Part shown: positions 1 through 64,000 of the stretch, one piece after another | Layout: each line of letters begins with the position of its first letter | Position numbering within the stretch: the stretch's first letter is position 1 | Assembly: GCA_044226865.1 (NCBI GenBank) | Contig: JBGAGE010000012.1 | Span: forward strand, 63,523 to 127,522 | Direction of reading: 5' to 3' | DNA from: Steroidobacteraceae bacterium | Lineage (GTDB): Bacteria > Pseudomonadota > Gammaproteobacteria > Steroidobacterales > Steroidobacteraceae | Length of the DNA stretch: 64,000 nucleotides | Notes under the pieces: model-generated | What the model saw: only the letters and a program-made list of their open reading frames with translations | Database searches by the model: none | What the model was told of the DNA's origin: nothing | Program-made: the position numbers and the translations under genes

Positions 1-28
1 CGCCGCCGTATAACCCGGGGAGACGCCG

Positions 29-766
29 ATGAAGAACAATCTGTCGAGGTTCGCCATGCTTGTTTCGGGCGTGCTCGCCTGCGCGGCGGCAACGGCACAG
101 GCGGTTACGCCAGAAGCAGAGCGGGCTTTTGCGAACCTGCCCGGCAAAGTGCTGCTCGACAATGCGCGGGTGACGGTCACGCAGATCGCGGTGCCGCCGG
201 GCCAGTCCACCGGCCGGCGCAATTCCCGGGCTGCCGATCTGCTGGTGTTCATCAAGGGCGGGGTGATGAAGTTGACCGCGTCCGCGCGCTCGGTCATGTG
301 GAAAGATGGCAGGGTGGTGTGGCTGCCTTCCCTCGACCCTGCCGACGATGGTGATGCCACCAATACCGGCACGGCGCCCATCGTGATGGATGTGGTCAAG
401 TTGAAGCCCGTGCCCGCTGCTGCCGCGACGGCTGCCGGTGCGGGCCCGAAGTACCGGCACCTGAACTATCCCAACATTCCCGGCGAGGACGTGCTCGAAA
501 ACGACGAGGTGATCGTGCAGCGCTTTCTCGTCAAGGCGGGGCAATGGGAGGGGCCGCACGGTCATCATCCCGACATGCTGTACATCCATGTGAAGGGCGG
601 GCAATGGGCGGCGAGGTCCTACACGGAGAAGGAACATGTGTACCCGCAGCCTGACGCCGACGGTAGCGTCGGCTGGATGGCGACCATCGATCCCAGCGTG
701 GGCCATGAGTCGCGCAACGCGGGGCGCGAACCCATCGACCTGATCTGGGTGACGTTGAAGCGCTAG
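29..766 (+). CDS. secreted hypothetical protein (possibly cupin-like)
   Basis: 245-aa ORF. GGGGAGA purine run 5 nt before the ATG. N-terminal signal peptide MKNNLSRFAMLVSGVLACAAATAQA. His-rich GPHGHHPD stretch. Family not recognised with certainty. Confidence 0.55.
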   Translation: MKNNLSRFAMLVSGVLACAAATAQAVTPEAERAFANLPGKVLLDNARVTVTQIAVPPGQSTGRRNSRAADLLVFIKGGVMKLTASARSVMWKDGRVVWLPSLDPADDGDATNTGTAPIVMDVVKLKPVPAAAATAAGAGPKYRHLNYPNIPGEDVLENDEVIVQRFLVKAGQWEGPHGHHPDMLYIHVKGGQWAARSYTEKEHVYPQPDADGSVGWMATIDPSVGHESRNAGREPIDLIWVTLKR

Positions 767-828
767 TCGCCGTTTACGCCAATCTGCTGACGTTCTCGTT
801 GCGACGCACGATGGTCTTGCCCGCGGTT

Positions 829-1296
829 TCAGCGTGGGGTGATGCGCTGCCCGGTGATTCGTGCCGGCGTCGGGATGTTACCGGTGGGCACGCCATCCGC
901 ATCGAAGGTTCGCACGGTCTCGGTGCCACTGAGCGTATCGCCTGATACGTCGATCGCGAAGGACACTTCCAGCCGGCCCAGGAACAGATGGCTGGAGCGG
1001 TCGGCCAGCAACTCCACCCACCGGCCCACGATCCGCGCGCCATCGGAGGTCCAAGCGCCTTTTCCGTCGCTGTCGCTGGTGCGCGGGTCACCGGCGTCGG
1101 GGTTGGCCTGGTGGACGGTGCCATCGGCATTGAATACATACAGGTGATAAGGAAACGGCGCGTTCGGATCCTTTACCATCCAGGTGCCGACGATGGAATG
1201 GCGCGCGGCATCTGCGTCGAGGTGGACGCAGCCTTGCAAGCCGGCGACGCCGAGCGAAAAGCCTAGGAGTGCAAGCAAGAGGCGGGAGCGTTTCAT
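829..1296 (-). CDS. hypothetical lipoprotein
   Basis: 155-aa ORF starting MKRSRLLLALLGFSLGVAGLQGC (signal peptide plus lipobox Cys). No recognisable catalytic motif. Confidence 0.55.
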   Translation of the reverse strand: MKRSRLLLALLGFSLGVAGLQGCVHLDADAARHSIVGTWMVKDPNAPFPYHLYVFNADGTVHQANPDAGDPRTSDSDGKGAWTSDGARIVGRWVELLADRSSHLFLGRLEVSFAIDVSGDTLSGTETVRTFDADGVPTGNIPTPARITGQRITPR

Positions 1297-1578
1297 GAGA
1301 GTCGTTGGCTCGGGCAGCCTGGGGGAACAGGATCATACGCCCAAGGCGGGTGGGCCCCCAGGAGTACCCAAGATCTCACCTATTGAAATCAAGTGGTGAA
1401 TCGGTCGAAATGCCGGGATGCCAGCACCGTTCAAGTTCGTCACCGACACTTCGACCCCGGCCATTTTCGATGTGGCATCACTGCGCCACCGGCTCGAAGA
1501 AGATGCTGATTGGTGGGTATATCCGGAAAGTGTTGCCGGCTCGCGCGTAAGGCGGCGTCAATCGATTTCAGCCTCCAA

Positions 1579-2082
1579 ATGCTCATGACCACTCGCCGCC
1601 TGTTCTTCGCCTCATTGCCGGACGAGGCAATCCGGGGCTCGCTGGAGCAATCCCGCCAGCGCATCTTCCCCTTGTCCGGCCGGCCGGTGGATGCTGCCAA
1701 CCTTCATATGACGGTGGCGTTCCTTGGCGCGGTGGGAGAAGACCGCCTGACATCTCTGCGCGAGTTGTCAGGACCGATGACCTCCTGCGATCTGAAGCTC
1801 GACCGCCTGGAGTTCTGGGGCAAGCAGGGCGTACTGGTTGCCGCGGCGTCACAGGCTCCGCAGGAATTGAAGCGCCAGGTCGATACACTATGGCAGCGAT
1901 TGGACCGCCTGGGCTTCGCCCGCGACCCGCGTCCCTTCAAGCCGCACGTCACGCTGGCTCGTGATGTCCGTTCCTTGCGCCCCGGCATGCCCTGGACGCC
2001 CGTCCATTGGCGCTGCGATCGCGTGCAGCTGATGGAATCGATCAACATCCCGGGCGGCGTGCGTTACGAGCCCCTCGTCTGA
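1579..2082 (+). CDS. thpR: RNA 2',3'-cyclic phosphodiesterase / 2'-5' RNA ligase family (2H phosphoesterase)
   Basis: Two H-x-T/S-x motifs typical of the 2H superfamily (HMTVAF and HVTLAR). N-terminus RRLFFASLP is typical of LigT/ThpR. Start moved to an internal ATG (MLMTTRRLFF) of the 1510..2082 ORF. Confidence 0.75.
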   Translation: MLMTTRRLFFASLPDEAIRGSLEQSRQRIFPLSGRPVDAANLHMTVAFLGAVGEDRLTSLRELSGPMTSCDLKLDRLEFWGKQGVLVAAASQAPQELKRQVDTLWQRLDRLGFARDPRPFKPHVTLARDVRSLRPGMPWTPVHWRCDRVQLMESINIPGGVRYEPLV

Positions 2083-2100
2083 TCCATCAGGCGCGTGAGA

Positions 2101-2461
2101 TCAGCGCCCGCGTGCCAGTGGATTGGGAATGGCCGGTCCCACTCGGGTCAGCGTATTCCGGTCCGCATGATGAAATGGTTCCGCACGGCCCTTCACCATC
2201 AGCACCGTGTCTTCCTCGTACGACCACGTGTCGTTGGCGTGCACCGTGACCTTCACCCGGAACTCGATGGTGGTGAAGGCATGCTCGAGGAAGGGCGTCG
2301 AGCAGATGCCGTAGACCGTCCGCCTTGGGATTGATGTCGAGGCCCCGCTCGCCCTGCCACACACCGGCGAGGCCCGTCAGCGGCCCGAGATTGGCGAGCG
2401 TGTTCGGATCGATGTCGGTTGGTTCGGAAAAAACATCCGCAGGGAACTCGTTGGCGCTCAT
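2101..2461 (-). pseudogene. frameshifted heme-binding beta-barrel (nitrobindin/DUF1794-like) gene
   Basis: The N-terminal part (MSANEF...GLAGVWQGERGLDINPKADG) lies in the 2087..2461 frame. The C-terminal part (RTVYGICSTPFLEHAFTTIEFRVKVTVHANDTWSYEEDTVLMVKGRAEPFHH) lies in the 2101..2364 frame. The two frames join near 2318-2330 with a single-nt shift. Confidence 0.5.
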
Positions 2462-2470
2462 CCTGCGTGC

Positions 2471-3892
2471 TCAGTCCTTGCCGTTTGCATACAGCTTCAC
2501 CACCTCGTACAGGAAGCGGCGGCCATCCATCAGCGACTTCACGCGGATGCGCTCGTTCAAGCCATGTGCGCGCGAGCCTTCGGCGTCGTGGAACATCCCG
2601 CTCATGCCATAGGTCGGAACGCCAGTGGAATTGAGGAAGCGCCCATCCGTGGCGCCCGTGGACATCATCGGCACCACCGGCACGCCCGGCCAAATCCTGG
2701 CGGCCACCTTGTGCAACGGGTCCATGATCTGAGGTGAGAGTGGCGGCGGGGTGGATTGGATGCCCTTCATGCCGACGAAGGTCACGCTGAGGGTGTCATC
2801 CGCCAGCACCTTGACGATCTCCTGGCGAACATCCTCCAGGGGAACGCCCGGCAGGATGCGGCAATTCACATTGGCACGCGCACGCTGCGGCAGCGCGTTC
2901 GGCGCATGGCCACCGGTGATCTGCGTGGACACGCAGGTGGTGCGCAGGGAACCATTCCAAGCCGGATCCACTGCCCACAGCCGCTCCACCGCGGCCTCGT
3001 CCTGCGGATTCTTCAGCACGGCCTGCATGTCGGCCGCGATGGCAGGGGGCTGCAGCTTCACCTGCGCCTCGAAGTAGCCGCGCGTGGCCTGGTTGAAGGC
3101 GACGGGGAAATTGTAGGCGCCCAACCGCGCCAGCGCTGCGCTGAGACGGGTGATGGGATTCTTCTTGGTGGGCCGCGAGCTGTGCCCGCCCACGTCGATG
3201 GCCTCGATCGCGAAGTCCTGGTACACCTTCTCGCCGGCCTGGATGTGCAGCGCCACCGGCTTTCCGTCCGCTCCCAGTTCTCCCCCCGCACCTTCGTTCA
3301 ATGCGAAGGCGGCGGACAGGACCTCCGGCTGCGTCTGCGTCAGCCAGCGAACGCTGTTGAAGGCATTGGGGGTTTCCTCACCGCAGGTCAGTGCCAACTT
3401 GATGTCGCGGCGCGGCTTGAAGCCCTCCTTCTTGTAGCGGATAAGGCTGTCGGTGAATACCGCAGCCATGGACTTGTCATCGCTCGCGCCGCGGGCGTAG
3501 AACCACCCATCCTCTTCCACCAGCGTGAATGGATCGCGCTCCCAGTCCTCGCGCTTGGCTTCGACCACATCGATGTGGGCCAGCAGGAGCATCGGCTTGG
3601 CCTTGCGATCCGTGCCCTGTAACACCGCGATCAGCGCGCCGTCATTGGCGTGATCCGACGGCGCCACGATGCGGGCATCGGCCTCGGGAATCCCCGCGGC
3701 CAGGAGCCGCGCCCGCATGGCGTTGGCGGCCTTGGTGCAGCTGCCCACCGACAGCGTGGTGTTGATCTCGACCAGCTCCTTATAAAGGGCACGGAAAGCC
3801 GCCTCGTCATCCGATGGCGCGGCGGCGAACAGCGGAGCGGCGAGGCAGGTGGCCAAGAGTCCAAGCCCCGCAGCACTAAGGTGTGACGGCAT
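2471..3892 (-). CDS. M20 family metallopeptidase, secreted
   Basis: HIDVVEAKREDW and ARGASDDK motifs of the M20/ArgE/DapE family. Signal peptide MPSHLSAAGLGLLATCLAAPLFAAA. Start set to an internal ATG at 3892 of the 540-aa ORF, giving 473 aa. Confidence 0.85.
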   Translation of the reverse strand: MPSHLSAAGLGLLATCLAAPLFAAAPSDDEAAFRALYKELVEINTTLSVGSCTKAANAMRARLLAAGIPEADARIVAPSDHANDGALIAVLQGTDRKAKPMLLLAHIDVVEAKREDWERDPFTLVEEDGWFYARGASDDKSMAAVFTDSLIRYKKEGFKPRRDIKLALTCGEETPNAFNSVRWLTQTQPEVLSAAFALNEGAGGELGADGKPVALHIQAGEKVYQDFAIEAIDVGGHSSRPTKKNPITRLSAALARLGAYNFPVAFNQATRGYFEAQVKLQPPAIAADMQAVLKNPQDEAAVERLWAVDPAWNGSLRTTCVSTQITGGHAPNALPQRARANVNCRILPGVPLEDVRQEIVKVLADDTLSVTFVGMKGIQSTPPPLSPQIMDPLHKVAARIWPGVPVVPMMSTGATDGRFLNSTGVPTYGMSGMFHDAEGSRAHGLNERIRVKSLMDGRRFLYEVVKLYANGKD

Positions 3893-4016
3893 GTTGAGTG
3901 TCTCCGGTGAATCGGCTGCGCACGGTGCGCTGCCAGGCTGTGTTGGGCCGATAGCATACCGTCTCGTCGCACCGATTGACCAAGGAAATCCATGCTCCGC
4001 CGTGGCGATGCGCATG

Positions 4017-4325
4017 AATCCGTACGAGCTGAGCCGGATCGTGCACAAGGCCGGCATCCTTCCGGTGAGCGCCGGTGGCGACCATGTCATCACCTATCCC
4101 ATCTTCAAGGCGATCGCTGCTGACCGCCCCATCGGCGTGATCCACATCGATGTCCACCCGGATACCTGGGGCGGTGCACAGCGTCTGCTGTACGGCCTGC
4201 GTGGATTGAACCTCGTCGGGGGGGATGTGGTCGAAGGGGTACCTCCCTACGACCAGACGGGCAATACCACGCTGGTCGGCGCCAGCATGATGTTCGAAAT
4301 CCTGTGCCTGGTGGCCGACAGCAAT
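4017..4325 (+). pseudogene. agmatinase/ureohydrolase family remnant (5' truncated, internal in-frame deletion)
   Basis: SAGGDHVITYPIFKA...IGVIHIDVHPDT (N-terminal Mn-binding motifs) runs directly into LNLVGGDVVEGVPPYDQTGNTTLVGASMMFEIL (the family's C-terminal motif). The roughly 150 aa normally between them are absent, and there is no plausible N-terminus. Confidence 0.55.
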
Positions 4326-4694
4326 TTCGGTGTGGGGAAAACAACACGCCGGCCGCGGCATGTATTCAATCACCGACATTTCGGTCGGCGCGATGGGTGC
4401 AGCTAGACTCTTCACCCGTCAGCGTACAGATGGAGCATTGCGATGAACCATTGGCTCGACAGCACTTTGCAGAACCTCCACGTGGGACAGGCCCTGATCG
4501 CCGGCGGCGTGGGCGGGTTGGTCTACGGCATCAGAGCCCAAGCTGCCAATACGCTGGCCACGGGTGCTGATCGTTGGCAACTGGCCATCCGGCAGATCCA
4601 GCAGGCGCCGATCAACCTGGCGGATATCCTGAGGGCGCGTACGCCGCTGTAAGGCGGGTTCCATGCTCGCTGCGCCCGGCTGGTCAATCACGGT

Positions 4695-5558
4695 TCATCG
4701 GATGCACCAGGCGCGCACTCCTTCCGCTTCGAGGAATCGCTCGGCCTTGGCGCCTTGAAGCAGGGCCAGCTTCGCGATCAGCCCGGCTTCACTGCAACTT
4801 CGGGCATGGACCGTGACCGCTCGCGGGGCTCCATCGATGGGCCAACCCGTTCGCGGGTCCAGCACGTGACCATAGCGGACGCCACCGCTCATGACGTGGC
4901 GATGCGCGTCTCCACTGGTGGCAAGAGCGCCGGCCTTGAGCTCGATCATCCCGGCTGAATGCCCGCTGCTGTCGACGTCCTCGATGGCCACCCGCCATGC
5001 GTCGCCATTCGCGCGCGGACCCGATACACATAGATCACCGCCGAAATTGACCAACAAGGGTACCGGTCCTGCCCGTTGCGCCAGTGCCATGGCCCGGTCG
5101 ACGGCGTATTCCTTGCCGATGCCGCCGAAGTCAAGTTCCATTCCTGGTGAGAGTTGCAGGCGCGGACGATTCCATCGCACCCGTGACCAACCGACGCACG
5201 CCAAGGCATCGCGAATGGCGCCAGCGGATGGAACTGCGCTTGCCCGATCAAAGCGCCAGGCCCGCCGCAGGGCGCCGGAGGTGATGTCGAACAGGCCGTC
5301 ACTCAAGTGGTGGCACTCGGCTGCGTAGTCGATCAGGTCCGATGCCTCGTCATCGAGCTCGATTTCCTGACCGGCCGACTCGTTGATCCGGGTCGTCAAG
5401 CTCGGGCGGTACCGCGAGAACTTTGATTCTACGCGCGCAGCTTCGTTGCGGACGATTCGCCCGGCCTCGAGCCCGAGCTCAACGTTGGTGGTATCGGCCA
5501 ACACGATGCAAGGACTTCCCATCGCAGCGAACCGCGTCTCGACGTCTCCTCCGGTCAT
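4695..5558 (-). CDS. apbE: FAD:protein FMN transferase
   Basis: 287 aa. DFGGIGKEYAVD and ATSGDAHR..H..DPRTG motifs typical of ApbE. Confidence 0.85.
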   Translation of the reverse strand: MTGGDVETRFAAMGSPCIVLADTTNVELGLEAGRIVRNEAARVESKFSRYRPSLTTRINESAGQEIELDDEASDLIDYAAECHHLSDGLFDITSGALRRAWRFDRASAVPSAGAIRDALACVGWSRVRWNRPRLQLSPGMELDFGGIGKEYAVDRAMALAQRAGPVPLLVNFGGDLCVSGPRANGDAWRVAIEDVDSSGHSAGMIELKAGALATSGDAHRHVMSGGVRYGHVLDPRTGWPIDGAPRAVTVHARSCSEAGLIAKLALLQGAKAERFLEAEGVRAWCIR

Positions 5559-5562
5559 GCGG

Positions 5563-6906
5563 TCAGAATGCGTAGCTGTAGCCCACCATCACGGTCACGG
5601 CCTTGAGATCGGGAAACAGGTTCTGCTGTTTGAGTTGGCCGATGGCTTCCGCGGGAGAGCCGTTGCCATGCTGGCCGTAATACTCGACGCGTACGTTGAA
5701 TTCCGAACCTTGGTCGATATGCACACCGAATTTGGCGCCGTAGGTCTGCGAATGAAAGGCCGCCAGGCGCGAATCCGCCGAGGCATAGGCCGGCAAGGCG
5801 TTACCGTCCACCAGGAAATAGCGGAAGAAATCCGCTGCGTTCTGGTGGTAGTAGCGCACGTGGGGTTCGATGTAGTAGTCCTCACCGATGTTCCAACGCA
5901 GCCGCAGGTCGCCGGTAACCGACTTGATGCCCCAATCATCCTTGAAGCCACGGATGGAGGCCGACAGCACGCCGGCACCGAGATGCAAGCGGTTGTCCAG
6001 GAACACGCTTTGCTTGCGGCGGGAATCCGGCCGGCTCTCGTACAATTGTTGCATTGGTTCCCCCGTGACTCCATCGACGATGGAAATCAGCTTGTAGGGG
6101 TCGTTCTGGTAGCCGGATGATTTGCCGTAGGAATAGCTCAGGCTCGCGAGCCAGCGACGCGTCATGACCTGGGTGATGCCAACCAATGCATCGAGCTCGT
6201 GCTTGCTCTCGTTCGGGCCTTTCCAATCACCACTCATCACCGCGAACGGCGTGGGTGTTCCGCCCAGGGGATTTGAGTTGTCCGATTCAAGATTGAAGCC
6301 TGCATTGAAGGTCGTGTTATGACCGTTCATATCCTTGGCGAGGCCGAGGCTGGCGCTGAGCGAGCGATAATCGTGTTCGTGTGAATAGGCGGCGCCTGCC
6401 TGAAGCTTCAGGGTTTGTGACAACGCCTGCTCGATTCCCAGATGCCCCGCGAAGCGCGTGTCTTTGAAGCCGCGGTCGAGTGGCAAGGTATTGGGATCGA
6501 CCAACGTACTGGCCGCAAACGTTTGGGTGGTGGCGCCGCTTGCAGGCGGCACCAGGATGACGGTGGAACCTCCGGATGCCGTCGTGACCGTGGTCGGCGT
6601 CCCCAGCGCCACGATCTTATAGGGTCGAACGTATGTCTGCTGTTGGGAGGAGGGGACGGAGCCAAGCGGGGTCGCGCCGGTCAGTGAGTCGGCGATGATT
6701 CCCGCACTGATCGAGGTTTCCTCATCCACCTTGTAGTTCAGGTTCAGCTGCGGTTCGATGGCACGGACCCGATCCTGTTCGTGGTAATACAGGACCGCGG
6801 AATCCATGTTCAAGCCGCCGTCATCCACGGTCTGCGCCGTGGCGTGTCCGCCCGCGAGCAGTCCGGCGACCGCCGCCGCCAGGGAGCGCCTCAATTGCAT
6901 CCGCAA
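5563..6906 (-). CDS. DUF3570-type predicted outer-membrane beta-barrel protein
   Basis: 447 aa. Signal peptide ending HATAQ, alternating beta-strand pattern and a C-terminal aromatic residue (YSYAF). Lies in the conserved position between the DUF4266 and ApbE genes. Confidence 0.75.
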   Translation of the reverse strand: MRMQLRRSLAAAVAGLLAGGHATAQTVDDGGLNMDSAVLYYHEQDRVRAIEPQLNLNYKVDEETSISAGIIADSLTGATPLGSVPSSQQQTYVRPYKIVALGTPTTVTTASGGSTVILVPPASGATTQTFAASTLVDPNTLPLDRGFKDTRFAGHLGIEQALSQTLKLQAGAAYSHEHDYRSLSASLGLAKDMNGHNTTFNAGFNLESDNSNPLGGTPTPFAVMSGDWKGPNESKHELDALVGITQVMTRRWLASLSYSYGKSSGYQNDPYKLISIVDGVTGEPMQQLYESRPDSRRKQSVFLDNRLHLGAGVLSASIRGFKDDWGIKSVTGDLRLRWNIGEDYYIEPHVRYYHQNAADFFRYFLVDGNALPAYASADSRLAAFHSQTYGAKFGVHIDQGSEFNVRVEYYGQHGNGSPAEAIGQLKQQNLFPDLKAVTVMVGYSYAF

Positions 6907-7172
6907 CCTCCACCCGCAAAACTGCGCCCGCCGCTGGAAGCCTCCTTGCTGAAGTAGATGTGATCATCGCTGGCGCTTTGCAGTGGATAGGGATCCAGCT
7001 GCATCGCCTGTTCGGCCATCAAATCGTGCTCCCATGGTTTCGCGCCGACACTGGCACATCCCGACAGCGCGAGCAGCCCCGCGGCGATGCCTGCGCCAGC
7101 AAGTGCACGGCGGGATATCGATCGAAGTTCAGGGTGCCTTTTCGGCAAGCAGCGTTCGCAGATGCGCTTCAT
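6891..7172 (-). CDS. DUF4266-type small lipoprotein
   Basis: AGLLALSGCAS lipobox and the characteristic C-terminus GGGCGCN. The start is uncertain: ATG at 7172 or TTG at 7148. With the ATG start it overlaps the upstream TlpA-like gene by 44 nt and the downstream DUF3570 gene by 16 nt. Confidence 0.65.
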   Translation of the reverse strand: MKRICERCLPKRHPELRSISRRALAGAGIAAGLLALSGCASVGAKPWEHDLMAEQAMQLDPYPLQSASDDHIYFSKEASSGGRSFAGGGCGCN

Positions 7173-7578
7173 ACTCTTCTTCCTTCTTGACCGAGAAACC
7201 ATCATGGTGGAACCGCACGTGACCGGTGCGATCGATGAGCACGGCGCTGGGCATGCCCTTGATCTTGAAGCTCGATGCGATGTCCCCTTTGGGGTCGTAG
7301 ATGACCGGAAAATTCGCGGGGAAATCGTTGAGAAAGCGCTGCGCATGCTCGCGGTCCTGGTCGAGATTCACCGCAACGACGACAAAGCTGTCGGCAGCAT
7401 TTCGCGACTGAATGTCAGCGAGCCAGGGAAAGGATTGGCGGCATGGGCCGCACCATGAAGCCCAGAAATCCAGGTAAACGACTTTGCCGCGATACTGGGA
7501 TAGATCGAGATTCGTGGGCCATGCAGAACCGAAGGCGGTGATGCCCATGATGATGAATACGACACGAATCATTTGCAT
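7129..7578 (-). CDS. TlpA-like periplasmic thiol:disulfide oxidoreductase
   Basis: WASWCGPC active site in a thioredoxin fold. N-terminal membrane anchor MQMIRVVFIIMGITAFG. Start set to an internal ATG of the 332-aa ORF. Confidence 0.85.
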   Translation of the reverse strand: MQMIRVVFIIMGITAFGSAWPTNLDLSQYRGKVVYLDFWASWCGPCRQSFPWLADIQSRNAADSFVVVAVNLDQDREHAQRFLNDFPANFPVIYDPKGDIASSFKIKGMPSAVLIDRTGHVRFHHDGFSVKKEEEYEAHLRTLLAEKAP

Positions 7579-7820
7579 CGGCGATGTGGCTTCGGAGAAG
7601 ATCGTGGTTGGAATTTCACGTGCTGCGATGTGACCGTCGGCTTTTGTATTGGTTGCAAAAATTTTCGGGCAAGTTTTGTCAAGGTGTGATTCGACGGCAG
7701 GTTGCCGGTGGATCAATCGCTCATTCGATGATTGCGGAGACGAAGTTGACTGCTGAGATCCATGCATACGACGTCCGTTCGACATACTTGAAGCGCCGAT
7801 TCCACGGGAGTGTGCTTCGA

Positions 7821-8747
7821 ATGTCGTGTGTGCTATTTCTCGCGATCGCGGTGTTGATGGCAACGTCCTGTAGAGCCGCTGACATCCGCTTGCCGGGGAC
7901 CCGCGCGTTCCCGGAGAGCATCGCCGCCGGCGCCGGTGGCGCCCTCTACGTTTCCAATTTCGCGGATGGCGGCATCGTTCGCATCGAGGGAGGTCACGCC
8001 GAGTCTTGGATTCACCCCGGCGCTTTCGGCAGCGGCGCGATTCTGGGCCTGCTGGTGCAACTTTCCCGGGGGCTGCTGTGGGCGTGTTCGAACGATCTGT
8101 CCGCGATACACCTGGCCAAATCCGCATCGGGGCGCAGCGAGTTGCTGGCGTTCGACCTGCGCTCCGGCCATGGCGTGCGTAGTTTGCCCATGCCGGACGA
8201 TCGAGGTGATTGCGCGGATATCGCCGCCGCGCCGGACGGCAGTCTGCTGATCACCGATGGCCGGTCGTCGCGTGTCCTGCGGCTAGCGCCCAAGGGACTC
8301 GCCCTGCAGGTGTTGTTGGACGATCCAAAGCTGCGCGATGCTCCCTATGGGCTCGACGGCATCGCGATCGCGCGCGATGGCACGGCCTACGTCAACTCGT
8401 ACTCCAGCGGGAAGCTGTTTCGCATCACCTTCGAGCGTGGCGGCGTTCCTGCCATCGACGAAATCGTCCTGGACCGGCCGCTGGTCAAGCCGGATGGCAT
8501 GCGAGTGGAAGGCCGGCATTCATTGTTGGTGACCGACGCGGCGGGGTTGAGTCGGGTCACGTTTCTCGCAGGCTCGCGCGGTGTGGTGACGACCGTCAGG
8601 GCGGGCCTGGCAGAACCCACTTCACTCGTCATCCAGGGTAAGAATGCCTTCGTGACCGAGGGCAAGGTTAGCTGCGCATTGCAGCCGGATACCTGCCGGA
8701 CCGACGCGTTCGAATTCTTCGTTCGCGTCGTCGACTTGAAGAATTGA
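7821..8747 (+). CDS. secreted beta-propeller protein (SMP-30/gluconolactonase/LRE-like)
   Basis: Signal peptide MSCVLFLAIAVLMATSCRA. Repeated DG..YV / DG.LLVTD blade-like motifs. Start set to an internal ATG at 7821. Confidence 0.6.
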   Translation: MSCVLFLAIAVLMATSCRAADIRLPGTRAFPESIAAGAGGALYVSNFADGGIVRIEGGHAESWIHPGAFGSGAILGLLVQLSRGLLWACSNDLSAIHLAKSASGRSELLAFDLRSGHGVRSLPMPDDRGDCADIAAAPDGSLLITDGRSSRVLRLAPKGLALQVLLDDPKLRDAPYGLDGIAIARDGTAYVNSYSSGKLFRITFERGGVPAIDEIVLDRPLVKPDGMRVEGRHSLLVTDAAGLSRVTFLAGSRGVVTTVRAGLAEPTSLVIQGKNAFVTEGKVSCALQPDTCRTDAFEFFVRVVDLKN

Positions 8748-8926
8748 AGCGGGACGTGCGATCCCCGATACATCTGGAAGCGTGGTCCCAAGGCGCGCCA
8801 GGGCAGTGTGTACTTCGTCAACCCCCGGATTTTCGCATGTGGAGACTGCCGAAGTCGGTTGCCTGCTGCTTGTGACGCAGGGAGAAGACCGGAAGGGTTG
8901 GATGTGAAGCCCCCTGGCGCGTGTCC

Positions 8927-10756
8927 TCAATGAGTGCGGGCCCGGCCCGCTTGCAGCACCCGCAGGGCATTCTCCCGCACCGTGCCCAGCGGCAATGCGC
9001 CGTGAGAGATCATTTCCCGATTGAATGCCTTGATGTCGAAGCCGGCGCCCAGCTTGTGGGATAGTTCCTGCCGCAGCGAGGAAAACTCGTTGAATCCCGC
9101 GCCGTAGCACAATGCCTGGCCCGGCAGGTCGGCGGAATAGCGCAGGATGTCGGAATCGATTTCCACGTCGGACGCAAAGGTGTTTTCCTTCATCCATTGC
9201 CGCGCCTGATCATAGGTCCAATCTAAGTAGTTGAGGCCTGTGTCGACGATCAAGCGACCAAACGTCATCGCATTCAACATCAGCCGGCCGAGCTTGGCGT
9301 AGTCGTCCGGATAGGCGTTCATGTCGATGGCCAGGTTGGAGGCATACTCTGCCCAACCTTCGTTGAAGGCGCCGAACGCCGCGGTGGTGCGACGAAAATC
9401 CGGCAGCGAGGCGTTCTCCTGCTGCATCGCCACGTGGAAGTGATGGCCGGGGATCAATTCATGGAAGATGAGGGCGCAGGCGCTGATCATGGGGCGGTGC
9501 GGCAGGTCGCTGACGTTGTATCGATACTCGCCGTACGGATTGCTGGCATCTGGAGGTTGGTAGTATCCGAACGTCATGCCGCTCTGCTCGGCCGGCAAGG
9601 GAACGGCGCGATAGCGTGCTTTGGGAGTGAGCGTGAAATAGCGCGGCAATGCGGATTCCATCCCTCGCAGGCATTCCTGATAACGCCGATTGACATCTTC
9701 GGGTGAGGAGGCGACGAAGCGCGGGTCGGTCCGAATACGCTCCCGCAACTGCTGCCGGGAGGGCGCGAGTTGGAGACGCGTCAGCAACTGCTCGATTGCC
9801 CTGTTGTTCTGCTCCACCAACCGTTCGCCCAACGCCCGCAACTGTTCCGGCGACCGGTCCAACGTCGTATGCCGCTTCGCGAGCATGCGGTAATAGTCCT
9901 TGCCGCCGGGGTAACGCCCCATCCCACCTTGCTCTGGCGCCGCCGCCAGATAGCTGGCGTCCAATACTCCGAGCAACGCATCGATCCCCCGTCCTGTCCG
10001 CTCGATGTTCGCCTGCAAGGCGGCACGAAAGGCCTGCCGGGAGGCCTCGTCCAATCCTGTCAGCCGCGAATCGGGGATATCGCCCCAGTGCGACGATGCC
10101 TGGCGAAACCCGTTCGCAGCGGCGACGGCTCGCGGCACCTGCGGCTTGGGCATGTAAACGCCCCGTGCGATTTGACTGCGGGTGCGTTCGACGACAGCCT
10201 CGATCCGCGCCGCCGCGTCTGCGGTGAGACTCAAGACGGCGGAACGGTCCTTCTCCGTCTGCAGCGGGTTGGACGCGAGCGCATCGCTGATGTAGTTGAG
10301 GTCGAAATAGCTGTACGGCGCCGGAAAGCTGAACGGGTAGTCCTGCGTTGCGGTGGCGGCATCTTTCAGCAACCAGCGAAGGCTGTCGTAGGTGAGCAGG
10401 TCCTCACCGTGCAGCGCGGAACGGGGAAGAGCTTCCAGGTCGGACAACAGGCGGGTTGAAAAAGCTGCTTCGCCGGCCAGGTCGGCTGCACTCAACGATG
10501 GGAGATGCGCGGCCACTTTTCGAAGCCCCGTGGCGGCGAATATGTCGCGATCGATCAGGTGGTCGCTGTAGCGCTGTGCGATCCTGGAAAGCGATTCATG
10601 CGCGTCCTTTGTGTCGGTCACGGTTGCCGTTGGAGCGGCGAGAACGGGGCAAGCCAGGGCCGCGGCTGCAGCAACCAGGACGAAAAGCCGGACCGCGCGT
10701 CTCGTCAGCCCGCTGAATGCACTGAAGCGATGCACGATATTCATTGGAATCGGCAT
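8927..10756 (-). CDS. DUF885 family protein (metallopeptidase-like)
   Basis: HELIPGHHFH motif characteristic of DUF885. Signal peptide. GGGAGAGAG purine run upstream of the chosen ATG at 10756. Confidence 0.8.
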   Translation of the reverse strand: MPIPMNIVHRFSAFSGLTRRAVRLFVLVAAAAALACPVLAAPTATVTDTKDAHESLSRIAQRYSDHLIDRDIFAATGLRKVAAHLPSLSAADLAGEAAFSTRLLSDLEALPRSALHGEDLLTYDSLRWLLKDAATATQDYPFSFPAPYSYFDLNYISDALASNPLQTEKDRSAVLSLTADAAARIEAVVERTRSQIARGVYMPKPQVPRAVAAANGFRQASSHWGDIPDSRLTGLDEASRQAFRAALQANIERTGRGIDALLGVLDASYLAAAPEQGGMGRYPGGKDYYRMLAKRHTTLDRSPEQLRALGERLVEQNNRAIEQLLTRLQLAPSRQQLRERIRTDPRFVASSPEDVNRRYQECLRGMESALPRYFTLTPKARYRAVPLPAEQSGMTFGYYQPPDASNPYGEYRYNVSDLPHRPMISACALIFHELIPGHHFHVAMQQENASLPDFRRTTAAFGAFNEGWAEYASNLAIDMNAYPDDYAKLGRLMLNAMTFGRLIVDTGLNYLDWTYDQARQWMKENTFASDVEIDSDILRYSADLPGQALCYGAGFNEFSSLRQELSHKLGAGFDIKAFNREMISHGALPLGTVRENALRVLQAGRARTH

Positions 10757-10858
10757 TGGAACTCTCTCCCGCGTCACCTCGTACAATCTTATCCGAGCTG
10801 ATGGCGTCAATGCGCGCCAATCAACCGGTCCGCACGCCAGGCGCATGCCCTCGGCAGT

Positions 10859-13222
10859 TCACGAGTACAGGTCCAACTGCTGCTGTTCACCGGTGAGTTT
10901 GTCGAAATCAAGCCCCAGCGCGTTCAGAACCGGCTCTGCGACGGGCTTCACCTGCTTCTGAACGTAGTGCTCGCGGTCCAAGGCGTGTGTGACGTTGTCG
11001 AGGGGTTCTGCGCCGGCGATGGTCATCACATAGCTGATCAATGAACCTTCGCTCTGCGAGGATTTTCGCGCGGCGGCCACGTGCGGTGGCGTGGTCGCCG
11101 TGTACTCGGTGACCTCCTTGCGAAGGTTCTTGCGATAGACGAGCAGCGAGTCGCACTCGCCGGCTCTCACCTGGCGAACGATGCCGGAGATGTAGTCATC
11201 GACGTTGCGGTCGCTGAACAACCGCTCATACAATTCCCGTTGCACTTGCCGCGCCAAGGCTGTCCAGTCGCGGCGAACGACTTCCATCCCGACGAATTCC
11301 ACTCGCTCGCCGACGGCACTGCGCACCAGCCCGACATAGCGTTTGCTGGCGCCGCGGGTGCTATGGCGTGCGCTCGGCAGGAACAGGCGCAGGTACAGCT
11401 TTTCGAATTTCAATTCCAGGCGGCTGGTTCTTTGCCAGCGCTCGAGGATGTGGCGCGCCAGATCCTCGGTGAGCCGAGATGCCAATTCGGCGCCTCGAGC
11501 CTGGGCGGCATCGGCGGAGGAATCCTGCGATTGCACGAACAAGCTATCCGTATCGCCGTACAGCACGCTGAAGCCGGCCGCCTCGAACCAGGTCTTCGAC
11601 CAGAGCAACAGCTCCCGTCCGGTGCCCGTGATGGCGTTGGCCAATGCCGGGTTGAAGAACCGGCAAGCGGGGGTACCCAAGACGCCATAGAACGAATTCA
11701 TCAGGATCTTGATGGCCTGCGAGGCGATGGTGTCGCCCGAGAGACGGGCCGCCTCGCGTTGCGGGAACAAGGTATCGAGCAATTGCGGCAGGATGCCGGG
11801 ATCGCGCCGGAACGCGGCCGCGGGCGTGTGGATCAGGTCGGCATGCGCGTCCGGTGCATCCACGTAGGTGAGCGGATCGATGTTGAAGGTGCGGATGATG
11901 CTGGGATACAGGCTTTTGAAATCAAAGACCCAGACGTGGCGATACAGCCCGGGGCGCGATTCCAATACGTGGCCGCCTTGCTGGGTGACCGGCGCCCTTT
12001 CTTCATCGCCCACACTGGGGGCGACCACTTTGCGGCGCCAAAGCTCTTGCAGGTACAAGAAATCGAAGGAGGCAATGCTGGCGGCGACACGGTCTGGCGT
12101 CATGCCGGTGAGCTGGCTGCGAGCCATGGCCAGCGGGATCAGGCGGAGCCGGTCGAGAATCTGCCAGGCCAGGCGGGCATCGGTGCGGGCATAGAGCGCA
12201 AAGGCCGGCAGGTCGTGCGCGTAGTTGTGCAGGATCTCGCCGATGCGGTCGCGCACCGGCCCCACCACCGCTTTGCCCTCGCCCAACACGGCATGGGCGA
12301 CAGCGTCCAACGAATATTCCTCCATGCGGACGAAGGCGCCGCGCAGCAGGTCGATGCCGTCGAGGACCACGCGTCCCGGAATGCTCGCCTGACCGCTGCC
12401 GAAGTAACCGCGTGCCGGGCGGATCTGCAAAGCGCCATCATCACGCCCAAGTGGCAGCGGGTGGCGGACACGTGCGGCAATGCGCTGCAGAACGGTCAGG
12501 TCGAAATCGATGACGTTCCATCCGGTGAGTACGTCCGGGTCGAAGCCCTCGACTCGCTCGCACAACGCGCTGAGTGCGGCGTACTCGCTCTCGCAGCGGG
12601 TGGCACGATCGGGCATGGCCCGGCCATCCGGGCCCACGATCAGCACCTCGTCGATACCGGGTGCGTTGAGCGAGATGGCCAGCAGTCGTTGGGCGTTGGC
12701 GTCGGTCTCGATGTCGAATGACAGGACGCGCAGCGTGGGTGTCACCGCTGCCGGAGTGAGCTGCGGGTTGAGGAAGAGCTTGTCGATTCCGATGCCGGGC
12801 GCAGAGATGCCGTCTATTTCCACGCCGCCCTTGATGCCGCGCTCGATCAGGTAGCGGGTGGCGAAGCGGACATCCGCCTCGAAGGTGTCGATGCCCGCGG
12901 CGTGGAGGCGATCGCGGATCGCCGGTACCTCCGGTGGCGTTGCAACTTCGATGGCGCAGACGGGATTGCCGGCGAAATCGCGCAGGTCCGTGGGAAGCGG
13001 GTCGGGGATCTTGTGCGCGCGTGCCTTGCCGGCGTCTGCACAGCGAATGAAGAAGCGCGGCCGCTGTCGGTCGTCCCGGATAAGGAATGTCTCTCCGCTC
13101 TCCAGCCTGCCATACAGGTGGACGACCGGACGGCGCAGGCCCTCCCGGTCCGACTGGATCCGGTAACTGGCCTGGAGGATGAAGCCGCGTTCGCCCGTCA
13201 TCCGCCCAGTGTGCCTGATCAA
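10859..13222 (-). CDS. polB: DNA polymerase II (family B)
   Basis: 787 aa. Exo I motif SFDIETD, motif A DFKSLYPSII, motif B KILMNSFYGVLG and motif C YGDTDSLFV. Confidence 0.95.
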   Translation of the reverse strand: MIRHTGRMTGERGFILQASYRIQSDREGLRRPVVHLYGRLESGETFLIRDDRQRPRFFIRCADAGKARAHKIPDPLPTDLRDFAGNPVCAIEVATPPEVPAIRDRLHAAGIDTFEADVRFATRYLIERGIKGGVEIDGISAPGIGIDKLFLNPQLTPAAVTPTLRVLSFDIETDANAQRLLAISLNAPGIDEVLIVGPDGRAMPDRATRCESEYAALSALCERVEGFDPDVLTGWNVIDFDLTVLQRIAARVRHPLPLGRDDGALQIRPARGYFGSGQASIPGRVVLDGIDLLRGAFVRMEEYSLDAVAHAVLGEGKAVVGPVRDRIGEILHNYAHDLPAFALYARTDARLAWQILDRLRLIPLAMARSQLTGMTPDRVAASIASFDFLYLQELWRRKVVAPSVGDEERAPVTQQGGHVLESRPGLYRHVWVFDFKSLYPSIIRTFNIDPLTYVDAPDAHADLIHTPAAAFRRDPGILPQLLDTLFPQREAARLSGDTIASQAIKILMNSFYGVLGTPACRFFNPALANAITGTGRELLLWSKTWFEAAGFSVLYGDTDSLFVQSQDSSADAAQARGAELASRLTEDLARHILERWQRTSRLELKFEKLYLRLFLPSARHSTRGASKRYVGLVRSAVGERVEFVGMEVVRRDWTALARQVQRELYERLFSDRNVDDYISGIVRQVRAGECDSLLVYRKNLRKEVTEYTATTPPHVAAARKSSQSEGSLISYVMTIAGAEPLDNVTHALDREHYVQKQVKPVAEPVLNALGLDFDKLTGEQQQLDLYS

Positions 13223-13285
13223 CTGAACGGTGCTTTCTGGCAGCGGGCTACGTCTATGGATGCGGTCGGCGAGGATCGGGGATTG

Positions 13286-13300
13286 TGGTGGCCAGGGAGG
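13286..13300. repeat. distal att-type direct repeat of the tRNA-Phe 3' end
   Basis: tggtggccagggagg is identical to 32807-32821, which is the last 15 nt of the tRNA-Phe including CCA, on the minus strand. GC content drops immediately to its right. Confidence 0.7.
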
Positions 13301-13559
13301 CCCTCACACTAAATCGATTGAGAGCCATTTTGCCGAGGAAAATGTCCATTTTTTGATCGAAAAACGACCCCCAGAGTTACCCCAGTCACACAAAACATGG
13401 TGCTGTGTCCGGGGTGCGGTTCCCGTTACGCAGTCGACGCCTTGGTCGAACCTCTCCGAACCCAAGACTGGACGCTTGTATAACACCAAAGATTTGGATG
13501 ACGACGAGCGCAGGACACGCCGCCTCTGGATCTTTTCCTCTCAAGATCAACCCATTCGA

Positions 13560-14459
13560 CTAATCGACTTGGCTCGTCGCACGCGACAATTGATTCGAAA
13601 GCCGTTGGGCGGCTCCGGGCTGAAATTGCCTTATATATGAAATTCGACCTGTCAAGCTATTAATCAATTTGCCGCGCTTAACGGGATCTTCAATAGCCGC
13701 AAGTGTATGAATAGCTGCGCGAACATTGTCGCGGTACTGGCGCGGAACCGTAGGGCAGCCGCTGTTGACGTTGAGGCCGGTTATTCGTTGCGGCTTCGAT
13801 TTGGGTCGAATCTTTAGCTTCTCGCCGCGGTGAATTGACAACCCCCGCGACGACAGTCGCCGCGCGACATCCCCAATGAGCGCCACGGGATTGTCGCCTG
13901 AAAGTGCAATATCATCGACGAAACGCGTGAACCTCGTTTTCGTGTTCTCCGCTTGCAGTCGCGTTGGCAAATCGACCGCGCGTGCCAAAACCAGGTTTGC
14001 AATGACACCACTGGTCGGAGCGCCTTGTGGCAGCAGTCCATTGCGCGTTGTCAATTTTGTTAGCAGGCTCGCAACCGGCGTGCTATAGCCAAATTCTCGC
14101 AACGTGCAGAACACCGCTCGATGATCGACGCTATCATAGAAACTCTTGACATCGACCGTTACCAGCACACGTGCTCCGAGGTGCTTCTCGGCGTTGGTTC
14201 TGGGTGACCGACCAGAAACACCACCCTGGACTTCGGGGCCGAATGCATCCTCTCCAAGAATGCGCTTCTTTATTAAACGCTGAATAATTTTGAGTTCTTT
14301 GTTCGGATTTCGAAATATTCGAACTTGAGTTTTACTTGCATCCTTCCATTTTGTGAACTCGTGGTAGTTGGCGGCGGGCGCATCGGCAATCTTGCGGAGG
14401 CGGTCTAGCGGCACTCCAATAGTCCAAGCAAGATCCCGTAAAGAGGTGATAACTTTCAT
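13560..14459 (-). CDS. retron-type reverse transcriptase
   Basis: 299 aa. Collinear retron RT motifs: RIFRNPNKELKIIQ, NAEKHLGARVLVTVDVKSFYDS, LLPQGAPTSGVIANL, FTRFVDDIALSG (the YxDD box as FVDD), QRITGLNVN (equivalent to the retron VTG motif) and YRDNVRAAIH. By eye it aligns along its full length to the Ec86 RT as I remember it. Confidence 0.9.
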   Translation of the reverse strand: MKVITSLRDLAWTIGVPLDRLRKIADAPAANYHEFTKWKDASKTQVRIFRNPNKELKIIQRLIKKRILGEDAFGPEVQGGVSGRSPRTNAEKHLGARVLVTVDVKSFYDSVDHRAVFCTLREFGYSTPVASLLTKLTTRNGLLPQGAPTSGVIANLVLARAVDLPTRLQAENTKTRFTRFVDDIALSGDNPVALIGDVARRLSSRGLSIHRGEKLKIRPKSKPQRITGLNVNSGCPTVPRQYRDNVRAAIHTLAAIEDPVKRGKLINSLTGRISYIRQFQPGAAQRLSNQLSRATSQVD

Positions 14460-14782
14460 CCCGCTTTTCTCACACCTGAAGCAGACGTACCGGACAGATC
14501 AGGTACCAGCAATTTCAATAGCACCTGCGCTGCTTCAGCGATCTCGCGATTAGACTTGCCACCTATCTCATCGCGATTTGCTGCCAGCAGATCCACAAGC
14601 TCCACAGGTATTTTGGTTGCTTTGGCCAGGGATTCGACGACAGTTCGCGTAGCATTACGCTTGCCCGACTCGATCAACGAAAGCTGGCTCACCGAAATAG
14701 ACATACGCGCGGTCAATTCGGACTGCTTAAGTCCGAATGCCGCGCGAATGATCCTAAACGCCCTTGCGTAATCCGATTTCAT
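14456..14782 (-). CDS. XRE/Cro-C1 family helix-turn-helix protein (retron accessory candidate)
   Basis: 108 aa. GLKQSELTARMSISVSQLSLIESGKRNAT is a canonical HTH_3 motif. Its stop overlaps the RT start codon (ATGA, 14456-14459). Confidence 0.85.
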   Translation of the reverse strand: MKSDYARAFRIIRAAFGLKQSELTARMSISVSQLSLIESGKRNATRTVVESLAKATKIPVELVDLLAANRDEIGGKSNREIAEAAQVLLKLLVPDLSGTSASGVRKAG

Positions 14783-14817
14783 TGGAATTCAAGCCGCTCT
14801 AACACTAGTTTGCGTAA

Positions 14818-15018
14818 TCACATACGGTTCTGAAGAACCCGGCAAATCACCTGGACCAATCGAAACAGCTTTCGCCGCTGGATTTTTCCAGACCGCGCCA
14901 TCGCTCTCAGTTCCTGCTTTGCTGTACGCAATCGATCACTGTCGTCAGGCTCAAGTCTCGGGTCGTTGAGCACATTGGTTATCAGCCGCAGCGCCCGTTT
15001 CGCATCTTCATTTCTCAC
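14818..15018 (-). CDS. small hypothetical protein (66 aa, predicted helical, Arg/Lys-rich)
   Basis: GTG start preceded by GGAGAGAG with 5-nt spacing. Sits 35 nt upstream of the HTH gene on the same strand. No family recognised. Confidence 0.4.
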   Translation of the reverse strand: MRNEDAKRALRLITNVLNDPRLEPDDSDRLRTAKQELRAMARSGKIQRRKLFRLVQVICRVLQNRM

Positions 15019-15062
15019 AGTCTCTCTCCGGTAAGGGGACGTATTGCCCCGTGCGCGTAGAG

Positions 15063-15294
15063 CACGTCCTCGGAGAAAGGCCCGAGCTGGCCAAGCGGCC
15101 CGAATCTAGTGCGCATCCAGGAATGCGCCCTAAGCCATCACTGTCGCTGCGCCACTCGTCGTGTCCGCGCCGCGCTGCGTCTGCAATGGTCTACGTGCCA
15201 TTAGGCACGCGGCGCGCACGGAAACCGTGCGCACCATCAGCGGTGTTAATCCACCGATTCAGCGCGAGCAGAACCCGCGCCGCTTGAGGACGTG
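15063..15294 (-). ncRNA. candidate retron msr-msd non-coding RNA
   Basis: 9-bp inverted repeats cacgtcctc (15063-15071) and gaggacgtg (15286-15294) flank five or more stem-loops. On the minus strand, AAGC follows the 5' repeat. The stem-loops include GCGCGGG/CUCGCGC, CGGUG/CACCG, GCGCACGG-UUU-CCGUGCGC (15214-15232), CGUGCC-UAAU-GGCACG (15194-15209), a 55-nt imperfect hairpin (15135-15189) and GCGCAU/AUGCGC (15111-15128). Confidence 0.3.
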
Positions 15295-15351
15295 TTAACG
15301 ACTGCGAGATATTAAAGAGCGAGTCCGCCGGAATCCGACGGCCTAGCGCGC

Positions 15352-15380
15352 ACAATATTGAAACGTGACGGCCTTGTCAA
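15352..15380 (-). promoter_or_regulatory. sigma70-like promoter reading into the retron locus
   Basis: The minus strand reads TTGACA (15380-15375), a 17-nt spacer, then TATTGT (15357-15352). This lies about 55 nt upstream of the proposed a1 repeat. Confidence 0.4.
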
Positions 15381-15572
15381 ATGGTTTGACATGCCCGAAA
15401 CCCAACGTGACGCGGAGGTCTCCGGTTCCGGAGCTTGACTCAAGGGCACAGGCAGCCAGAGCATCAGGGATAACCGCTGAGCTCGGCCAAAACCAGACGG
15501 CGCGAATACCGGATTGCTAGGCGGCAAGCAGACATCCGTTGTGCGCTAGACTTCACTCTACAGGAGCGCAAT

Positions 15573-16280
15573 GTGAAGGCAATTCAGGTTGTATCTTGGA
15601 TGCTTGCAGTCACGATTTCTCTAAGTCAGGCGCAGGCTTCGCCATCATCGCATTCAGCCTTGCCGCCAGATACGGTGAGCGATCTGCGATCCGTTCTGAA
15701 GACTCTGTGGCCCGCGCTCCATTATGGCGAGACAGTGGGACGCATCTATTTTCAAACCGCCTGCCAGCCCAGCGACGACCTCCGCCGGTCGTTTCCTAAG
15801 CTGGATGTCCATCGGCCGAGCAAAGGAAAGGCGGGTGTCGAAGCAATTCGAGAAATGTTTAGAACGGAGCGCAATGCCGCTGTTACGGAGCCGCAACCCG
15901 GCGTAGTTAGCATAAAGATTGGAGCGGTTCCTGACGCCATTCTGAAAACTCGGATTCCCCACCTCAGCCTTAATCCCGAGGAACAGTACAATATTTGGCT
16001 CGCAATCGAGGCCATTCAAGACTCACCCGAAGTGCGATCCATGATGCGTCGACTTGCAATAGGCATTCCGGCAACCCCAATGAACATCCAAATTAGGGAG
16101 CCAATTGCAGGACAACCGCATCTTCCTGAGTCGATCGACAACGCTACGTTTGATCAGGCTCTCAACATTGTCGCGAGAGCTTTTAGGGGCGTTGTCATCT
16201 ATCGCTTTTGCACCGCGCCGGCTCAATTCGAAATTGACTTCGCCGACGCTCGCGGTATTTACGCAGATACACTGCAGTGA
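15573..16280 (+). CDS. secreted hypothetical protein
   Basis: 235 aa. GTG start 6 nt after CAGGAG. Signal peptide MKAIQVVSWMLAVTISLSQAQA. Low GC. No family recognised. Confidence 0.55.
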   Translation: MKAIQVVSWMLAVTISLSQAQASPSSHSALPPDTVSDLRSVLKTLWPALHYGETVGRIYFQTACQPSDDLRRSFPKLDVHRPSKGKAGVEAIREMFRTERNAAVTEPQPGVVSIKIGAVPDAILKTRIPHLSLNPEEQYNIWLAIEAIQDSPEVRSMMRRLAIGIPATPMNIQIREPIAGQPHLPESIDNATFDQALNIVARAFRGVVIYRFCTAPAQFEIDFADARGIYADTLQ

Positions 16281-16384
16281 GTTGGCAGTTCTGATGCTTG
16301 ATAGCGGACGCCATTATTTGGCGGCTGCGGGTCAGCTTTTTCCTTTCGCGGTCGCTGGCAGAACTCGACGTGTTAAATTTGCCC

Positions 16385-16441
16385 GAATGACGGCTCCCGG
16401 GGCGAGAATCGGGCTCTGACCGGCCACTTTGAGACATTCGG
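16385..16441 (+). repeat. 57-nt intergenic repeat, copy A
   Basis: Ungapped alignment to 19188-19243 gives about 74% identity, with collinear identical blocks gaatgac, agaatcgg and ccggccacttt. Confidence 0.5.
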
Positions 16442-16570
16442 CAAGGGGAAAGGGCCGCCCGAAAGCAGACATGCCAGTCTTGCGCTACGATTCTGGGAAG
16501 CGAAGCGAGAGGATAATTCGATGGCAGCAGCTATGCCCTACTTCCGTCGGCTAATAAATTGCTAGAGCGC

Positions 16571-17083
16571 ATGACTAAGCGAGTTATTGCCGTCGTGAGT
16601 ATTGCGTGCGCTGTGATCGTGCCAATCAGCCTATTCGTTCTATTTGCGCTGCTTGGTCAGCGCCTGAATGCGACGCTTCGATTTCATGAATTGCTATTGG
16701 TAACCGGCATCGAATTTCTTATCTTCAATATTCCCGCTCTCATCTTAGGTTTGCCCGCCGTTCTTTTACTCAGAAAGTTCGCGTGCCTTCGCTGGTGGTC
16801 GCTATGTGCGGTAGTCTTTGCCTCAGGAGCCATATGCGCGGGGTCCAGCATATATTTCTCTCTTTTTGACTCCAGCAATGCCGCGGCACATTTCTGGGAC
16901 AGCGCAACGGTGGTATCGCAATATGGCGTCCCGACTCGTGATGGCTGGCTATTTCTGATCCGCCGAAGCAGTTTCATAGGGGCTGTCGGCGCGCTTACTG
17001 CCATGTGTGGCTGGACTGCGTGGACGGTTCTACTGCGCTTTAGCAGTCGGTTGGAGCAACGTGTCTCGAATCCGGGAAGATGA
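16571..17083 (+). CDS. hypothetical integral membrane protein (about 4 TM segments)
   Basis: Hydrophobic segments VIAVVSIACAVIVPISLFVLFALL, LLVTGIEFLIFNIPALILGLPAVLLL, WWSLCAVVFASGAICAG and FIGAVGALTAMCGWTAW. ATG at 16571 chosen over TTG at 16559. Confidence 0.5.
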   Translation: MTKRVIAVVSIACAVIVPISLFVLFALLGQRLNATLRFHELLLVTGIEFLIFNIPALILGLPAVLLLRKFACLRWWSLCAVVFASGAICAGSSIYFSLFDSSNAAAHFWDSATVVSQYGVPTRDGWLFLIRRSSFIGAVGALTAMCGWTAWTVLLRFSSRLEQRVSNPGR

Positions 17084-17248
17084 TTGCCGTAAAGCCGTCG
17101 CTGACGAACGGCAGCAACGGGTCAACACCGAATATCACCCGCGAAATCGCCTAGCTACGGCGAATACCGCCCCGACTCCCAAAGCTTCTGCTGTGGCGTA
17201 TAGAAATCCACGCTGCAATGCCGTTCGGCGGTTCGCTGCAACTGCTTG

Positions 17249-17713
17249 TTAGACGGCGCCCGCGACACGCTGTAAATGCTCCCTCACAGACGGCAACAGA
17301 AACAGCAGCGCTGGTTTGCGGTTACCACTACGCAAGATACCCTCGTACGTTAATAGGTCGTTTGTCAAAGGGCTGACGAAAACTCGAAAGAGCTCATCTA
17401 GCTTCGCCGCGCGAGTCGCGTCGTTGAGTGGGCTGTCGAGATCGAGGACCGCAGAAAACTCCGGCGGCTCCCGCCGAAAGACGTGCCCCAAATCCGTAGC
17501 GGGCAGGTCATCCACTGAATACGTGCGATTGTTCATACCTTGTATCCAGGCCTTGACGTTCAGGTAGTACTGCCTACCCCCGTAACCTGATCGCTGTAGC
17601 TCGAGGCCGACGATCGTCTCCGCGCCAACCCGAAACCACATCGCCTTCAGTCGAGCAAAGCCACAGCCCTGTGCGAGAGCATCAACCGTTTTGCGAAACG
17701 CTACTGTGTCCAT
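17249..17713 (-). CDS. DUF4304-like protein
   Basis: MDTVAFRKTVDALAQGCGFARLKAMWFRVGAETIVGLELQRSGYGGRQYYLNVKAWIQG matches the DUF4304 pattern as I remember it. Start set to an internal ATG of the 206-aa ORF. Confidence 0.5.
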   Translation of the reverse strand: MDTVAFRKTVDALAQGCGFARLKAMWFRVGAETIVGLELQRSGYGGRQYYLNVKAWIQGMNNRTYSVDDLPATDLGHVFRREPPEFSAVLDLDSPLNDATRAAKLDELFRVFVSPLTNDLLTYEGILRSGNRKPALLFLLPSVREHLQRVAGAV

Positions 17714-18064
17714 CGGCTTGCGGTAAGTGCCAATTGGTCCCGACTTACGCCCTATTGGACGCCCAGGGTGACGTGAAGAAATACGCAGAAAATGTCGAAT
17801 AATGTTACTATGAACGGGTCCTCCGTAAGCAAGCAGGCGCAGTACAGCACCAGCCACGCTTTTGGTCAAATCGTCTGCCCGAAAGCTGTCGTTCCCGTAG
17901 GTCTGCTGTGGGTCAAATTCGGCCGGCAGCGGTTCCAGACCACCCCAGCGGGAGCTAATACGTCAGAGACGCTCCGGCACATTGTTAGAATACCGTCCTT
18001 AAAGCGGTCGCCGGGAAAATGGACGCCGCGGTGAATTACGAAGGAGTTGGCCAGGAGGCAAGCC

Positions 18065-19051
18065 TTGCCGAGACCCAGCCCTAGGAAGCTTATTGCGCTG
18101 TTGGTGATCGTCTCTCTCGCGATCGGAATCACTGTTGCGAACTATTTTCGTCAGCCAAAAGCAACGATCGTACCGCTTACCGTGCGATCCAACTCTGCGA
18201 GGTCAGCGGACTCAGCGTCGAACCCAGTAAATCTATCGACTAATGGGAAGGATTTGAATGACTCGGGCAAGTCCTTCCGGGCCGCCTTTCGCCAAGCCAG
18301 TGATTACCACGAGTTTGTTGGTGGAATAAGGCATTCGGCCGATGCCGGCGACCCAGTCGCAGAATTTTTAGTCGCAAAGGCATTGAGATATTGCGCGGAC
18401 AACTTGCGGATGTTTTTGGCTATAGACGGCACTCGAAGAACCTTAGATGAGGTTCAAGTCCGAATGGCGCAAATTCCTGGCGCCTTTGAGCGGTCGAATG
18501 AAGTATACCGTCACTGTCATACGTACCTCGAAAACCCTGCGTTGGCGCCCCTCACTGCCGACTGGAAGCGATGGCTCGACTCGGCCGCCACCGCCGGGTA
18601 CCCGCCAGCTATTACGGAAAAGGCGGATGTCATGCGCGTGGCGGACTTGATGAAGGATGCGGCCGGTGCCGACGCGGGTGATGTAATTCCGCCTACCGAA
18701 GGGCCGGCACGGGAGTTGGCGCTAGCAGCTGTGAAATCAGGCGACCCGGACTCCATCCTTGGAATGGTCAATTGGGTTGACGGCACGAAGCGAAACGGCG
18801 AAGCCAATTTCGATTTGGAAAGCGCCTGGGAACTGCTGGCATGCCGACGCGGCTATGACGATTGTGGCGCTAATTCCGAACTCGTTCGAAGCGTCTGCAT
18901 GTTCGACGCACAGTGTCAAAACGATGCGGGAGTCATAGAGTCTTTGCGGCGGCGGTTGGGCAATCGATTTGACGATGTCGACCGACTGGCCACCGAGATT
19001 GGCGTGGCTGTTGATTCGGGAAGTTCAAAGGCAATTGAGGCCTTCCTTTAG
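18065..19051 (+). CDS. membrane-anchored hypothetical protein
   Basis: TTG at 18065 sits 6 nt after AGGAGG. N-terminal anchor KLIALLVIVSLAIGITVANYF. The remainder is a helical soluble domain with no recognised family. The ORF track starts it at 18047. Confidence 0.55.
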   Translation: MPRPSPRKLIALLVIVSLAIGITVANYFRQPKATIVPLTVRSNSARSADSASNPVNLSTNGKDLNDSGKSFRAAFRQASDYHEFVGGIRHSADAGDPVAEFLVAKALRYCADNLRMFLAIDGTRRTLDEVQVRMAQIPGAFERSNEVYRHCHTYLENPALAPLTADWKRWLDSAATAGYPPAITEKADVMRVADLMKDAAGADAGDVIPPTEGPARELALAAVKSGDPDSILGMVNWVDGTKRNGEANFDLESAWELLACRRGYDDCGANSELVRSVCMFDAQCQNDAGVIESLRRRLGNRFDDVDRLATEIGVAVDSGSSKAIEAFL

Positions 19052-19187
19052 AGTCTCCGCTTTACCCGGTATTACGTGGTGCTTGTTCGAAATGAGGGCG
19101 CCGAAAGCGGTCGTTCATCAACGGCAGCTCTGGGTCAGGTTTCCCCGTTGGCGGGCATCGGCTAAATTGCCAATGTTAAATTCCGGG

Positions 19188-19243
19188 GAATGACCGGTCC
19201 GGAGCGGAGAATCGGCCAGCAGCCGGCCACTTTCAGACGTTGG
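19188..19243 (+). repeat. 57-nt intergenic repeat, copy B
   Basis: See copy A (16385-16441). Same orientation, lying between the 18065-19051 gene and anmK. Confidence 0.5.
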
Positions 19244-19331
19244 ACATCGGAATTGGCTCGCCTGTAAGCTGCCATCGGAAAATCCATTTACATAAAGAGC
19301 ACAGCGGACCTCGGTGCGGCGAGAATAGGCA

Positions 19332-20447
19332 ATGGACGACGTTGGCTTGTTACGAGCTATAGGGCTCATGAGCGGTACATCGATGGACGGCATCGATGCG
19401 GCGATCATTGAGACAGACGGAGATCTAAACCTTAGAACCGGCGCGTACTCAAACACTCCATATCCGCGCGATCTTCGCCGCGCCCTCCTACGCTTGACGG
19501 CGGAAGTCGTCGAAACCTCGGCATTCGAACGGGAAGTAACAGATTTGCATTGCCAAGCGGTTCTTACGCTGTGTGGAAATGCCGGAGTCGACTTGTCTGA
19601 CATCGACGTGATCGGCTTCCATGGGCAGACGATTGCGCACCAACCGGAATATGCACGAACTCGGCAGCTCGGGGATGGTCAGCGTATGGCGGACGCTCTC
19701 GGAACGCTGGTTGTGAATCGGTTTCGGCAGAATGACTTGGAACACGGTGGCCAGGGCGCCCCGATGATTCCGGCATTTCACCGAGCACTGGTCCTATCGT
19801 CCAAGTTGCCCCAGCCGGTTGGAATATTGAATATCGGAGGTGTGTCGAATGTAACGCTGGTCGATCAAGAGTTGCTCTACGCGTGCGATTGCGGGCCCGG
19901 AAATGCTTTAATCGATGATTGGGTGGATGCGCGCTGCGGCATCCCATACGACGATGGCGGAGAGCTTGCGGCTAAAGGCCGTATCGATCAAACAGCTCTG
20001 ACTTCACTGCTTGATGCCGAATATTTCCGGCGTCAGGGGCCAAAGTCATTGGATCGCAATGCGTTCTCAACAAAGGTCGTAGAGGCGTTATCCCCACAGG
20101 ATGGAGCTGCCACGCTTGCCGCATTCACGGCCGCCGCAATCGCCGCCGAGTCACGCAAATTGCCCGTTTCGCCCAATGAATGGATCGTGGTTGGCGGGGG
20201 AAGGCTTAATCGTTACCTACTCGCCCAACTCAGAACTCGGCTCGGTGCACCTGTACGGGTTGCTGAAGAACTCGGATGGGCGGGAAGCGCTGTAGAAGCT
20301 CAGGGCTTCGGATACTTGGCCGTTCGCTCGCTCAAAAATCTCCCGTTGAGCTGGCCCAGTACAACAGGAGTTCACGCGCCAGTGACCGGGGGCGTAGTTT
20401 GGGGGCCGGCGAAAGAAACGAGACCATTGGCGCGTTCGCTGATTTGA
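19332..20447 (+). CDS. anmK: anhydro-N-acetylmuramic acid kinase
   Basis: 371 aa. N-terminal GLMSGTSMDGIDAA motif and overall AnmK-like layout. Confidence 0.9.
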   Translation: MDDVGLLRAIGLMSGTSMDGIDAAIIETDGDLNLRTGAYSNTPYPRDLRRALLRLTAEVVETSAFEREVTDLHCQAVLTLCGNAGVDLSDIDVIGFHGQTIAHQPEYARTRQLGDGQRMADALGTLVVNRFRQNDLEHGGQGAPMIPAFHRALVLSSKLPQPVGILNIGGVSNVTLVDQELLYACDCGPGNALIDDWVDARCGIPYDDGGELAAKGRIDQTALTSLLDAEYFRRQGPKSLDRNAFSTKVVEALSPQDGAATLAAFTAAAIAAESRKLPVSPNEWIVVGGGRLNRYLLAQLRTRLGAPVRVAEELGWAGSAVEAQGFGYLAVRSLKNLPLSWPSTTGVHAPVTGGVVWGPAKETRPLARSLI

Positions 20448-20560
20448 ATGGAGTTGACCCGCTTTCGTGGACGGTTAGTTATCTAAGCTCTCACTGCGGG
20501 AATAGGACTCCGCGGTTAACGTGCTCGTTTCCTGTGCCATACTGAGGCAATAGCTTCGGG

Positions 20561-21505
20561 GTGGATATGTCGATGGTGTCTTGGCTAGGTCCTGGCAAAG
20601 GCATTGGAGTGCTCGGCGGCAAGGTGGCCGTCGTCACGGGCGCGGCCAACGGGATCGGCCGAGCCTTGGCCACGGCCCTGTGGGCGAAAGGCTGTCATGT
20701 AGCCGCGGTCGACCTCGACTGTGACGGCCTGGGAAACCTTCAGAAAGAACTAGCGGACAAAGGCCGAGGCCAACGGTTGACGACGCACTGCGCAGATGTC
20801 GCCGACCGTGAACGCATGAAGCGTCTTGCTCCGGAGGTAGTGGAGGCGCATGGCGCCGTCCACTTGCTTATCAACAACGCGGGCATCGGCCACGAAGCCG
20901 CATTTCCGCAGACGAGCCTCAAGGACTGGGACCACATCGTCGGCGTGAACCTCTGGGGCGTGATACACGGCTGCCACTTCTTCATGCCGTACCTTGCCAA
21001 GGCCGAGCGCGCGCACATCGTGAACCTTTCGAGCCTGTTTGGTATCGTCGGCATGCCGGGCCAGACGGCGTACAGCGCCACAAAGTTCGCAGTGCGCGGT
21101 TTCTCCGAAGCGCTGTTTGAGGAGCTACGCGCGACGTCTATCGGACTGACGGTCGTTCACCCGGGCGCGGTCGCGACCAACATAATAGAAGCCACGAAAG
21201 GTGACGACCACGATCTCCTCCAACGCATCTCGCGCTGGTACGAGCGCAATGCAATGCGACCGGAAAAAGCGGCCGCCCTCATCGTCCACGCGGTGGAAAA
21301 GGGAACGCCGCGACTGCTCGTCGCTGCGGAATCCTATTTCGGCGATTTCCTCCGGCGCCTGATGCCGGCAGCAGGCAACAAGATGTTCGTCGACGCGGCG
21401 ATCCGCTTGCTGTCCGTGGAGGACTTGCGGGCGAAGCGCAGCAAGCAGTGGCGAGAGACGATGGTGGAGGGCGGGCCGGGCGACTCGCACCAGCGCGACA
21501 TTTGA
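20561..21505 (+). CDS. short-chain dehydrogenase/reductase
   Basis: TGAANGIGRA cofactor motif, NNAGI, and the catalytic YSATK (YxxxK). Confidence 0.85.
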   Translation: MDMSMVSWLGPGKGIGVLGGKVAVVTGAANGIGRALATALWAKGCHVAAVDLDCDGLGNLQKELADKGRGQRLTTHCADVADRERMKRLAPEVVEAHGAVHLLINNAGIGHEAAFPQTSLKDWDHIVGVNLWGVIHGCHFFMPYLAKAERAHIVNLSSLFGIVGMPGQTAYSATKFAVRGFSEALFEELRATSIGLTVVHPGAVATNIIEATKGDDHDLLQRISRWYERNAMRPEKAAALIVHAVEKGTPRLLVAAESYFGDFLRRLMPAAGNKMFVDAAIRLLSVEDLRAKRSKQWRETMVEGGPGDSHQRDI

Positions 21506-23043
21506 TGATGAAGCCTGATACGGAAGTCCTCATCGTTGGCGCCGGCGTCAGTGGTATTGGGGTAGGAATCGAATTGTGTCGACGCAGGCACACGTCATTT
21601 ACGCTGCTCGAAAGGGCGGGTGAGTTGGGTGGCACCTGGCGCGACAACATTTATCCGGGCATCGCCGTCGATCTTCCGTCGGTCGCGTATTGCTACCCGT
21701 TCGAAACCGACTACCCCTGGTCGAGGGTGTTTGCTTCCGGTGCGGAGGTTCAGGGCTACATCCGGCACTGCGCGGAGAAATACCGCGTCACCGGGAATAT
21801 TCGGTTCAACTCGAAGGTAGTTCGATCCCGGTTTGATCCAGATCGAGCCTTGTGGATGACCCAGCTCGAAGACGGATGCGTCGTCACCTCGCGCTTCGTG
21901 ATCGCGGCGACCGGGCTGTTCAGCACGCCAAAACTGACGGTGATACCGGGACTCGAAACATTTCGCGGAGAGGCGATGCACACGGCCAGGTGGGACCATA
22001 ACCACGACCTGACCTCGAAACGCGTTGCCGTGATTGGTACCGGTGCCTCGGCGGTCCAGGTGGTGCCGGAGATCGCACCGCTGGTCGATCGGCTGTCGGT
22101 GTTCCAGCGAACGCCAATCTGGATTGGACCACGCTTCGATCGGCCGACCACACCAAGAACGCGCCTGTCGCTACGCCGGTTTTCGGCGATTCGAACGCTT
22201 TCGCGCTGGGGGTTCGAGGCTAGCCTTGAGCTTGTCACCTTCTCGCTCGTCAACTTTCGACGGCTGCCGTTCCTGGTTCGCTCGGTTGAGAAGCCCGTTC
22301 GTGCGTGGATGCGCAGGCAGGTCCGCGACCCGAAAACCGCGGACAGGCTGGTTCCTGACTACGGTCTCGGCTGCAAGCGGCCGACAATTTCGAACACGTA
22401 TCTGCAGGCGTTTAATCGCAACAACGTACGACTGGTCACGAAGCCGATCGATCGCATTTGTGCCGCAGGAATCGTCACCACAGACGGTGTGGTGCACGAA
22501 GTGGACACGATTATTCTTGCCACCGGCTTCCTGACGACCGAGCAGGGAACCGGACCGACGTTCGAAGTGATCGGCCGCGACGGCATTGAGCTGGGACAGT
22601 TCTGGGAGAGCCATCGCCTTCAGGCCTACGCGGGAGTCTCGGTGCCCGGATTCCCGAACTTCTTCCTAATCACCGGCCCGTATTCAGGTGGATTCAATTG
22701 GTTCACCACTCTGGCCGGCAATCTCTCGCACATCATGCGATGCCTCGACGAGGCTCGCGCACGCGGTGCCACCCGAATCGAAGTGACTCGAGATGCGCAC
22801 GAACGCTACATGCGCCACACGTGGCAACGCGCCGACGGCACGGTATTCAAGTCGGCGACGTGCGCGTCGGCCAGGAGTTACTACCTGGACCGGCATGGCG
22901 ACGCATCGCTGCCGTTGCCCCACACCCCGTGGTGGCGCGTGGTGCGCGGCCGCTGGCACGGGACGCGCGGCTACAGCTTTGGAATGCCTGAGAACCAGAA
23001 GGATGGCGTTCGCGCAACGAGCGAAGTGGGTGGGGTTACATGA
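21505..23043 (+). CDS. flavin-dependent monooxygenase, Baeyer-Villiger type
   Basis: GAGVSGIG FAD motif, FRGEAMHTARWDHNHD (the BVMO fingerprint FxGxxxHxxxW) and a second Rossmann motif VIGTGASAVQ. Its ATG overlaps the SDR stop (TGATG). Confidence 0.85.
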   Translation: MMKPDTEVLIVGAGVSGIGVGIELCRRRHTSFTLLERAGELGGTWRDNIYPGIAVDLPSVAYCYPFETDYPWSRVFASGAEVQGYIRHCAEKYRVTGNIRFNSKVVRSRFDPDRALWMTQLEDGCVVTSRFVIAATGLFSTPKLTVIPGLETFRGEAMHTARWDHNHDLTSKRVAVIGTGASAVQVVPEIAPLVDRLSVFQRTPIWIGPRFDRPTTPRTRLSLRRFSAIRTLSRWGFEASLELVTFSLVNFRRLPFLVRSVEKPVRAWMRRQVRDPKTADRLVPDYGLGCKRPTISNTYLQAFNRNNVRLVTKPIDRICAAGIVTTDGVVHEVDTIILATGFLTTEQGTGPTFEVIGRDGIELGQFWESHRLQAYAGVSVPGFPNFFLITGPYSGGFNWFTTLAGNLSHIMRCLDEARARGATRIEVTRDAHERYMRHTWQRADGTVFKSATCASARSYYLDRHGDASLPLPHTPWWRVVRGRWHGTRGYSFGMPENQKDGVRATSEVGGVT

Positions 23044-26000
23044 GGCGCTCCATTCTTGCGCCGTTCTGCGAGTGGGTGGATCGCAATCCAGATCAATTGT
23101 TGCACGCGTTCCTCGACGTGGACGGGCGCGTCACTGAGGCGTACACGTACGCGCAGTTCCTCCAGCGAACTGCGGACATCGCCGTACACATACGGCACGC
23201 CTCTCCAATGGCACAAGGAGAGCGCGTGTTGCTGGTGTATCCGCCGGGCGTGGAGATGATCTGTGCGTTCCTCGCCTGCGTGCGGCTTGGTCTCATTCCC
23301 GTGCCCGTGTATCCGCCGACGAGCCACGGATTCCAGGCGGCCCTGGCGAAGACGGAATTCATTGCGCGCGATTGCCAGGCGTCGGCGGTATTGACCGATC
23401 GCGCATACTACTGGTCGATGAAGCTGAACGAGACGCGCAATCGTCTGGCGACGCTTTCGTTCAAGCGGGCCTGCGTATCCAAACTTCCTTGGATCGTGAG
23501 CACCGAGGCAAGCAAGGGAGCCTCTTTCGACGTCGATATCGGACACTCGGACATTCTTTTCCTCCAATACACCTCGGGATCCACTAGCGAGCCCAAGGGT
23601 GTGATGGTGACACACGAAAATATATTGGCTAACTGCGACGCCGTCGTGGATCACCGCCCTGTCGGTGTGTCGTGGCTGCCGCAATACCACGACATGGGCC
23701 TCATCGGGTACTACCTGTTCTTCCAGCTCAAGGGTGGGACAACGTACGGGTTTTCGCCGCTAGACTTTATTCAGCGCCCAGCCCTGTGGCTGGAGACAAT
23801 CACGAAGTATCGCGGCTCCGCGTCGTCAGCGCCCAACTTTGCCTATGAGTACTGTCTACGGCCCGATAAGCTCTCGGCTGAAACACTCGCGAAGCTGGAC
23901 CTCTCGTCGCTGCGCTTCCTGATGACGGCCGCAGAGCCAGTCCGGGCCCATGTCTTCCGCGACTTCCTCAGGAAATTCGAGCCGTACGGTCTCGACCCGA
24001 AGGCGTTTTTTTCAGCGTACGGCTTGGCCGAGTTCACGCTTGCGGTGTCGAACTATGGAAGGACCATCAAGTCCTTTGACCGCTCGGAACTGGGCCGACG
24101 CAAGGTGCGCCCGCTCAACGGTAATGCGGCGACGGCCCGTGCCACGGCGTTGGTGAGCTGCGGCAGGCCGCTCGGCGCAACCGAAGTCAAGATCGTTGAC
24201 ATTACGCATACGCCGCGCGTCGCACGCGATGGTGAAGTCGGCGAAATCTGGATGCGCGGCCCCAGCAAATGCCGCGGATATTGGAAGCGAGCGGAGTTGA
24301 GCAACTCGGTCTTCGAAGCGCGGCTACCTGGCGAGCCCGAGGACGCGCCGACATGGCTCCGAAGTGGTGACATAGGTTTTGTGCACTGCGATGAGTTGTA
24401 TATCTGCGGACGTGCGAAGGACATGTTCATCGTCCGTGGGATGAATTACTACCCGCAGGACATCGAGGCGTTGGTCGAGTCGGATGCGCGCGTCAGGAGG
24501 GGCTGCGTTGCCGCATTCGCGCTCGAACAGGACGACCAGGAGACGCTGGTGGTCGTGGCGGAGCTGAAGGACGGCCGTCGCGTGCCTGATGTTCGCGAGC
24601 TCAACCGGCGGCTGCAACAGGGACTCGGTGTGACAGCGGCGTCGTTCGTCTTCATCAAGGCTCGCACGATTCCCAAGACCAGTTCAGGCAAGATCGTGCG
24701 CTACCAGGTGCGAGATCGCTGGCTCGCGGGTGCGCTGGACGTGCTCGCACACTTGGCGACGTACGACGCCGACCAGGAAAACAGCGACGACTCTCTGGCG
24801 TGGCTGCGCCGCTTCGGCATCACCGGCGACGAAACATGGACGCTGAGGGACGCTGGCTTCGATTCGCTCAAGCTCGTGGAGTTCGCTCACGAGCTCAAGC
24901 AGCGGCTGGAGGATCGGGGCCACGTCGATCTTTCAAAGGAGGTGGACCTGCGTGTTCTCCAGAAAATTGCGATCTGCGAGTTGTTCGGCCTGCTGGAGCA
25001 GCTCGAGACGGCTACGCCGCACGCCAGGCTCAAGTTCAAGCGCGCATTGAGCGAGCTGGGGAGGGAGCATCGTGCGCGGGAGGCCGAGCTGATGAGGCAG
25101 GACACGCGGCTTTCGATCGATGTCGCGGGGCTGCCACAGCCGTCGATGGCATTGGGAAGCGGCGGGAGCATACTGCTCACGGGTGGGACGGGTTTCTTCG
25201 GTCCGTTCCTGCTCACGAGCCTTCTGGGCCAATGCGACGATGATATCCACGTACTGGTCCGAGCGAATCCGGGCGATGCGATGCGACGGATTCGCGAGGG
25301 CCTGATGTCTGCCGCCGCCGACGGCGCCTCCTGTCCCGAGGGCTGGGAGCATCGTGTGCGCCCGGTCTGCGGCGACTTGGCATCGCCGAGCCTCGGACTC
25401 AGTCCAAGCGATTGGCGCGCACTCGCCGACAACGTCCACACCATCTATCACAACGGCGCGGTGGTGAACTACCTGATGGACTACCATGCGTTGCGCGGTG
25501 CGAACGTCGGGGGCACCAACGAGGTCATTCGGATGGCGCTGAGCCACCGGTCCAAGGTGCTCAATCACATCTCGTCGACGTTCGTATTCGGATGGTCCGT
25601 GCAAAAGACGATCCGCGAACGCGACACGAATGCGGCCATGGAGCGCCTCGACTTCGGCTACAGCCAGAGCAAGTGGGTGGCCGAGCATGTTGTACGTGAC
25701 GCGATGCTGCGCGGTCTGCAGGCGCGTATCTTTCGTCCCGCGCTTCTAACGCCATCGGTCAGCGGCGGTGGGTACAACTTCGACATCGCGATCCGGCTGC
25801 TCGCATTCATGATCGAGCATGGGATCGTCACCACGGCGCAGAACCAGGTCAGTTTCACGCCTGCAGATCTCGCGGCCGCCAACATCGTTGCCATCTCGCG
25901 CGCTGCCGACAGCGTAGGCGCCACGTATCATGTCACCCGCGACGAGTACGCGAGCCTGTCCGATATCACCGCCATCATCGGTGCAATGACCGGCCGCGAG

Positions 26001-26297
26001 TTCCAGAACTACTCACTTCCAGAGTTCGTGCCGGAGGTCATCAAGCGCTGTCGTCCAAGCGACATCTTGTTCCCACTGCTAGACTTCCTGGTGCGGTCTG
26101 CGGACAACATCTCGGCGATGGAATTCAAGCGCTACGACAATGCCAATTACCGTCGCGTTCGTGACGCCTCGGCGTCGGGGAAGGCGGATGCGCCGCTGCA
26201 GGACGTCGTGCTCGGGATTCTCCGATTCATGCGCAAGCACGGGCTAGTTGCGGAAGCGAAGCACGCCGATAAGGCCGGAAGGGCCAGTTATGTTTGA
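23040..26297 (+). CDS. acyl-AMP ligase - carrier protein - thioester reductase fusion (carboxylic acid reductase-like / NRPS-like)
   Basis: 1085 aa. Adenylation cores YTSGSTSEPKGV and PKTSSGKI, the carrier-domain serine in GFDSLKLVEF, and a reductase with LLTGGTGFFGPF plus YSQSKWVAE (YxxxK). Its start overlaps the BVMO stop by 4 nt. Confidence 0.9.
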   Translation: MRRSILAPFCEWVDRNPDQLLHAFLDVDGRVTEAYTYAQFLQRTADIAVHIRHASPMAQGERVLLVYPPGVEMICAFLACVRLGLIPVPVYPPTSHGFQAALAKTEFIARDCQASAVLTDRAYYWSMKLNETRNRLATLSFKRACVSKLPWIVSTEASKGASFDVDIGHSDILFLQYTSGSTSEPKGVMVTHENILANCDAVVDHRPVGVSWLPQYHDMGLIGYYLFFQLKGGTTYGFSPLDFIQRPALWLETITKYRGSASSAPNFAYEYCLRPDKLSAETLAKLDLSSLRFLMTAAEPVRAHVFRDFLRKFEPYGLDPKAFFSAYGLAEFTLAVSNYGRTIKSFDRSELGRRKVRPLNGNAATARATALVSCGRPLGATEVKIVDITHTPRVARDGEVGEIWMRGPSKCRGYWKRAELSNSVFEARLPGEPEDAPTWLRSGDIGFVHCDELYICGRAKDMFIVRGMNYYPQDIEALVESDARVRRGCVAAFALEQDDQETLVVVAELKDGRRVPDVRELNRRLQQGLGVTAASFVFIKARTIPKTSSGKIVRYQVRDRWLAGALDVLAHLATYDADQENSDDSLAWLRRFGITGDETWTLRDAGFDSLKLVEFAHELKQRLEDRGHVDLSKEVDLRVLQKIAICELFGLLEQLETATPHARLKFKRALSELGREHRAREAELMRQDTRLSIDVAGLPQPSMALGSGGSILLTGGTGFFGPFLLTSLLGQCDDDIHVLVRANPGDAMRRIREGLMSAAADGASCPEGWEHRVRPVCGDLASPSLGLSPSDWRALADNVHTIYHNGAVVNYLMDYHALRGANVGGTNEVIRMALSHRSKVLNHISSTFVFGWSVQKTIRERDTNAAMERLDFGYSQSKWVAEHVVRDAMLRGLQARIFRPALLTPSVSGGGYNFDIAIRLLAFMIEHGIVTTAQNQVSFTPADLAAANIVAISRAADSVGATYHVTRDEYASLSDITAIIGAMTGREFQNYSLPEFVPEVIKRCRPSDILFPLLDFLVRSADNISAMEFKRYDNANYRRVRDASASGKADAPLQDVVLGILRFMRKHGLVAEAKHADKAGRASYV

Positions 26298-27654
26298 CGG
26301 AAGAATCAGCAACGCGCCGCACGTGCATCGGGCACGTGCCGTTCTAGACGCGCGCGGCATGCTTCGTAACTGCATCAAGGTGTTCGAGAGGTACCGGGCG
26401 CGTCTCGGATCGACGTTCACCGTACACTTTGGCGGGATTGTCCCGGCGCTGGTTACAGCCGACCCTGTCGTTATCAAACATGTTCTGCGCAGCAACCAGC
26501 GAAACTATGAGAAGTCGTTCATCCAGGCCGAGCGCATGGTTGAGTTTCAGGGGGCGGGCGTGGTCAATATCCACGGTGAGGCGTGGAAACGACAACGTAA
26601 ACTGCTGGCCCAGGGTTTCAAGCCCAACTATCTCGCCAAGCTACTGCCGATGCACCAGGATGTGTTCGAGGAATTGATGCACAACTTCGACGGCGAAGCG
26701 CGGCGGGGTCCTGTGAACATACGGCAACAGATGGTGCAGTTCACGCTTCGGTTAACGGGAAAGGCACTCTATGGCCGCAGCATGCCGACAGCAGAGCTGG
26801 AGCGAATCGGTGCGATCATTCACGAAATCCAGAATTTCGTCCACCGGCAGATTGTCCAGCCGTGGATGATTCCGTGGTACCGAATCAATGGTCAGTCGGC
26901 GAAATACCAACAGCTGCGCAAGGAGGGGGACGCGATCGCATTGCGACACATCCGGGCTCGGCTCCGCGAGGGCCTCAGCGAGAACGATTTCCTCCGAATC
27001 CTGATAGAGACGCCGTATTACGATACGGGTCTCCCGATGGACGAGTCGATGGTGATGCTCGAGAGCCTCCAATTGCTGGTCGCCGGCAACGTGACGTCGA
27101 CGAACGCCTTGGCCTGGATATTCTATTTGCTGGCTCGGCACCCGAAGTACATCCTCGAGATCCGTGACGAGGTGGCGTCGGTCATCGGTGCGAACGCGAT
27201 GGACTATCGCAACCTGCACCAGCTCGAGGGGACCGTTCGAGTGATCGACGAAGCCCTTCGGCTTTATCCACCGTTCTGGATGATCGACCGCATCGCGCTC
27301 AATGACGACGAAGTGAACGGTATCCACATTCCTGCACGCGCGATGGTGTTGCCTTACATATATGGAACTCATCGCAATCCGGCGCATTGGCAGAATGTTG
27401 AGGCGTTCGATCCGGGCCGGTTCGAATCCCGCGGGCCTAGAGAACGCCATCCGTTCGCCTACATCCCATTTGGCGGTGGGCCGCGGACCTGTTTGGGTAC
27501 CAACATGGCGGTCATGCAGATGCTCATGATCGTTGCGGCGTTCGTACGCAAATACGATTTCGCTCTGGTGACGAACGAGCCGATCGATATTGACCCGTCG
27601 ATGATGCTGCGACCCAAGGGCGTCGTCAGCATGAAGTTCCGCGCGGTGGCCTGA
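26290..27654 (+). CDS. cytochrome P450
   Basis: Heme-binding loop FGGGPRTCLG, I-helix AGNVTST and ExxR (EALR). Start set to ATG at 26290, overlapping the upstream stop by 8 nt. Confidence 0.9.
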   Translation: MFDGRISNAPHVHRARAVLDARGMLRNCIKVFERYRARLGSTFTVHFGGIVPALVTADPVVIKHVLRSNQRNYEKSFIQAERMVEFQGAGVVNIHGEAWKRQRKLLAQGFKPNYLAKLLPMHQDVFEELMHNFDGEARRGPVNIRQQMVQFTLRLTGKALYGRSMPTAELERIGAIIHEIQNFVHRQIVQPWMIPWYRINGQSAKYQQLRKEGDAIALRHIRARLREGLSENDFLRILIETPYYDTGLPMDESMVMLESLQLLVAGNVTSTNALAWIFYLLARHPKYILEIRDEVASVIGANAMDYRNLHQLEGTVRVIDEALRLYPPFWMIDRIALNDDEVNGIHIPARAMVLPYIYGTHRNPAHWQNVEAFDPGRFESRGPRERHPFAYIPFGGGPRTCLGTNMAVMQMLMIVAAFVRKYDFALVTNEPIDIDPSMMLRPKGVVSMKFRAVA

Positions 27655-27844
27655 CGGTGGCTCGAGTCGGAGCGGGCTTCGACCGCCGGCTCTGGGCGTC
27701 GACGGACGTCCGAGGCGCGGACACTTTTCGCTCTTTGCCTTGGCGCGATTTTGCTTGCCCGCCACGGCAGGCCATTTCTTACCGCAACCGCAATGCTTTC
27801 AGCCGAGTCGGTGTCCGGCGCGCGGCCACAGACTGTAAAGCAGG

Positions 27845-28141
27845 ATGCCCACCGACGGAGAAATTGGCTGCACGACCTACACGCCGGCGCAGCTGAGTGA
27901 GGCGCTGGCGAGGATCGATGCGACGCAGTTTCCCATCAACTACGGGCGCATGAAACAGGCCATCGACCAGCTTCTCGTCGAGCCGGCACCGACCACGGCG
28001 CTGCCTGAAAGGCTGGTGCTGTGTTCGTGGCTGGGGATGGCGGTCAGTCGGCTGATGCCTGCAGTGATGCTCGGCATTGGCTTCGGGGGTGCGCTCTGGC
28101 TGTGGTTTTGGCCACAGCAATGCTGTCGTCCGCTGCGGTAA
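27845..28141 (+). CDS. hypothetical small protein with a C-terminal TM segment
   Basis: 98-aa ORF. No convincing RBS and no recognised family. Confidence 0.3.
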   Translation: MPTDGEIGCTTYTPAQLSEALARIDATQFPINYGRMKQAIDQLLVEPAPTTALPERLVLCSWLGMAVSRLMPAVMLGIGFGGALWLWFWPQQCCRPLR

Positions 28142-28345
28142 TCGTCGTTCGAGTTGCCTTCGCTCCGGTATTGCAATTAGGTGCCGGTTGTTTCACCGGG
28201 AAGTCTCCGCGGTTTGCAAGGCAGAGTTTGTAGTGTAACTCGACCCATTCTCAGTATTCAGTTGGTGGCTTTCGTCCTTTACGGTTGAGCGGCGTCTGAG
28301 AGATGCAGGCTCGATTGGCAGCTTTCGGCTGTGGAGGAGGACACG

Positions 28346-28633
28346 ATGGCAGACATTCTGCTTTCGATTGATGAGGCTCGGATCCGGCTGGGTGGGATTT
28401 CTCGCAACAGTTTTTATTTCTTGATGCGCTCTGCGGTTTTGGCGAGCGTGACCATCGGGTGTCTGCGGTTTGTTTCTGGCAGTGCTATCGATGCATTGAT
28501 TCGAAACTCGAGCACGACAGCCATTGCTTCCGTTGACCAGGTGCGCTGTCATCGGCTTCTGCAGGTGGGCTTGGTGGGCATTGGGGTAGGGGCGGCGGCA
28601 CGTCGTGGGCATCATAATTCGGGTGGCGCATGA
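28346..28633 (+). CDS. excisionase-family/MerR-like HTH protein
   Basis: ATG sits 5 nt after GGAGGAGG. LLSIDEARIRLGGISRNSFYFLMRSAVLASVTIG resembles the excisionase-type DNA-binding domain. Confidence 0.45.
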   Translation: MADILLSIDEARIRLGGISRNSFYFLMRSAVLASVTIGCLRFVSGSAIDALIRNSSTTAIASVDQVRCHRLLQVGLVGIGVGAAARRGHHNSGGA

Positions 28634-28732
28634 GCACGGCGAGCGTGCTCGTTGGGGGAGGAGGGCAGTCTGCGGGTGAGTCCGTGATTGCTCTGGGGAA
28701 TGGTGTTGTTCTGTTGATGGCAGGATAGCGAG

Positions 28733-29317
28733 ATGTCCGCATCATGCAGCACACACATTACAGTACCGGCGGACGATGACCTCTATTCGCCTCGCGAATC
28801 GATCACAGTGCGGCTCTCCGGGCATGAGAAAGACCGATTCCAACTCCTGGCCGAGGCTCGAGGGATGTCCGACGCGCGGTTGGGGTTGATCGCTTTCCGT
28901 CGCTTGTTGGACGAAGTGCCTCCGGCCTTTCCCTCCACCGATTGGGAGGACGAAACAGCGTCAGAGCGCATCACCATTCGCCTGCGCCCAGGGGACCGGC
29001 GGCGGGTTCGCGAGCGCGCTCTGGCGCGCCGGATGCGCGATGCGGGGTATCTGGCAGCCCTGGTCCGGGCCCACGTCGTGGCGAATCCGCCACTACCCAA
29101 ATCTGAGATCGACGAGCTGAAGCAGGCCATTGGTGCCCTGGTCCGATCGATTGCCGATCTGTCGACCTGCGCCCGAGAGCTCTCTCGTCATCGCGAGCAC
29201 ACCGCCACGGTCTGGGATGAGGTCCGCAAGACCCGCGAACGGGTCATCGCGCTAGAACGGCAATTCCACGCCTACACCAAGGCGGCGGTGATCGCCTGGG
29301 AGGCCTCCAGTGTCTAA
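28733..29317 (+). CDS. MobC-like relaxosome accessory protein (two ribbon-helix-helix-like segments)
   Basis: ITVRLSGHEKDRFQLLAEARGMS and ITIRLRPGDRRRVRERALARRMRDAGYLAALVR. Its stop overlaps the relaxase start. Confidence 0.55.
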   Translation: MSASCSTHITVPADDDLYSPRESITVRLSGHEKDRFQLLAEARGMSDARLGLIAFRRLLDEVPPAFPSTDWEDETASERITIRLRPGDRRRVRERALARRMRDAGYLAALVRAHVVANPPLPKSEIDELKQAIGALVRSIADLSTCARELSRHREHTATVWDEVRKTRERVIALERQFHAYTKAAVIAWEASSV

Positions 29318-30353
29318 GCGAGTCGTCCGCCTGCCAGGTCGTTCCGGGTTTGCGATCGTGAGCCACGGCCGGCGTGGTGCCTTTGCGTATTCGTTCAGCC
29401 CAGCGCAGATCGCTCAGATTGCCCGCACCGTCCGCCGCGCGCCGGAGGTGATGGTCAAGGTCACGGGCGGGGGTGCGAAGGTCGGCGCGGTGGCTTCGCA
29501 TCTGCGCTACATCGGCCGGCAGGGCGAACTTGAGGTGGAGAACGATGAGGGACGCCATCTTAAAGACCGAACGGAGCTGAACGCGTTGCTCGATGACTGG
29601 CGCCTGGACCTGACCTCCGGCCAGTATCGGCCCAAGAACGCGCAGCGGGCTTCCCGCTCCTCTAAGCTCGTGCACAACATCGTCTTGTCGATGCCTTCGC
29701 GGACGCCGCCGGACAAGGTGCTCAATGCCGCCAAGAAGTTCGCCCAGGAGCGGTTCGCGTTGCAGCATCGATACGCTCTGGTGCTGCATTCCGATCAAGC
29801 CAATCCCCATGTGCACCTGGTCGTGAAGGCCGAAAGCGAGCAGGGCAAGCGCTTACATATCGACAAAGCGATGCTGCGCGACTGGCGGGAGCAGTTTGCC
29901 GAGCTGATGCGCGAGCAGGGGATCGCGGCCAATGCCACGCCGCGGGCGGTGCGGGGGAAGAATCCACGCAAAGGTCCCCGAGGGTTGTTCGCGGCACGCG
30001 AGCACGGGGAATCCACACTCGACCGTCGGCGGATCGAGGGTGTCGTGCGGGATCTACATGAAGACCCGCGGGCGCTGGCGGACCCCAAACTTCGTCGTTT
30101 GCGTGAAACCCGCAAGGCGTTGGTCGATGAATGGGCAGAGGTCGCCACCCGGCTCGAGAACCAAGGCGAACGCCACTTGGCGCGGGAGGTGCGCGAGTTC
30201 ATGGAGCACTTACCGACGGCGGCGACAGACCGGCAGAAGTTGGCGCTGCGCTTTCTGGAGTTTAAGAAGCAACAGAACGCAACACAACGCGACGGAATGC
30301 AACCAGAAGTCCCCCCGGCGAGGCAAGGGCATGACATCGAGTTGACGCGATGA
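29310..30353 (+). CDS. relaxase/mobilization nuclease (MobA/VirD2 family)
   Basis: HSDQANPHVHLVV histidine triad (HxDxxxxHxH), HLRYIGR candidate catalytic Tyr, and a GTG start 6 nt after GGGAGG. Confidence 0.75.
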   Translation: MSKRVVRLPGRSGFAIVSHGRRGAFAYSFSPAQIAQIARTVRRAPEVMVKVTGGGAKVGAVASHLRYIGRQGELEVENDEGRHLKDRTELNALLDDWRLDLTSGQYRPKNAQRASRSSKLVHNIVLSMPSRTPPDKVLNAAKKFAQERFALQHRYALVLHSDQANPHVHLVVKAESEQGKRLHIDKAMLRDWREQFAELMREQGIAANATPRAVRGKNPRKGPRGLFAAREHGESTLDRRRIEGVVRDLHEDPRALADPKLRRLRETRKALVDEWAEVATRLENQGERHLAREVREFMEHLPTAATDRQKLALRFLEFKKQQNATQRDGMQPEVPPARQGHDIELTR

Positions 30354-30490
30354 TCCCGACAAGAATAACCAGGGGCCGGATTTTGGCCGTCAACTCATAC
30401 CAATCTAGGGATGTCACCCAGCTTCGAGTTGCGTCAACCTAACGCATCGGAAATGTCCGAGGATTTCGCTTGTCACAAAGGAGTCGCGTC

Positions 30491-30736
30491 ATGAGCATAT
30501 CGAAAACGGCGTCAAGCACCGTACCGGCCCAGCATTCGCGAGTACTGCGGTTGCCGCAGGTCTGCGCACTCACCGGTCTGGGTCGCTCCATCATCTATCA
30601 GATGCAAGCGGAACGCCGATTTCCTCAGCGTGTCCGGCTCACTGATCGAGCAGTGGGGTGGATGGAAAACGAGGTTCTTGAATGGCTCGCGACGAGAGCG
30701 GCGGACAGGGCGAAGGGCGATAAGACGGCCGGGTGA
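30491..30736 (+). CDS. AlpA family transcriptional regulator
   Basis: RVLRLPQVCALTGLGRSIIYQMQAERRFPQRVRLTDRAVGWMENEVLEWL is a typical AlpA/phage-regulator HTH. ATG preceded by AAGGAG. Confidence 0.8.
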   Translation: MSISKTASSTVPAQHSRVLRLPQVCALTGLGRSIIYQMQAERRFPQRVRLTDRAVGWMENEVLEWLATRAADRAKGDKTAG

Positions 30737-30746
30737 TGGCGTGACG

Positions 30747-30908
30747 CTACGGCTGCTTCGCCACAAGCTTGCCGTTTTCGACAACGTAGATTGGGGTGCC
30801 GTACATCTTGGCGACTTTGCGTGCGTCCTTAGCCGCAAGCCGTAATGCGTGCCCGGCTCGATCCGCAAAGCTGACACCTTTTCGGGCGCGGCGTGATTTA
30901 GCTTTCAT
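30747..30908 (-). CDS. 53-aa hypothetical protein, possible partner of the zeta-like ATPase
   Basis: Below the ORF-track size cutoff, so I translated it myself: MKAKSRRARKGVSFADRAGHALRLAAKDARKVAKMYGTPIYVVENGKLVAKQP. Its ATG overlaps the zeta-like gene's stop (ATGA at 30905-30908). Confidence 0.4.
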   Translation of the reverse strand: MKAKSRRARKGVSFADRAGHALRLAAKDARKVAKMYGTPIYVVENGKLVAKQP

Positions 30909-31432
30909 CGACTCTTCTCCACCAGCTGTGGCGTTGAACCCGAATTATCGTACACCGCCCACTCGTCCGCCAATGTTCGGTAGACCTTCTGAAAGTTCGT
31001 CCACCCCCGCGTGAATCGCCGTTCCAGGTCGGCTCGGGGCACATCATGTCCACCCTGTTTGACGCGCGCTTTCACGCGCTGCCAGGCGACGCGAGAAGAA
31101 CTAAGTCGTAGATACAGGATCTCGACCCGGTATCCGGCTCGCTTCCATCTTGAGAGCCGCAGCGCATACGCCAGTCCGCTCAAGGTACTCTCGAAGGCGA
31201 AGCTCTCGCGCTCGTTCGCCAGGCGATCGATTTCCTTCAAGACGAGCCGGGCGGCCGCGATGGCGGCCAGCTCGGGTTTAATAGGAGAGAGACCCGCGGC
31301 GATCAGGTCAGCGTTCACGAAGTTCACGATGCCAGACGCTTCGGATAAGAAACGGCGTGCAAAAGTGGTTTTGCCAGCGCCATTCGGGCCGGCAATCACG
31401 ACGACCAGCGGATGCCGCGCCCGCTCGGCCAC
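30905..31432 (-). CDS. zeta-toxin-like P-loop kinase/ATPase
   Basis: Walker A in VVIAGPNGAGKTTF. The size (175 aa) and layout fit the zeta toxin/AAA_33-like family. Its start codon directly abuts the integrase stop. Confidence 0.75.
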   Translation of the reverse strand: MAERARHPLVVVIAGPNGAGKTTFARRFLSEASGIVNFVNADLIAAGLSPIKPELAAIAAARLVLKEIDRLANERESFAFESTLSGLAYALRLSRWKRAGYRVEILYLRLSSSRVAWQRVKARVKQGGHDVPRADLERRFTRGWTNFQKVYRTLADEWAVYDNSGSTPQLVEKSR

Positions 31433-32641
31433 TCAAGCCGCCCGCTTCGTCGAAGGCAGCGTGATCACCGTCGCACCGCTGCGCAACGAATCGAGCGTGT
31501 CTGCCCAGCTTTGCATCATCTTGCGGCGCTCCGGCAAGTGCTCGGCGTAGTTGTAAGCAGCTCGGACGGCATCGCGCTCGCCGTGCGCCAGCTGCCGCTC
31601 GATGGCATCACGATGCCAGCCTTGTTCGTTGAGCAGAGTGGAAGCGGTAGAGCGGAATCCATGCACCGTCACCGCGCCTTGCTCGAAGCCCATCCGTCGT
31701 AGCGCGGAGAGCAAGGCGTTGTCCGACAGCGGACGCAGATTGCTTCGAGGGCTCGGAAACACGAAGCGGCCTTCACCCGTGATGGGCTCGATCTCGCGCA
31801 GGACCGCGATCGCTTGGGTGGAGAGCGGCACGATGTGCTGCTGGCGCATCTTCATGCGGCCGGCAGCAATCCGCCATTCGCAGGCCTCGAAGTTGAATTC
31901 CGACCACTCTGCCGCGCGCAACTCGCCCGGCCGCACGAAGACCAGGGGCGCCAGGCGCAGCGCGCAGCGCACGACCGGTGACCCATCGTAGGAATCGATG
32001 GCACGAAGCAGCTCACCAATCTTGCGGGGATCGGTATAGGAGGCCAGGTGTTTCTCCGCGGCCGGTGGGATGGCCCCGCGCAAGTCCGCGGCTGGGTCGC
32101 GCTCGGCGCGCCCCGTGGCCACGGCGTATCGGAACACGCGGCTGCAGTTCTGCAAGGCGCGATGCGCCGTCTCCAGATGCCCATCGCCTTCCAAGCGGCG
32201 CAGGCACGCCAGGATCTCCTGCGCCGCAATCTTGGCAATCGGCTTGGCGCCGATGAACGGGAACAGGTACAGCTCCAGCCGGCGAATGATCTTCTCGGAA
32301 TGCCCGGGCGCCCAGTTGCGTGAGAACTTCTCGAACCACTCCCGTGAGATCGCCTCGAAGGTATTCGTGGCGGCCTCCTCCTCGGCGCGCCGCTTCGCCC
32401 CGGGATCGATCCCATCCGCCAACTGGCGCCGGGCGGCGTCCCGTCGCTCTCTGGCTTGCTTGAGGGACACATCCGGATAGGTGCCCAAGGACAGGAGCTT
32501 CTCCTTGCCGTCCACCCGGTATTTGAGCCGCCACCAGCGACCTCCGTTCGGCATCACCATCAGGAACAGGCCGCGCTGGTCGTACAGCTTGTAGGCCTTA
32601 TCGCGTGATTTAGTGGCTTTAATCGCAGTGTCGGAGAGCAT
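31433..32641 (-). CDS. P4/CP4-57-type tyrosine integrase
   Basis: N-terminal LSDTAIKATKSRDKAYKLYDQRGLFLMVMPNGGRWWRLKYR and C-terminal HGFRSTASTLL...AYNY catalytic residues. Start set to ATG at 32641. The ORF-track start at 32839 would run into the tRNA. Confidence 0.9.
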   Translation of the reverse strand: MLSDTAIKATKSRDKAYKLYDQRGLFLMVMPNGGRWWRLKYRVDGKEKLLSLGTYPDVSLKQARERRDAARRQLADGIDPGAKRRAEEEAATNTFEAISREWFEKFSRNWAPGHSEKIIRRLELYLFPFIGAKPIAKIAAQEILACLRRLEGDGHLETAHRALQNCSRVFRYAVATGRAERDPAADLRGAIPPAAEKHLASYTDPRKIGELLRAIDSYDGSPVVRCALRLAPLVFVRPGELRAAEWSEFNFEACEWRIAAGRMKMRQQHIVPLSTQAIAVLREIEPITGEGRFVFPSPRSNLRPLSDNALLSALRRMGFEQGAVTVHGFRSTASTLLNEQGWHRDAIERQLAHGERDAVRAAYNYAEHLPERRKMMQSWADTLDSLRSGATVITLPSTKRAA

Positions 32642-32806
32642 TTTGGGGGTCACTCCTTTTCGCCCGGTGCTGTTACCCCACATAGTTACCCCCAAGCCCT
32701 TGTGGCTGTCAACGGAAGCCAGCGGCGCGCCGAGGCTGAAGAATCCGGCGTTTTCGAGCAAAATCAGCGATTTGTGGAAGTGGGCGGAAGCCGGCGGAAG
32801 GGGTAT

Positions 32807-32882
<76 letters not shown>

Positions 32883-33044
32883 TCGAAGGGCGGCTATTAA
32901 ACACGCCCGGAGGCTCGAACGTCAAGGAATCCACCAAAATCAGGTACTTAATGCTCGATGCCTGGGCTGGCAAGCAACAAATCGCCGCAAAAATAGTTGG
33001 CTTCTGTCAAATGCCGGGGTCAAGCGAGGGCTCAAGGCGTCGAT

Positions 33045-33299
33045 ATGCTGGGCATGAACCCCATCGCCAGCATTCCCTCGGTCAGTGCGCCCAGCGCATT
33101 GGATAGCGGCCGTAGAGCGCTCGACAAGAGTCAGCAGCGATTGAACCGCGATGCTCAGCAGATCGCGAATCCCGATCGCGAGGATCTCGCAACGCCGTTG
33201 GTCGATTCAAAGCGCGCGCTGCGCGAGGCGCAGGCCGGCGCCGCCATCATCAGGGCTGCCGACAAGATGCTCGGTTCGTTGCTCGACGAGCTGGCCTGA
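33045..33299 (+). CDS. hypothetical small protein
   Basis: ORF with an internal ATG (MLGMNPIASI...). No recognised family. Confidence 0.3.
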   Translation: MLGMNPIASIPSVSAPSALDSGRRALDKSQQRLNRDAQQIANPDREDLATPLVDSKRALREAQAGAAIIRAADKMLGSLLDELA

Positions 33300-33345
33300 T
33301 CATCGCGGGAAGCGGCCTCGCCGGCTCCCCGATCCGAGTCGCGCT

Positions 33346-33582
33346 CTAACCGGCGCTCGCCCAACGCTCCGCCGGCTTTTCCTTTGCGTGCAGCATTTGC
33401 TGCCGCGACGCGTGCGCTTGTTGCACCGCTTCGCGGATGTGATCAGGGCATTGGGAGAGTTGCCGGCGCAAAGCCAGAAGTTCCCGCTCTTCGGTGATTC
33501 GAATGCCACCTGGCCGCTTCATCGCCGCCTCGATTTCCAGTTGCCGGTTCAACAGGCTCAGGGCTTCAGACACGGTTTCCAT
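33346..33582 (-). CDS. hypothetical coiled-coil protein
   Basis: 78-aa ORF directly downstream of the KfrA-like gene on the same strand. No recognised family. Confidence 0.35.
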   Translation of the reverse strand: METVSEALSLLNRQLEIEAAMKRPGGIRITEERELLALRRQLSQCPDHIREAVQQAHASRQQMLHAKEKPAERWASAG

Positions 33583-33638
33583 TCCTCATCTCCTTCATTG
33601 AATTCGCATTGGTCATTTTTCTAATCGATCGACACTGA

Positions 33639-34352
33639 TCACCGCGGACGCCGGCGCTTGGCCGGCTTCCTGGCTTTTGGGGAAATGCGCGCTGCGGCCT
33701 TCGGTCCGCGCCTGATCTTCGAGCGGCGGCGCGGCCGGGCCTTGGGAGGCCGCGCTGAACGTTGCGCAGCCCTCGGGCGCGCCGTTTGCGCCAGGCGATG
33801 CCGTAGGAGATCGGCTTCCAATTCCGCGATGCGCTTGGCCTGCGACTGGCGGGTACGCTGCTCCTTCTGCAGCAGGACTCCCAGAGTGCGCAGCTGCGCC
33901 TGCAGATCCTCGAGGGCACGCTCGCGATCCTTCAGGCGTGAATCCAACTCGCCCTCGCGCAGGCTGAGAACGTGCGATCGCACCTCGTACGCATCTTTCG
34001 CTTGCGCGGCGTTGCGCGTTTCGGTTTGCAGCTCCAGGGCGGCGCGCCGGCGGCCTTCCTCCAATGCCTGCAGCCACAGGCTCTCCGCGATGTGCGCGAC
34101 GCCCTCTGGCAGGCGATGCAGGGCGGTGGGGCCCGCATCCAGCCGGCTCGCCAGGCGCTTCCACCACGCATCGAGCAGCGGATTGACGGTGTTCGGCGAA
34201 CCGCCGCCGAGTGCCACGCGGATTTTCTCGACCGTGGGCCGCTCTCCCTGGCGCAGCAAGGCATCCGCGGCGCGCTCGACATTTGCGGCGCTGACGACGC
34301 GTGCGGCGCCGGTAGGAGCGGGCGGAGGGGCGGCAGGATCAGTCACATACAT
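33639..34352 (-). CDS. KfrA-like DNA-binding protein
   Basis: The N-terminal ERAADALLRQGERPTVEKIRVALGGGSPNTVNPLLDAWW matches the KfrA N-terminal DNA-binding domain. It is followed by a long coiled coil and a basic tail. Confidence 0.7.
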   Translation of the reverse strand: MYVTDPAAPPPAPTGAARVVSAANVERAADALLRQGERPTVEKIRVALGGGSPNTVNPLLDAWWKRLASRLDAGPTALHRLPEGVAHIAESLWLQALEEGRRRAALELQTETRNAAQAKDAYEVRSHVLSLREGELDSRLKDRERALEDLQAQLRTLGVLLQKEQRTRQSQAKRIAELEADLLRHRLAQTARPRAAQRSARPPKARPRRRSKIRRGPKAAARISPKARKPAKRRRPR

Positions 34353-34355
34353 AAT

Positions 34356-34377
34356 TTACAGCATACGTATGCTGTAA
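34356..34377. promoter_or_regulatory. 22-bp perfect palindrome (candidate operator)
   Basis: ttacagcatacgtatgctgtaa. It lies in the AT-rich divergent region between the KfrA-like gene (start 34352) and the recombinase gene (start 34492). Confidence 0.5.
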
Positions 34378-34491
34378 TATATGTTATCTTTTTACTATTG
34401 ATAACAGCACCTATCACTAGTGAAAATTCTCAGGTAGGCTTGTCGACGTCCGGTGAGAGCAGGAAACACCGGTCCCAGGAGAAGTCTTCTT

Positions 34492-35514
34492 ATGGCGAAG
34501 CGATTGCCGGCGCAGGCCAAGCGAGCCGCATCCGATGCAACTTCGGCGCTATCCGCATGGCACGTCATGGCGGAAGGCGCCTTTGCCGCCAATACGCGGC
34601 GCGCCTGGCGCGCCGATTGGCAGCTCTTCAGTGCCTACTGCTCTTTGCAGGCGCAGTGCTCGCTGCCCGCATCACCGGACACGATCCGCGCGTTCGTGCT
34701 TGCGTGCGCTGAGCAAGGAAAGCGGCCGGCAACCATCCGTCGCTATACCTCCACGATCGGCCGCGCGCATCGCGCCGCCAATCTCGATGACCCCACGCAT
34801 CGGGAAGAGGTGCGTCTCGCGATGAAGGAACTGGGCCGGCGGCTCAGAGGCCGCCAGCGCCAGGCACGCGCGCTCACCTGGAACGAGATTGGCCGGTTCC
34901 TGCAGCAAGAGCCCCGCGATCTGCGAGATCATCGCGATCGCGCGCTGGTGGCGGTGGCCTACGACACCCTGTGCCGCAGGCAGGAGCTGGTCAGCCTGAT
35001 GATCGAGGATCTGACCGAGGCACCCGATGGGTCCGCCACCGTGTTGATCCGCCGTTCCAAGACCGATCCCCTGGGCGAGGGTGCGCAGGCGTACCTAGCT
35101 CCCACCACCTTGGCGCTGCTGCGGCATTGGTTGGGCGCGGCGCAGCTTCGCCATGGGCCACTGTTCCGTCGCGTGACGGGTCAGCGCGTCCGAGGCGAGG
35201 AATTGACCGCGCAGGTGGTCAGTTCCATCTTCAGAAGGGTGGGATTGCAAATCGGACTGCCGGCGGAGGAATGCCGGAATCTGTCGGGCCATTCCACGCG
35301 AGTGGGCGCCGCGCAGGACTTGATCGCATTGAACATCGACCTCGCCGCCGTGATGCAATCGGGTCGTTGGAAGGACACGCGCATGCCCATGCGCTACGCG
35401 GAGCACGTGCTGGCGGCCCGCGGTGCAATGGCAAGAGCCGCCAAGGCTCAAGGCCGCTCACCCGACACGCCGGTGCCGGCATCGTCCCAGCGCGCGGATG
35501 TATCGATCAGTTGA
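34492..35514 (+). CDS. tyrosine site-specific recombinase
   Basis: LSGHSTRVGAAQDL (HxxR) and GRWKDTRMPMRYAEH (catalytic Tyr). ATG at 34492 sits 7 nt after AGGAGAAG. Confidence 0.8.
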   Translation: MAKRLPAQAKRAASDATSALSAWHVMAEGAFAANTRRAWRADWQLFSAYCSLQAQCSLPASPDTIRAFVLACAEQGKRPATIRRYTSTIGRAHRAANLDDPTHREEVRLAMKELGRRLRGRQRQARALTWNEIGRFLQQEPRDLRDHRDRALVAVAYDTLCRRQELVSLMIEDLTEAPDGSATVLIRRSKTDPLGEGAQAYLAPTTLALLRHWLGAAQLRHGPLFRRVTGQRVRGEELTAQVVSSIFRRVGLQIGLPAEECRNLSGHSTRVGAAQDLIALNIDLAAVMQSGRWKDTRMPMRYAEHVLAARGAMARAAKAQGRSPDTPVPASSQRADVSIS

Positions 35515-35541
35515 AAACGTCGCGCGGCCGGGGCGGCAGCT

Positions 35542-35871
35542 CTACCGGCCGCGATTCCCCGACAACACCGTCACCAGGTGCTGTTCGCTCGGCGCTACGT
35601 AGGTGTTCTCGCGATAAGTGACCTTGCCGTCGACCTTGACCTCGACCGTGTGCATGCCCGGTTCCACGGTGACCAGCAGCGGCTTACCGGGCGTGGTGCT
35701 GGCGGTGGCCACTTCCGTGCCATCGACAAGAAGCACCGAACTGACCGGCGCGCCGGTGACCACCAATTGCGTCGGGTCAGCAGGAACTGGCTGCTTGTGA
35801 AAGAAGTGCTTGTTGTGCCACCAGCTGCAGCCGGTGAGGAACAGCATCGGAATCAAGTATCGTAATTTCAA
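35542..35871 (-). CDS. PEGA-domain lipoprotein
   Basis: A TTG start gives MKLRYLIPMLFLTGC (signal peptide plus lipobox). VEPGMHTVEVKVDG is PEGA-like. Confidence 0.55.
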   Translation of the reverse strand: MKLRYLIPMLFLTGCSWWHNKHFFHKQPVPADPTQLVVTGAPVSSVLLVDGTEVATASTTPGKPLLVTVEPGMHTVEVKVDGKVTYRENTYVAPSEQHLVTVLSGNRGR

Positions 35872-36046
35872 GCAGCTTCCCCGCACCCGACGATGCGGCA
35901 ACCATGCCACAGAGTCGCTGCGCAGGGCAATGCCGCACCATGCGCATGGCTGTGATTGTCGGCGCGCGGAGACGTGCGCGTGTGGCTACCGCTGTCCCCG
36001 GCCGCCGCCCGCCCCGCAGATGCAGCACCGTTTCGTGCGTTGCGCG

Positions 36047-36811
36047 TCAAGCCGCATCGACGATGGGCTCGTGGGCTCCGCTCTTGCCGTGTTGCCAATA
36101 GCCCGCTGCCTTCACCCAGCGCTTATCGACGTTCCGCTCCTCGACGAAGTAGCGCCGCAGGGCGCGGGCCGCTCGCGTTTCGGTGGCGATCCACACGAAA
36201 CTTCGGTCAACCGGGAACGACAATGTGCGCAGCGTATCGATGAGGCGCTGCGCGGGTTGCAGGGCTTCGGCGCCACGGTGCACCCAATGCACCTCAGTTC
36301 GAGAGGCGCCGCCGAGCGTAGTCAGCTCCGCGCCGGGCTCAACTTCCGCCACGACCAGCGCCTGGCTCGAGCGCGGCAACTCATCGAGCCGCCTGCCGAT
36401 GGCGGGCAGGGCGGACTCATCGCCGATCAACACATGGGTATCGATGCCCGCGATCGGGATGATGCTCGAGCCTTTCGGTCCGGCGATTTCCAGCGTCTGT
36501 CCGACGGCGGCCTGCGCGGCCCATCGCGCGGCGGGGCCGGCGGTGTGCATGTGAAAGTCGATCCACAATTCGCCGGCGGCGGCGTTATAGCGCCTTGGCG
36601 TGAAGTCGCGCATGGCGGGATTCCCCGGCGCGTCGCCGGGAAAGAACAGCTTCACGTGGTCATCGAAGCCGAGCGAGGTGAGACCCTGCAGCTCGGCACC
36701 GGTGAAGACGATGCGCACCATCCGGGGTGCGAGAGGTTGCACGCGCTCGACGCGCAGCGAGCGGCGGCGGATCTCGTGGCGCACTCGTACGATGGCAGGT
36801 GCGTCACTCAT
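36047..36811 (-). CDS. siderophore-interacting protein (FAD-binding, ViuB/SIP family)
   Basis: 254 aa. RRYNAAAGELWIDFHMH (the RxYT/S-like FAD motif region) and IGDESALPAI. Its start overlaps the PadR stop by 8 nt. Confidence 0.8.
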   Translation of the reverse strand: MSDAPAIVRVRHEIRRRSLRVERVQPLAPRMVRIVFTGAELQGLTSLGFDDHVKLFFPGDAPGNPAMRDFTPRRYNAAAGELWIDFHMHTAGPAARWAAQAAVGQTLEIAGPKGSSIIPIAGIDTHVLIGDESALPAIGRRLDELPRSSQALVVAEVEPGAELTTLGGASRTEVHWVHRGAEALQPAQRLIDTLRTLSFPVDRSFVWIATETRAARALRRYFVEERNVDKRWVKAAGYWQHGKSGAHEPIVDAA

Positions 36812-37424
36812 GATCCGGTCCCTTCGCAATGGCGCCGGCGGCATCCTCGATGATCTTGCGTACGCGCGCGGTCTCCGCTTCGTTCCAACCGCCGCGGTGG
36901 AACATGAGCGAGGCTTTGAGCGTGTGCATCGCGTGGTGCAAGGTGTCGGGCGGCCGTTCACCGGAGACGGCGCGCGCGGCCATTTCCATGCGCGCCGTGG
37001 CGCTGTGGAGCGCGTCGCGATTCTCGACCAGGAAGGCTTCGCCATCCGGCGTGATCTCGAACAATCGCTTGGTGCCTTCGGAGGACGTCGAACGTACCTG
37101 GCCCAATTCCTCGAGCAGCGTGAGCGTGGGATAGACGGAACCGGGGCTTGGGGCGTAGCCGCCGCCGAATTTCTGCTCCAGCTCCTTGATGAGTTCATAG
37201 CCGTGGCGCGGCTTGGTCGCAATCATGGACAGCAGCATCAGCCGCAGATCTCCGGGCCCGAACACACGCCCGCCGCCGCCACCGCCGCGACCGAAGGGGC
37301 CCCGGCCCATGCGAGCCCCGGATTCCTCGGTCGAGCCATGCCGGCCGTGATGCCCACGGCCACCGCCCCGGTGGCAGTATGGCGCGCTAACATCATGATA
37401 TTGCTTACGAAAATTTCCAAACAT
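36804..37424 (-). CDS. PadR family transcriptional regulator with a Gly/Arg/His-rich N-terminal extension
   Basis: PRHGYELIKELEQKFGGGYAPSPGSVYPTLTLLEELG is the PadR winged helix. It is preceded by about 55 aa rich in G, R and H. Confidence 0.85.
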   Translation of the reverse strand: MFGNFRKQYHDVSAPYCHRGGGRGHHGRHGSTEESGARMGRGPFGRGGGGGGRVFGPGDLRLMLLSMIATKPRHGYELIKELEQKFGGGYAPSPGSVYPTLTLLEELGQVRSTSSEGTKRLFEITPDGEAFLVENRDALHSATARMEMAARAVSGERPPDTLHHAMHTLKASLMFHRGGWNEAETARVRKIIEDAAGAIAKGPDHE

Positions 37425-37462
37425 CGATGTACTTTCCTGATAAATGATATTTCAGACATACG

Positions 37463-37476
37463 AACGATATATCGTT
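37463..37476. promoter_or_regulatory. 14-bp perfect palindrome upstream of the PadR operon (candidate operator)
   Basis: aacgatatatcgtt, about 40 nt upstream of the PadR start codon in an AT-rich intergenic stretch. Confidence 0.4.
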
Positions 37477-37515
37477 AGTAATTATCTGTCAATGTCATCG
37501 TTTGAGTTCATCGAT

Positions 37516-38790
37516 TCAGTCACGCATGGGCTGGTGGGCGGTTTCCGTCGCCGCCCAGATGGCAATGGCGGTCAGCGTAAATGCCGCAGCGACGTAGCAG
37601 GCCAGCGGCAGTGTCGAAGGATGGTTCTTGTACAGCGCCGTGAAGGCCAGCGGCGCGACGCCGCCCGCGACCACGCCGGTGAGCGTGTAGGACAGCGAAG
37701 CGCCGGCATAGCGCACGCGCGCCGGAAACTGCTCGGCGATGAAGGCGGCCTGCGGGCCGTACAGGGTCGCATGCAGGATCAGGCCGATCGCCACGGCTGC
37801 CGCCATTAACAATGGCTCTCGTGTATCGAGCAACGGAAAATATGCAAACGCCCAGGCCACCGAGGCCGCGCTGCCCAGCGCGAGCAGCGGACGCCGCCCG
37901 GTGCGATCGGACAACGATGCGAACCAGGGAATCGCCAGCGCGTGACAGGCGGCTCCCAGCAGCGTGCAGCCCAACGCCAGCGCGCGGCTCAGCTGCAGGA
38001 TGGTGGTGAGATAGGTGAGCGTGAACACCACCAGCATCGCATACCAGACATCGGCGCCGAAACGCGCGCCGATGCAGATGAAGAGCGGCCGCTTGTGCTC
38101 TCGCATCACCTCGGTGAGAGGCGCCTTCGCCGTCTGTTGCTGCGCGGAGAGTGCGAGGAATGCCGGTGTTTCGGTGATGGCATGCCGGAGCCACAGTCCG
38201 AATCCAACCAGCAACGTGCTCAACAGGAAGGGCAGCCGCCATCCCCATGACATGAACGCCACCGGATCGAGCCAATGATTGACGCCCGCGACGGTGGCGG
38301 TGCCGAGCAGCGTGCCGCAGGCCGGCCCGATCTGGGCAAACGAGCCATTGCGGCCACGCCGCTGCGCGGGACCATGCTCGATGGCGAGCAGCACGGCGCC
38401 CGCCCATTCACCGCCGATGGCGGCACCCTGCGCGAAGCGCAGCGACACCAACAGGGCAGGGCTCCATACGCCCCATTGCGCATAGGTTGGCAGCAGTCCG
38501 ATCAACGCCGTGGCGATCCCCATCGCGAGCAGCGTTGCAACCAGCACGAAGCGCCTGCCGCGGCGGTCGCCCAGGTGGCCGAACAGCAGGCCGCCCACCG
38601 GCCGCGCCAGGTAGCCGACGGCGTAGGTGGAAAAGGCGAGCAGCGTCCCTGACAGCGGGTCGAACGACGGAAAAAACACGGCGTTGAAGACCAGTGCCGC
38701 CATCAGGTTGTAGACCAGGAAGTCGTACCACTCGAGCGTGGTGCCCACGGCGCTGGCGGCGGCGAGGCGGCGCATGGGAGTGGCGCGCAT
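37516..38790 (-). CDS. MFS transporter, metabolite:H+ symporter (MHS) type
   Basis: TTLEWYDFLVYN and GHLGDRRGRR motifs of the MHS family, with 12 predicted TM segments. Its ATG shares one nucleotide with the stop of the upstream Tus-like gene (TGATG). Confidence 0.85.
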   Translation of the reverse strand: MRATPMRRLAAASAVGTTLEWYDFLVYNLMAALVFNAVFFPSFDPLSGTLLAFSTYAVGYLARPVGGLLFGHLGDRRGRRFVLVATLLAMGIATALIGLLPTYAQWGVWSPALLVSLRFAQGAAIGGEWAGAVLLAIEHGPAQRRGRNGSFAQIGPACGTLLGTATVAGVNHWLDPVAFMSWGWRLPFLLSTLLVGFGLWLRHAITETPAFLALSAQQQTAKAPLTEVMREHKRPLFICIGARFGADVWYAMLVVFTLTYLTTILQLSRALALGCTLLGAACHALAIPWFASLSDRTGRRPLLALGSAASVAWAFAYFPLLDTREPLLMAAAVAIGLILHATLYGPQAAFIAEQFPARVRYAGASLSYTLTGVVAGGVAPLAFTALYKNHPSTLPLACYVAAAFTLTAIAIWAATETAHQPMRD

Positions 38791-39695
38791 CACGAGGACT
38801 GCGCCGCGCGCGCGCGCGCGAGATATCGATAGGCGGGGATGCTCATCAGGAACGGCTCCGGTTGAAGATTGGGCGTTCGCACGCGGCGTTCGTTCTCGCC
38901 CCGTACCTCGTGCAGCGCCGCGAAGCGCACTTCCGGTGGCGTGTGATACCGGCCGGCGGCATACATCAGCGGCAGTTCCGCGGCCATCTGCACACGGCCG
39001 CGCCCGCGTGCGTCGAGACGCGTGTAGACGATGTTGGCGCGGATGTTGTCGTAGTGCGGGCGCGCGAGGGCCAGGTGCCTTTCCTGCCGCGGCAATTGCG
39101 CCAGCCGCGCGCGATCGGCGGCCACGTTCGGCCCCTCCATCGTGAGCAGCAGGTTGAAGATGTCCTCCACGGATTTGCGATACACGGCGCGCGTGCGGGC
39201 GCGTGTGTAGGTCACGGTGGCTGGCGGCGCCGCGAGCAGCGGAATCCTGCGGTACGCTGCGAGCAGGTTCAGGTCACTGCGCTGGATGCTGCGCAACACG
39301 GCGCGGATCACCGGAATCGCGCGGGTGCCATCGCCATCGGGTACACGCGTGCGGATGTTCTGCAGCGGGGCGCAGATGTCCTTGAAGGCTGCCTTGGCGG
39401 TGTTCACGGCCTGCGCACGCTTCACGATGTCGGCCGTCACGCCGAGCACGCCCAGGCACACGGGGGAGGAGCCAGTCAGCTCGTCCATCCGGTAATCGAT
39501 GGTGGAGTAGGCGTCGCACACCAGCTGTCGGGCGTGACGCTCATCGGCGTGCTCGACGCAAATCCAGCCGTCGTGGTGCGCCACCGCGGCGACGAAGCGC
39601 GCCGTGCTGGTTTCCAGTGTGCGCAGCGCCTGGGCGACGGTCTGGCGGTGAAGAGTGAGGTCCACGATAGCCCGCTGCTGGGAGAATAGTACCAT
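38790..39695 (-). CDS. tus: DNA replication terminus site-binding protein (Tus) homolog
   Basis: 301 aa, against 309 aa for E. coli Tus. Collinear similarity to my recollection of E. coli Tus: PVCLGVLGV vs [17 protein letters not shown]...[26 protein letters not shown] vs LNAYRTL...[53 protein letters not shown] vs [46 protein letters not shown] vs YKPQAQPLRLIIPRLHLYV. It is the C-terminal third of a 673-aa track ORF. Confidence 0.65.
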   Translation of the reverse strand: [301 protein letters not shown]

Positions 39696-39713
39696 TATAC
39701 ATACTCCGTACAG
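39695..39713. repeat. 19-bp inverted repeat, left arm (covers the tus RBS and the A of its ATG)
   Basis: ttatacatactccgtacag is the exact reverse complement of 39794-39812. Confidence 0.8.
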
Positions 39714-39793
39714 CAAAACGGTCGAGTCACCGCTCTTGATCTTGGAGACGGATGGCCATCGAACGGTTGAGGCTTGCTTGGTATGTCGCTTGT

Positions 39794-39812
39794 CTGTACG
39801 GAGTATGTATAA
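39794..39812. repeat. 19-bp inverted repeat, right arm
   Basis: ctgtacggagtatgtataa, 80 nt from the left arm. On the plus strand it contains TATAAT (39808-39813). Confidence 0.8.
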
Positions 39813-39884
39813 TTTGAGCAGCGTTCCACCCGCGTTGCGAATCTGCGAGTCGCGCCGCGCACGCCGTTCACGTTCTTTGCGAGG

Positions 39885-40775
39885 ATGCGAGTCATCGCCA
39901 CACGTCTTCACATCCTCAACTTTCGCCATGCCGCGTCGATGCTGGCAGTGGTGCTGCTGGCCGCCTGCACAGCGACGCCGCGCAGGCATTCCCCACACCC
40001 GCCACCGGCGCCTCCAGCATGGCGCCTCACGGGGGAACAACGGGCTCTCGCCCACGCCAATTGCTATGGCGGACTCCCCGTGGGGCAGGCCGCGCGCGGC
40101 TCGACAGAGCTGATCGTGCGACGCGGCTATGTCCTCGAGCACAGCAGCCGCGACAAGATTCCGCTGTGGGTGTGCGAGAGCGACAGCGCGGCGCAACTGC
40201 AGGGTCATCTGAAACGCCATGACAAATTCGCGCCGGACCCCGCGCTCACGGGACCCCGCTCGCTGCCCTCCGATTATCACCACTCGGGCTATGAGCGCGG
40301 CCACCAGGCGCCGGCCGGGAACCAGACCGTGGATCCGGCGCTCAAGGACGAGACGTTCTACATGTCCAACATCGCGCCGCAACGTCCCTCGCTCAACAGC
40401 GGTATCTGGAACATGCTGGAGCAGAAGACGCGCAGTTGGGTGCAACACTATGGCCATGCCTACGAGTGGACCGGTCCCATCCTCTGCAATGAGTCGCAGC
40501 CCGGAAGTAATGCGGATTGCGAGCGCAAGAGCATCGGCAATGGCGTGACCGTGCCGGAGGAGTTCTTCAAGATCATCCTGGTGCAGGAGCGCGGCGAGTG
40601 GAAAGCCATCGCCTTCGTCATGCCCAACACCGACTACCGGCGACCTTACGAGCTGGAGCGGTACATCCGTTCCATCGACTGGATCGAGCAGCAGACCGGC
40701 ATCCGCTTCATGCCGGAAATGCCCGCGGAGGAGGCGCGAAAATTGAAATCCTCGACGCCCCGGATGTGGCGATGA
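39885..40775 (+). CDS. DNA/RNA non-specific endonuclease (lipoprotein)
   Basis: YERGHQAPAGN (the DRGH-type beta-beta-alpha-Me active site) and SNIAPQ. Lipobox in AVVLLAAC. The start may instead be the internal ATG at 39939. Confidence 0.85.
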   Translation: MRVIATRLHILNFRHAASMLAVVLLAACTATPRRHSPHPPPAPPAWRLTGEQRALAHANCYGGLPVGQAARGSTELIVRRGYVLEHSSRDKIPLWVCESDSAAQLQGHLKRHDKFAPDPALTGPRSLPSDYHHSGYERGHQAPAGNQTVDPALKDETFYMSNIAPQRPSLNSGIWNMLEQKTRSWVQHYGHAYEWTGPILCNESQPGSNADCERKSIGNGVTVPEEFFKIILVQERGEWKAIAFVMPNTDYRRPYELERYIRSIDWIEQQTGIRFMPEMPAEEARKLKSSTPRMWR

Positions 40776-40861
40776 GCCCGGCGTCCATGGGACGGTGAGC
40801 GGCGCCGGCACGACCCGCGCTACACTGCGCCTTGGCGCGGACCTGGCGCGAAGGAGCCCTC

Positions 40862-41737
40862 ATGCGAATTGGCCTGCAGATCCCCAGTTTCACCTGGCCG
40901 GGCGGCCCCGCGGTCATTCCCCGCACGCTGGCCAACATCGCCACCGCGGCCGAATCGGCCGGCTTCTACAGCGTGTGGGTGATGGACCATTTCTTCCAGA
41001 TCCATCAGGTGGGACCACCCGAGCAGGAGATGCTGGAAGGCTATGCCACCTTGAGCTACCTGGCCGGCTTCACGCGCACGGTGAAGCTCGGCACCATGGT
41101 GACGGGGGTCGTTTATCGCTACCCCGGGATTCTGGTGAAGACGGTGACCACGCTGGATGTGCTGTCGGGCGGCCGCGCCTACCTTGGCATCGGCGCCGCC
41201 TGGAACGAACAGGAATCCAAAGGCCTGGGCGTGCCGTTTCCGCCCTTGGGCACCCGCTTCGAGCAGCTCGAGGAGACCCTGCAAATTGCGAAGCAAATGT
41301 GGTCGGGCGAGGATGCGCCCTACCACGGGAAGCATTTCACGCTGGAGCGGGCCCTGTGCAGCCCGCAGCCGCTATCCCGCCCGCACCCGCCCATCCTGGT
41401 CGCCGGCGGCGGCGAGAAGAAGACCTTGAGGCTGGTGGCGCAATACGCGGATGCTTGTAATTTGTACGGCAGCCCCGATGTCATCGCTTCCAAGCTCCAG
41501 GTGTTGCGGCAGCATTGCGAGGCCCTGGGGCGCGACTACGATTCCATCGAGAAAACCACCTTGGGGTATGCCGATTTGGCGCCCGGCAAGATGCGCCCGG
41601 CGGACGTGATCGCACAATGCAGGCAGTTGAAATCCATGGGTGTCGACCATGCCCTGTTCTACGTATCGAATGTGCATGAGATCAGCCCATTGGAAGTGTT
41701 CGGTCGTGAAATAATCCCCGAGATTTCCGGTCTATGA
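40862..41737 (+). CDS. LLM-class (luciferase-like) flavin/F420-dependent oxidoreductase
   Basis: [10 protein letters not shown]...[10 protein letters not shown] and overall luciferase-like monooxygenase TIM-barrel motifs. Confidence 0.8.
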
Positions 41738-41741
41738 GCAT

Positions 41742-42188
41742 ATGAGCAACTATCACAAGGATCCCCAGGCGATTGCCCGGCTCACCCCGGAGCAATTCCG
41801 CGTCACGCAGCAAAGCGGTACCGAGCGCCCCGGCACCGGTGAGTACCTTGGCAACAAGCAACCCGGCATCTATGTGGACATCGTGTCGGGCGAGCCGCTG
41901 TTCGCTTCTTCCGACAAATATGAATCCGGATGCGGCTGGCCGAGCTTCGTGAAGCCCATCGAACCGGCCAACGTGAGCGAACTGCGCGATGCTTCGCACG
42001 GCATGATTCGCACCGAGGTGCGCTCCACGCACGGCGACAGCCATCTCGGCCATGTTTTCAACGACGGGCCGCGTGATCGCGGCGGACTGCGCTATTGCAT
42101 CAACTCGGCATCGCTGCGTTTCGTGCATCGCGACGACATGCAGGCGCAGGGCTATGGCGCTTACCTCAACCAAGTGGAGGACGTGTGA
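41742..42188 (+). CDS. msrB: peptide-methionine (R)-S-oxide reductase
   Basis: GCGWPSF and RYCINSASL motifs. Confidence 0.92.
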
Positions 42189-42688
42189 TGAGCCAGGAAC
42201 GTGCAGTACTCGCCGGCGGTTGCTTCTGGGGCATGCAGGACCTTTTGCGCCGCTACGAAGGCGTGATCTCCACGCGTGTGGGTTACACGGGCGGTGAGGT
42301 GAAGAACGCCACTTATCGTAATCATGGCAATCACGCGGAAGCCATCGAGATCATCTTCGATCCAAAGAAGCTCAGCTTCAGCCAGCTGCTGGAGTTCTTC
42401 TTCCAGATCCACGATCCGACCACGCCCAATCGCCAGGGCAACGATCGCGGTCCCAGCTATCGCTCGGCCATCTTCTATACCAGCGAGGAGCAGCGCAAGA
42501 CCGCGGAGCAGGTCATTGCGGCCGTGAATGCTTCCGGTTTGTGGCCCGGAAAGGTGGTGACCGAAGTCACCGCGGCCAGTGATTTCTGGGAGGCGGAGCC
42601 CGAGCACCAGGATTACCTGGAGCGCTACCCCGACGGCTACACCTGCCATTACATCCGGCCGAACTGGAAGCTGCGCAAATCCGCCTGA
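42188..42688 (+). CDS. msrA: peptide-methionine (S)-S-oxide reductase
   Basis: GGCFWG active site. Its ATG overlaps the msrB stop (TGATG). Confidence 0.92.
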
Positions 42689-42709
42689 CGGCACGCTTGC
42701 CGCGCCGCG

Positions 42710-44230
42710 GTGGGTGACGCGATTCAAGACAGCGAGGCGCGCCGCCGCGAGCGGCGCGTCGTTCTCTTGCTGATGGCGGCGTACACCGTCAACTCGATGG
42801 ACCGCAGCATCGTGTCCATCGTCGGGCAATCCATGAAAATGGACCTGGGCTTGAGCGACACGCAGCTCGGGCTATTGGGCGGAACCGCCTTCGCGCTGCT
42901 TTACGCCTTCGGCGGCATCCCCGCCGGGCGCCTGGCCGAGAGGGTCAATCGCGTCAACCTGCTCAGCGTCGCGCTGCTCTTGTGGTCGAGCCTCACCATG
43001 TTGTGCGCCATGGCGGCCTCGTTCGCGCAATTGCTGCTGATCCGCGTAGGCGTCGGCGTGGCGGAGTCCGGCTGTTCACCGCCATCGCATTCGCTCATCT
43101 CCGACACCATCGAGCCGTCGCGACGCGCCTCCGCGTTGTCCGTGTACACCTGCGGCATTTCGCTGGGCTACATCCTGGTGGCCGTGGTGGGCGGGTATGT
43201 GACGCAGCATGTCGGTTGGCGCGCCGCGTGCGTGGCCGTGGGGCTGCCGGGCATCGTGGTGGCGGTGCTAATCAAGCTGCTGATCGATGAGCCGGCGCGC
43301 GGCGCCTCGGAGCGCAAAGCGGAGGCCGGCATCGATCCGGCGCACGTGTCCTTGCCACGATTCTCACTGCGTGCCGAGATCACCGAACTGTCACACGTGG
43401 CGCGTACGCTACTCGGCGATGCGCGCTACCTGCACGTGGTCGCGGGCCTCACGCTGCAAGCCTTTGCGGCCTACGGCCTCTACGCCTTCATGCCGTTATA
43501 CCTGCGCCGCTCCTTCGGACTCGAGTATTCCACCGTCGGTTGGCTGAGCGCGGCGGCGGGCGGCGTGGCCGTGGGCTTGGGGATACTCGCGGGCGGATAT
43601 CTCGCCGACCGGTTGAACCGGCGACTCGGCGCCGTTGCAGCGACGCGCCAGACGCGTTGGTATGCACTGGTGCCCGCGATCGGCGGCACACTCTCGATAC
43701 CGCTGTACGTCATGGCGCTGTGGGATCGCGATTGGCTGCGCGCCACCGGTTGGCTGGCGGCCGCCGGATTTTTTCAATACACCTGCCTCGGTCCCACCTT
43801 CGGTGTGGTGCAGAACGCCGTGCCCCCACAGCGGCGCGCGACCGCCACGGCGCTCCTGTACATCTGCCTGAACGTGGTGGCACTGGGCGGCGGGCCGCTG
43901 TTCGCCGGTTGGGTGATCGACCGCGCGGCCGAATCGCAATTTCAAGCCACCGTGGTGACGTCCGCAGCGAACCATGCGGCGGGTACGATGACGGCGGGCG
44001 CGGCGAGCTTCCACCAGCAGTGCCCGGGCGGTGGCGCACCGACTGATGCCTCCTCCGGCCTGCAGGCACGCTGCCACTCGGCCCTGGCCATGGGTACACA
44101 GCACGGCTTGCTCGTCACCTTGGCGTTCTTCGCCTGGGCCGCGTTCCACTACTTCCTGGCGGCGCTGCGGATGTCATCGCCGCCCGCTAGCGGACTCGCT
44201 CAACCTTCGGGACAACGTGCCGCAGGTTAG
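42710..44230 (+). CDS. MFS transporter
   Basis: 506 aa. GRLAERVNR loop motif and multiple TM segments. GTG start. Confidence 0.75.
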   Translation: MGDAIQDSEARRRERRVVLLLMAAYTVNSMDRSIVSIVGQSMKMDLGLSDTQLGLLGGTAFALLYAFGGIPAGRLAERVNRVNLLSVALLLWSSLTMLCAMAASFAQLLLIRVGVGVAESGCSPPSHSLISDTIEPSRRASALSVYTCGISLGYILVAVVGGYVTQHVGWRAACVAVGLPGIVVAVLIKLLIDEPARGASERKAEAGIDPAHVSLPRFSLRAEITELSHVARTLLGDARYLHVVAGLTLQAFAAYGLYAFMPLYLRRSFGLEYSTVGWLSAAAGGVAVGLGILAGGYLADRLNRRLGAVAATRQTRWYALVPAIGGTLSIPLYVMALWDRDWLRATGWLAAAGFFQYTCLGPTFGVVQNAVPPQRRATATALLYICLNVVALGGGPLFAGWVIDRAAESQFQATVVTSAANHAAGTMTAGAASFHQQCPGGGAPTDASSGLQARCHSALAMGTQHGLLVTLAFFAWAAFHYFLAALRMSSPPASGLAQPSGQRAAG

Positions 44231-45105
44231 GATCGGCGCACGGCGCGGATCGATTCCTCGGTCCAATTCGCTTCGATGTAGAAAGGTCCGGGCTTTTCGT
44301 ACAACTGCTCGTACTTGCAGATCACGGGCTCTGGGCCGAGCGGTGTCGACGCACCGTCCTTGAACGCCCACTCACCGCGATCGCTGTCGGCCGCACGCAC
44401 GTAGCTGTTGATCATGAAGCGCCGGTCGTAATCGCTCACATTCGGGCTCGAGCCATGCACGGTGAACAGCGTCCACAGCAGCAGATCCCCGGGCTGCATC
44501 TCGCAGGTCACGATGTCCGCGGGATCGAGCCCCGCGCGCTGCAGTTCCTCGTCCTGCGTCTGGCCGATCATGATGGGTCCGTCGTCGGCAAGACCCAGGT
44601 AGCCGCGGCGATGGCTGCGCGGAATGACACGCAGGGCGCCGTTTTCCTTCGTTTGCGGATCGATGGCAAGGCCGGTGGTGACATTGCTGCGCACGAAGGC
44701 AAAATCCTTGCTGTTGCCTTCGCGAAAGCGGGCATCCTGGTGGAAGCGGTAGAAGGTGTACTTGGCGCCGGGCGGCTTCCAATGCACCTGATGCGCAATC
44801 TGGCGGATGTCGAGGCCGAGGAAAGGCTGCAGCACGGCGTAATAGCGCGCGCTGCGCCGCATGCGCTCCATCAGCGGGCTGATCCACGCCGTCCAATGCG
44901 CCTGCAGCAACACGCGCCGCTTCGCCTTCGGGTCATCCAGGATTTCGAACAGGAGGTTCTTGTCGCGGTAGGTGGCGTGATGGCGCAGCGCCTCGGCTTC
45001 GATGCGCTGGACTTCCCGGCTGATTTCCTCAATCTCCTCGCGCGGCATGAAATTGCGCACGATGGCGAAGCCCTCGGATTCCACTTCAGCGACCAGATCT
45101 TGCAT
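44227..45105 (-). CDS. phytanoyl-CoA dioxygenase family (Fe(II)/2-oxoglutarate) protein
   Basis: FHQDARF (HxD) and a distal His in TVHGSSPN. ATG at 45105 with AGAGGG upstream is preferred to TTG at 45126. Confidence 0.75.
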   Translation of the reverse strand: MQDLVAEVESEGFAIVRNFMPREEIEEISREVQRIEAEALRHHATYRDKNLLFEILDDPKAKRRVLLQAHWTAWISPLMERMRRSARYYAVLQPFLGLDIRQIAHQVHWKPPGAKYTFYRFHQDARFREGNSKDFAFVRSNVTTGLAIDPQTKENGALRVIPRSHRRGYLGLADDGPIMIGQTQDEELQRAGLDPADIVTCEMQPGDLLLWTLFTVHGSSPNVSDYDRRFMINSYVRAADSDRGEWAFKDGASTPLGPEPVICKYEQLYEKPGPFYIEANWTEESIRAVRRS

Positions 45106-45154
45106 GGCGGCAGCCCTCTTTCGCAACTTGAGACATGCTGACCGATACCGTGTA

Positions 45155-46864
45155 TCAGTCCTTCACGCGCTCGTATACCACCTTTCCACCCAGCACCGTC
45201 ATCTCCACCTGCACCTGGTGGATGGCAAGCGGCGCGGTCTCGAACAAGTTGCGCTCGAGCACCACCAGGTCCGCCGCCTTGCCGACCTCGAGCGTGCCGC
45301 GGCGACTATCATCGTGCGCTAGGTAGGCTCCCGCGGCGGTGTAGGCCGTGATGGCCTGCTCGAGATTCAGGCGCTCGCCTGGCAGCCATTCGTGGTCCTC
45401 GGCACCGTTGGGATCCTTGCCGCCGGGATAGCGATGCGTGACGGCGGTCTCCAGGCCATCGAGTGGCGAGACACCGGTGACCGGCCAGTCCGAGCCCCAC
45501 ACCAGCACGGCACCCGAGTCGAGCAGCGAGCGCGTCTGATACAGGCGCTGCGCCCGCTCGGCACCGAACATGCGCGGCGCGAACACCGTTTCCCACGGGT
45601 CGCCGCGGCTCCACAGCGGCGTCATGTTGGCGATCACGCCGAGACGGCGGAAGCGCGGCAGGTCGGCGGCATCGATCAGCGACAAGTGCGCCAGGGTGTG
45701 CCGGCCGTCGCGCTGGCCGTTGGCCTTGCGGGCCGACTCGATGGCATCCAGCGCGGTGCGCACCGCACGGTCCCCGATGGCGTGCACGTGCATTTGAAAG
45801 CCGGCGGCGTCCAGTCGGGTGACCACGGCGCGCAACCGCTCGGGCGCGACGAACAATTGCCCAAGCCCGAACTTCGGTTCATCGACATACGGTTCGAGCA
45901 GCGCCACGGTGTGCGACCCGTAGGCGCCATCCAGCACCACCTTGACGCAATCGGCCTTGAGGCTCGCGCTGTGCAGCCGCGCCTTCCAGGCCATGAAGCC
46001 GCTCACCAGGCGCTCGTCATCGATGGCCGGGTCGAAGTGCTGGCACAGCGTGACGCGCACCGGCAGCTTGCCGCTCTTCTCCAGCGCTTCGTACGCCGGC
46101 AGCGTCTCGGGCTTGACCAGCGCATCCTCGATGGCGGTGATGCCCATCGAGCTCATGATGCGCAGCGAGTGCTCCAGGGTATCGATGCGCTCCTGCAGCG
46201 TGGGCGGTGGCATCACGGCGCGCACCAGGTCCATGGCGGATTCCTGCAGCGAGCCGGTCGGGTTGCCGGACGCATCGCGTTCGATGCGGCCGTTGGCGGG
46301 ATCGGGCGTGGCCGCCGTGATGTGCGCGGCCTGCAGCGCGCGCGTGTTCGCCCAGGCCTGGTGCTGGGAATTGTTCACGATGAAGGCGGGCCGGTCGGGA
46401 ACCAAGGCATCGAGTTCTTCGCGATTGGGATGACCGCTGGGAAGGAACGCGGCCTCGTCCCAGCCCGTCCCGGTAACCCATGGCGCTTGCGGATTCGCGG
46501 CCGCATAACTCTTGATCTGCGCACCGATGACGGTGCGGTCCGCGGAGCCCTTCAAGTCCAGCATGCCACCCGGATTGGGCACGAGTGCGGGATGTGAGTG
46601 CGAGTCCTGGAAGCCCGGCAACAGCATGCGTTGCTGCAGGTCGACGAGGCGTGTCTTCGGACCGACGAGCGCGCGCGCGCCGCCATCGTCACCGACGAAC
46701 ACGATGTTGCCGCCGCGCACCGCGAGGGCACTGGCCCAATGACGCGCGGCATCGACGGTGTAGACCGCACCATTGACGAACACCAGGTCCGCCGGTGGCG
46801 GCGTTGCGGCCGAGGCCCGGGCACAGGACAGAAGGAGAATCCAAGCCAGCCAATCATGCTTCAT
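45155..46864 (-). CDS. secreted amidohydrolase family protein (amidohydrolase_3-like)
   Basis: Signal peptide, GFQDSHSHP metal-binding motif, and HAIGDRAV. Confidence 0.85.
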   Translation of the reverse strand: MKHDWLAWILLLSCARASAATPPPADLVFVNGAVYTVDAARHWASALAVRGGNIVFVGDDGGARALVGPKTRLVDLQQRMLLPGFQDSHSHPALVPNPGGMLDLKGSADRTVIGAQIKSYAAANPQAPWVTGTGWDEAAFLPSGHPNREELDALVPDRPAFIVNNSQHQAWANTRALQAAHITAATPDPANGRIERDASGNPTGSLQESAMDLVRAVMPPPTLQERIDTLEHSLRIMSSMGITAIEDALVKPETLPAYEALEKSGKLPVRVTLCQHFDPAIDDERLVSGFMAWKARLHSASLKADCVKVVLDGAYGSHTVALLEPYVDEPKFGLGQLFVAPERLRAVVTRLDAAGFQMHVHAIGDRAVRTALDAIESARKANGQRDGRHTLAHLSLIDAADLPRFRRLGVIANMTPLWSRGDPWETVFAPRMFGAERAQRLYQTRSLLDSGAVLVWGSDWPVTGVSPLDGLETAVTHRYPGGKDPNGAEDHEWLPGERLNLEQAITAYTAAGAYLAHDDSRRGTLEVGKAADLVVLERNLFETAPLAIHQVQVEMTVLGGKVVYERVKD

Positions 46865-47030
46865 GAATCGATCACCGCGTCAGTCGCGCTGCCATTCCCG
46901 CACAGCATGGCAAGACTAACAAATGCGGGACCTTGCGCACGCACCGGCGCCGACATCTGCTGCGTTGCGCCAATGGTTGACAGATGCGCTACCATCAACG
47001 CATCGATCAACGAACCCGGAAGGAGTCAAC

Positions 47031-47267
47031 GTGAAGGGAACCGTCGCGCAGAAAGGCCCGATCGCCACCGAGCTGGTGGAGGGCAAGACCTATTACTGGT
47101 GCACTTGCGGCCAATCCAAGAAGCAGCCGTTCTGCGATGGCTCGCACAAGACCACCTCGTTCACACCCATGGCCTACACCGCCACCAAGACCGGCACGGC
47201 CTGGCTGTGCGCCTGCAAGCAGAGCAATTCACCGCCGCTGTGCGACGGCAGCCACAAGGCGCTGTAA
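47031..47267 (+). CDS. CDGSH iron-sulfur domain protein
   Basis: Two C-x-C-x(n)-CDGSH motifs (CTCGQSKKQPFCDGSH and CACKQSNSPPLCDGSH). GTG start 5 nt after GGAAGGAG. Confidence 0.8.
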   Translation: MKGTVAQKGPIATELVEGKTYYWCTCGQSKKQPFCDGSHKTTSFTPMAYTATKTGTAWLCACKQSNSPPLCDGSHKAL

Positions 47268-47280
47268 CCAGCGCCGGCCG

Positions 47281-47637
47281 TCACTTCCAGATGCAGTAGG
47301 TCTTGCGCAAGGTTTCGTGAATGGTCCACACCCCATGCGTGTTGGGCGGAAAGTACGCGGCATCACCGCCGCGGAACTCGAAGCGCCGGCCATCCGCCGT
47401 CACGAACGTGGCGTGGCCGGAAATGAAATGGCTGAACTCGGCGTCCATGATGGCGCGCGCGAACACACCGGGCGTGGCTTCCCAGGTGCCGGTGCTCACC
47501 GAATCATCGGGGGCATCGAAGGCCGGCTTGGATGCCAATTGCGGTGAGGGCGACGAGCCCACCGGTGGCGGCGTGAAGCCCGGATCGAAAGCGGATTTGG
47601 GGATATTGGCGGGAGCGACGATGTGGGTGATGCTCAT
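47281..47637 (-). CDS. cupin domain protein (DUF861/EutQ-like)
   Basis: 118 aa. The C-terminal cupin strands GHATFVTADGRRFEFRGGDAAYFPPNTHGVW. Confidence 0.7.
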   Translation of the reverse strand: MSITHIVAPANIPKSAFDPGFTPPPVGSSPSPQLASKPAFDAPDDSVSTGTWEATPGVFARAIMDAEFSHFISGHATFVTADGRRFEFRGGDAAYFPPNTHGVWTIHETLRKTYCIWK

Positions 47638-47701
47638 CGGCGCATTCTAGCCGCAAACCCGGCGATGGGTCGCCGGCACGCCCGAAGAGCCTGGATGGGC
47701 G

Positions 47702-48799
47702 TCAGCGCGCGGCCAGTCCGGCCGGGTCGTGCTTCTTCAGAAATTCGAGCACACGCGTTTCGGTCTTGCGCGGCGCGGCCAGCTTCAAACCGCCGCTAAA
47801 AGTGCGCCGGATCAGGCCCGAACGCCAGGCATCGAACACGATGGGATTAATGTACGACTTGCGGCACACGGCAGGGGTGTTACGCAGCTCCGCCGCTACC
47901 TGCTTGACCACCGCGACGATCTCGCTCTTGAAGGCACGCTCGCTCGGATTCTCCGGATGCGGGGTACGCGCCAGCAGGATCACGGCCTGGAGCGTTGCCC
48001 CCCAGGTGCGGAAGTCCTTGGCGGTAAAATCATCGCCCATGGCCTCGCGCAGGTAATCGTTCACCTGGCCGGAATCGATGGGCGCACGCTGGCCGTCATC
48101 GGTCACATACTGGAACAGCTGCTGCCCGGGCAATTCCTGGCAATGCTTGACGATGCGGGCGATGCGCCGGTCATCGATGGTGATCTCGTGCTGCACGCCG
48201 CCCTTGCCGCGGAAGTTGAGGATGGCGCGGCCATCGCGGATGAAGCTGACATGGCGGTTGCGCAGCGTCGTGAGCCCGAAGCTCTTGTTGTCGCGCGCAT
48301 ATTCCATATTGCCGACGCGCACGCGCGTGGCATCGAGGATGCTCACCACCACCGCCAGCACCTTCTCGCGCGGCAGGCCAGGGCGGGCAAGGTCCCGGGC
48401 CAGAATGCGGCGCAGGCGCGGCAGGCTCTCGGCGAAGGTGACCATGCGCCCGAACTTCGCGTCATCGCGCACGTTGCGCCACTTGGGGTGATAACGGTAC
48501 TGCTTGCGGCCGCGCGCGTCGCGCCCGGTGGCCTGCAGATGGCCATGCTCGTCCGCGCAGATCCAGACGTTCTCGTAGGCGGGTGGGATGGCGAGCTTGG
48601 CGATGCGCTTCAGTTCGTCCTCATCCTTGATCTGCCGGCCGTCAGGTGCGAAATACTTGAAGGCCTTGCCGTCGCGCTCGCGACGCACGCCGGGTACGTC
48701 GTCCGAGACGTACACGAGTCCCACGCTTTCGGCCATGCGCGCAGCTTCAGCAGCGGCGCTGACCGGAATGGGTTCTGGTTGGCTGGCCCTATATGTCAT
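47702..48799 (-). CDS. DNA topoisomerase IB
   Basis: KDFRTWGAT, RNTPAVCRKSYINP (catalytic Tyr context) and GRDARGRKQYRYH. Start set to an internal ATG (MTYRAS). Confidence 0.85.
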   Translation of the reverse strand: MTYRASQPEPIPVSAAAEAARMAESVGLVYVSDDVPGVRRERDGKAFKYFAPDGRQIKDEDELKRIAKLAIPPAYENVWICADEHGHLQATGRDARGRKQYRYHPKWRNVRDDAKFGRMVTFAESLPRLRRILARDLARPGLPREKVLAVVVSILDATRVRVGNMEYARDNKSFGLTTLRNRHVSFIRDGRAILNFRGKGGVQHEITIDDRRIARIVKHCQELPGQQLFQYVTDDGQRAPIDSGQVNDYLREAMGDDFTAKDFRTWGATLQAVILLARTPHPENPSERAFKSEIVAVVKQVAAELRNTPAVCRKSYINPIVFDAWRSGLIRRTFSGGLKLAAPRKTETRVLEFLKKHDPAGLAAR

Positions 48800-49002
48800 C
48801 TTGGGCCGATTGTCAGACGCGGCGATCCGCGCAAACCATCGACTTGTGCGCAAAACGCCGTAGGAAATCACGCAATGAGACGCGGTCGTCGCGCTTTATT
48901 TGACTAAATGCGCTGCACAGGTCTCATTTGTGGCCTCGCCACGCCGCGGTGAGGTCATCGCGCCACCGCCGCCGGCGGTGGACGGCAACGTACCGTGCAC
49001 CG

Positions 49003-49782
49003 CTAGAACGCCGCCGGGTAGAAGCCTCCGTCCATCAGAATGTTCTGGCCGGTGATGTATCCGGCATGCACGCTGCAGAGAAAGGCGCAAGTGTTGCCGA
49101 ATTCCTCCGGGGTGCCGAAGCGCTTGGCGGGAATCTTCGCCATGTCCTCCGCGGCACCTTCCGCCTCACTCTTTCCGGATTGCGCGGCCCAGCGGCTGAT
49201 GCCGGCGCGCAGGCGCCGCGTGTCGAAGGAGCCGGGCAGCAGGTGGTTGATGGTGACGTTACGGTGCGCGACCTGGCGTGCAACACCTGCCAGGAATGCC
49301 GTCAAGCCCGCACGGGCGCCACTCGACAGGTCCAGCCCGGAGATCGGCAGCTTCACGCTCATGGAGGTGATGTTGACGATGCGGCCGAAGCCACGCTCGG
49401 CCATGCCGTCCACGACCTTCTGCACCAGTTCGATCGGGGCAATCATATTGGCCGTCACGCCGGCCGTCATGGCGGCGCGGTCCAACTCGCGGAAATCCTT
49501 GAACGGAGGCCCGCCATTGTTGTTGATGAGGATGTCGGGCCGCGGGCAGGCTTCCAGCAATTGCGCCTGACCCTCGCGCGTGCCCACATCCGCCGCCACC
49601 GCACGCACCTCCACGCCCGTCTTGTTGCGGATGTCTCGGGCCGTGGCCTCGAGCGCTTCCGCGTCGCGGCCATTGATCACCAGTGACACGCCTGCTTCGG
49701 CCAGCGCCATGGCGCAACCCCTGCCAAGGCCGGCGCTGGAGGCGCATACGATGGCCTTGCGGCCGCGAATTCCGAGGTCCAT
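49003..49782 (-). CDS. SDR family oxidoreductase
   Basis: ASSAGLGRG cofactor motif and NNNGG. 259 aa from an internal ATG of the 373-aa ORF. Confidence 0.8.
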   Translation of the reverse strand: MDLGIRGRKAIVCASSAGLGRGCAMALAEAGVSLVINGRDAEALEATARDIRNKTGVEVRAVAADVGTREGQAQLLEACPRPDILINNNGGPPFKDFRELDRAAMTAGVTANMIAPIELVQKVVDGMAERGFGRIVNITSMSVKLPISGLDLSSGARAGLTAFLAGVARQVAHRNVTINHLLPGSFDTRRLRAGISRWAAQSGKSEAEGAAEDMAKIPAKRFGTPEEFGNTCAFLCSVHAGYITGQNILMDGGFYPAAF

Positions 49783-49870
49783 AGCTGCTCCCGAACGAAT
49801 GTGGTCGTCAGCAACATGATAACCCTGCGGCCTTAGTACACTAGCGCCGGGGGAGAAGGGGAGGTAGACC

Positions 49871-51469
49871 ATGTTTCCGCAGTCGATTGCGCCCATCGCC
49901 GGGAGCCTTGCGGCTTCCACGGCCGTGGCGGCATTGCCGGTGATGGTGGTGCTGCTGGTGCTTGGTGTGCTGCGAAAGCCCGCGTGGATGGCGGCCGGCG
50001 CGGGCCTCGCCATCGCGTTCACCGTCGCGACCACCGGTTGGGCCATGCCCATGCCGCTGGCCTTGAATGCCATCGCCTTCGGCGCCGTGTTCGCGCTCTC
50101 ACCCGTCATCTGGATCGTCATCAACGCGCTGCTCGTCTACAACATCGCGGTGAAGTCGGGCCAGTTCGACGCCTTCTGCCGCTGGCTGCAACGGCATCTT
50201 CCCAACGACCGGCGCGTGGTGCTGGTGGTGGTGGGGTTCTGCTTCAGCGCCTTGCTCGAGGGACTGAGCGGATTCGGCACGCCGGTGGCCATTGCGAGCT
50301 CGCTGCTCATCCTGGTCGGGTTTGGGCCACTGGAAGCGCTGGTGTTCGTGCTGATCTTCAACACGGCGCCGGTGGCGTACGGCGCCCTGGGCACACCCGT
50401 CACCGTGCTCGGCGCCGTCACGGGACTTCCTGCCACGACGCTGGGCGCCATGATCGGACGGCAATTGCCGATGATCGCCTTGCTGCTGCCGTTCTACGTG
50501 ACCCTGCTGTACGGCGGCCTGCGCTCGGTGAAGGCCTTGTGGCCCTTCCTGCTGGCGGCAGGCGGGAGTTTCGCCGCGTGCCAATTCATCGCCTCCAATT
50601 TCCTGGATTACACGCTCACCGATGTGCTCTCCTCGATGGGTTCGCTGGTAGCGACACTGCTGTTCCTGAAGGTGTGGAGGCCGGCGCCCGATGCCGCCTT
50701 CGCCGTGACGGCGGCGGACGAACCGCGTGCCGGCCCCTTGCCGAACAACCGGGGCTGGCTGCCCTGGATCCTGCTGACGGTGCTCGTGATCCTGTGGACC
50801 ACGCTGAAGATTCCCGCCATGGGCGCGCAGAAGATTCCCTGGCCGGGACTGCACCAGGCGATTTCCATCACCCTCTATGGTGGCAAGCCTTACGATGCGG
50901 TGTGGAATTTCCAGCCCCTGGGCACGGGCACGGCCATCCTGCTGGCCGCGGTGCTCACCGCGGTATCGGCACGGCTCGGCATCCGGGACTTCCTGGGCTG
51001 CGTGTCGACTACACTGCGCCAGTACTGGCGCGCCGGCATCACGGTGATGCTGATCGTGAGCCTTGCGTATCTCATGAACTACTCTGGACTCGCGTACACG
51101 CTCGGACAGGGGGTCGCCTCAACCGGGCGGTGGTTCATTCTGCTCTCGCCGTTCCTGGGATGGCTCGCCGTGATGCTGTCCGGCAGCGACACGGCCGGCA
51201 ATGCCCTGTTCGGCAACCTGCAAGTGGTGGCGGCGCATCAGCTGCAGTTGAACCCCGTGCTGTTCGCCGCCACCAATTCCTCGGGCGGCGTCATGGGCAA
51301 GATGATCTCACCGCAGAACATCGCCACGGGAGTGTCGGTCACGAACCTCACGGGCCAGGAGGGGCGCGTGTTCGCCCGCACCTTCCTGCACAGCATCATC
51401 CTCACGCTGCTGCTGGGCCTGCTGGTGGCCGTACAACAATTCTGGATTCCCTGGATGATTCCGCATTGA
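49871..51469 (+). CDS. L-lactate permease family transporter
   Basis: 532 aa. LLEGLSGFGTPVAI and GGVMGKMISPQNIA motifs typical of LctP/LldP. Confidence 0.88.
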   Translation: MFPQSIAPIAGSLAASTAVAALPVMVVLLVLGVLRKPAWMAAGAGLAIAFTVATTGWAMPMPLALNAIAFGAVFALSPVIWIVINALLVYNIAVKSGQFDAFCRWLQRHLPNDRRVVLVVVGFCFSALLEGLSGFGTPVAIASSLLILVGFGPLEALVFVLIFNTAPVAYGALGTPVTVLGAVTGLPATTLGAMIGRQLPMIALLLPFYVTLLYGGLRSVKALWPFLLAAGGSFAACQFIASNFLDYTLTDVLSSMGSLVATLLFLKVWRPAPDAAFAVTAADEPRAGPLPNNRGWLPWILLTVLVILWTTLKIPAMGAQKIPWPGLHQAISITLYGGKPYDAVWNFQPLGTGTAILLAAVLTAVSARLGIRDFLGCVSTTLRQYWRAGITVMLIVSLAYLMNYSGLAYTLGQGVASTGRWFILLSPFLGWLAVMLSGSDTAGNALFGNLQVVAAHQLQLNPVLFAATNSSGGVMGKMISPQNIATGVSVTNLTGQEGRVFARTFLHSIILTLLLGLLVAVQQFWIPWMIPH

Positions 51470-51474
51470 ACGAG

Positions 51475-52524
51475 ATGACGCGATTGGAAGTCACGCCGGC
51501 CTTCGCCGAGGACGTGGCGCAACGACTGTATGGACTGCGCGTACGAGCCGAGCGATTGCCGGGCGAATACGACGACAACTTCCGCCTGACCTGCGCGGAC
51601 GGCACACGCCTGGTGCTCAAGATCATGCATCCGCAACGCGACGCGGCGCTGATCGACATGCAGATCCAGGCGCTCGCGCATCTCGCGCGAACCGCACCGG
51701 CCTTGCTCACCTCGCGCATCCAACGCCGCACCGACGGCGCCTCGTTCGGCCGGATGCCGGATGCACGAGGCGCCGACCGCATGGTCTGGCTGCTGGATTA
51801 CATCGACGGCACGCCGTACGGCGAGGCGGTACCGCAGTGCACTTCATTACGGGCCTCGCTGGGCGCATACGTGGGCCAGCTCGATTCCGCGCTGGCGAGC
51901 TTCACACACCCGGCCGCGCACCGCGAACTCAAGTGGGATTCAGCCCGCGCCCCGTGGATCCTGCCGCGATTGGGCGAGATCCGCGACCGGGACAGGCGCG
52001 CGCTGGTCGAGCATTTCATGCGCCTGTACGCGCAGGTGGTGACGCCGGCCCTGCCGTTGGTGCGCCACGGCGTGATCCACGGCGATGCCAACGAGTGCAA
52101 CACCTTGACGCGCACCAGCCGTGACGGGACGCCCGAGGTGGTAGCCGTCATCGACTTCGGTGACATGCATCATGGCATCACGCTGTCCGGGCTCGCCATC
52201 GCCACGGCGTATGCGATCTTCGGCGCGCGCGATCCGCTGCAGGCGGCGGCGGAAATCGTCGCGGGCTACCACGCAAAGGCGCCGATCCCGGAGACTGAGC
52301 TGCCCCTGCTGCTGCCGCTCATCGGCGCGCGTCTGTGCGTAAGTGTGGTCAATTCCGCGATCCGCGCGGCGATGTCGCCGGATGATCCATACCTGACCGT
52401 CAGCGAAGCGCCGGCCTGGCAGGCACTGCAGGCGCTGGCGAGGCACACGCCCGAAGACGCACTGGCAAGCTTCCGGCTCGCGTGCGGCCTGCCCGCTGTG
52501 CCGCGCGGCGCTCATCGAGCTTGA
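51475..52524 (+). CDS. aminoglycoside phosphotransferase-fold kinase (homoserine kinase II / hydroxylysine kinase-like)
   Basis: HGDANECN catalytic loop and IDFGD. It is the C-terminal part of an 846-aa track ORF whose 5' part is an out-of-frame shadow of the permease gene. Confidence 0.75.
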   Translation: MTRLEVTPAFAEDVAQRLYGLRVRAERLPGEYDDNFRLTCADGTRLVLKIMHPQRDAALIDMQIQALAHLARTAPALLTSRIQRRTDGASFGRMPDARGADRMVWLLDYIDGTPYGEAVPQCTSLRASLGAYVGQLDSALASFTHPAAHRELKWDSARAPWILPRLGEIRDRDRRALVEHFMRLYAQVVTPALPLVRHGVIHGDANECNTLTRTSRDGTPEVVAVIDFGDMHHGITLSGLAIATAYAIFGARDPLQAAAEIVAGYHAKAPIPETELPLLLPLIGARLCVSVVNSAIRAAMSPDDPYLTVSEAPAWQALQALARHTPEDALASFRLACGLPAVPRGAHRA

Positions 52525-52585
52525 TCGCACTGGCACCGACACCGGGCGTGCACTATGCTCCGCGCTCACCTCACGAGGGATCCTC

Positions 52586-54007
52586 ATGAACAAGCTCCTC
52601 GCCCATCACGCCTTGCTCGCCCTGTTCATCGGCACCGTCGGCGGTGCGGCCACGGCGGCTTCGACGCTGCCGCCACCGCCGGAAGTGCAACGCGCGCGCG
52701 GCATGTTCAAGAACCTGATCGAGATCAACACCACGCACTCGCATGGCTCCACCGAGGCAGCCAAGCTCATCCAGCAATGGATGCTGGAAGCCGGATACCC
52801 TGCCGCTGACGTCGTGTTCGTGGCGCCGCCGGATCATCCGGAGAAGGGCAACCTCGTGGTGCGATTGCGGGGCAAGTCATCCGCCAAGCCCATCCTGTTC
52901 ATGGGGCATCTGGACGTGGTGGAGGCGAAGCCAGAAGACTGGAGCGTCGATCCGTTCAAGTTCACGGAAAAGGACGGTTACTTCTACGGTCGCGGCACCA
53001 TCGACATGAAGGGTGGCATCGCCGCGCTGGCCGCCGGCATGGTGCGGCTCAAGCGCGATGGCTATGTGCCGCCGCGTGACATCATCGCCGCCTTCACCGC
53101 CGACGAGGAAGCGGGCGGTGAATCCAACGGTCCCGCCTTCCTGCTGAAGTCGCACCGCGAACTGATCGACGCGCCACTGGCATTGAACCTGGATGGCGGC
53201 GGCGGCAACCTCAAGGGGGGCAAGCGTCTGTACTTCGACCTAGGCACCAGTGAGAAGACCTATCTCACCTATACGCTCGAGACCACGGGGCCGGGCGGAC
53301 ATGGGTCGCTTCCGGGCCCCGATACGCCCATCTACCAACTCGCCCGCGGCCTGTTGCGCCTGCAGGCCTTCCGCTTCCCCGTGATGCTAACCCAGACCAT
53401 GCGCAGCAATTTCCAGCAGCTGGCGGTGGTCGACCCGGGTCCCGACAGCGCGGACATGAAGGCTGTGGCATCGGGCACCACGCCGGACGCCGCGGCAGCG
53501 GAGCGGCTGAGCCGCAACACACGCATGAACGCGCTGCTGCGCACCACCTGTGTGACCACGCTCATTCAAGGCGGACATGCGGAAAACGCCCTGCCGCAGC
53601 GCGCCAAGGCCACGGTGCAATGTCGCATGATGCCCGGCGACACCGAGGCCAACGTGCAGGCCTCGCTCATTCGCGCGCTCGATGATCCAGCCATTCGCGT
53701 CACGCTCGATGCGCCCCCCATCGTCAGCCCCGAGTCGCTGCCGACGCCGGCGATCACGCGCCAGCTCGGCGAGGTGGTGCATTCGATGTGGCCGGGCGTG
53801 CCCATCATTCCCTCCATGGCCACCGGCTTCAGCGACGACCGCCAGACGCGCAACGCCGGCATTCCCAGCTATGACGTGGCCGGCGTCTGGATGGACATCG
53901 ACGAGAATCGAGCCCATGGGCGGGACGAACGCATCAGCGTGCAGGCCTTCGACGAAGGCGTCGAATACACCTACCGCCTGCTCAAGGCCTTCAGCAAGGC
54001 GAAGTGA
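52586..54007 (+). CDS. M20 family metallopeptidase, secreted (paralog of 2471-3892)
   Basis: 473 aa. HLDVVEAKPEDW and GRGTIDMK motifs, plus a signal peptide. Confidence 0.85.
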   Translation: MNKLLAHHALLALFIGTVGGAATAASTLPPPPEVQRARGMFKNLIEINTTHSHGSTEAAKLIQQWMLEAGYPAADVVFVAPPDHPEKGNLVVRLRGKSSAKPILFMGHLDVVEAKPEDWSVDPFKFTEKDGYFYGRGTIDMKGGIAALAAGMVRLKRDGYVPPRDIIAAFTADEEAGGESNGPAFLLKSHRELIDAPLALNLDGGGGNLKGGKRLYFDLGTSEKTYLTYTLETTGPGGHGSLPGPDTPIYQLARGLLRLQAFRFPVMLTQTMRSNFQQLAVVDPGPDSADMKAVASGTTPDAAAAERLSRNTRMNALLRTTCVTTLIQGGHAENALPQRAKATVQCRMMPGDTEANVQASLIRALDDPAIRVTLDAPPIVSPESLPTPAITRQLGEVVHSMWPGVPIIPSMATGFSDDRQTRNAGIPSYDVAGVWMDIDENRAHGRDERISVQAFDEGVEYTYRLLKAFSKAK

Positions 54008-54056
54008 GCGCTTGAATTTGGGGAAGTGGGGCCCAGATCCGAGGGCATGATCGCCA

Positions 54057-54533
54057 TTGCGGGTGCTTGACGTGGCCCAGTCCGTAGACGCCTTGAAATT
54101 GGTATGCCCGGCCTGCGCGCAACGAGTTCGGGTGCCGGGCAATCGCCTGGGCGATGCGCCACGCTGCCCCGCGTGCAAGGCATCGCTCCTGCCAGGCGAA
54201 CCCGTGGTGCTCACGGATCAGAGCTTCGATCGCTTCATCCAGGATTCGGAACTTCCCGTGCTGGTGGATTTCTGGGCGCCCTGGTGCGGACCCTGCCGCA
54301 ACTTCGCCCCCGTGCTGGCGCGCGCCGCGGCCGAGTATTCACCTTCGCTGATCGTCGCCAAGCTGGACACCGACGCCTCGCCTCAGGTGGCGGGCCGCTG
54401 TCGCATCCAGAGCATTCCCACGCTTGCGCTCTTTCGGCAGGGGCGCGAAATCAAGCGCGTTTCCGGCGCGCTGCCTTGGAACGCGTTGACCGAGTGGATC
54501 GGTGCGACCGGCGTGAGTCCGCCGCGCGGCTGA
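54057..54533 (+). CDS. trxC: thioredoxin 2 (zinc-finger thioredoxin)
   Basis: N-terminal CPAC...CPAC zinc-finger pair followed by WAPWCGPC. The start codon is uncertain (TTG 54057, GTG 54072 or TTG 54093). Confidence 0.85.
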   Translation: MRVLDVAQSVDALKLVCPACAQRVRVPGNRLGDAPRCPACKASLLPGEPVVLTDQSFDRFIQDSELPVLVDFWAPWCGPCRNFAPVLARAAAEYSPSLIVAKLDTDASPQVAGRCRIQSIPTLALFRQGREIKRVSGALPWNALTEWIGATGVSPPRG

Positions 54534-57162
54534 TCGACACGGTGGGCGCCGCCGCCACCTGCTTGATGGCGGCCAGCAACGAACCGGCGTTCGCGTCGTA
54601 ATCATTCCAAGCTTGCGACTGCTGCAGCCGATCCGGCGCCGTGCGAACGGTGAATTGCAGCGGCGCGAGGCCCGGCTTCACGTCCTGCCAGTTCAGCGGC
54701 ATCGATACCGGCGCGCCCGAGCGCGCGCGCGGTGACAAGGGACTGACCGCCGTGGCAGTACGGTCATTGCGCAGATAGTCGAGGAAGATGCGTCCGGCAC
54801 GTTCTGCCTTTGCCATGCGGTCCAGGTATTGACGCGGACTGTCGGCCGCCATCTGTGCGCAGATCAAATGGGCGAACTGCTTGGCCGTGGGCCATTCAAC
54901 CGCCTTGCCCGCTGCCACGTCCAAGGGCACCACCACGTGCAGGCCTTTGCCACCGGTGGTCTTGCACAAAGAGGACAGTCCCACATCGTTCAGACGCCGA
55001 CGCAGTTCCAGCGCCCCTTCGATGACCTTGCCGAACTCGACATCCGGTGCGGGATCCAGATCGAACACCAGGCGGCCAGCGACGTCCGTGCGATCGGGCG
55101 CGCAATTCCAGGGATGCATTTCCAGCGCGCCGATCTGGGCCGCCGCGATCAGCCCCTCGGCACGATCGATCTGCACGTAGGGCGCCTTGTCGCCCTTCAC
55201 CTTCACCAGCGTGAACAGGTTGGACATGCCCGGCATGGCGTGCCGCTGAAAGAACTGTTGACCACCGATGCCATCCGGCGCCCGCACCAGCGAGCAGGGC
55301 CGGCCGCGAAGGTGCGACAACATCCAGTCTCCCACCTGCTCGAAATACACCGCCAGGTCGTGCTTGGTAACAGGCGTGCCGTCGCCGGCATCGGGCCACA
55401 ATTGCTTGTCCGGGTTGGAGAGCACCACGCCCATCACCGAACCGCCGCCTGCCGTCGCAGTCGACGCTTCAATCCCGCTGCGGCGTCGGCGCGCGCCATC
55501 CGGCGGTTTGCTTCGCGACGCCGTGCGTTCCGCGGCCTCATCCGCCAATTTCTCCACGGCGGTGTCGGTCGACTGCGCCACCTGCACCGGGGTTTCCGCC
55601 ACCACGTTTGCGGCAGCCTTGTCCTCCCGCAATCCCTTGAATGCAGCCTGACGGATCATCCCCGCACCGGTCCACCCGGCAAACTCGATCTCGGCAACGA
55701 GCTCGGGCTTGAGCCAGCGCACGTTGCTCTCCGCCTTCGGCGCGTTATCACCGCCGAAGGGTGACTGCTGCCGCGTGAAGCGTTTGAGCTTGGGCAGAAT
55801 GCGAGCCGCGGTGTCGCGGCCGAAGCCCGTGCCAATGCGGCCCACATAGACGAGATGTCCATCGCGATTCACGCCGGCGAGCAGCGAGCGAACCGTTCCG
55901 GACTCGGTGGTCCAACCACCGAGCACCACTTCATGTCCCGTCCTGCATTTTGACTTGGTCCAGGCGTCACCACGGCCGGACGCATACGGTGCGTCCGCGC
56001 GCTTGGAAACAATGCCTTCCAATTCCATCTTGCACGCCGAGCGCAACACCGTGTCCGCCTTGGATTCGAAGTGCTCGACATAACGGATGTGATCGAGGCT
56101 CCCCGCATCCGACAGGAGTTGCTGCAGACGCTGCTTGCGCTCCAGCAGGGGCAGCGGCCTGCAATCCTCGCGCCCCTCGACCAGCAAGTCGAAGGCGAAC
56201 AACACCAGCGATTCGGAGTTGCCTTCCGACAACGCCGCCTGCAGGGCGGCAAAGCTCGGAACCTTGCGATGGTCGAGAGCCACCACTTCACCGTCGATGA
56301 TGCAGTCGGGTAGCCGGGCCGCCTCGCCGGCAATGGCGCCGAACCGGTGCGTCCAGTCGAGGCCATTGCGCGAACTCATCCGGACACTGCCACCATCGAC
56401 GCGCAGCTGCACCCGATAGCCATCGAATTTGACTTCGTGCACCCAGCCATCGCCAGTCGGCGGCATGTCTACCAGCTTGCACAACTGTGGCTCGATGTAT
56501 CGAGGCAGGGTGGCGAGCTTCTTCGCTCGCGCAGTGCTGCCATTCGTGAGCATGAATGGCGCGGGGGCGCGCCCCTTGCCGGCGGCAATGGCCTGCATCG
56601 CTCGCCCCGACGCCACCGACTTGTCGTCTGCAAGCACTGCGTCGCCCTTGCCGGGCTGCGCGTACCGGTCGCGATGCTTGATCAGAAGCCAGTTGGTGCG
56701 CTTGCCACCATTGCGATCGTTGCGCATGCGCACCAGCACGAATCCGCCGCGCAACCGCTTGCCCTCGAGCTGGAATTTGAGTTCGCCGCGGGCGAGCGCT
56801 TGCATCGGATCGGCACCGCCATCGACGCTCCAGTAGCCGCGATCCCACAATTGAACGGTCCCGCCGCCGTATTCACCGGCGGGAATGGTCCCCTCGAAAT
56901 CCCCGTAGTCGAGGGGATGATCTTCCACCTCCACCGCCAGGCGCTTGTCCGACGGGTCAAGGGAGGGACCCTTGGTTACCGCCCACGATTTGAACACGCC
57001 GTCCATCTCCAGCCGCAGGTCGTAATGCAAGCGGCGCGCCGCATGCTTCTGAATGACAAAGCGCGCCCGCGCCGAAGGCTTGACCTCACGCTTGCCACTG
57101 GGCTCGGCGGTGCGCTGGAAGTCGCGTTTATTGCGATAAGTTTGCAGGGTGGACTTGTTCAT
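54451..57162 (-). CDS. ligD: multidomain ATP-dependent DNA ligase LigD (phosphoesterase-ligase-polymerase)
   Basis: PE domain FVIQKHAARRLHYDLRLE, ligase adenylation motif HEVKFDGYR, and a C-terminal primase-polymerase domain. Start set to MNKSTLQTYRNKRDF. Confidence 0.9.
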   Translation of the reverse strand: MNKSTLQTYRNKRDFQRTAEPSGKREVKPSARARFVIQKHAARRLHYDLRLEMDGVFKSWAVTKGPSLDPSDKRLAVEVEDHPLDYGDFEGTIPAGEYGGGTVQLWDRGYWSVDGGADPMQALARGELKFQLEGKRLRGGFVLVRMRNDRNGGKRTNWLLIKHRDRYAQPGKGDAVLADDKSVASGRAMQAIAAGKGRAPAPFMLTNGSTARAKKLATLPRYIEPQLCKLVDMPPTGDGWVHEVKFDGYRVQLRVDGGSVRMSSRNGLDWTHRFGAIAGEAARLPDCIIDGEVVALDHRKVPSFAALQAALSEGNSESLVLFAFDLLVEGREDCRPLPLLERKQRLQQLLSDAGSLDHIRYVEHFESKADTVLRSACKMELEGIVSKRADAPYASGRGDAWTKSKCRTGHEVVLGGWTTESGTVRSLLAGVNRDGHLVYVGRIGTGFGRDTAARILPKLKRFTRQQSPFGGDNAPKAESNVRWLKPELVAEIEFAGWTGAGMIRQAAFKGLREDKAAANVVAETPVQVAQSTDTAVEKLADEAAERTASRSKPPDGARRRRSGIEASTATAGGGSVMGVVLSNPDKQLWPDAGDGTPVTKHDLAVYFEQVGDWMLSHLRGRPCSLVRAPDGIGGQQFFQRHAMPGMSNLFTLVKVKGDKAPYVQIDRAEGLIAAAQIGALEMHPWNCAPDRTDVAGRLVFDLDPAPDVEFGKVIEGALELRRRLNDVGLSSLCKTTGGKGLHVVVPLDVAAGKAVEWPTAKQFAHLICAQMAADSPRQYLDRMAKAERAGRIFLDYLRNDRTATAVSPLSPRARSGAPVSMPLNWQDVKPGLAPLQFTVRTAPDRLQQSQAWNDYDANAGSLLAAIKQVAAAPTVSISRAADSRRSHRSTRSTRSKAARRKRA

Positions 57163-57344
57163 GGCGGGTGCGCGCGCGACGCTACGAGTAACGATCCGCA
57201 ATCGGCGGTCATTCGTCAATCGCGGCGTCCCCGCGCGTCTGCCGCACAGGTCGTGGAATCAAGGCATTGGGTGCGGTGTGGGTTGACGCCGACACGCAAC
57301 GGCGGTGTCCGCCGACGCGCCCATCCGAAGTCGGGACCCCGAGA

Positions 57345-57677
57345 TCAGTTTGCCTCTACGAAGGCCTTGATCCGGCGCAACGAATCGTCCCATTGCTCTG
57401 AAATCTCCTGCAAGAAGCGCCGCGCTTCCGCCAGCCGTTGCTGGCGGATCTCCCAGATGCGCTCGCGCCCTTGGCGTTGGCTGCGCACCAGGCCCGCGCG
57501 CTGCATGGCGAGCAGGTGCTTGCTCACCGCCTGCCGTGTCACCTTCGACCGCTCGGAGAGCCCTTCGGTGAGCTGCACGATCGAGCGTGGACCCTGGTCA
57601 CTGAGCTGCCGCACCAGGTTCAGGCGCGTGTCATCACCCAAGGCCGCGAACAGCGGCGCCGCACCGCGTGCTCTCAC
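57345..57677 (-). CDS. ArsR/SmtB family transcriptional regulator
   Basis: LFAALGDDTRLNLVRQL...VTRQAVSKHLLAMQRAGLV winged HTH. Its GTG start overlaps the upstream stop (GTGA). Confidence 0.85.
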   Translation of the reverse strand: MRARGAAPLFAALGDDTRLNLVRQLSDQGPRSIVQLTEGLSERSKVTRQAVSKHLLAMQRAGLVRSQRQGRERIWEIRQQRLAEARRFLQEISEQWDDSLRRIKAFVEAN

Positions 57678-58162
57678 ACCTGCAGCGCCAGGTACTTGCC
57701 GATGAGAATCGCCTGCATCGCCCAGCCGCCGTCATTCGCCTTGAAGGCCTCGGCGCGCCGTTGCAGCGGAATCTGCTCGAAGCCGGATTCGCTGATGGTG
57801 AGCATGATGCCGCCCGGCGCGTCCTCCAGATCGAAGGTGATCAGGGTCGTCGGCTCCGTCGAATAATCGGTGGCCGGATCGACGGCATACGGGTGCCAGC
57901 GGAAGCAGATGCGGTTCATGGGTTCGATGCGCTCCACCCAGAAATCGAACGACTTGCCCGCGTGTGGCTCCTGCAGCCGCGCCACGTCCGCATCGACCAT
58001 GGTAGGAACGATACGTCCCTTGAGCATGCGGCCCGCGACGAAGGGGCCATCAAAGTCCATGCCGAACCAACTGCCGAACTGTTCGGCGTCGCTCACCGCC
58101 TGCCAGACCCGCTCGCGGGTGGCATGCAGCAGCACGCGCTTTTCGATCCGATCACCGCTCAT
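57674..58162 (-). CDS. SRPBCC (AHSA1/START-like) domain protein
   Basis: 162 aa (MSGDRIEKRVLLHATRERVWQAVSD...). A typical partner of ArsR regulators. It is the C-terminal part of a 593-aa track ORF. Confidence 0.8.
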   Translation of the reverse strand: MSGDRIEKRVLLHATRERVWQAVSDAEQFGSWFGMDFDGPFVAGRMLKGRIVPTMVDADVARLQEPHAGKSFDFWVERIEPMNRICFRWHPYAVDPATDYSTEPTTLITFDLEDAPGGIMLTISESGFEQIPLQRRAEAFKANDGGWAMQAILIGKYLALQV

Positions 58163-58357
58163 AGGCAACCTCCCGGTTGCGCTTCTTATACGCATCGCTG
58201 GTGGCGCTGTACAGCCCGCCGCAAGCGCCGTCCGCCCGCCGGACCGCTGCGGCGCGGCGAACGGGACGCCACGCCCGTTGTGGCGCTGCTGGAACGGTGC
58301 TAAAAAGAGCCGCGCCACACCAATGGCGCCCTCACCGCACAAGAACAGGAATTCGCC

Positions 58358-60814
58358 GTGACCCAAGTTTCGCTTCCCAGTCATGCCCGTGTCGTCGTCG
58401 TCGGTGGCGGCGTCATCGGAACCTCCGTGGCTTATCACCTCGCCGCCATGGGTTGGAAGGACATCGTGCTGCTGGAGCGCGACAAGCTCACCTCGGGCAC
58501 CACCTGGCATGCGGCGGGCTTGATGGTCACCTTCGGTTCGACGTCCGAGACCTCCACGGAGATGCGCAAGTACACCCGGGCGCTGTACAGCCGGTTGGAA
58601 GCGGAGACCGGCCAGGCCACGGGCTTTGCACCCATCGGCTTCATCGAGGTGGCGGCCGATGATGACCGGCTGGAGGAGTATCGGCGCGTGTCGGCCTTCA
58701 ACCGTTATTGCGGGGTGGACGTGCATGAGATCTCGCCTTCGCAGGTGAAGGAGCTGTTCCCGCTGGCGAAGGTCGATGACATCCGCGCAGGCTTCTATGT
58801 GAAGGAAGACGGGCGCGTGAATCCGGTGGACGTCACCATGGCACTGGGCAAGGGCGCGCGCATGCGCGGCGTGAAGATCTTCGAAGGTGTTCCCGCGACG
58901 GGCGTGACGCAGGAGCGGGGCCGGGTCACCGGCGTGCGCACCGCGCACGGCGACATCCGCGCCGACTACGTGGTGAATTGCTGCGGCATGTGGGCGCGCC
59001 AGTTCGGCGCACTGGCGGGGGTGAACGTGCCCAACCAGGCCGCCGAGCATTACTACCTCATCACCGAGCCCATCAAGGATTTGCCGAAGATGCCGGTGCT
59101 CGAGGATCCGGGCGCGTATGGCTACTACCGCGAGGAGGGCGGCGGCCTCATGGTTGGCCTGTTCGAGCCCGTGTGCGCGCCGTGGAAGATCGAGGGCATT
59201 CCATCGGATTTTTCCTTCGGCGAGTTGCCGCCGGATTGGGAACGCATGACGCCATTCCTCGAGAAGGCGATGTCGCGCGTGCCCATCACCTCGGAAGTCG
59301 GCATGAAGAAATTCTTCTGCGGCCCCGAGAGCTTTACGCCGGATCTGCGCCCCGTGGTGGGCGAGTCGCCCGAGCTGCGCGGGTACTTCGTCGCCGCCGG
59401 CTTGAATTCGGTGGGCGTGCTCACGGGTGGCGGGCTGGGGCGCGTGCTGGCGCATTGGATCATCAACGGCTCACCCGATGTGGATGTCACCGGTTTCAAC
59501 ATCGACCGCCTGCACACCTACCAGGCCAATCCCGAGTACCGGCGTGAGCGCACGGTCGAATCCCTTGGCCTCGTCTACAAATGCCATTACCCCGCCATGT
59601 CGATGAAGACCGCACGCGGCGCGCGGCGCTCTCCGTTTCACGAGCGGTTGGCGGCGGCAGGCGCCTATTTCAAGGAAGTCAGTGGCTGGGAGAGCCCTGA
59701 CTGGTACGGCGAGCCGGGCACCGATCCGGATCCGGGCCCGCTGTCCTGGGGCCGTCACCGCTGGTTCGGCAATTGGCAGCGTGAGCACCAGGCCGCGCGT
59801 AACAACGTCATCGTGATGGACATGTCGTTCATGGGGAAATTCCTGGTGCAGGGGCGCGATGCGGGCGCGCAACTCAACCGCATCTCCGGCAACGATGTCG
59901 ACGGACCCGCCGGCATGATCACCTACACGCAGTGGATGAACGAGCAAGGCCGGCTCGAGGCCGATCTCACCGTCACCAAGTTGGCGCAGGACAAATTCCT
60001 GGTCGTGGTCACCGACACCATGGTGAAGCACGCGGAAACCTGGATGAAGCGCCAGTTCGCCGCCGATGCGCATGCCTTCGTCACCGACGTCACCTCGGCC
60101 TACGGGCAGCTCAACGTGCAGGGCCCGCGTTCGCGGGAACTGTTACAGAAACTCACGCACGAGGACCTGTCGAACGAGGCCTTCCCGTTCCGCGCCGCGC
60201 GCGAGATCGACATCGGCTTCGCGCGTGCGCTGTGTGTGCGCATCACCTATCTGGGCGAGCTGGGCTACGAGCTCTACATCCCGAGCGAGCAGGCGCTGCA
60301 CGTCTACGACCGCCTGGTCGAGGCAGGGCGCGAGTTCGGCCTGGTGCATGCCGGCCTCAAGGCGCTGGGGAGCCTGCGCATGGAAAAGGGCTATCGTGAC
60401 TACGGCCACGACATCGACAACACCGACGATCCGTACGAGACCGGCCTGGGCTTCGCGCTGGATCTCAAGAAGCCCGGCGGTTTCATCGGCAAGGATGCAG
60501 TCCTGGCGCGCAAGGCCAAGGGGCCCTTGCGCCGCCGGTTGGTGCAGGTGCTGGTGCAGGATCCCGAGCCACTCATGTATCACGTGGAAGTGGTGCGCCG
60601 CGATGGCGCGCCCGTGGGCTATGTGCGCGCCGCTTCCTATGGTCATACCTTGGGCGGAGCGGTGGGCCTCGCGATGATCGAACCGGATGCGGAGGTCAGC
60701 GCGGAGTATCTCGCCAGCGGCCATTGGGAAGTGGAGATCGCCGGCAAACGGTACCCCTGCAGCGTGTCCGCCCGTCCCCTGTATGACCCGGAGAATCGCC
60801 GCATCAAGCAATGA
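58358..60814 (+). CDS. FAD-dependent oxidoreductase fused to a GcvT-like aminomethyltransferase domain (dimethylglycine/sarcosine dehydrogenase family)
   Basis: 818 aa. VVVVGGGVIGTSVAYHL FAD motif and a C-terminal folate-binding GcvT-like domain (LRMEKGY). Confidence 0.85.
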   Translation: MTQVSLPSHARVVVVGGGVIGTSVAYHLAAMGWKDIVLLERDKLTSGTTWHAAGLMVTFGSTSETSTEMRKYTRALYSRLEAETGQATGFAPIGFIEVAADDDRLEEYRRVSAFNRYCGVDVHEISPSQVKELFPLAKVDDIRAGFYVKEDGRVNPVDVTMALGKGARMRGVKIFEGVPATGVTQERGRVTGVRTAHGDIRADYVVNCCGMWARQFGALAGVNVPNQAAEHYYLITEPIKDLPKMPVLEDPGAYGYYREEGGGLMVGLFEPVCAPWKIEGIPSDFSFGELPPDWERMTPFLEKAMSRVPITSEVGMKKFFCGPESFTPDLRPVVGESPELRGYFVAAGLNSVGVLTGGGLGRVLAHWIINGSPDVDVTGFNIDRLHTYQANPEYRRERTVESLGLVYKCHYPAMSMKTARGARRSPFHERLAAAGAYFKEVSGWESPDWYGEPGTDPDPGPLSWGRHRWFGNWQREHQAARNNVIVMDMSFMGKFLVQGRDAGAQLNRISGNDVDGPAGMITYTQWMNEQGRLEADLTVTKLAQDKFLVVVTDTMVKHAETWMKRQFAADAHAFVTDVTSAYGQLNVQGPRSRELLQKLTHEDLSNEAFPFRAAREIDIGFARALCVRITYLGELGYELYIPSEQALHVYDRLVEAGREFGLVHAGLKALGSLRMEKGYRDYGHDIDNTDDPYETGLGFALDLKKPGGFIGKDAVLARKAKGPLRRRLVQVLVQDPEPLMYHVEVVRRDGAPVGYVRAASYGHTLGGAVGLAMIEPDAEVSAEYLASGHWEVEIAGKRYPCSVSARPLYDPENRRIKQ

Positions 60815-60946
60815 GGCCGTCCGGCGGCCCGCCGGTCGGTGGCCCGCGCGACGGCGTACGCCGACAACACTTGCACACCGCCGCTGACTGCGACCCTTAC
60901 GCCGTTGGCCGCACCCTGCTGCCTGACACCACAGCAGGAGATGCTC

Positions 60947-61525
60947 ATGTCGATCTTGGACAAGATGGTGGCGGCGGTCACGCCACCCGAAAGCGAAGAG
61001 GCCAGGCGCGAAGCCCGCAGCCGGGCGCGCGCATCCTCCACCGGCAGCGCCGACTGGCTCGGCATGGTGCTCGACCACCACGAGCAGATCGAGGCAGCCT
61101 TTGCGGCCGTTCGCAGCGCCGAAGGGGCCGGACGGATCCTCGCCTTGAGGCAGCTCGCCGTGCTGCTCACCGGGCATTCCAATGCGGAGGAATCCGTGCT
61201 GTATCCGGCGATGGCCAGGGCGGACGAAAAGGGCCACGCACTCATGGCCTATGGTGAGCAGGCCACCGCCAAGATGCAGATGGGTTTGCTCGAAGGATTG
61301 CCGCCGATGAGCCAGGAATTCCTGGACAAGCTGGAGCATATCCGCGGCGCGGTCGTGCACCACATGTACTCGGAAGAGGACAAGTGGTTTCCGGAGTTGG
61401 TGCAGGCCACGCTCGGGGCGGAGCAAAGCAAGCTGGGCCAGCGCTATCAGGAGGAGTTCGACCGCTACGTCGGCGGTACCACGGACTGGGAGGATGAGCC
61501 GCGCATGACCCGCTCCGGTACCTGA
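60947..61525 (+). CDS. hemerythrin-like domain protein
   Basis: HHEQIE, HSNAEESVLYP and HHMYSEEDKWFPE metal-ligand motifs. ATG sits 6 nt after AGGAG. Confidence 0.7.
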   Translation: MSILDKMVAAVTPPESEEARREARSRARASSTGSADWLGMVLDHHEQIEAAFAAVRSAEGAGRILALRQLAVLLTGHSNAEESVLYPAMARADEKGHALMAYGEQATAKMQMGLLEGLPPMSQEFLDKLEHIRGAVVHHMYSEEDKWFPELVQATLGAEQSKLGQRYQEEFDRYVGGTTDWEDEPRMTRSGT

Positions 61526-61638
61526 TCGGTTCCCGGCGGGTCGTCCACGGGCGGCTGCTGAAATGCCGGCAATGCCGTATCCTGCTGCGCGAGCTTCACC
61601 GATCCCGGTGAACGAACCTGCGCCAGTGGTGATGTGGC

Positions 61639-63543
61639 ATGAACGATCGCAACGATTTGGGTCTGGACGATCCCATTACCCGCCGTGATTTCGTCGCCGG
61701 GGTGGCCGCCGCCGCGGGGCTGCTTGCAGCACAGGCCTCCCCGGCGCAAGCGCCGGCCGGCGCGGGCACGGCGGCTGCGGCGCCGGGCGCCGTCATCGAT
61801 CCGACGGCAGATTACCCGCCGCTGCGCAGTGGTCTTCGCGGGCAATACCCGGGTTCATTCGAGGCAGCGCATCAAGTCCGCGATGGCCGCTTCGGCGGCA
61901 CCCTGGCAGCCGCCGACACGGGGGAGCACTACGACCTGGTCGTCGTGGGAGCAGGAATCTCGGGCCTCGCCAGCGCGCACTTCTTCCGCAAGGCGCTCGG
62001 GCCACAATGCAAGGTCCTCATCCTCGACAATCACGATGACTTCGGCGGGCACGCCAAGCGCAACGAATTCCGCATCAACGGCCGCACGTTCCTGTCCTTC
62101 GGCGGCACGATGAGCATTGAAACGCCGTTTCCCTACAGCTTCACAGCCAAGGCGTTGCTCGCCGAGCTCGGCGTGGATGCGTCGAGCTTCTCGCGCTACG
62201 AACGTCCGGAGCTGTTGAAGGGATTGGGGGCGGGAGTGTTCTTCAACGCCGAGGATTTCGGCGGCGACCGGATGGTGGCGGGGATGGGCGAAAAGCCATG
62301 GCCGGAGTTCTTCCGCCAGGCGTCGCTGCGCGAGGACATGCGCGATGACCTGATCCGCATTCATACCGAGCGGGTGGACTACCTGCCGGGATTGAGTCCG
62401 GTCGACAAGGCGCAGCGGCTCAAGCAGATGAGCTATGCCACCTTTCTCACCGTGCATGCGGGCTTGCGACCGGAAAGCCTGGCGTTCTTCCGCGGCCAGC
62501 AGTTCCGCAACAGCATGCGGGTGGACACCTGCCCGGCGTTCGTCGCCTGGCGCCTGGGAGCGGCCGGCTTTTCCGGCATGAACATCAGCGCGGAGCCGCT
62601 GGTGCATGCGGATTATTTTCATTTCCCGGATGGCAATGCGAGCATCGCCAGGCTCCTGGTGAACCGCCTCGTGCCGCAAAGCTTCGATGCCGTGCATGGA
62701 CCGGAATCCATCGTACTGGCGCCGCTCCATTACGCAGCGCTCGACCAGCAGGACAATGCGGTGCGCATCCGCTTGAACTCCACTGCCGTGCGTGTGGAAC
62801 ACCTCGGCGTGCCGGACCGCTCCACCGAGCGTGCGGTGCGCGTGGTGTATGTGAAGGACGGCAAGCTGCAGCAGGTCACGGCCGCTAACACCGTGCTCGC
62901 CTGTTTCAACAACATCATCCCCTTCCTGGTGCCCGAGCTGCCCGAGGCGCAGCGGCAGGCGCTGCACTACGCATCCAAGGTGCCGATGATGTACAGCTCG
63001 GCGGTGGTCAGGAACTGGCATCCGTGGAAGAAGCTCGGCGTGCGGCATATCTATGCACCCAACGGCTTCCACACCTACGTGCAACTCGACACGCCATTGA
63101 CGATTGGCGGGCATGACAGCGTGCGCTCGCCGGACGAGCCCGTGGTGGTACAGATGATCAAGAACTGGAACAAGCCGGGACTGCCGCGCAAGGAACAGAA
63201 CCGTGCAGGCCGCGCCGACATGCTCGCGGCATCGTTCGAATCGATGGAAGTGGAGACGCGGCGGCAATTGAACCGCATGCTCGGGCCCGCCGGCTTCGAT
63301 GCCAAGCGCGACATCCTCGCGCTGACCATCAATCGCTGGCCGCATGGGTATGCCTATACTTACGACACGCTCGGTGACCCCGACATGCCGGAGGCCGAGC
63401 GGCCGCATGTACTGGGACGCCGCGCGTTCGGGCGCATCAGCATCGCAAATGCGGATTCCGGTGCAGCCGCCTTTACCAATGTGGCCATCGATCAGGCCGA
63501 GCGCGCCGTGCAGGAATGCCTGTCGAGCCGCGGCATGATCTAA
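61639..63543 (+). CDS. Tat-exported FAD/NAD(P)-binding oxidoreductase (spermidine dehydrogenase-like)
   Basis: Twin-arginine signal [18 protein letters not shown]. The dinucleotide fold [15 protein letters not shown]...[17 protein letters not shown]. Confidence 0.75.
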
Positions 63544-63551
63544 AGACCGCG

Positions 63552-64000
63552 ATGGGCGCCCGGGAAAAGCTGTTCGGCAAAGGCGGCCCGCCGGTGGCGG
63601 CCATCGGGCAAGGCTCCTGGGAAATCGACATCGCCCGCGAGCCCGACGCGCTGGCAGCCCTGCGGCGCGGCCTGGACCTCGGGCTGACGCACATCGACAC
63701 CGCGGAGATGTATGGCAACGGCGCCTCCGAGCGTCTGGTCGGCAAGGCCATTCAGGGCCGGCGCGAGGAAGTGTTCCTGGTGTCCAAGGTGTTGCCCTCG
63801 AATGCCTCACGGCGCGGCACCGTGAAGGCCTGCGAACGCAGCCTCCAGGCGCTCGGCACCGACCATTTGGATTGCTACCTGTTGCACTGGCGCGGCAGCC
63901 ATCCCCTGGCCGAGACCGTCACCGCGTTCGAGGAATTGCGCAAGGCGGGGAAGATCCGGCGCTGGGGCGTGAGCAATTTTGACGTCGACGATCTGGAGGA
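63552..64000 (+). CDS. aldo/keto reductase (3' end beyond the window)
   Basis: My own translation from the ATG at 63552: [29 protein letters not shown] and LDCYLLHW motifs. No stop codon before the window ends. Confidence 0.75.

What the first reader, a model, noticed from the sequence alone, without database searches (positions are those of the whole stretch)
13286..32821. A 15-nt duplication of the tRNA-Phe 3' end delimits a 19.5-kb island
tggtggccagggagg occurs at 32807-32821, where it is the last 15 nt of the tRNA-Phe including CCA (minus strand). It occurs again at 13286-13300, 64 nt from the polB start codon. An exact 15-mer recurrence is very unlikely by chance in 64 kb. The P4-type integrase lies next to the tRNA copy, and base composition visibly drops between the repeats. 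This gives precise attL/attR candidates. It also places the retron, anmK and the lipid-tailoring operon inside a single horizontally acquired block.
Basis: seen in the sequence. Interest (0 to 1): 0.6.

Follow-up and report, generated by a model that had tools for sequence, protein, structure and literature searches.

The report
Mobilizable genomic island at tRNA-Phe
The 15-base repeat is real and marks the two ends of a 19.5-kb mobilizable genomic island inserted at the 3' end of the only tRNA-Phe gene of a Steroidobacteraceae bacterium; this is a well-supported but ordinary example of a well-known kind of mobile element.

Summary
Confirmed. TGGTGGCCAGGGAGG occurs exactly at 13286-13300 and at 32807-32821. 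The second copy is the last 15 nt, CCA included, of tRNA-Phe(GAA) on the minus strand.

The interval has the full backbone of an integrative mobilizable element (IME):
- a P4-type integrase beside the tRNA
- an AlpA excisionase-like gene
- a zeta-like kinase
- a MobC-like gene plus a relaxase
- no conjugation machinery

The cargo is a type VI retron, four orphan genes, the genome's only anmK, and an SDR / Baeyer-Villiger monooxygenase / FAAL-reductase / P450 operon.

GC and tetranucleotide composition change sharply at 13.2 kb and return to genome values after 33 kb.

The strongest evidence is a homologous island in another species of the genus (G001). It has the same backbone at tRNA-Phe and duplicates its own variant of the same 15-nt block, with the same inner boundary. 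It also carries the same GTTACCCCAG motif about 75 nt inside the distal copy.

No empty site was found. Available relatives are too diverged and share no synteny, and the read-based excision test was unavailable.

The "single acquired block" reading is only partly right, because the island is a mosaic. The operon is 95-96% identical to one on a tRNA-Arg island in species G005. "Lipid-tailoring" is unproven.

This is a new member of a known kind, of low to moderate interest.

The parts
13286..13300 (+). Distal direct repeat (attR core). It is the displaced copy of tRNA-Phe positions 62-76.
   Evidence: Exact match. A homologous distal repeat with the same inner boundary exists in G001.
13301..13559 (.). 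Distal arm of the element, with GTTACCCCAG at 13376-13385 as a putative arm-type integrase site.
   Evidence: GTTACCCC occurs 4 times in the window against 0.52 expected, and 3 of the 4 lie at the island's inner ends in one orientation. AGTTACCCC occurs only 6 times in the genome. The same 10-mer sits at the same offset in the G001 distal arm.
13560..14459 (-). Retron reverse transcriptase, type VI.
   Evidence: Pfam RVT_1 at 1.3e-18. PADLOC RT_VI at 3.9e-59.
14456..14782 (-). HTH partner of the type VI retron. Its end overlaps the RT start by 4 nt.
   Evidence: Pfam HTH_31 and HTH_3. PADLOC HTH_VI at 1.8e-16.
15573..19051 (.). Four low-GC orphan genes: 15573-16280 (+), 16559-17083 (+), 17249-17869 (-) and 18047-19051 (+).
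   Evidence: No Pfam or PADLOC family apart from a weak DUF4304 hit. No paralogs in the genome. This stretch has the highest tetranucleotide deviation.
19332..20447 (+). anmK (anhydro-N-acetylmuramic acid kinase), the only complete copy in the genome.
   Evidence: Pfam AnmK at 2.3e-78. NCBIfam NF007141 scores 456 bits against a cutoff of 352. It is the sole full copy. It is absent from 5 of 6 genus relatives, and the best relative is 64% identical in another genus.
20449..27668 (+). Cargo operon: SDR (20561-21505), BVMO-like flavin monooxygenase (21448-23043), FAAL + thioester reductase (23040-26297) and cytochrome P450 (26248-27654).
   Evidence: Family assignments. Two stretches, window 20449-23059 and 23672-27668, are 95-96% identical in nucleotides to G005 contigs C100 and C112; 23060-23671 lies between those contigs and is uncovered. 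In G005 the operon lies 2 kb from a different P4-type integrase at tRNA-Ala/tRNA-Arg.
28331..28633 (+). Small HTH_17-like ORF, possibly an excisionase-type or regulator gene. This call is weak.
   Evidence: Pfam HTH_17 at E 0.052, below threshold. It is 71% identical to an ORF beside the paralogous relaxase on contig C3.
28733..29317 (+). Relaxase accessory (MobC-like) gene, assigned by position only.
   Evidence: No family hit. It is conserved directly upstream of the relaxase in paralogous elements, at 64% on C3 and also on C13 and C12.
29310..30353 (+). Relaxase of the MobA/VirD2 (MOBP-like) type.
   Evidence: Pfam Relaxase at 2.9e-14, above the gathering score. NCBIfam MobP1 at 3.6e-32, below its curated cutoff.
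30470..30736 (+). AlpA-family excisionase/regulator.
   Evidence: Pfam Phage_AlpA at 1.2e-18. G001 has a homolog, 73% identical over a 51-residue match, in the same position.
30905..31432 (-). Zeta-toxin-like P-loop kinase.
   Evidence: Pfam Zeta_toxin at 1.1e-14. It is 72% identical to the G001 gene beside that genome's integrase.
31433..32641 (-). P4/CP4-57-type tyrosine integrase, 402 aa.
   Evidence: Pfam Arm-DNA-bind_3, Phage_int_M and Phage_integrase. Start codon and catalytic motifs read. NCBIfam PRK09692 at 2e-78, below its curated cutoff of 434 bits.
32642..32806 (.). Integrase-proximal arm. It holds GTTACCCC at 32672 and 32685, and three GYGGAAG repeats spaced 10 nt apart at 32774, 32784 and 32794.
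   Evidence: These motif blocks are conserved in the G001 and G005 proximal arms.
32807..32821 (+). Proximal direct repeat (attL core), inside the tRNA gene.
32807..32882 (-). tRNA-Phe(GAA), intact and the only tRNA-Phe gene in the genome.
   Evidence: ARAGORN. Rfam tRNA at 75 bits.
10859..13222 (-). polB (DNA polymerase II), the chromosomal flank outside the island. The likely start is the ATG at 13201.
   Evidence: NCBIfam Pol II equivalog at 760 bits against a cutoff of 570. GC is 0.63-0.67. It is 81% identical in protein to G001 polB. Start codon.

Best explanation
Window 13286-32821 is an integrative mobilizable element (IME) of about 19.5 kb. Its P4-type tyrosine integrase inserted it into the extreme 3' end of the tRNA-Phe gene, the asymmetric 3'-end sublocation at tRNA positions 62-76.

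How it works (inferred from the family):
- Recombination between a 15-nt core in the element's attP and the identical tRNA segment rebuilt an intact tRNA (attL, 32807-32821).
- It left the displaced tRNA end as the distal repeat (attR, 13286-13300), 64-85 nt upstream of polB.
- Excision would need the integrase plus AlpA, acting on the two cores and on arm-type sites. The GTTACCCC(A) motifs in both arms and the GYGGAAG triplet in the proximal arm are candidates for those sites.
- Transfer would use the element's own relaxase and a conjugation pore borrowed from another element.
- The zeta-like kinase may stabilise the element.

The cargo is a type VI retron (probably phage defence), orphan genes, anmK, and an oxidative fatty-acyl-type operon.

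What is shown: the repeat, the gene families, the composition boundaries, the homologous att architecture in G001, and the cargo exchange with G005.

What is inferred: the crossover position, the role of the motifs, present-day mobility, and the cargo functions.
For: - The repeat is exact and anchored at the tRNA 3' end. Chance expectation is about 1e-4 to 4e-3.
- The integrase lies about 165 nt from the tRNA on the same strand. Most of the 80 integrase relatives with an identifiable neighbouring tRNA show this layout, as do 4 paralogs in this genome.
- AlpA, a relaxase and a zeta-like gene are present, and no conjugation genes were seen.
- GC and tetranucleotide composition step at 13.2 kb and about 33 kb.
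- GTTACCCC is enriched and confined to the two inner ends in one orientation.
- G001, a different species of the genus, has the same order tRNA-Phe, int (73-80% aa), zeta (72%), alpA (73% over a 51-residue match). It has a second exact copy of its own core variant, TGGTGGCCAGAGAGG, on contig C183, with the same inner boundary. GTTACCCCAG sits 75-76 nt inside in both species.
- The G001 variant is the 3' half of a compensated acceptor-stem pair (G7-C66 changed to A7-U66). The core therefore tracks each host's tRNA.
- The two flanks of the G001 island map about 1.5 kb apart (one unrelated ORF between) on G000 contig C1, at 96.2 and 97.7 kb. That island is therefore an insertion relative to G000.
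- Cargo is absent from relatives, or in the operon's case 95-96% identical on another island in G005.
Against: - No unoccupied site was found. None of 160 polB relatives has tRNA-Phe within 10 kb, and the exact predicted attB junction is absent from the metagenome collection. These relatives are at most 81% identical in polB and share no synteny, so the test has no power.
- The core is short. Paralogous and related integrases give 21-27-nt blocks that start in the T loop.
- No oriT was identified.
- Composition differs between three internal modules, so the content was not necessarily acquired at once.
- G005, which carries a related integrase at tRNA-Phe, shows no second exact core copy.
- The G001 distal repeat and the G001 tRNA/integrase lie on different contigs of a metagenome-assembled genome with 6% estimated contamination, so their physical linkage is inferred, not shown.
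Confidence: 0.87

Rival explanations
1. The IME backbone is an old resident of the tRNA-Phe locus in this genus, inherited mostly vertically, and only its cargo turns over by recombination with other islands. On this view the interval is one mobile unit in structure but not a single recent horizontal acquisition.
For: - Homologous int-zeta-alpA backbones sit at tRNA-Phe in three species of the genus, G000, G001 and G005.
- G000 and G001 backbone divergence is 71% nt and 73-80% aa. That is similar to chromosomal genes such as polB, at 74% nt and 81% aa.
- There are three compositional modules.
- The operon is 95-96% identical to one on a tRNA-Arg island in G005, while the integrases of the two islands are only about 65% identical.
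Against: - tRNA-Phe and the island lie in non-syntenic chromosomal contexts in G000, G001, G004 and G005.
- The core repeat matches each host's own tRNA variant. This implies integration or homogenisation after the tRNAs diverged.
- The G001 and G005 backbones are 95% identical although their flanks are unrelated, which suggests recent transfer.
Confidence: 0.35
2. The element is a fixed remnant. The boundaries are correct, but it no longer excises or transfers.
For: No excision data could be obtained. No oriT was recognised. The genome's only anmK lies inside the element and the only tRNA-Phe forms its attL boundary, which would favour retention.
Against: - Both core copies are perfect.
- The integrase, AlpA and relaxase reading frames are full length, with family-typical domains. 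The integrase shows R, HxxR and Y motifs.
- Arm motifs are retained at both ends.
Confidence: 0.3
3. The 15-mer at 13286 is a chance match. The true distal end lies elsewhere, for example at about 20.4 kb where the operon homology with G005 begins. The low-GC stretch from 13.3 to 20.4 kb would then be an unrelated insertion.
For: - One chance copy of the same 15-mer exists in a coding sequence on C12.
- Another chance hit of the core-plus-motif pattern lies in a Desulfobacteraceae coding sequence.
- Composition changes again near 20 kb.
- Related integrases use longer cores.
Against: - Expected frequency is about 1e-4 per 40 kb.
- The copy lies in an intergenic position exactly at the GC step.
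- The G001 island duplicates the same block in its own variant and shares the GTTACCCCAG motif at the same offset.
- No other tRNA-derived fragment is present in the window.
Confidence: 0.04

Closest known systems
tRNA-gene genomic islands with P4/CP4-57-type integrases. [quoted passage not shown]
   Same: - The integrase gene sits directly downstream of an intact tRNA gene.
- The 3' end of the tRNA is duplicated as a short direct repeat at the far end.
- An AlpA-type or other recombination directionality factor is present.
- The integrase binds core and arm-type sites in attL and attR (PMC11963761 for IntS and RdfS).
- From my own knowledge, the Mesorhizobium island duplicates 17 nt of the phe-tRNA 3' end (Sullivan and Ronson 1998). 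That paper was cited in PMC7643969 but was not readable here.
   Different: This element is 19.5 kb and has no conjugation genes, so it is an IME rather than a 500-kb ICE. Its host family and cargo differ, and the core is 15 nt. Homology of the integrase to IntS or IntA specifically was not tested.
Integrative mobilizable elements (IMEs), as reviewed in PMC5704250.
   Same: It has an integration/excision module (int and alpA) and a mobilisation module limited to a relaxase with an accessory gene. It has no type IV secretion system or coupling protein. It carries adaptive cargo.
   Different: No oriT was identified and transfer was not shown. The relaxase scores below NCBIfam's MobP1 cutoff.
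Sublocation scheme for tRNA integration sites: anticodon loop, T loop, or asymmetric 3' end. This is Williams 2002 as summarised in bioRxiv 10.1101/2020.11.02.365908.
   Same: The identity block spans tRNA positions 62-76 and excludes the T loop, which fits the asymmetric 3'-end class.
   Different: Integrases 49-57% identical to this one give 21-27-nt blocks that start at T-loop position 53. These include a paralog at tRNA-Cys in this genome and relatives at tRNA-Arg. Other genera of the family show arrays of about 45-nt anticodon-loop blocks at tRNA-Phe.
Type VI retrons (RT plus HTH protein).
   Same: PADLOC RT_VI and HTH_VI are both the best hits. The two genes are adjacent, with a 4-nt overlap.
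   Different: The msr-msd ncRNA was not verified here, and Rfam gives no hit.
Pipolins, which are tRNA-flanked defence islands with a primer-independent PolB (PMC11551731).
   Same: A family B polymerase gene lies next to a tRNA-derived direct repeat and a defence gene.
   Different: The polB here is a chromosomal DNA polymerase II equivalog and lies outside the repeats. This is not a pipolin.

Membership tests
tRNA-integrated genomic island (Islander-type definition, PMC4383910) | Intact target tRNA gene, with a displaced 3' fragment of it as a direct repeat at the other end | tested here: met
   Intact tRNA-Phe at 32807-32882. An exact 15-nt copy of positions 62-76 lies at 13286-13300 in direct orientation.
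tRNA-integrated genomic island (Islander-type definition, PMC4383910) | Tyrosine integrase gene inside the island, next to the tRNA | tested here: met
   The integrase at 31433-32641 starts 165 nt from the tRNA 3' end.
tRNA-integrated genomic island (Islander-type definition, PMC4383910) | Unoccupied site in related genomes | tested here: inconclusive
   No polB relative has tRNA-Phe nearby, and the exact attB pattern is absent from the metagenome collection. Relatives lack synteny on both sides. Indirect support: the homologous G001 island is an insertion relative to G000 contig C1.
tRNA-integrated genomic island (Islander-type definition, PMC4383910) | Excision to a circle, giving attP plus a restored attB | not testable with these tools
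Integrative mobilizable element | Integration/excision module plus a relaxase, without a conjugative pore or coupling protein | tested here: met
   int, alpA and a relaxase are present. No ORF in 13.3-32.8 kb hit a T4SS or T4CP family in Pfam, NCBIfam or PADLOC scans.
Integrative mobilizable element | oriT recognised by its relaxase | tested here: inconclusive
   No inverted repeat was found in 27650-28760. No oriT model was available.
P4/CP4-57-type tyrosine integrase | Arm-DNA-binding (DUF4102-type) N-terminal domain, central domain and catalytic domain, with R..HxxR..Y residues | tested here: met
   PF13356, PF22022 and PF00589 all score above gathering thresholds. RPGELR, HGFRST and AAYNY motifs are visible in the translation. 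NCBIfam PRK09692 matches at 2e-78 but scores 264 bits, below its curated cutoff of 434.
Type VI retron | RT of the type VI clade with an adjacent HTH protein | tested here: met
   RT_VI at 3.9e-59 and HTH_VI at 1.8e-16, both the best PADLOC hits.
Type VI retron | msr-msd non-coding RNA | not tested
Rfam gave no hit in the island.
Pipolin | Primer-independent PolB encoded inside the element | tested here: not met
   polB is a DNA polymerase II equivalog (760 bits against a cutoff of 570) and lies outside the repeats.

The most novel reading that the evidence does not exclude
This IME family is still cycling in the genus. Its attP core follows each host's tRNA-Phe acceptor-stem variant: G7-C66 in G000, and the compensated A7-U66 in G001. 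It uses a minimal 15-18-nt 3'-terminal core with a conserved GTTACCCCAG arm site, unlike its T-loop-using paralogs. It acts as a platform that swaps whole cargo modules (a type VI retron, the genome's only anmK, a BVMO/FAAL-reductase/P450 operon) with islands of other tRNA specificities. The tRNA-Phe locus with its island also sits in a different chromosomal context in each species, so it may be a rearrangement hotspot.
Probability: 0.35. Interest if true: 0.4.

Novelty: new member of a known kind. Interest (0 to 1): 0.3.

Why it matters
The result gives base-precise ends for a mobile element in a poorly studied soil lineage, the Steroidobacteraceae. It shows that a type VI retron, the only anmK gene and an oxidative fatty-acyl-type operon of this genome are accessory and potentially transferable. 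It documents exchange of a 7-kb operon between islands with different tRNA targets in two species. It also adds a case of 3'-end core usage among integrases whose relatives use the T loop. None of this changes what is known about how such islands work. Its value is in annotation, and as a ready substrate (perfect att sites, intact int and alpA) for excision and mobilisation assays.

Tried and rejected
- **Empty site through polB relatives.** I fetched 80 genome loci and 80 metagenome loci with 10-kb flanks. None has tRNA-Phe near polB, and none shares any neighbour with the window, so the test has no power.
- **Exact predicted attB junction** in the metagenome collection: no hit.
- **attL junction** in the species-representative genomes: no hit.
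- **Exact-protein look-up of polB:** not on record.
- **Synteny of both flanks** with six genus genomes: only fragmentary.
- **Longer or degenerate tRNA fragments** in the window: none beyond the 15-mer. An 11-mer inside anmK and a 2-mismatch copy on the opposite strand at 53811 are chance-level.
- **Third genomic copy of the 15-mer** on C12: it lies inside a coding sequence and was rejected as chance.
- **Core-plus-motif scan** of 185,579 species genomes: only G001 and one chance hit in a Desulfobacteraceae coding sequence.
- **G005 distal end:** not found, either by a 1-mismatch core search or by the G001 distal-arm sequence.
- **Pipolin idea:** rejected, because polB is Pol II and lies outside the repeats.
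- **oriT search by inverted repeats:** nothing found.
- **Terminator-like call over the GTTACCCC motif:** it relies on G-T pairs and was not accepted.

Full report
**Observation**

The 15-mer TGGTGGCCAGGGAGG occurs exactly twice in the window, at 13286-13300 and 32807-32821, both on the + strand. The only other near match has two mismatches and lies on the opposite strand. ARAGORN and Rfam place an intact tRNA-Phe(GAA) at 32807-32882 on the minus strand. The 15-mer is therefore tRNA positions 62-76: four bases of the T stem, the 3' strand of the acceptor stem, the discriminator base and CCA.

The window is G000:C9:63523-127522 of a 5.57-Mb, 14-contig genome of a Steroidobacteraceae bacterium. 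This is the genome's only tRNA-Phe gene.

A third copy of the 15-mer exists on contig C12. It lies inside the C-terminal codons of a coding sequence (...DALVAREGFKV) and is best read as chance. Markov models of orders 0-5 expect 1.1-1.6e-4 copies per 40 kb of one strand. The single chance copy gives an empirical ceiling of about 4e-3. An unanchored exact 14-mer also recurs in the region. The weight of the observation therefore comes from the anchoring at the tRNA end, not from repeat length alone.

**Anatomy**

Reading from the tRNA inward, on the minus strand unless noted:
- A 165-nt arm.
- A 402-aa integrase with Arm-DNA-bind_3, Phage_int_M and Phage_integrase domains (31433-32641).
- A zeta-toxin-like kinase (30905-31432).
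- An AlpA-family gene on the + strand (30470-30736, 1.2e-18). The 121-aa ORF that overlaps it on the other strand is probably spurious.
- A MobA/VirD2-type relaxase (29310-30353, +), preceded by a conserved accessory ORF (28733-29317) and a weak HTH_17-like ORF.

No ORF matched any conjugative pore or coupling protein. The cargo follows:
- A P450, a FAAL/thioester-reductase fusion, a BVMO-like monooxygenase and an SDR (20561-27654, +).
- AnmK (19332-20447).
- Four orphan genes.
- A type VI retron, with PADLOC RT_VI at 3.9e-59 and HTH_VI at 1.8e-16.

Outside the distal repeat lies polB. It is a DNA polymerase II equivalog, not a pipolin polymerase. Its likely ATG start is at 13201.

**Composition**

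GC is 0.592 inside the repeats, against 0.646 for the genome. In 200-nt windows it falls from 0.67 to 0.54 at 13200. The tetranucleotide distance to the genome profile rises from 0.26 to 0.44 at 13 kb, stays elevated, and returns to about 0.19-0.21 after 33-34 kb.

The interior is not uniform. GC is 0.552 for 13.3-20.4 kb, 0.609 for the operon and 0.622 for the backbone.

**Independent support for the ends**

1. The octamer GTTACCCC occurs four times in the window, against 0.52 expected. Three of the four are in one orientation at the inner ends of the interval. One is 76 nt inside the distal repeat (13376), and two lie between the integrase start and the tRNA (32672, 32685). The 9-mer AGTTACCCC occurs only six times in the genome, and two of those are these sites. 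Three GYGGAAG repeats at 10-nt spacing abut the tRNA.
2. Species G001 of the same genus carries tRNA-Phe followed by an integrase (73-80% aa), a zeta-like gene (72%), alpA (73% over a 51-residue match) and a MobC-like gene in the same order.
3. The G001 tRNA has a compensated acceptor pair, A7-U66 instead of G7-C66, so its 15-mer reads TGGTGGCCAGAGAGG. Exactly this variant occurs a second time in G001, on contig C183.
4. That G001 copy has the same inner boundary (position 62). Its identity extends 3 nt further outward. GTTACCCCAG follows at offset 75-76, and further shared blocks (AAACATG, GTCSGGGGT) align with the G000 distal arm. The proximal arms of G000, G001 and G005 share blocks too.
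5. A scan of 185,579 species genomes for the core plus the motif found only this G001 site and one chance hit in a coding sequence.
6. The two flanks of the G001 island map to G000 contig C1 at 94.2-96.2 kb and 97.7-102 kb. The G001 element is therefore an insertion relative to G000.

One caveat applies to points 3-6: the G001 distal repeat (contig C183) and the G001 tRNA/integrase (contig C144) lie on different contigs of a metagenome-assembled genome with 6% estimated contamination, so their linkage is inferred.

Taken together, these points make a chance origin of the 13286 copy very unlikely. They define a small IME family with a 15-18-nt core at the 3' end of the tRNA.

**Horizontal origin of the content**

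A DNA search of 30 relatives with the whole interval found only the int/zeta backbone in G001 and G005 (71-75% nt), weaker 65-74% matches to integrase and relaxase paralogs in this and several other genomes, anmK at 67% in one other genus (G015), a more distant copy of the operon in one other family of the order (G026, 66-69%), and the operon in G005.

In G005 the operon is 95-96% identical over window 20449-23059 and 23672-27668. It lies 2 kb from a different P4-type integrase (about 65% nt, 58% aa) next to tRNA-Ala and tRNA-Arg(CCT). Chromosomal genes of the two species are far more diverged, so this is recent exchange of a cargo module between islands with different targets.

anmK is the only full copy in G000. 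It is absent from five of six genus genomes, and its best relative is 64% identical in another genus. The retron and the orphan genes have no homolog in the relatives searched.

**What could not be shown**

No empty site was found. Among 160 polB-bearing loci from genomes and metagenomes (at most 72% aa; G001's polB, at 81%, came from the whole-genome search), none has tRNA-Phe within 10 kb. None shares any other gene with the window.

In G001, polB lies in a block that is collinear with G000 contig C13. The 5' flanks of tRNA-Phe in G001, G004 and G005 map to three different places in G000.

The exact attB junction is absent from the metagenome collection, and the attL junction is absent from the species genomes.

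**Mechanism**

The layout matches tRNA-targeting P4/CP4-57-type integrases, which bind core and arm-type sites in attL and attR and are helped by a directionality factor (PMC11963761 for IntS and RdfS).

Neither G000 nor G001 shows identity in the T loop of the distal copy. The strand-exchange region must therefore lie within positions 62-76, the asymmetric 3'-end sublocation of Williams' scheme (as summarised in bioRxiv 10.1101/2020.11.02.365908).

Relatives at 49-57% identity behave differently. A paralog at tRNA-Cys in this genome has a 24-nt repeat 10.2 kb away. Relatives at tRNA-Arg have 21-27-nt blocks that start at T-loop position 53. Other genera of the family show arrays of about 45-nt anticodon-loop blocks at tRNA-Phe, which must belong to another integrase class.

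Both core copies carry the host's own tRNA variant in each species. This suggests that integration, or homogenisation by cycles of excision and integration, happened after the tRNAs diverged (inference).

**Comparison and verdict**

This is an integrative mobilizable element of a familiar type (PMC5704250, PMC4383910). The closest well-known parallel for the target is the Mesorhizobium symbiosis island in a phe-tRNA gene. From my own knowledge that island duplicates 17 nt; the paper could not be read here.

The att assignment and boundaries are well supported. The "single acquired block" reading holds for structure but not for history, and "lipid-tailoring" is unproven.

Confidence in the IME/att reading is 0.87. 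Whether the element still moves is open. Novelty: a new member of a known kind. Interest: 0.3.

Noticed in passing
G000 contig C12:404040-404054 (outside the window): A third exact copy of the 15-mer lies inside the C-terminal codons of a coding sequence (...DALVAREGFKV). I read it as a chance occurrence. It is useful as an empirical background rate.
   Followed up: yes
window 33639-35514: A KfrA_N-domain gene (33639-34352, -) and an XerC/D-like tyrosine recombinase (34453-35514, +) lie just upstream of the tRNA-Phe 5' end. The other side of the tRNA may therefore also be mobile-element derived. Homologs at about 70-73% nt exist in G001, G002 and G005.
   Followed up: partly
window 10859-13222 and 32807-32882; G000 C1:96.2-97.7 kb; C13:214.3-215.2 kb; C14:506.5 kb: Both polB and the single tRNA-Phe sit in chromosomal contexts different from those in sister species. 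G001 polB lies in a block collinear with G000 C13. The G001, G004 and G005 tRNA-Phe flanks map to G000 C1 or C14. The locus looks like a rearrangement hotspot.
   Followed up: partly
window 20449-27668; L190 (G005:C100), L191 (G005:C112): The four-gene SDR / BVMO / FAAL-reductase / P450 operon is 95-96% identical in nucleotides to an operon on a tRNA-Ala/tRNA-Arg(CCT) island of another species. Identity starts 2 nt after the anmK stop and ends 14 nt after the P450 stop. A more distant copy (66-69%) is clustered in G026, which belongs to another family of the order.
   Followed up: partly
window 19332-20447; G000 C12:541517-541702: The island's anmK is the only full copy in the genome. An 80-codon fragment, 68% identical to AnmK residues 299-360, lies on C12 and may be a remnant of another copy.
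   Followed up: partly
window 16322-16478 and 19142-19229: Short intergenic repeat elements. The stretch 16322-16478 matches G000 C3:241031-242009 at 78-86%. The stretch 19142-19229 matches G005:C143 at 83%. This may be a small dispersed repeat shared within the genus.
   Followed up: no
G000 contigs C5, C6, C12, C13, C3, C4, C10: The genome has five P4-type integrases, each next to a tRNA (Phe, Thr, Arg, Cys, Ser). It also has several relaxase paralogs; the copy on C3 is 73% identical in protein. The tRNA-Cys island has a 24-nt repeat that starts in the T loop, 10.2 kb away.
   Followed up: partly
L282 (G213:C7) and L283 (G057:C2): Two other genera of the family carry four tandem copies of an approximately 45-nt tRNA-Phe 3' segment (anticodon loop to CCA) within 5-8 kb. 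These are arrays of att remnants from a different integrase class.
   Followed up: partly
window 30512-30877 (-): This 121-aa ORF overlaps the AlpA gene on the opposite strand and has no family hit. It is probably not a gene, so the zeta-like kinase has no obvious antitoxin partner.
   Followed up: partly
L102 (G001:C144) 5432-6739 and L280 (G001:C183) 5038-6210: In G001 the island is bracketed by a HipA toxin gene on the tRNA side and a Fic/DOC gene just outside the distal repeat.
   Followed up: no

Follow-up and report, generated by a model that had tools for sequence, protein, structure and literature searches.

Positions 15063–15294 of the window (the whole stretch of 64,000 nt that was analysed) very probably form the 5′ structured, msr-msd-like domain of a Type VI retron hybrid RNA. 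The data support a hybrid RNA of ~560 nt on the minus strand, running from ~15345 to ~14785 and transcribed from a sigma-70-type promoter, with the gene for a small protein (SP) embedded in it. The original prediction had proposed 15063–15294 as a candidate msr-msd; its reading as retron RNA is supported, whereas its limits were too small for the unit. That the RNA is reverse transcribed, which guanosine serves as the branch point and where the msd ends are presumed by analogy with characterized retrons. All features below lie on the minus strand unless stated otherwise.

The operon is ordered structured RNA, SP, HTH and reverse transcriptase (RT). The RT (299 aa, 13560–14459; Pfam RVT_1) has RT_VI as its best PADLOC match (198 bits, E = 3.9e-59, profile positions 6–277 of 279), with the next PADLOC families at about 1e-51. 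Retron RTs are marked by NAxxH and VTG motifs in addition to the catalytic xxDD, and the 299-aa protein carries these hallmarks as NAEKH (residues 89–93), ITG (226–228) and FVDD (180–183), together with an LPQGAPTS motif. Residues N89, H93, T227, G228, D182 and D183 are invariant across 33 RT homologues; with the catalytic residues so conserved, a template for the enzyme must exist. Upstream of the RT, a Cro/C1-type HTH protein of 108 aa (14456–14782; Pfam HTH_31 and HTH_3) is encoded; its stop codon and the start of the RT gene share 4 nt, and its best PADLOC match is HTH_VI (E = 1.8e-16). Type VI retrons, bacterial anti-phage systems described between 2020 and 2026, combine an RT of the Type VI group, a small Cro/C1-type HTH protein (91–110 aa) directly upstream of or overlapping it, and, further upstream, an SP that folds as a helical bundle (Mestre et al. 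2020, PMC7736814). All three are found here, namely the RT group, the size and position of the HTH protein, and a helical-bundle SP upstream of the HTH gene. Judged by sequence, the operon is a Type VI retron.

The SP gene (14818–15018, with a GTG start at 15018–15016) lies within the RNA and encodes 66 aa. Ten loci preserve its reading frame and length, variation is greatest at third codon positions (45 variable columns versus 34 and 27), and SP homologues are present in 18/18 loci examined. AlphaFold2 models SP as a three-helix bundle (pLDDT 88), in keeping with what Mestre et al. 2020 (PMC7736814) reported for accessory proteins of Type VI retrons. Judging from Retron-Vpa2 and Retron-Sen3, SP is a candidate toxin that the HTH protein would restrain, and the system would protect against phage.

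Within the structured stretch, CACGTCCTC at 15294–15286 is followed by AAGC, the G of which is position 15283, and the exact complement of this repeat, GAGGACGTG, is found at 15071–15063. Both the inverted repeat and the AAGC are thus present as originally described, on the strand of the RT operon. At least six stems had been claimed between the repeats, and the computed fold contains six hairpins. Among them are the 8-bp hairpin GCGCACGG/CCGUGCGC that had been pointed out (15235–15211) and the 55-nt imperfect hairpin that had been placed at 15135–15189, which folds as 15191–15134.

The 9-bp repeat had been regarded as unconvincing alone, and this caution is borne out. In 5000 shuffles of the 331-nt region, 548 (11%) also held a perfect inverted repeat of 9 bp whose arms were separated by 100 nt or more, so the repeat by itself is not significant. 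This frequency, together with a GC content of 63%, is what could be said for the repeat and hairpins having arisen by chance in GC-rich intergenic DNA. However, the 232-nt stretch folds at -128.8 kcal/mol, in comparison with -99.2 ± 4.3 kcal/mol for dinucleotide shuffles (z = -6.9), and further evidence against chance comes from related loci.

A protein search with the RT gave 211 relatives at E ≤ 1e-20; among the best 120 of these, about 35 are 62–79% identical, nearly all of them metagenomic. Scans of a genome collection, with the single RT protein and then with an alignment, returned RTs of ≤46% identity only, and tblastn with the RT against plasmids returned only other retron types at ~33% identity. 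Eleven loci with RT identities of 56–79% were compared, as well as distant ones at 42–46%. The order of non-coding stretch, SP ORF, HTH and RT is constant in related loci wherever upstream DNA is present. The flanking genes vary among loci and include RadC, T5orf172, PLD and resolvase genes, among others. Several related cassettes adjoin defence-type or mobile genes, namely MazE-PIN, cpYpsA, T5orf172, PLD-like and resolvase (L165:2464–3742, L166:1–520, L170:1–484), and such neighbours are compatible with life in defence islands.

RNAalifold, run on ten close sequences over 15346–15016, predicted 14 helices. In the unfitted 10-sequence MAFFT alignment, changes on both sides occur in 17 pairs versus 5.9 in shuffles, and 95.9% of cells are paired versus 30–45% with the partners slid. 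A covariance model built from the 10-sequence alignment matches 21 sources over its full length: the window itself plus 20 other loci (16 distinct sequences, 15 when the window is left aside). Scores reach up to 370 bits and are 68–133 bits at loci with RTs 42–46% identical; the model has no match at L001 and L017, despite the SP-HTH-RT genes there (RTs 41–43% identical). In the 16-locus alignment (RTs 42–79% identical), which was fitted to the covariance model and is thereby biased towards pairing, though in the same direction as the unfitted test, 94.7% of 1537 cells are paired versus 85% in shuffles and 33–44% when slid. In the same fitted alignment, compensatory changes are found in 58 of the 98 predicted pairs versus 24 in shuffles. 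Conservation and covariation of the stems in orthologous loci, which had been named as a check of the original prediction, are therefore found, the a1/a2 helix included, and they place the finding above chance. With the covariance-model matches, the covariation and the IR1–IR2 pairing described below, chance is already refuted as an explanation and keeps a negligible probability.

The 5′ end of the RNA is occupied by a stem-loop (helix 1, 15323–15343) with compensatory changes in 4 of 9 pairs and pairing in 95% of cells. On its 3′ side, CUCUUU at 15319–15314 is near-invariant, and TCTTT is an invariant run in 16/16 loci. The 5′ strand of helix 2, CGCAGUC (15300–15306), has its partner GACUGUG at 15022–15016, with 6 of 7 pairs compensatory and 97% of cells paired across the 16 loci. 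Next, the a1 arm CACGUCCUC (15286–15294) pairs with the a2 arm GAGGACGUG (15063–15071); mean column identity in close loci is 0.95 and 0.96, respectively. Compensatory changes affect 3 of 9 pairs of the a1/a2 helix across the 16 loci, with 97% of cells paired. This inverted repeat closes the RNA in the manner of a canonical msr-msd. Helix 2 and a1/a2 are both long-range helices, stacked on each other, and they enclose the hairpins SL1–SL6 described below.

In canonical retrons, the a1/a2 stem is immediately followed by the branching G. Here two unpaired A's separate G15283 from a1/a2, in agreement with the earlier caveat that the candidate G is not adjacent to the stem, and G15283 itself is directly 5′ of SL1. 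The unpaired AAG junction between a1/a2 and SL1 (15283–15285) is invariant in 16/16 loci. By analogy with canonical retrons, G15283 is a candidate for the guanosine whose 2′-OH primes synthesis (the branch guanosine).

Four conserved msr-like stem-loops with covariation follow at 15193–15282: SL1 (15282–15261), SL2 (15256–15241), SL3 (15235–15211) and SL4 (15210–15193). Compensatory pairs in helices 4–7 number 7/10, 4/5, 7/11 and 3/8, with 94–98% of cells paired. The msd-like region beyond them (15111–15191) consists of SL5 (15191–15134) and SL6 (15128–15111) and is variable, with low identity and insertions. Of all elements, SL5 is the least conserved; its column identity is 0.68 across the 16 loci and 0.78 among the close ones. 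Insertions fall mainly in the SL6 loop, which carries an extra 38 nt in L176 (~800–850) and 83 nt in L175 (~800–900), with the rest of the RNA kept. Covariation nevertheless persists in the stems of this region, with compensatory changes in 9 of 10 pairs of helix 8 and 5 of 7 of helix 10. Taken together, the invariant AAG, the least-conserved SL5 and the SL6-loop insertions give the pattern that would be expected for a conserved msr followed by a variable msd.

Just 5′ of a2, at 15072–15086, the invariant CUCGGGCC is followed by UUUCUCC; CTCGGGCC is an invariant run in 16/16 loci. If a1/a2 is the priming helix, this segment would be the first template copied. Its UUUCUCC (15078–15072) is complementary to the ribosome-binding site, and the UCUCC:GGAGA pairing holds in most close loci without variation but, by column, is not kept in distant loci. 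CUCGGG (15081–15086), upstream of a2, is also the exact complement of CCCGAG at 14957–14962, within SP codons 19–21 (GAC CCG AGA). Both hexamers lie in the longest runs that are invariant across the 16 RNAs, third codon positions included, which suggests a further long-range contact. A local hairpin, GGCC-GCUU-GGCC (15099–15088), was predicted by RNAalifold from the short alignment and was rejected, since it is poorly kept (87.5% paired) and the IR1–IR2 pairing fits better.

Downstream of a2 lies a riboregulator hairpin made of helices 13 and 14 (15062–15026), which together with the 3′ strand of helix 2 after it makes up 15016–15062. The hairpin contains part of the ribosome-binding site GGAGAGAG (15029–15022). 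Compensatory changes are found in 3 of 5 pairs of helix 13; CGC/GCG, for example, is replaced by CAC/GUG in L166, L168 and L173. The SP start codon (in helix 2) and part of the ribosome-binding site (in helix 13) are thus held within covarying helices. In other words, a structured RNA with terminal inverted repeats stands upstream of SP, and the SP translation signals are sequestered in it. That the helices around the start codon covary so strongly speaks for control that is at least partly translational at this locus.

A direct repeat of GCGCACGG occurs at 15232–15225, in the 5′ arm of SL3, and at 15056–15049, in the 5′ arm of the riboregulator. Because of this repeat, the 3′ arm of SL3 could also pair with the riboregulator over 9 bp. 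The alternative pairing (CCGUGCGCG with CGCGCACGG) shows one compensatory event, in L166, L168 and L173, and is lost in distant loci.

The most strongly covarying helix of the RNA spans the SP gene. IR1 GAUUCGGGCCGCU (15094–15106) pairs at long range with IR2 AGCGGCUUGAAUUC (14785–14798), which is located past the SP stop codon and ahead of the HTH start. When the region as far as the HTH gene is aligned with plain MAFFT, 9 of the 13 IR1–IR2 pairs are compensatory, and 96% of cells are paired versus 24–56% with the partner slid. The helix rests on comparative data and is absent from the single-sequence minimum-energy fold of the window. It indicates a transcript that runs through SP and then pairs back, by a post-stop segment, to the 5′ domain. 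IR1–IR2 cannot nest with a1/a2 and helix 2, so the RNA would be a pseudoknot or a two-state switch, as proposed for Retron-Sen3.

In Retron-Vpa2, a hybrid RNA combines a template domain with a translationally masked small toxin gene; toxicity results when the non-coding part is deleted, and no msDNA can be detected at baseline (Zhang et al., bioRxiv 10.1101/2025.10.22.683967). The full Vpa2 DNA is 86 nt, with a long stem-loop and a short 5′ stem-loop of ~23 nt, and the repeats that join the transcript 3′ end to the first arm were likened to a1/a2 (10.1101/2025.10.22.683967). The ncRNA of Retron-Sen3 lies within ~280 nt of the SP start; it is bounded by terminal repeats, its 5′ stem-loop is conserved, and another repeat flanks the SP gene (Garcia-Rodriguez et al., bioRxiv 10.64898/2026.04.27.721009). 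Vpa2 is controlled at the translational level (10.1101/2025.10.22.683967), Sen3 at the post-translational level (10.64898/2026.04.27.721009). In both preprints, the source of the DNA is the region equivalent to the structured RNA described here.

The burial of the SP start codon and ribosome-binding site in covarying helices would also be accounted for if the RNA were a cis-acting leader or RNA antitoxin that keeps the small toxin, and perhaps also the HTH protein, from being translated, with the RT template located elsewhere. The toxicity of the Vpa2 non-coding deletion and the undetectable baseline msDNA of that system are in line with such a role. It is nevertheless very unlikely to be the whole function, given that the catalytic residues of the RT are invariant in the 33 homologues and that the cassette has no other conserved non-coding element in which a template could lie. 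A conserved 5′ half joined to a variable hairpin with large insertions would be needless for a pure riboregulator, and the equivalent region yields the DNA in Vpa2 and Sen3. A source of msDNA downstream of the RT (13300–13560), which had been named as an alternative that would count against the original prediction, is unsupported, and this candidate ncRNA site was rejected, as homology across loci stops at ~13580. The hybrid-RNA stretch is the sole conserved non-coding part of the cassette.

If the stretch is retron RNA, as preferred here, priming need not use a1/a2. Since IR1–IR2 has the strongest covariation of any helix, either it or helix 2 might serve instead, in which case the DNA would start near 15107–15110, beside SL6, and not at 15072. 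Two features of Vpa2 speak for this variant, in that its a1/a2-like repeats join the transcript 3′ end to the first arm and its 86-nt DNA, with a long and a ~23-nt 5′ stem-loop, resembles SL5 plus SL6. However, no conserved G is found beside IR2, the spacing from IR2 to the HTH ATG differs among loci, and the invariant AAG is located at the a1/a2–SL1 junction. Read in canonical order, IR1–IR2 would moreover make the SP coding sequence the template, at odds with the mapping in Vpa2. Priming from one of these other helices is therefore considered unlikely.

The element resembles the canonical msr-msd (Ec86, Mx162; Rfam msr) in several respects: it is closed by a1/a2, a1 has a conserved G within AGC beside it, and conserved 5′ hairpins precede a variable long hairpin before a2. 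It differs in that the G is two bases from the helix, in that the RNA runs on into coding sequence, and in the lack of an Rfam match. A scan of 12000–17000 against Rfam 15 gave no family match at E up to 10, curated retron RNA families included. In contrast to canonical retrons, the DNA of Type VI retrons is reported to activate the toxin and not to neutralize it.

Among the closest known systems is the Retron-Sen3/cl2075 lineage. The order ncRNA, SP, HTH and RT is shared, as are an ncRNA within ~280 nt of the SP start, terminal inverted repeats, several stem-loops including a variable long one, and a conserved stem-loop just upstream of the 5′ repeat, here helix 1. SP translation signals in the basal stem, an SP coding sequence under RNA-structure constraint, and a second inverted repeat with one arm in the ncRNA and the other past the SP stop are likewise common to both. 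Unlike Sen3/cl2075, the lineage described here comes from sludge and soil metagenomes, with one 70%-identical RT (P0024) labelled Terriglobales. The SP is 66 aa long, in contrast to 75–79 aa in the published Type VI clusters. IR1 follows SL6 here, whereas in Sen3 it lies in the 3′ part of the long stem-loop. The Sen3 set shows no significant IR1–IR2 covariation, whereas 9 of 13 pairs are compensatory here.

Likeness to Vpa2 lies in the architecture. One transcript holds a template domain and a masked small toxin gene, its 3′ end folds back to pair with the 5′ domain, stems contain both the start codon and the ribosome-binding site, and the HTH and RT genes come next. The GCGCACGG direct repeat may be the counterpart of the conserved direct repeats of Vpa2. 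The correspondence is loose, as the Vpa2 pair consists of 7-nt repeats in loops, whereas both copies of GCGCACGG are in stems and are not kept in all relatives.

A TTGACA-17-TATTGT promoter had been claimed upstream and is present at 15380–15352. Its -35 box TTGACA (15380–15375) and -10 box TATTGT (15352–15357), separated by a 17-nt spacer, form the only sigma-70-like site that a promoter scan returned within 13300–15600. TAnnnT at the constant 17-nt spacing is found in 12/12 close loci, and transcription would start at ~15345. The -35 box is overlapped by a palindrome, TGTCAAACCATTTGACA (15375–15391), which is kept in related loci and forms the 5′ edge of the conserved cassette. TGTCAAACC-N-TTTGACA is found in 11/12 close loci, the exception being L177 with AGTCAAACCATTTGACA (AGTC). 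GTCA-N7-TGAC is kept in 5/6 distant loci, L001 and L017 among them, with GTCC in L086. Upstream of the palindrome, the DNA is unrelated from locus to locus. The palindrome over the -35 box looks like a candidate operator of the HTH protein, which probably represses its own promoter through it. Text searches of the Vpa2 and Sen3 preprints returned nothing on operators, palindromes or autoregulation.

That RNA arises from the region, another check named at the outset, is indicated by metatranscriptome contigs. These are 151–360 nt long and all lie within 14792–15330, so that the HTH and RT genes are free of them; they are of low depth and unstranded, and they come from RNA runs that were picked for containing words of this stretch. 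X21 is labelled RNA, X22, X23 and X24 are guessed to be RNA, and X30 is of unknown type; in all, five contigs are counted, from three runs that carry the RNA label or are guessed to be RNA, plus X23 and the unknown-type X30. When X21, X22, X24 and X30 were compared with 5001–25000, only 22–39-nt scraps of unrelated contigs were found elsewhere. The span of the contigs agrees with the predicted RNA and is supporting evidence, not proof. No raw reads of X31–X33 mapped in the sampled ~1% of each run.

If the system works like Vpa2 and Sen3, the hybrid RNA would be bound by the RT and the HTH protein together. The RT would prime on the 2′-OH of the invariant G15283 and copy the template leftwards from 15072 through the variable hairpins, which would yield an ssDNA of roughly 80–150 nt. 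Upon phage infection, this DNA might accumulate or the HTH protein might be perturbed; the cues in the model systems are phage recombination proteins or inhibition of RecBCD (Vpa2 and Sen3 preprints). The RNA would then be remodelled, or its template strand removed, such that the SP start is freed, and the three-helix SP toxin would be made or released and the infected cell stopped.

A more specific proposal is tentative, with a real though minor chance of holding as a whole. It joins a two-state switch, in which the pseudoknotted helix 2, a1/a2 and IR1–IR2 are read in cis, to an RT-driven release of SP and an operator lock by the HTH protein. Starting from G15283, DNA synthesis would run first over 15078–15072, which is complementary to the ribosome-binding site, and next over IR1. 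Reverse transcription and RNase H would thereby cut the toxin mRNA from the masking 5′ domain, and SP translation would be turned on. The HTH protein could act as a second, transcriptional lock via GTCA-N7-TGAC over the -35 box.

Nucleotide homology among loci starts at ~15391–15394, at the palindrome, and ends at ~13580, within the 3′ end of the RT gene. These limits delineate a mobile cassette of ~1.8 kb. Being compact and well bounded, it is convenient for studying how reverse transcription is coupled to toxin release, and the conserved palindrome over the -35 box offers a testable HTH operator. The locus adds a further independent lineage of Type VI retrons, from environmental metagenomes, to a group whose hybrid RNA is known only from preprints of 2025–2026. 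It leaves knowledge of this kind of system unchanged. The long-range helix linking template domain and toxin gene shows unusually clear covariation, a point on which the published Sen3 set was statistically insufficient.

An exact 15-nt repeat of the 3′ end of tRNA-Phe is found at 13286–13300 and 32807–32821 of the plus strand and bounds an island of 19.5 kb; the tRNA-Phe gene itself is at 32807–32882 on the minus strand. A family B DNA polymerase gene, polB (10859–13222), was considered as a part of the system and rejected, because it lies just outside the island and is absent from related loci. The retron cassette is located at the distal tip of the 19.5-kb island.
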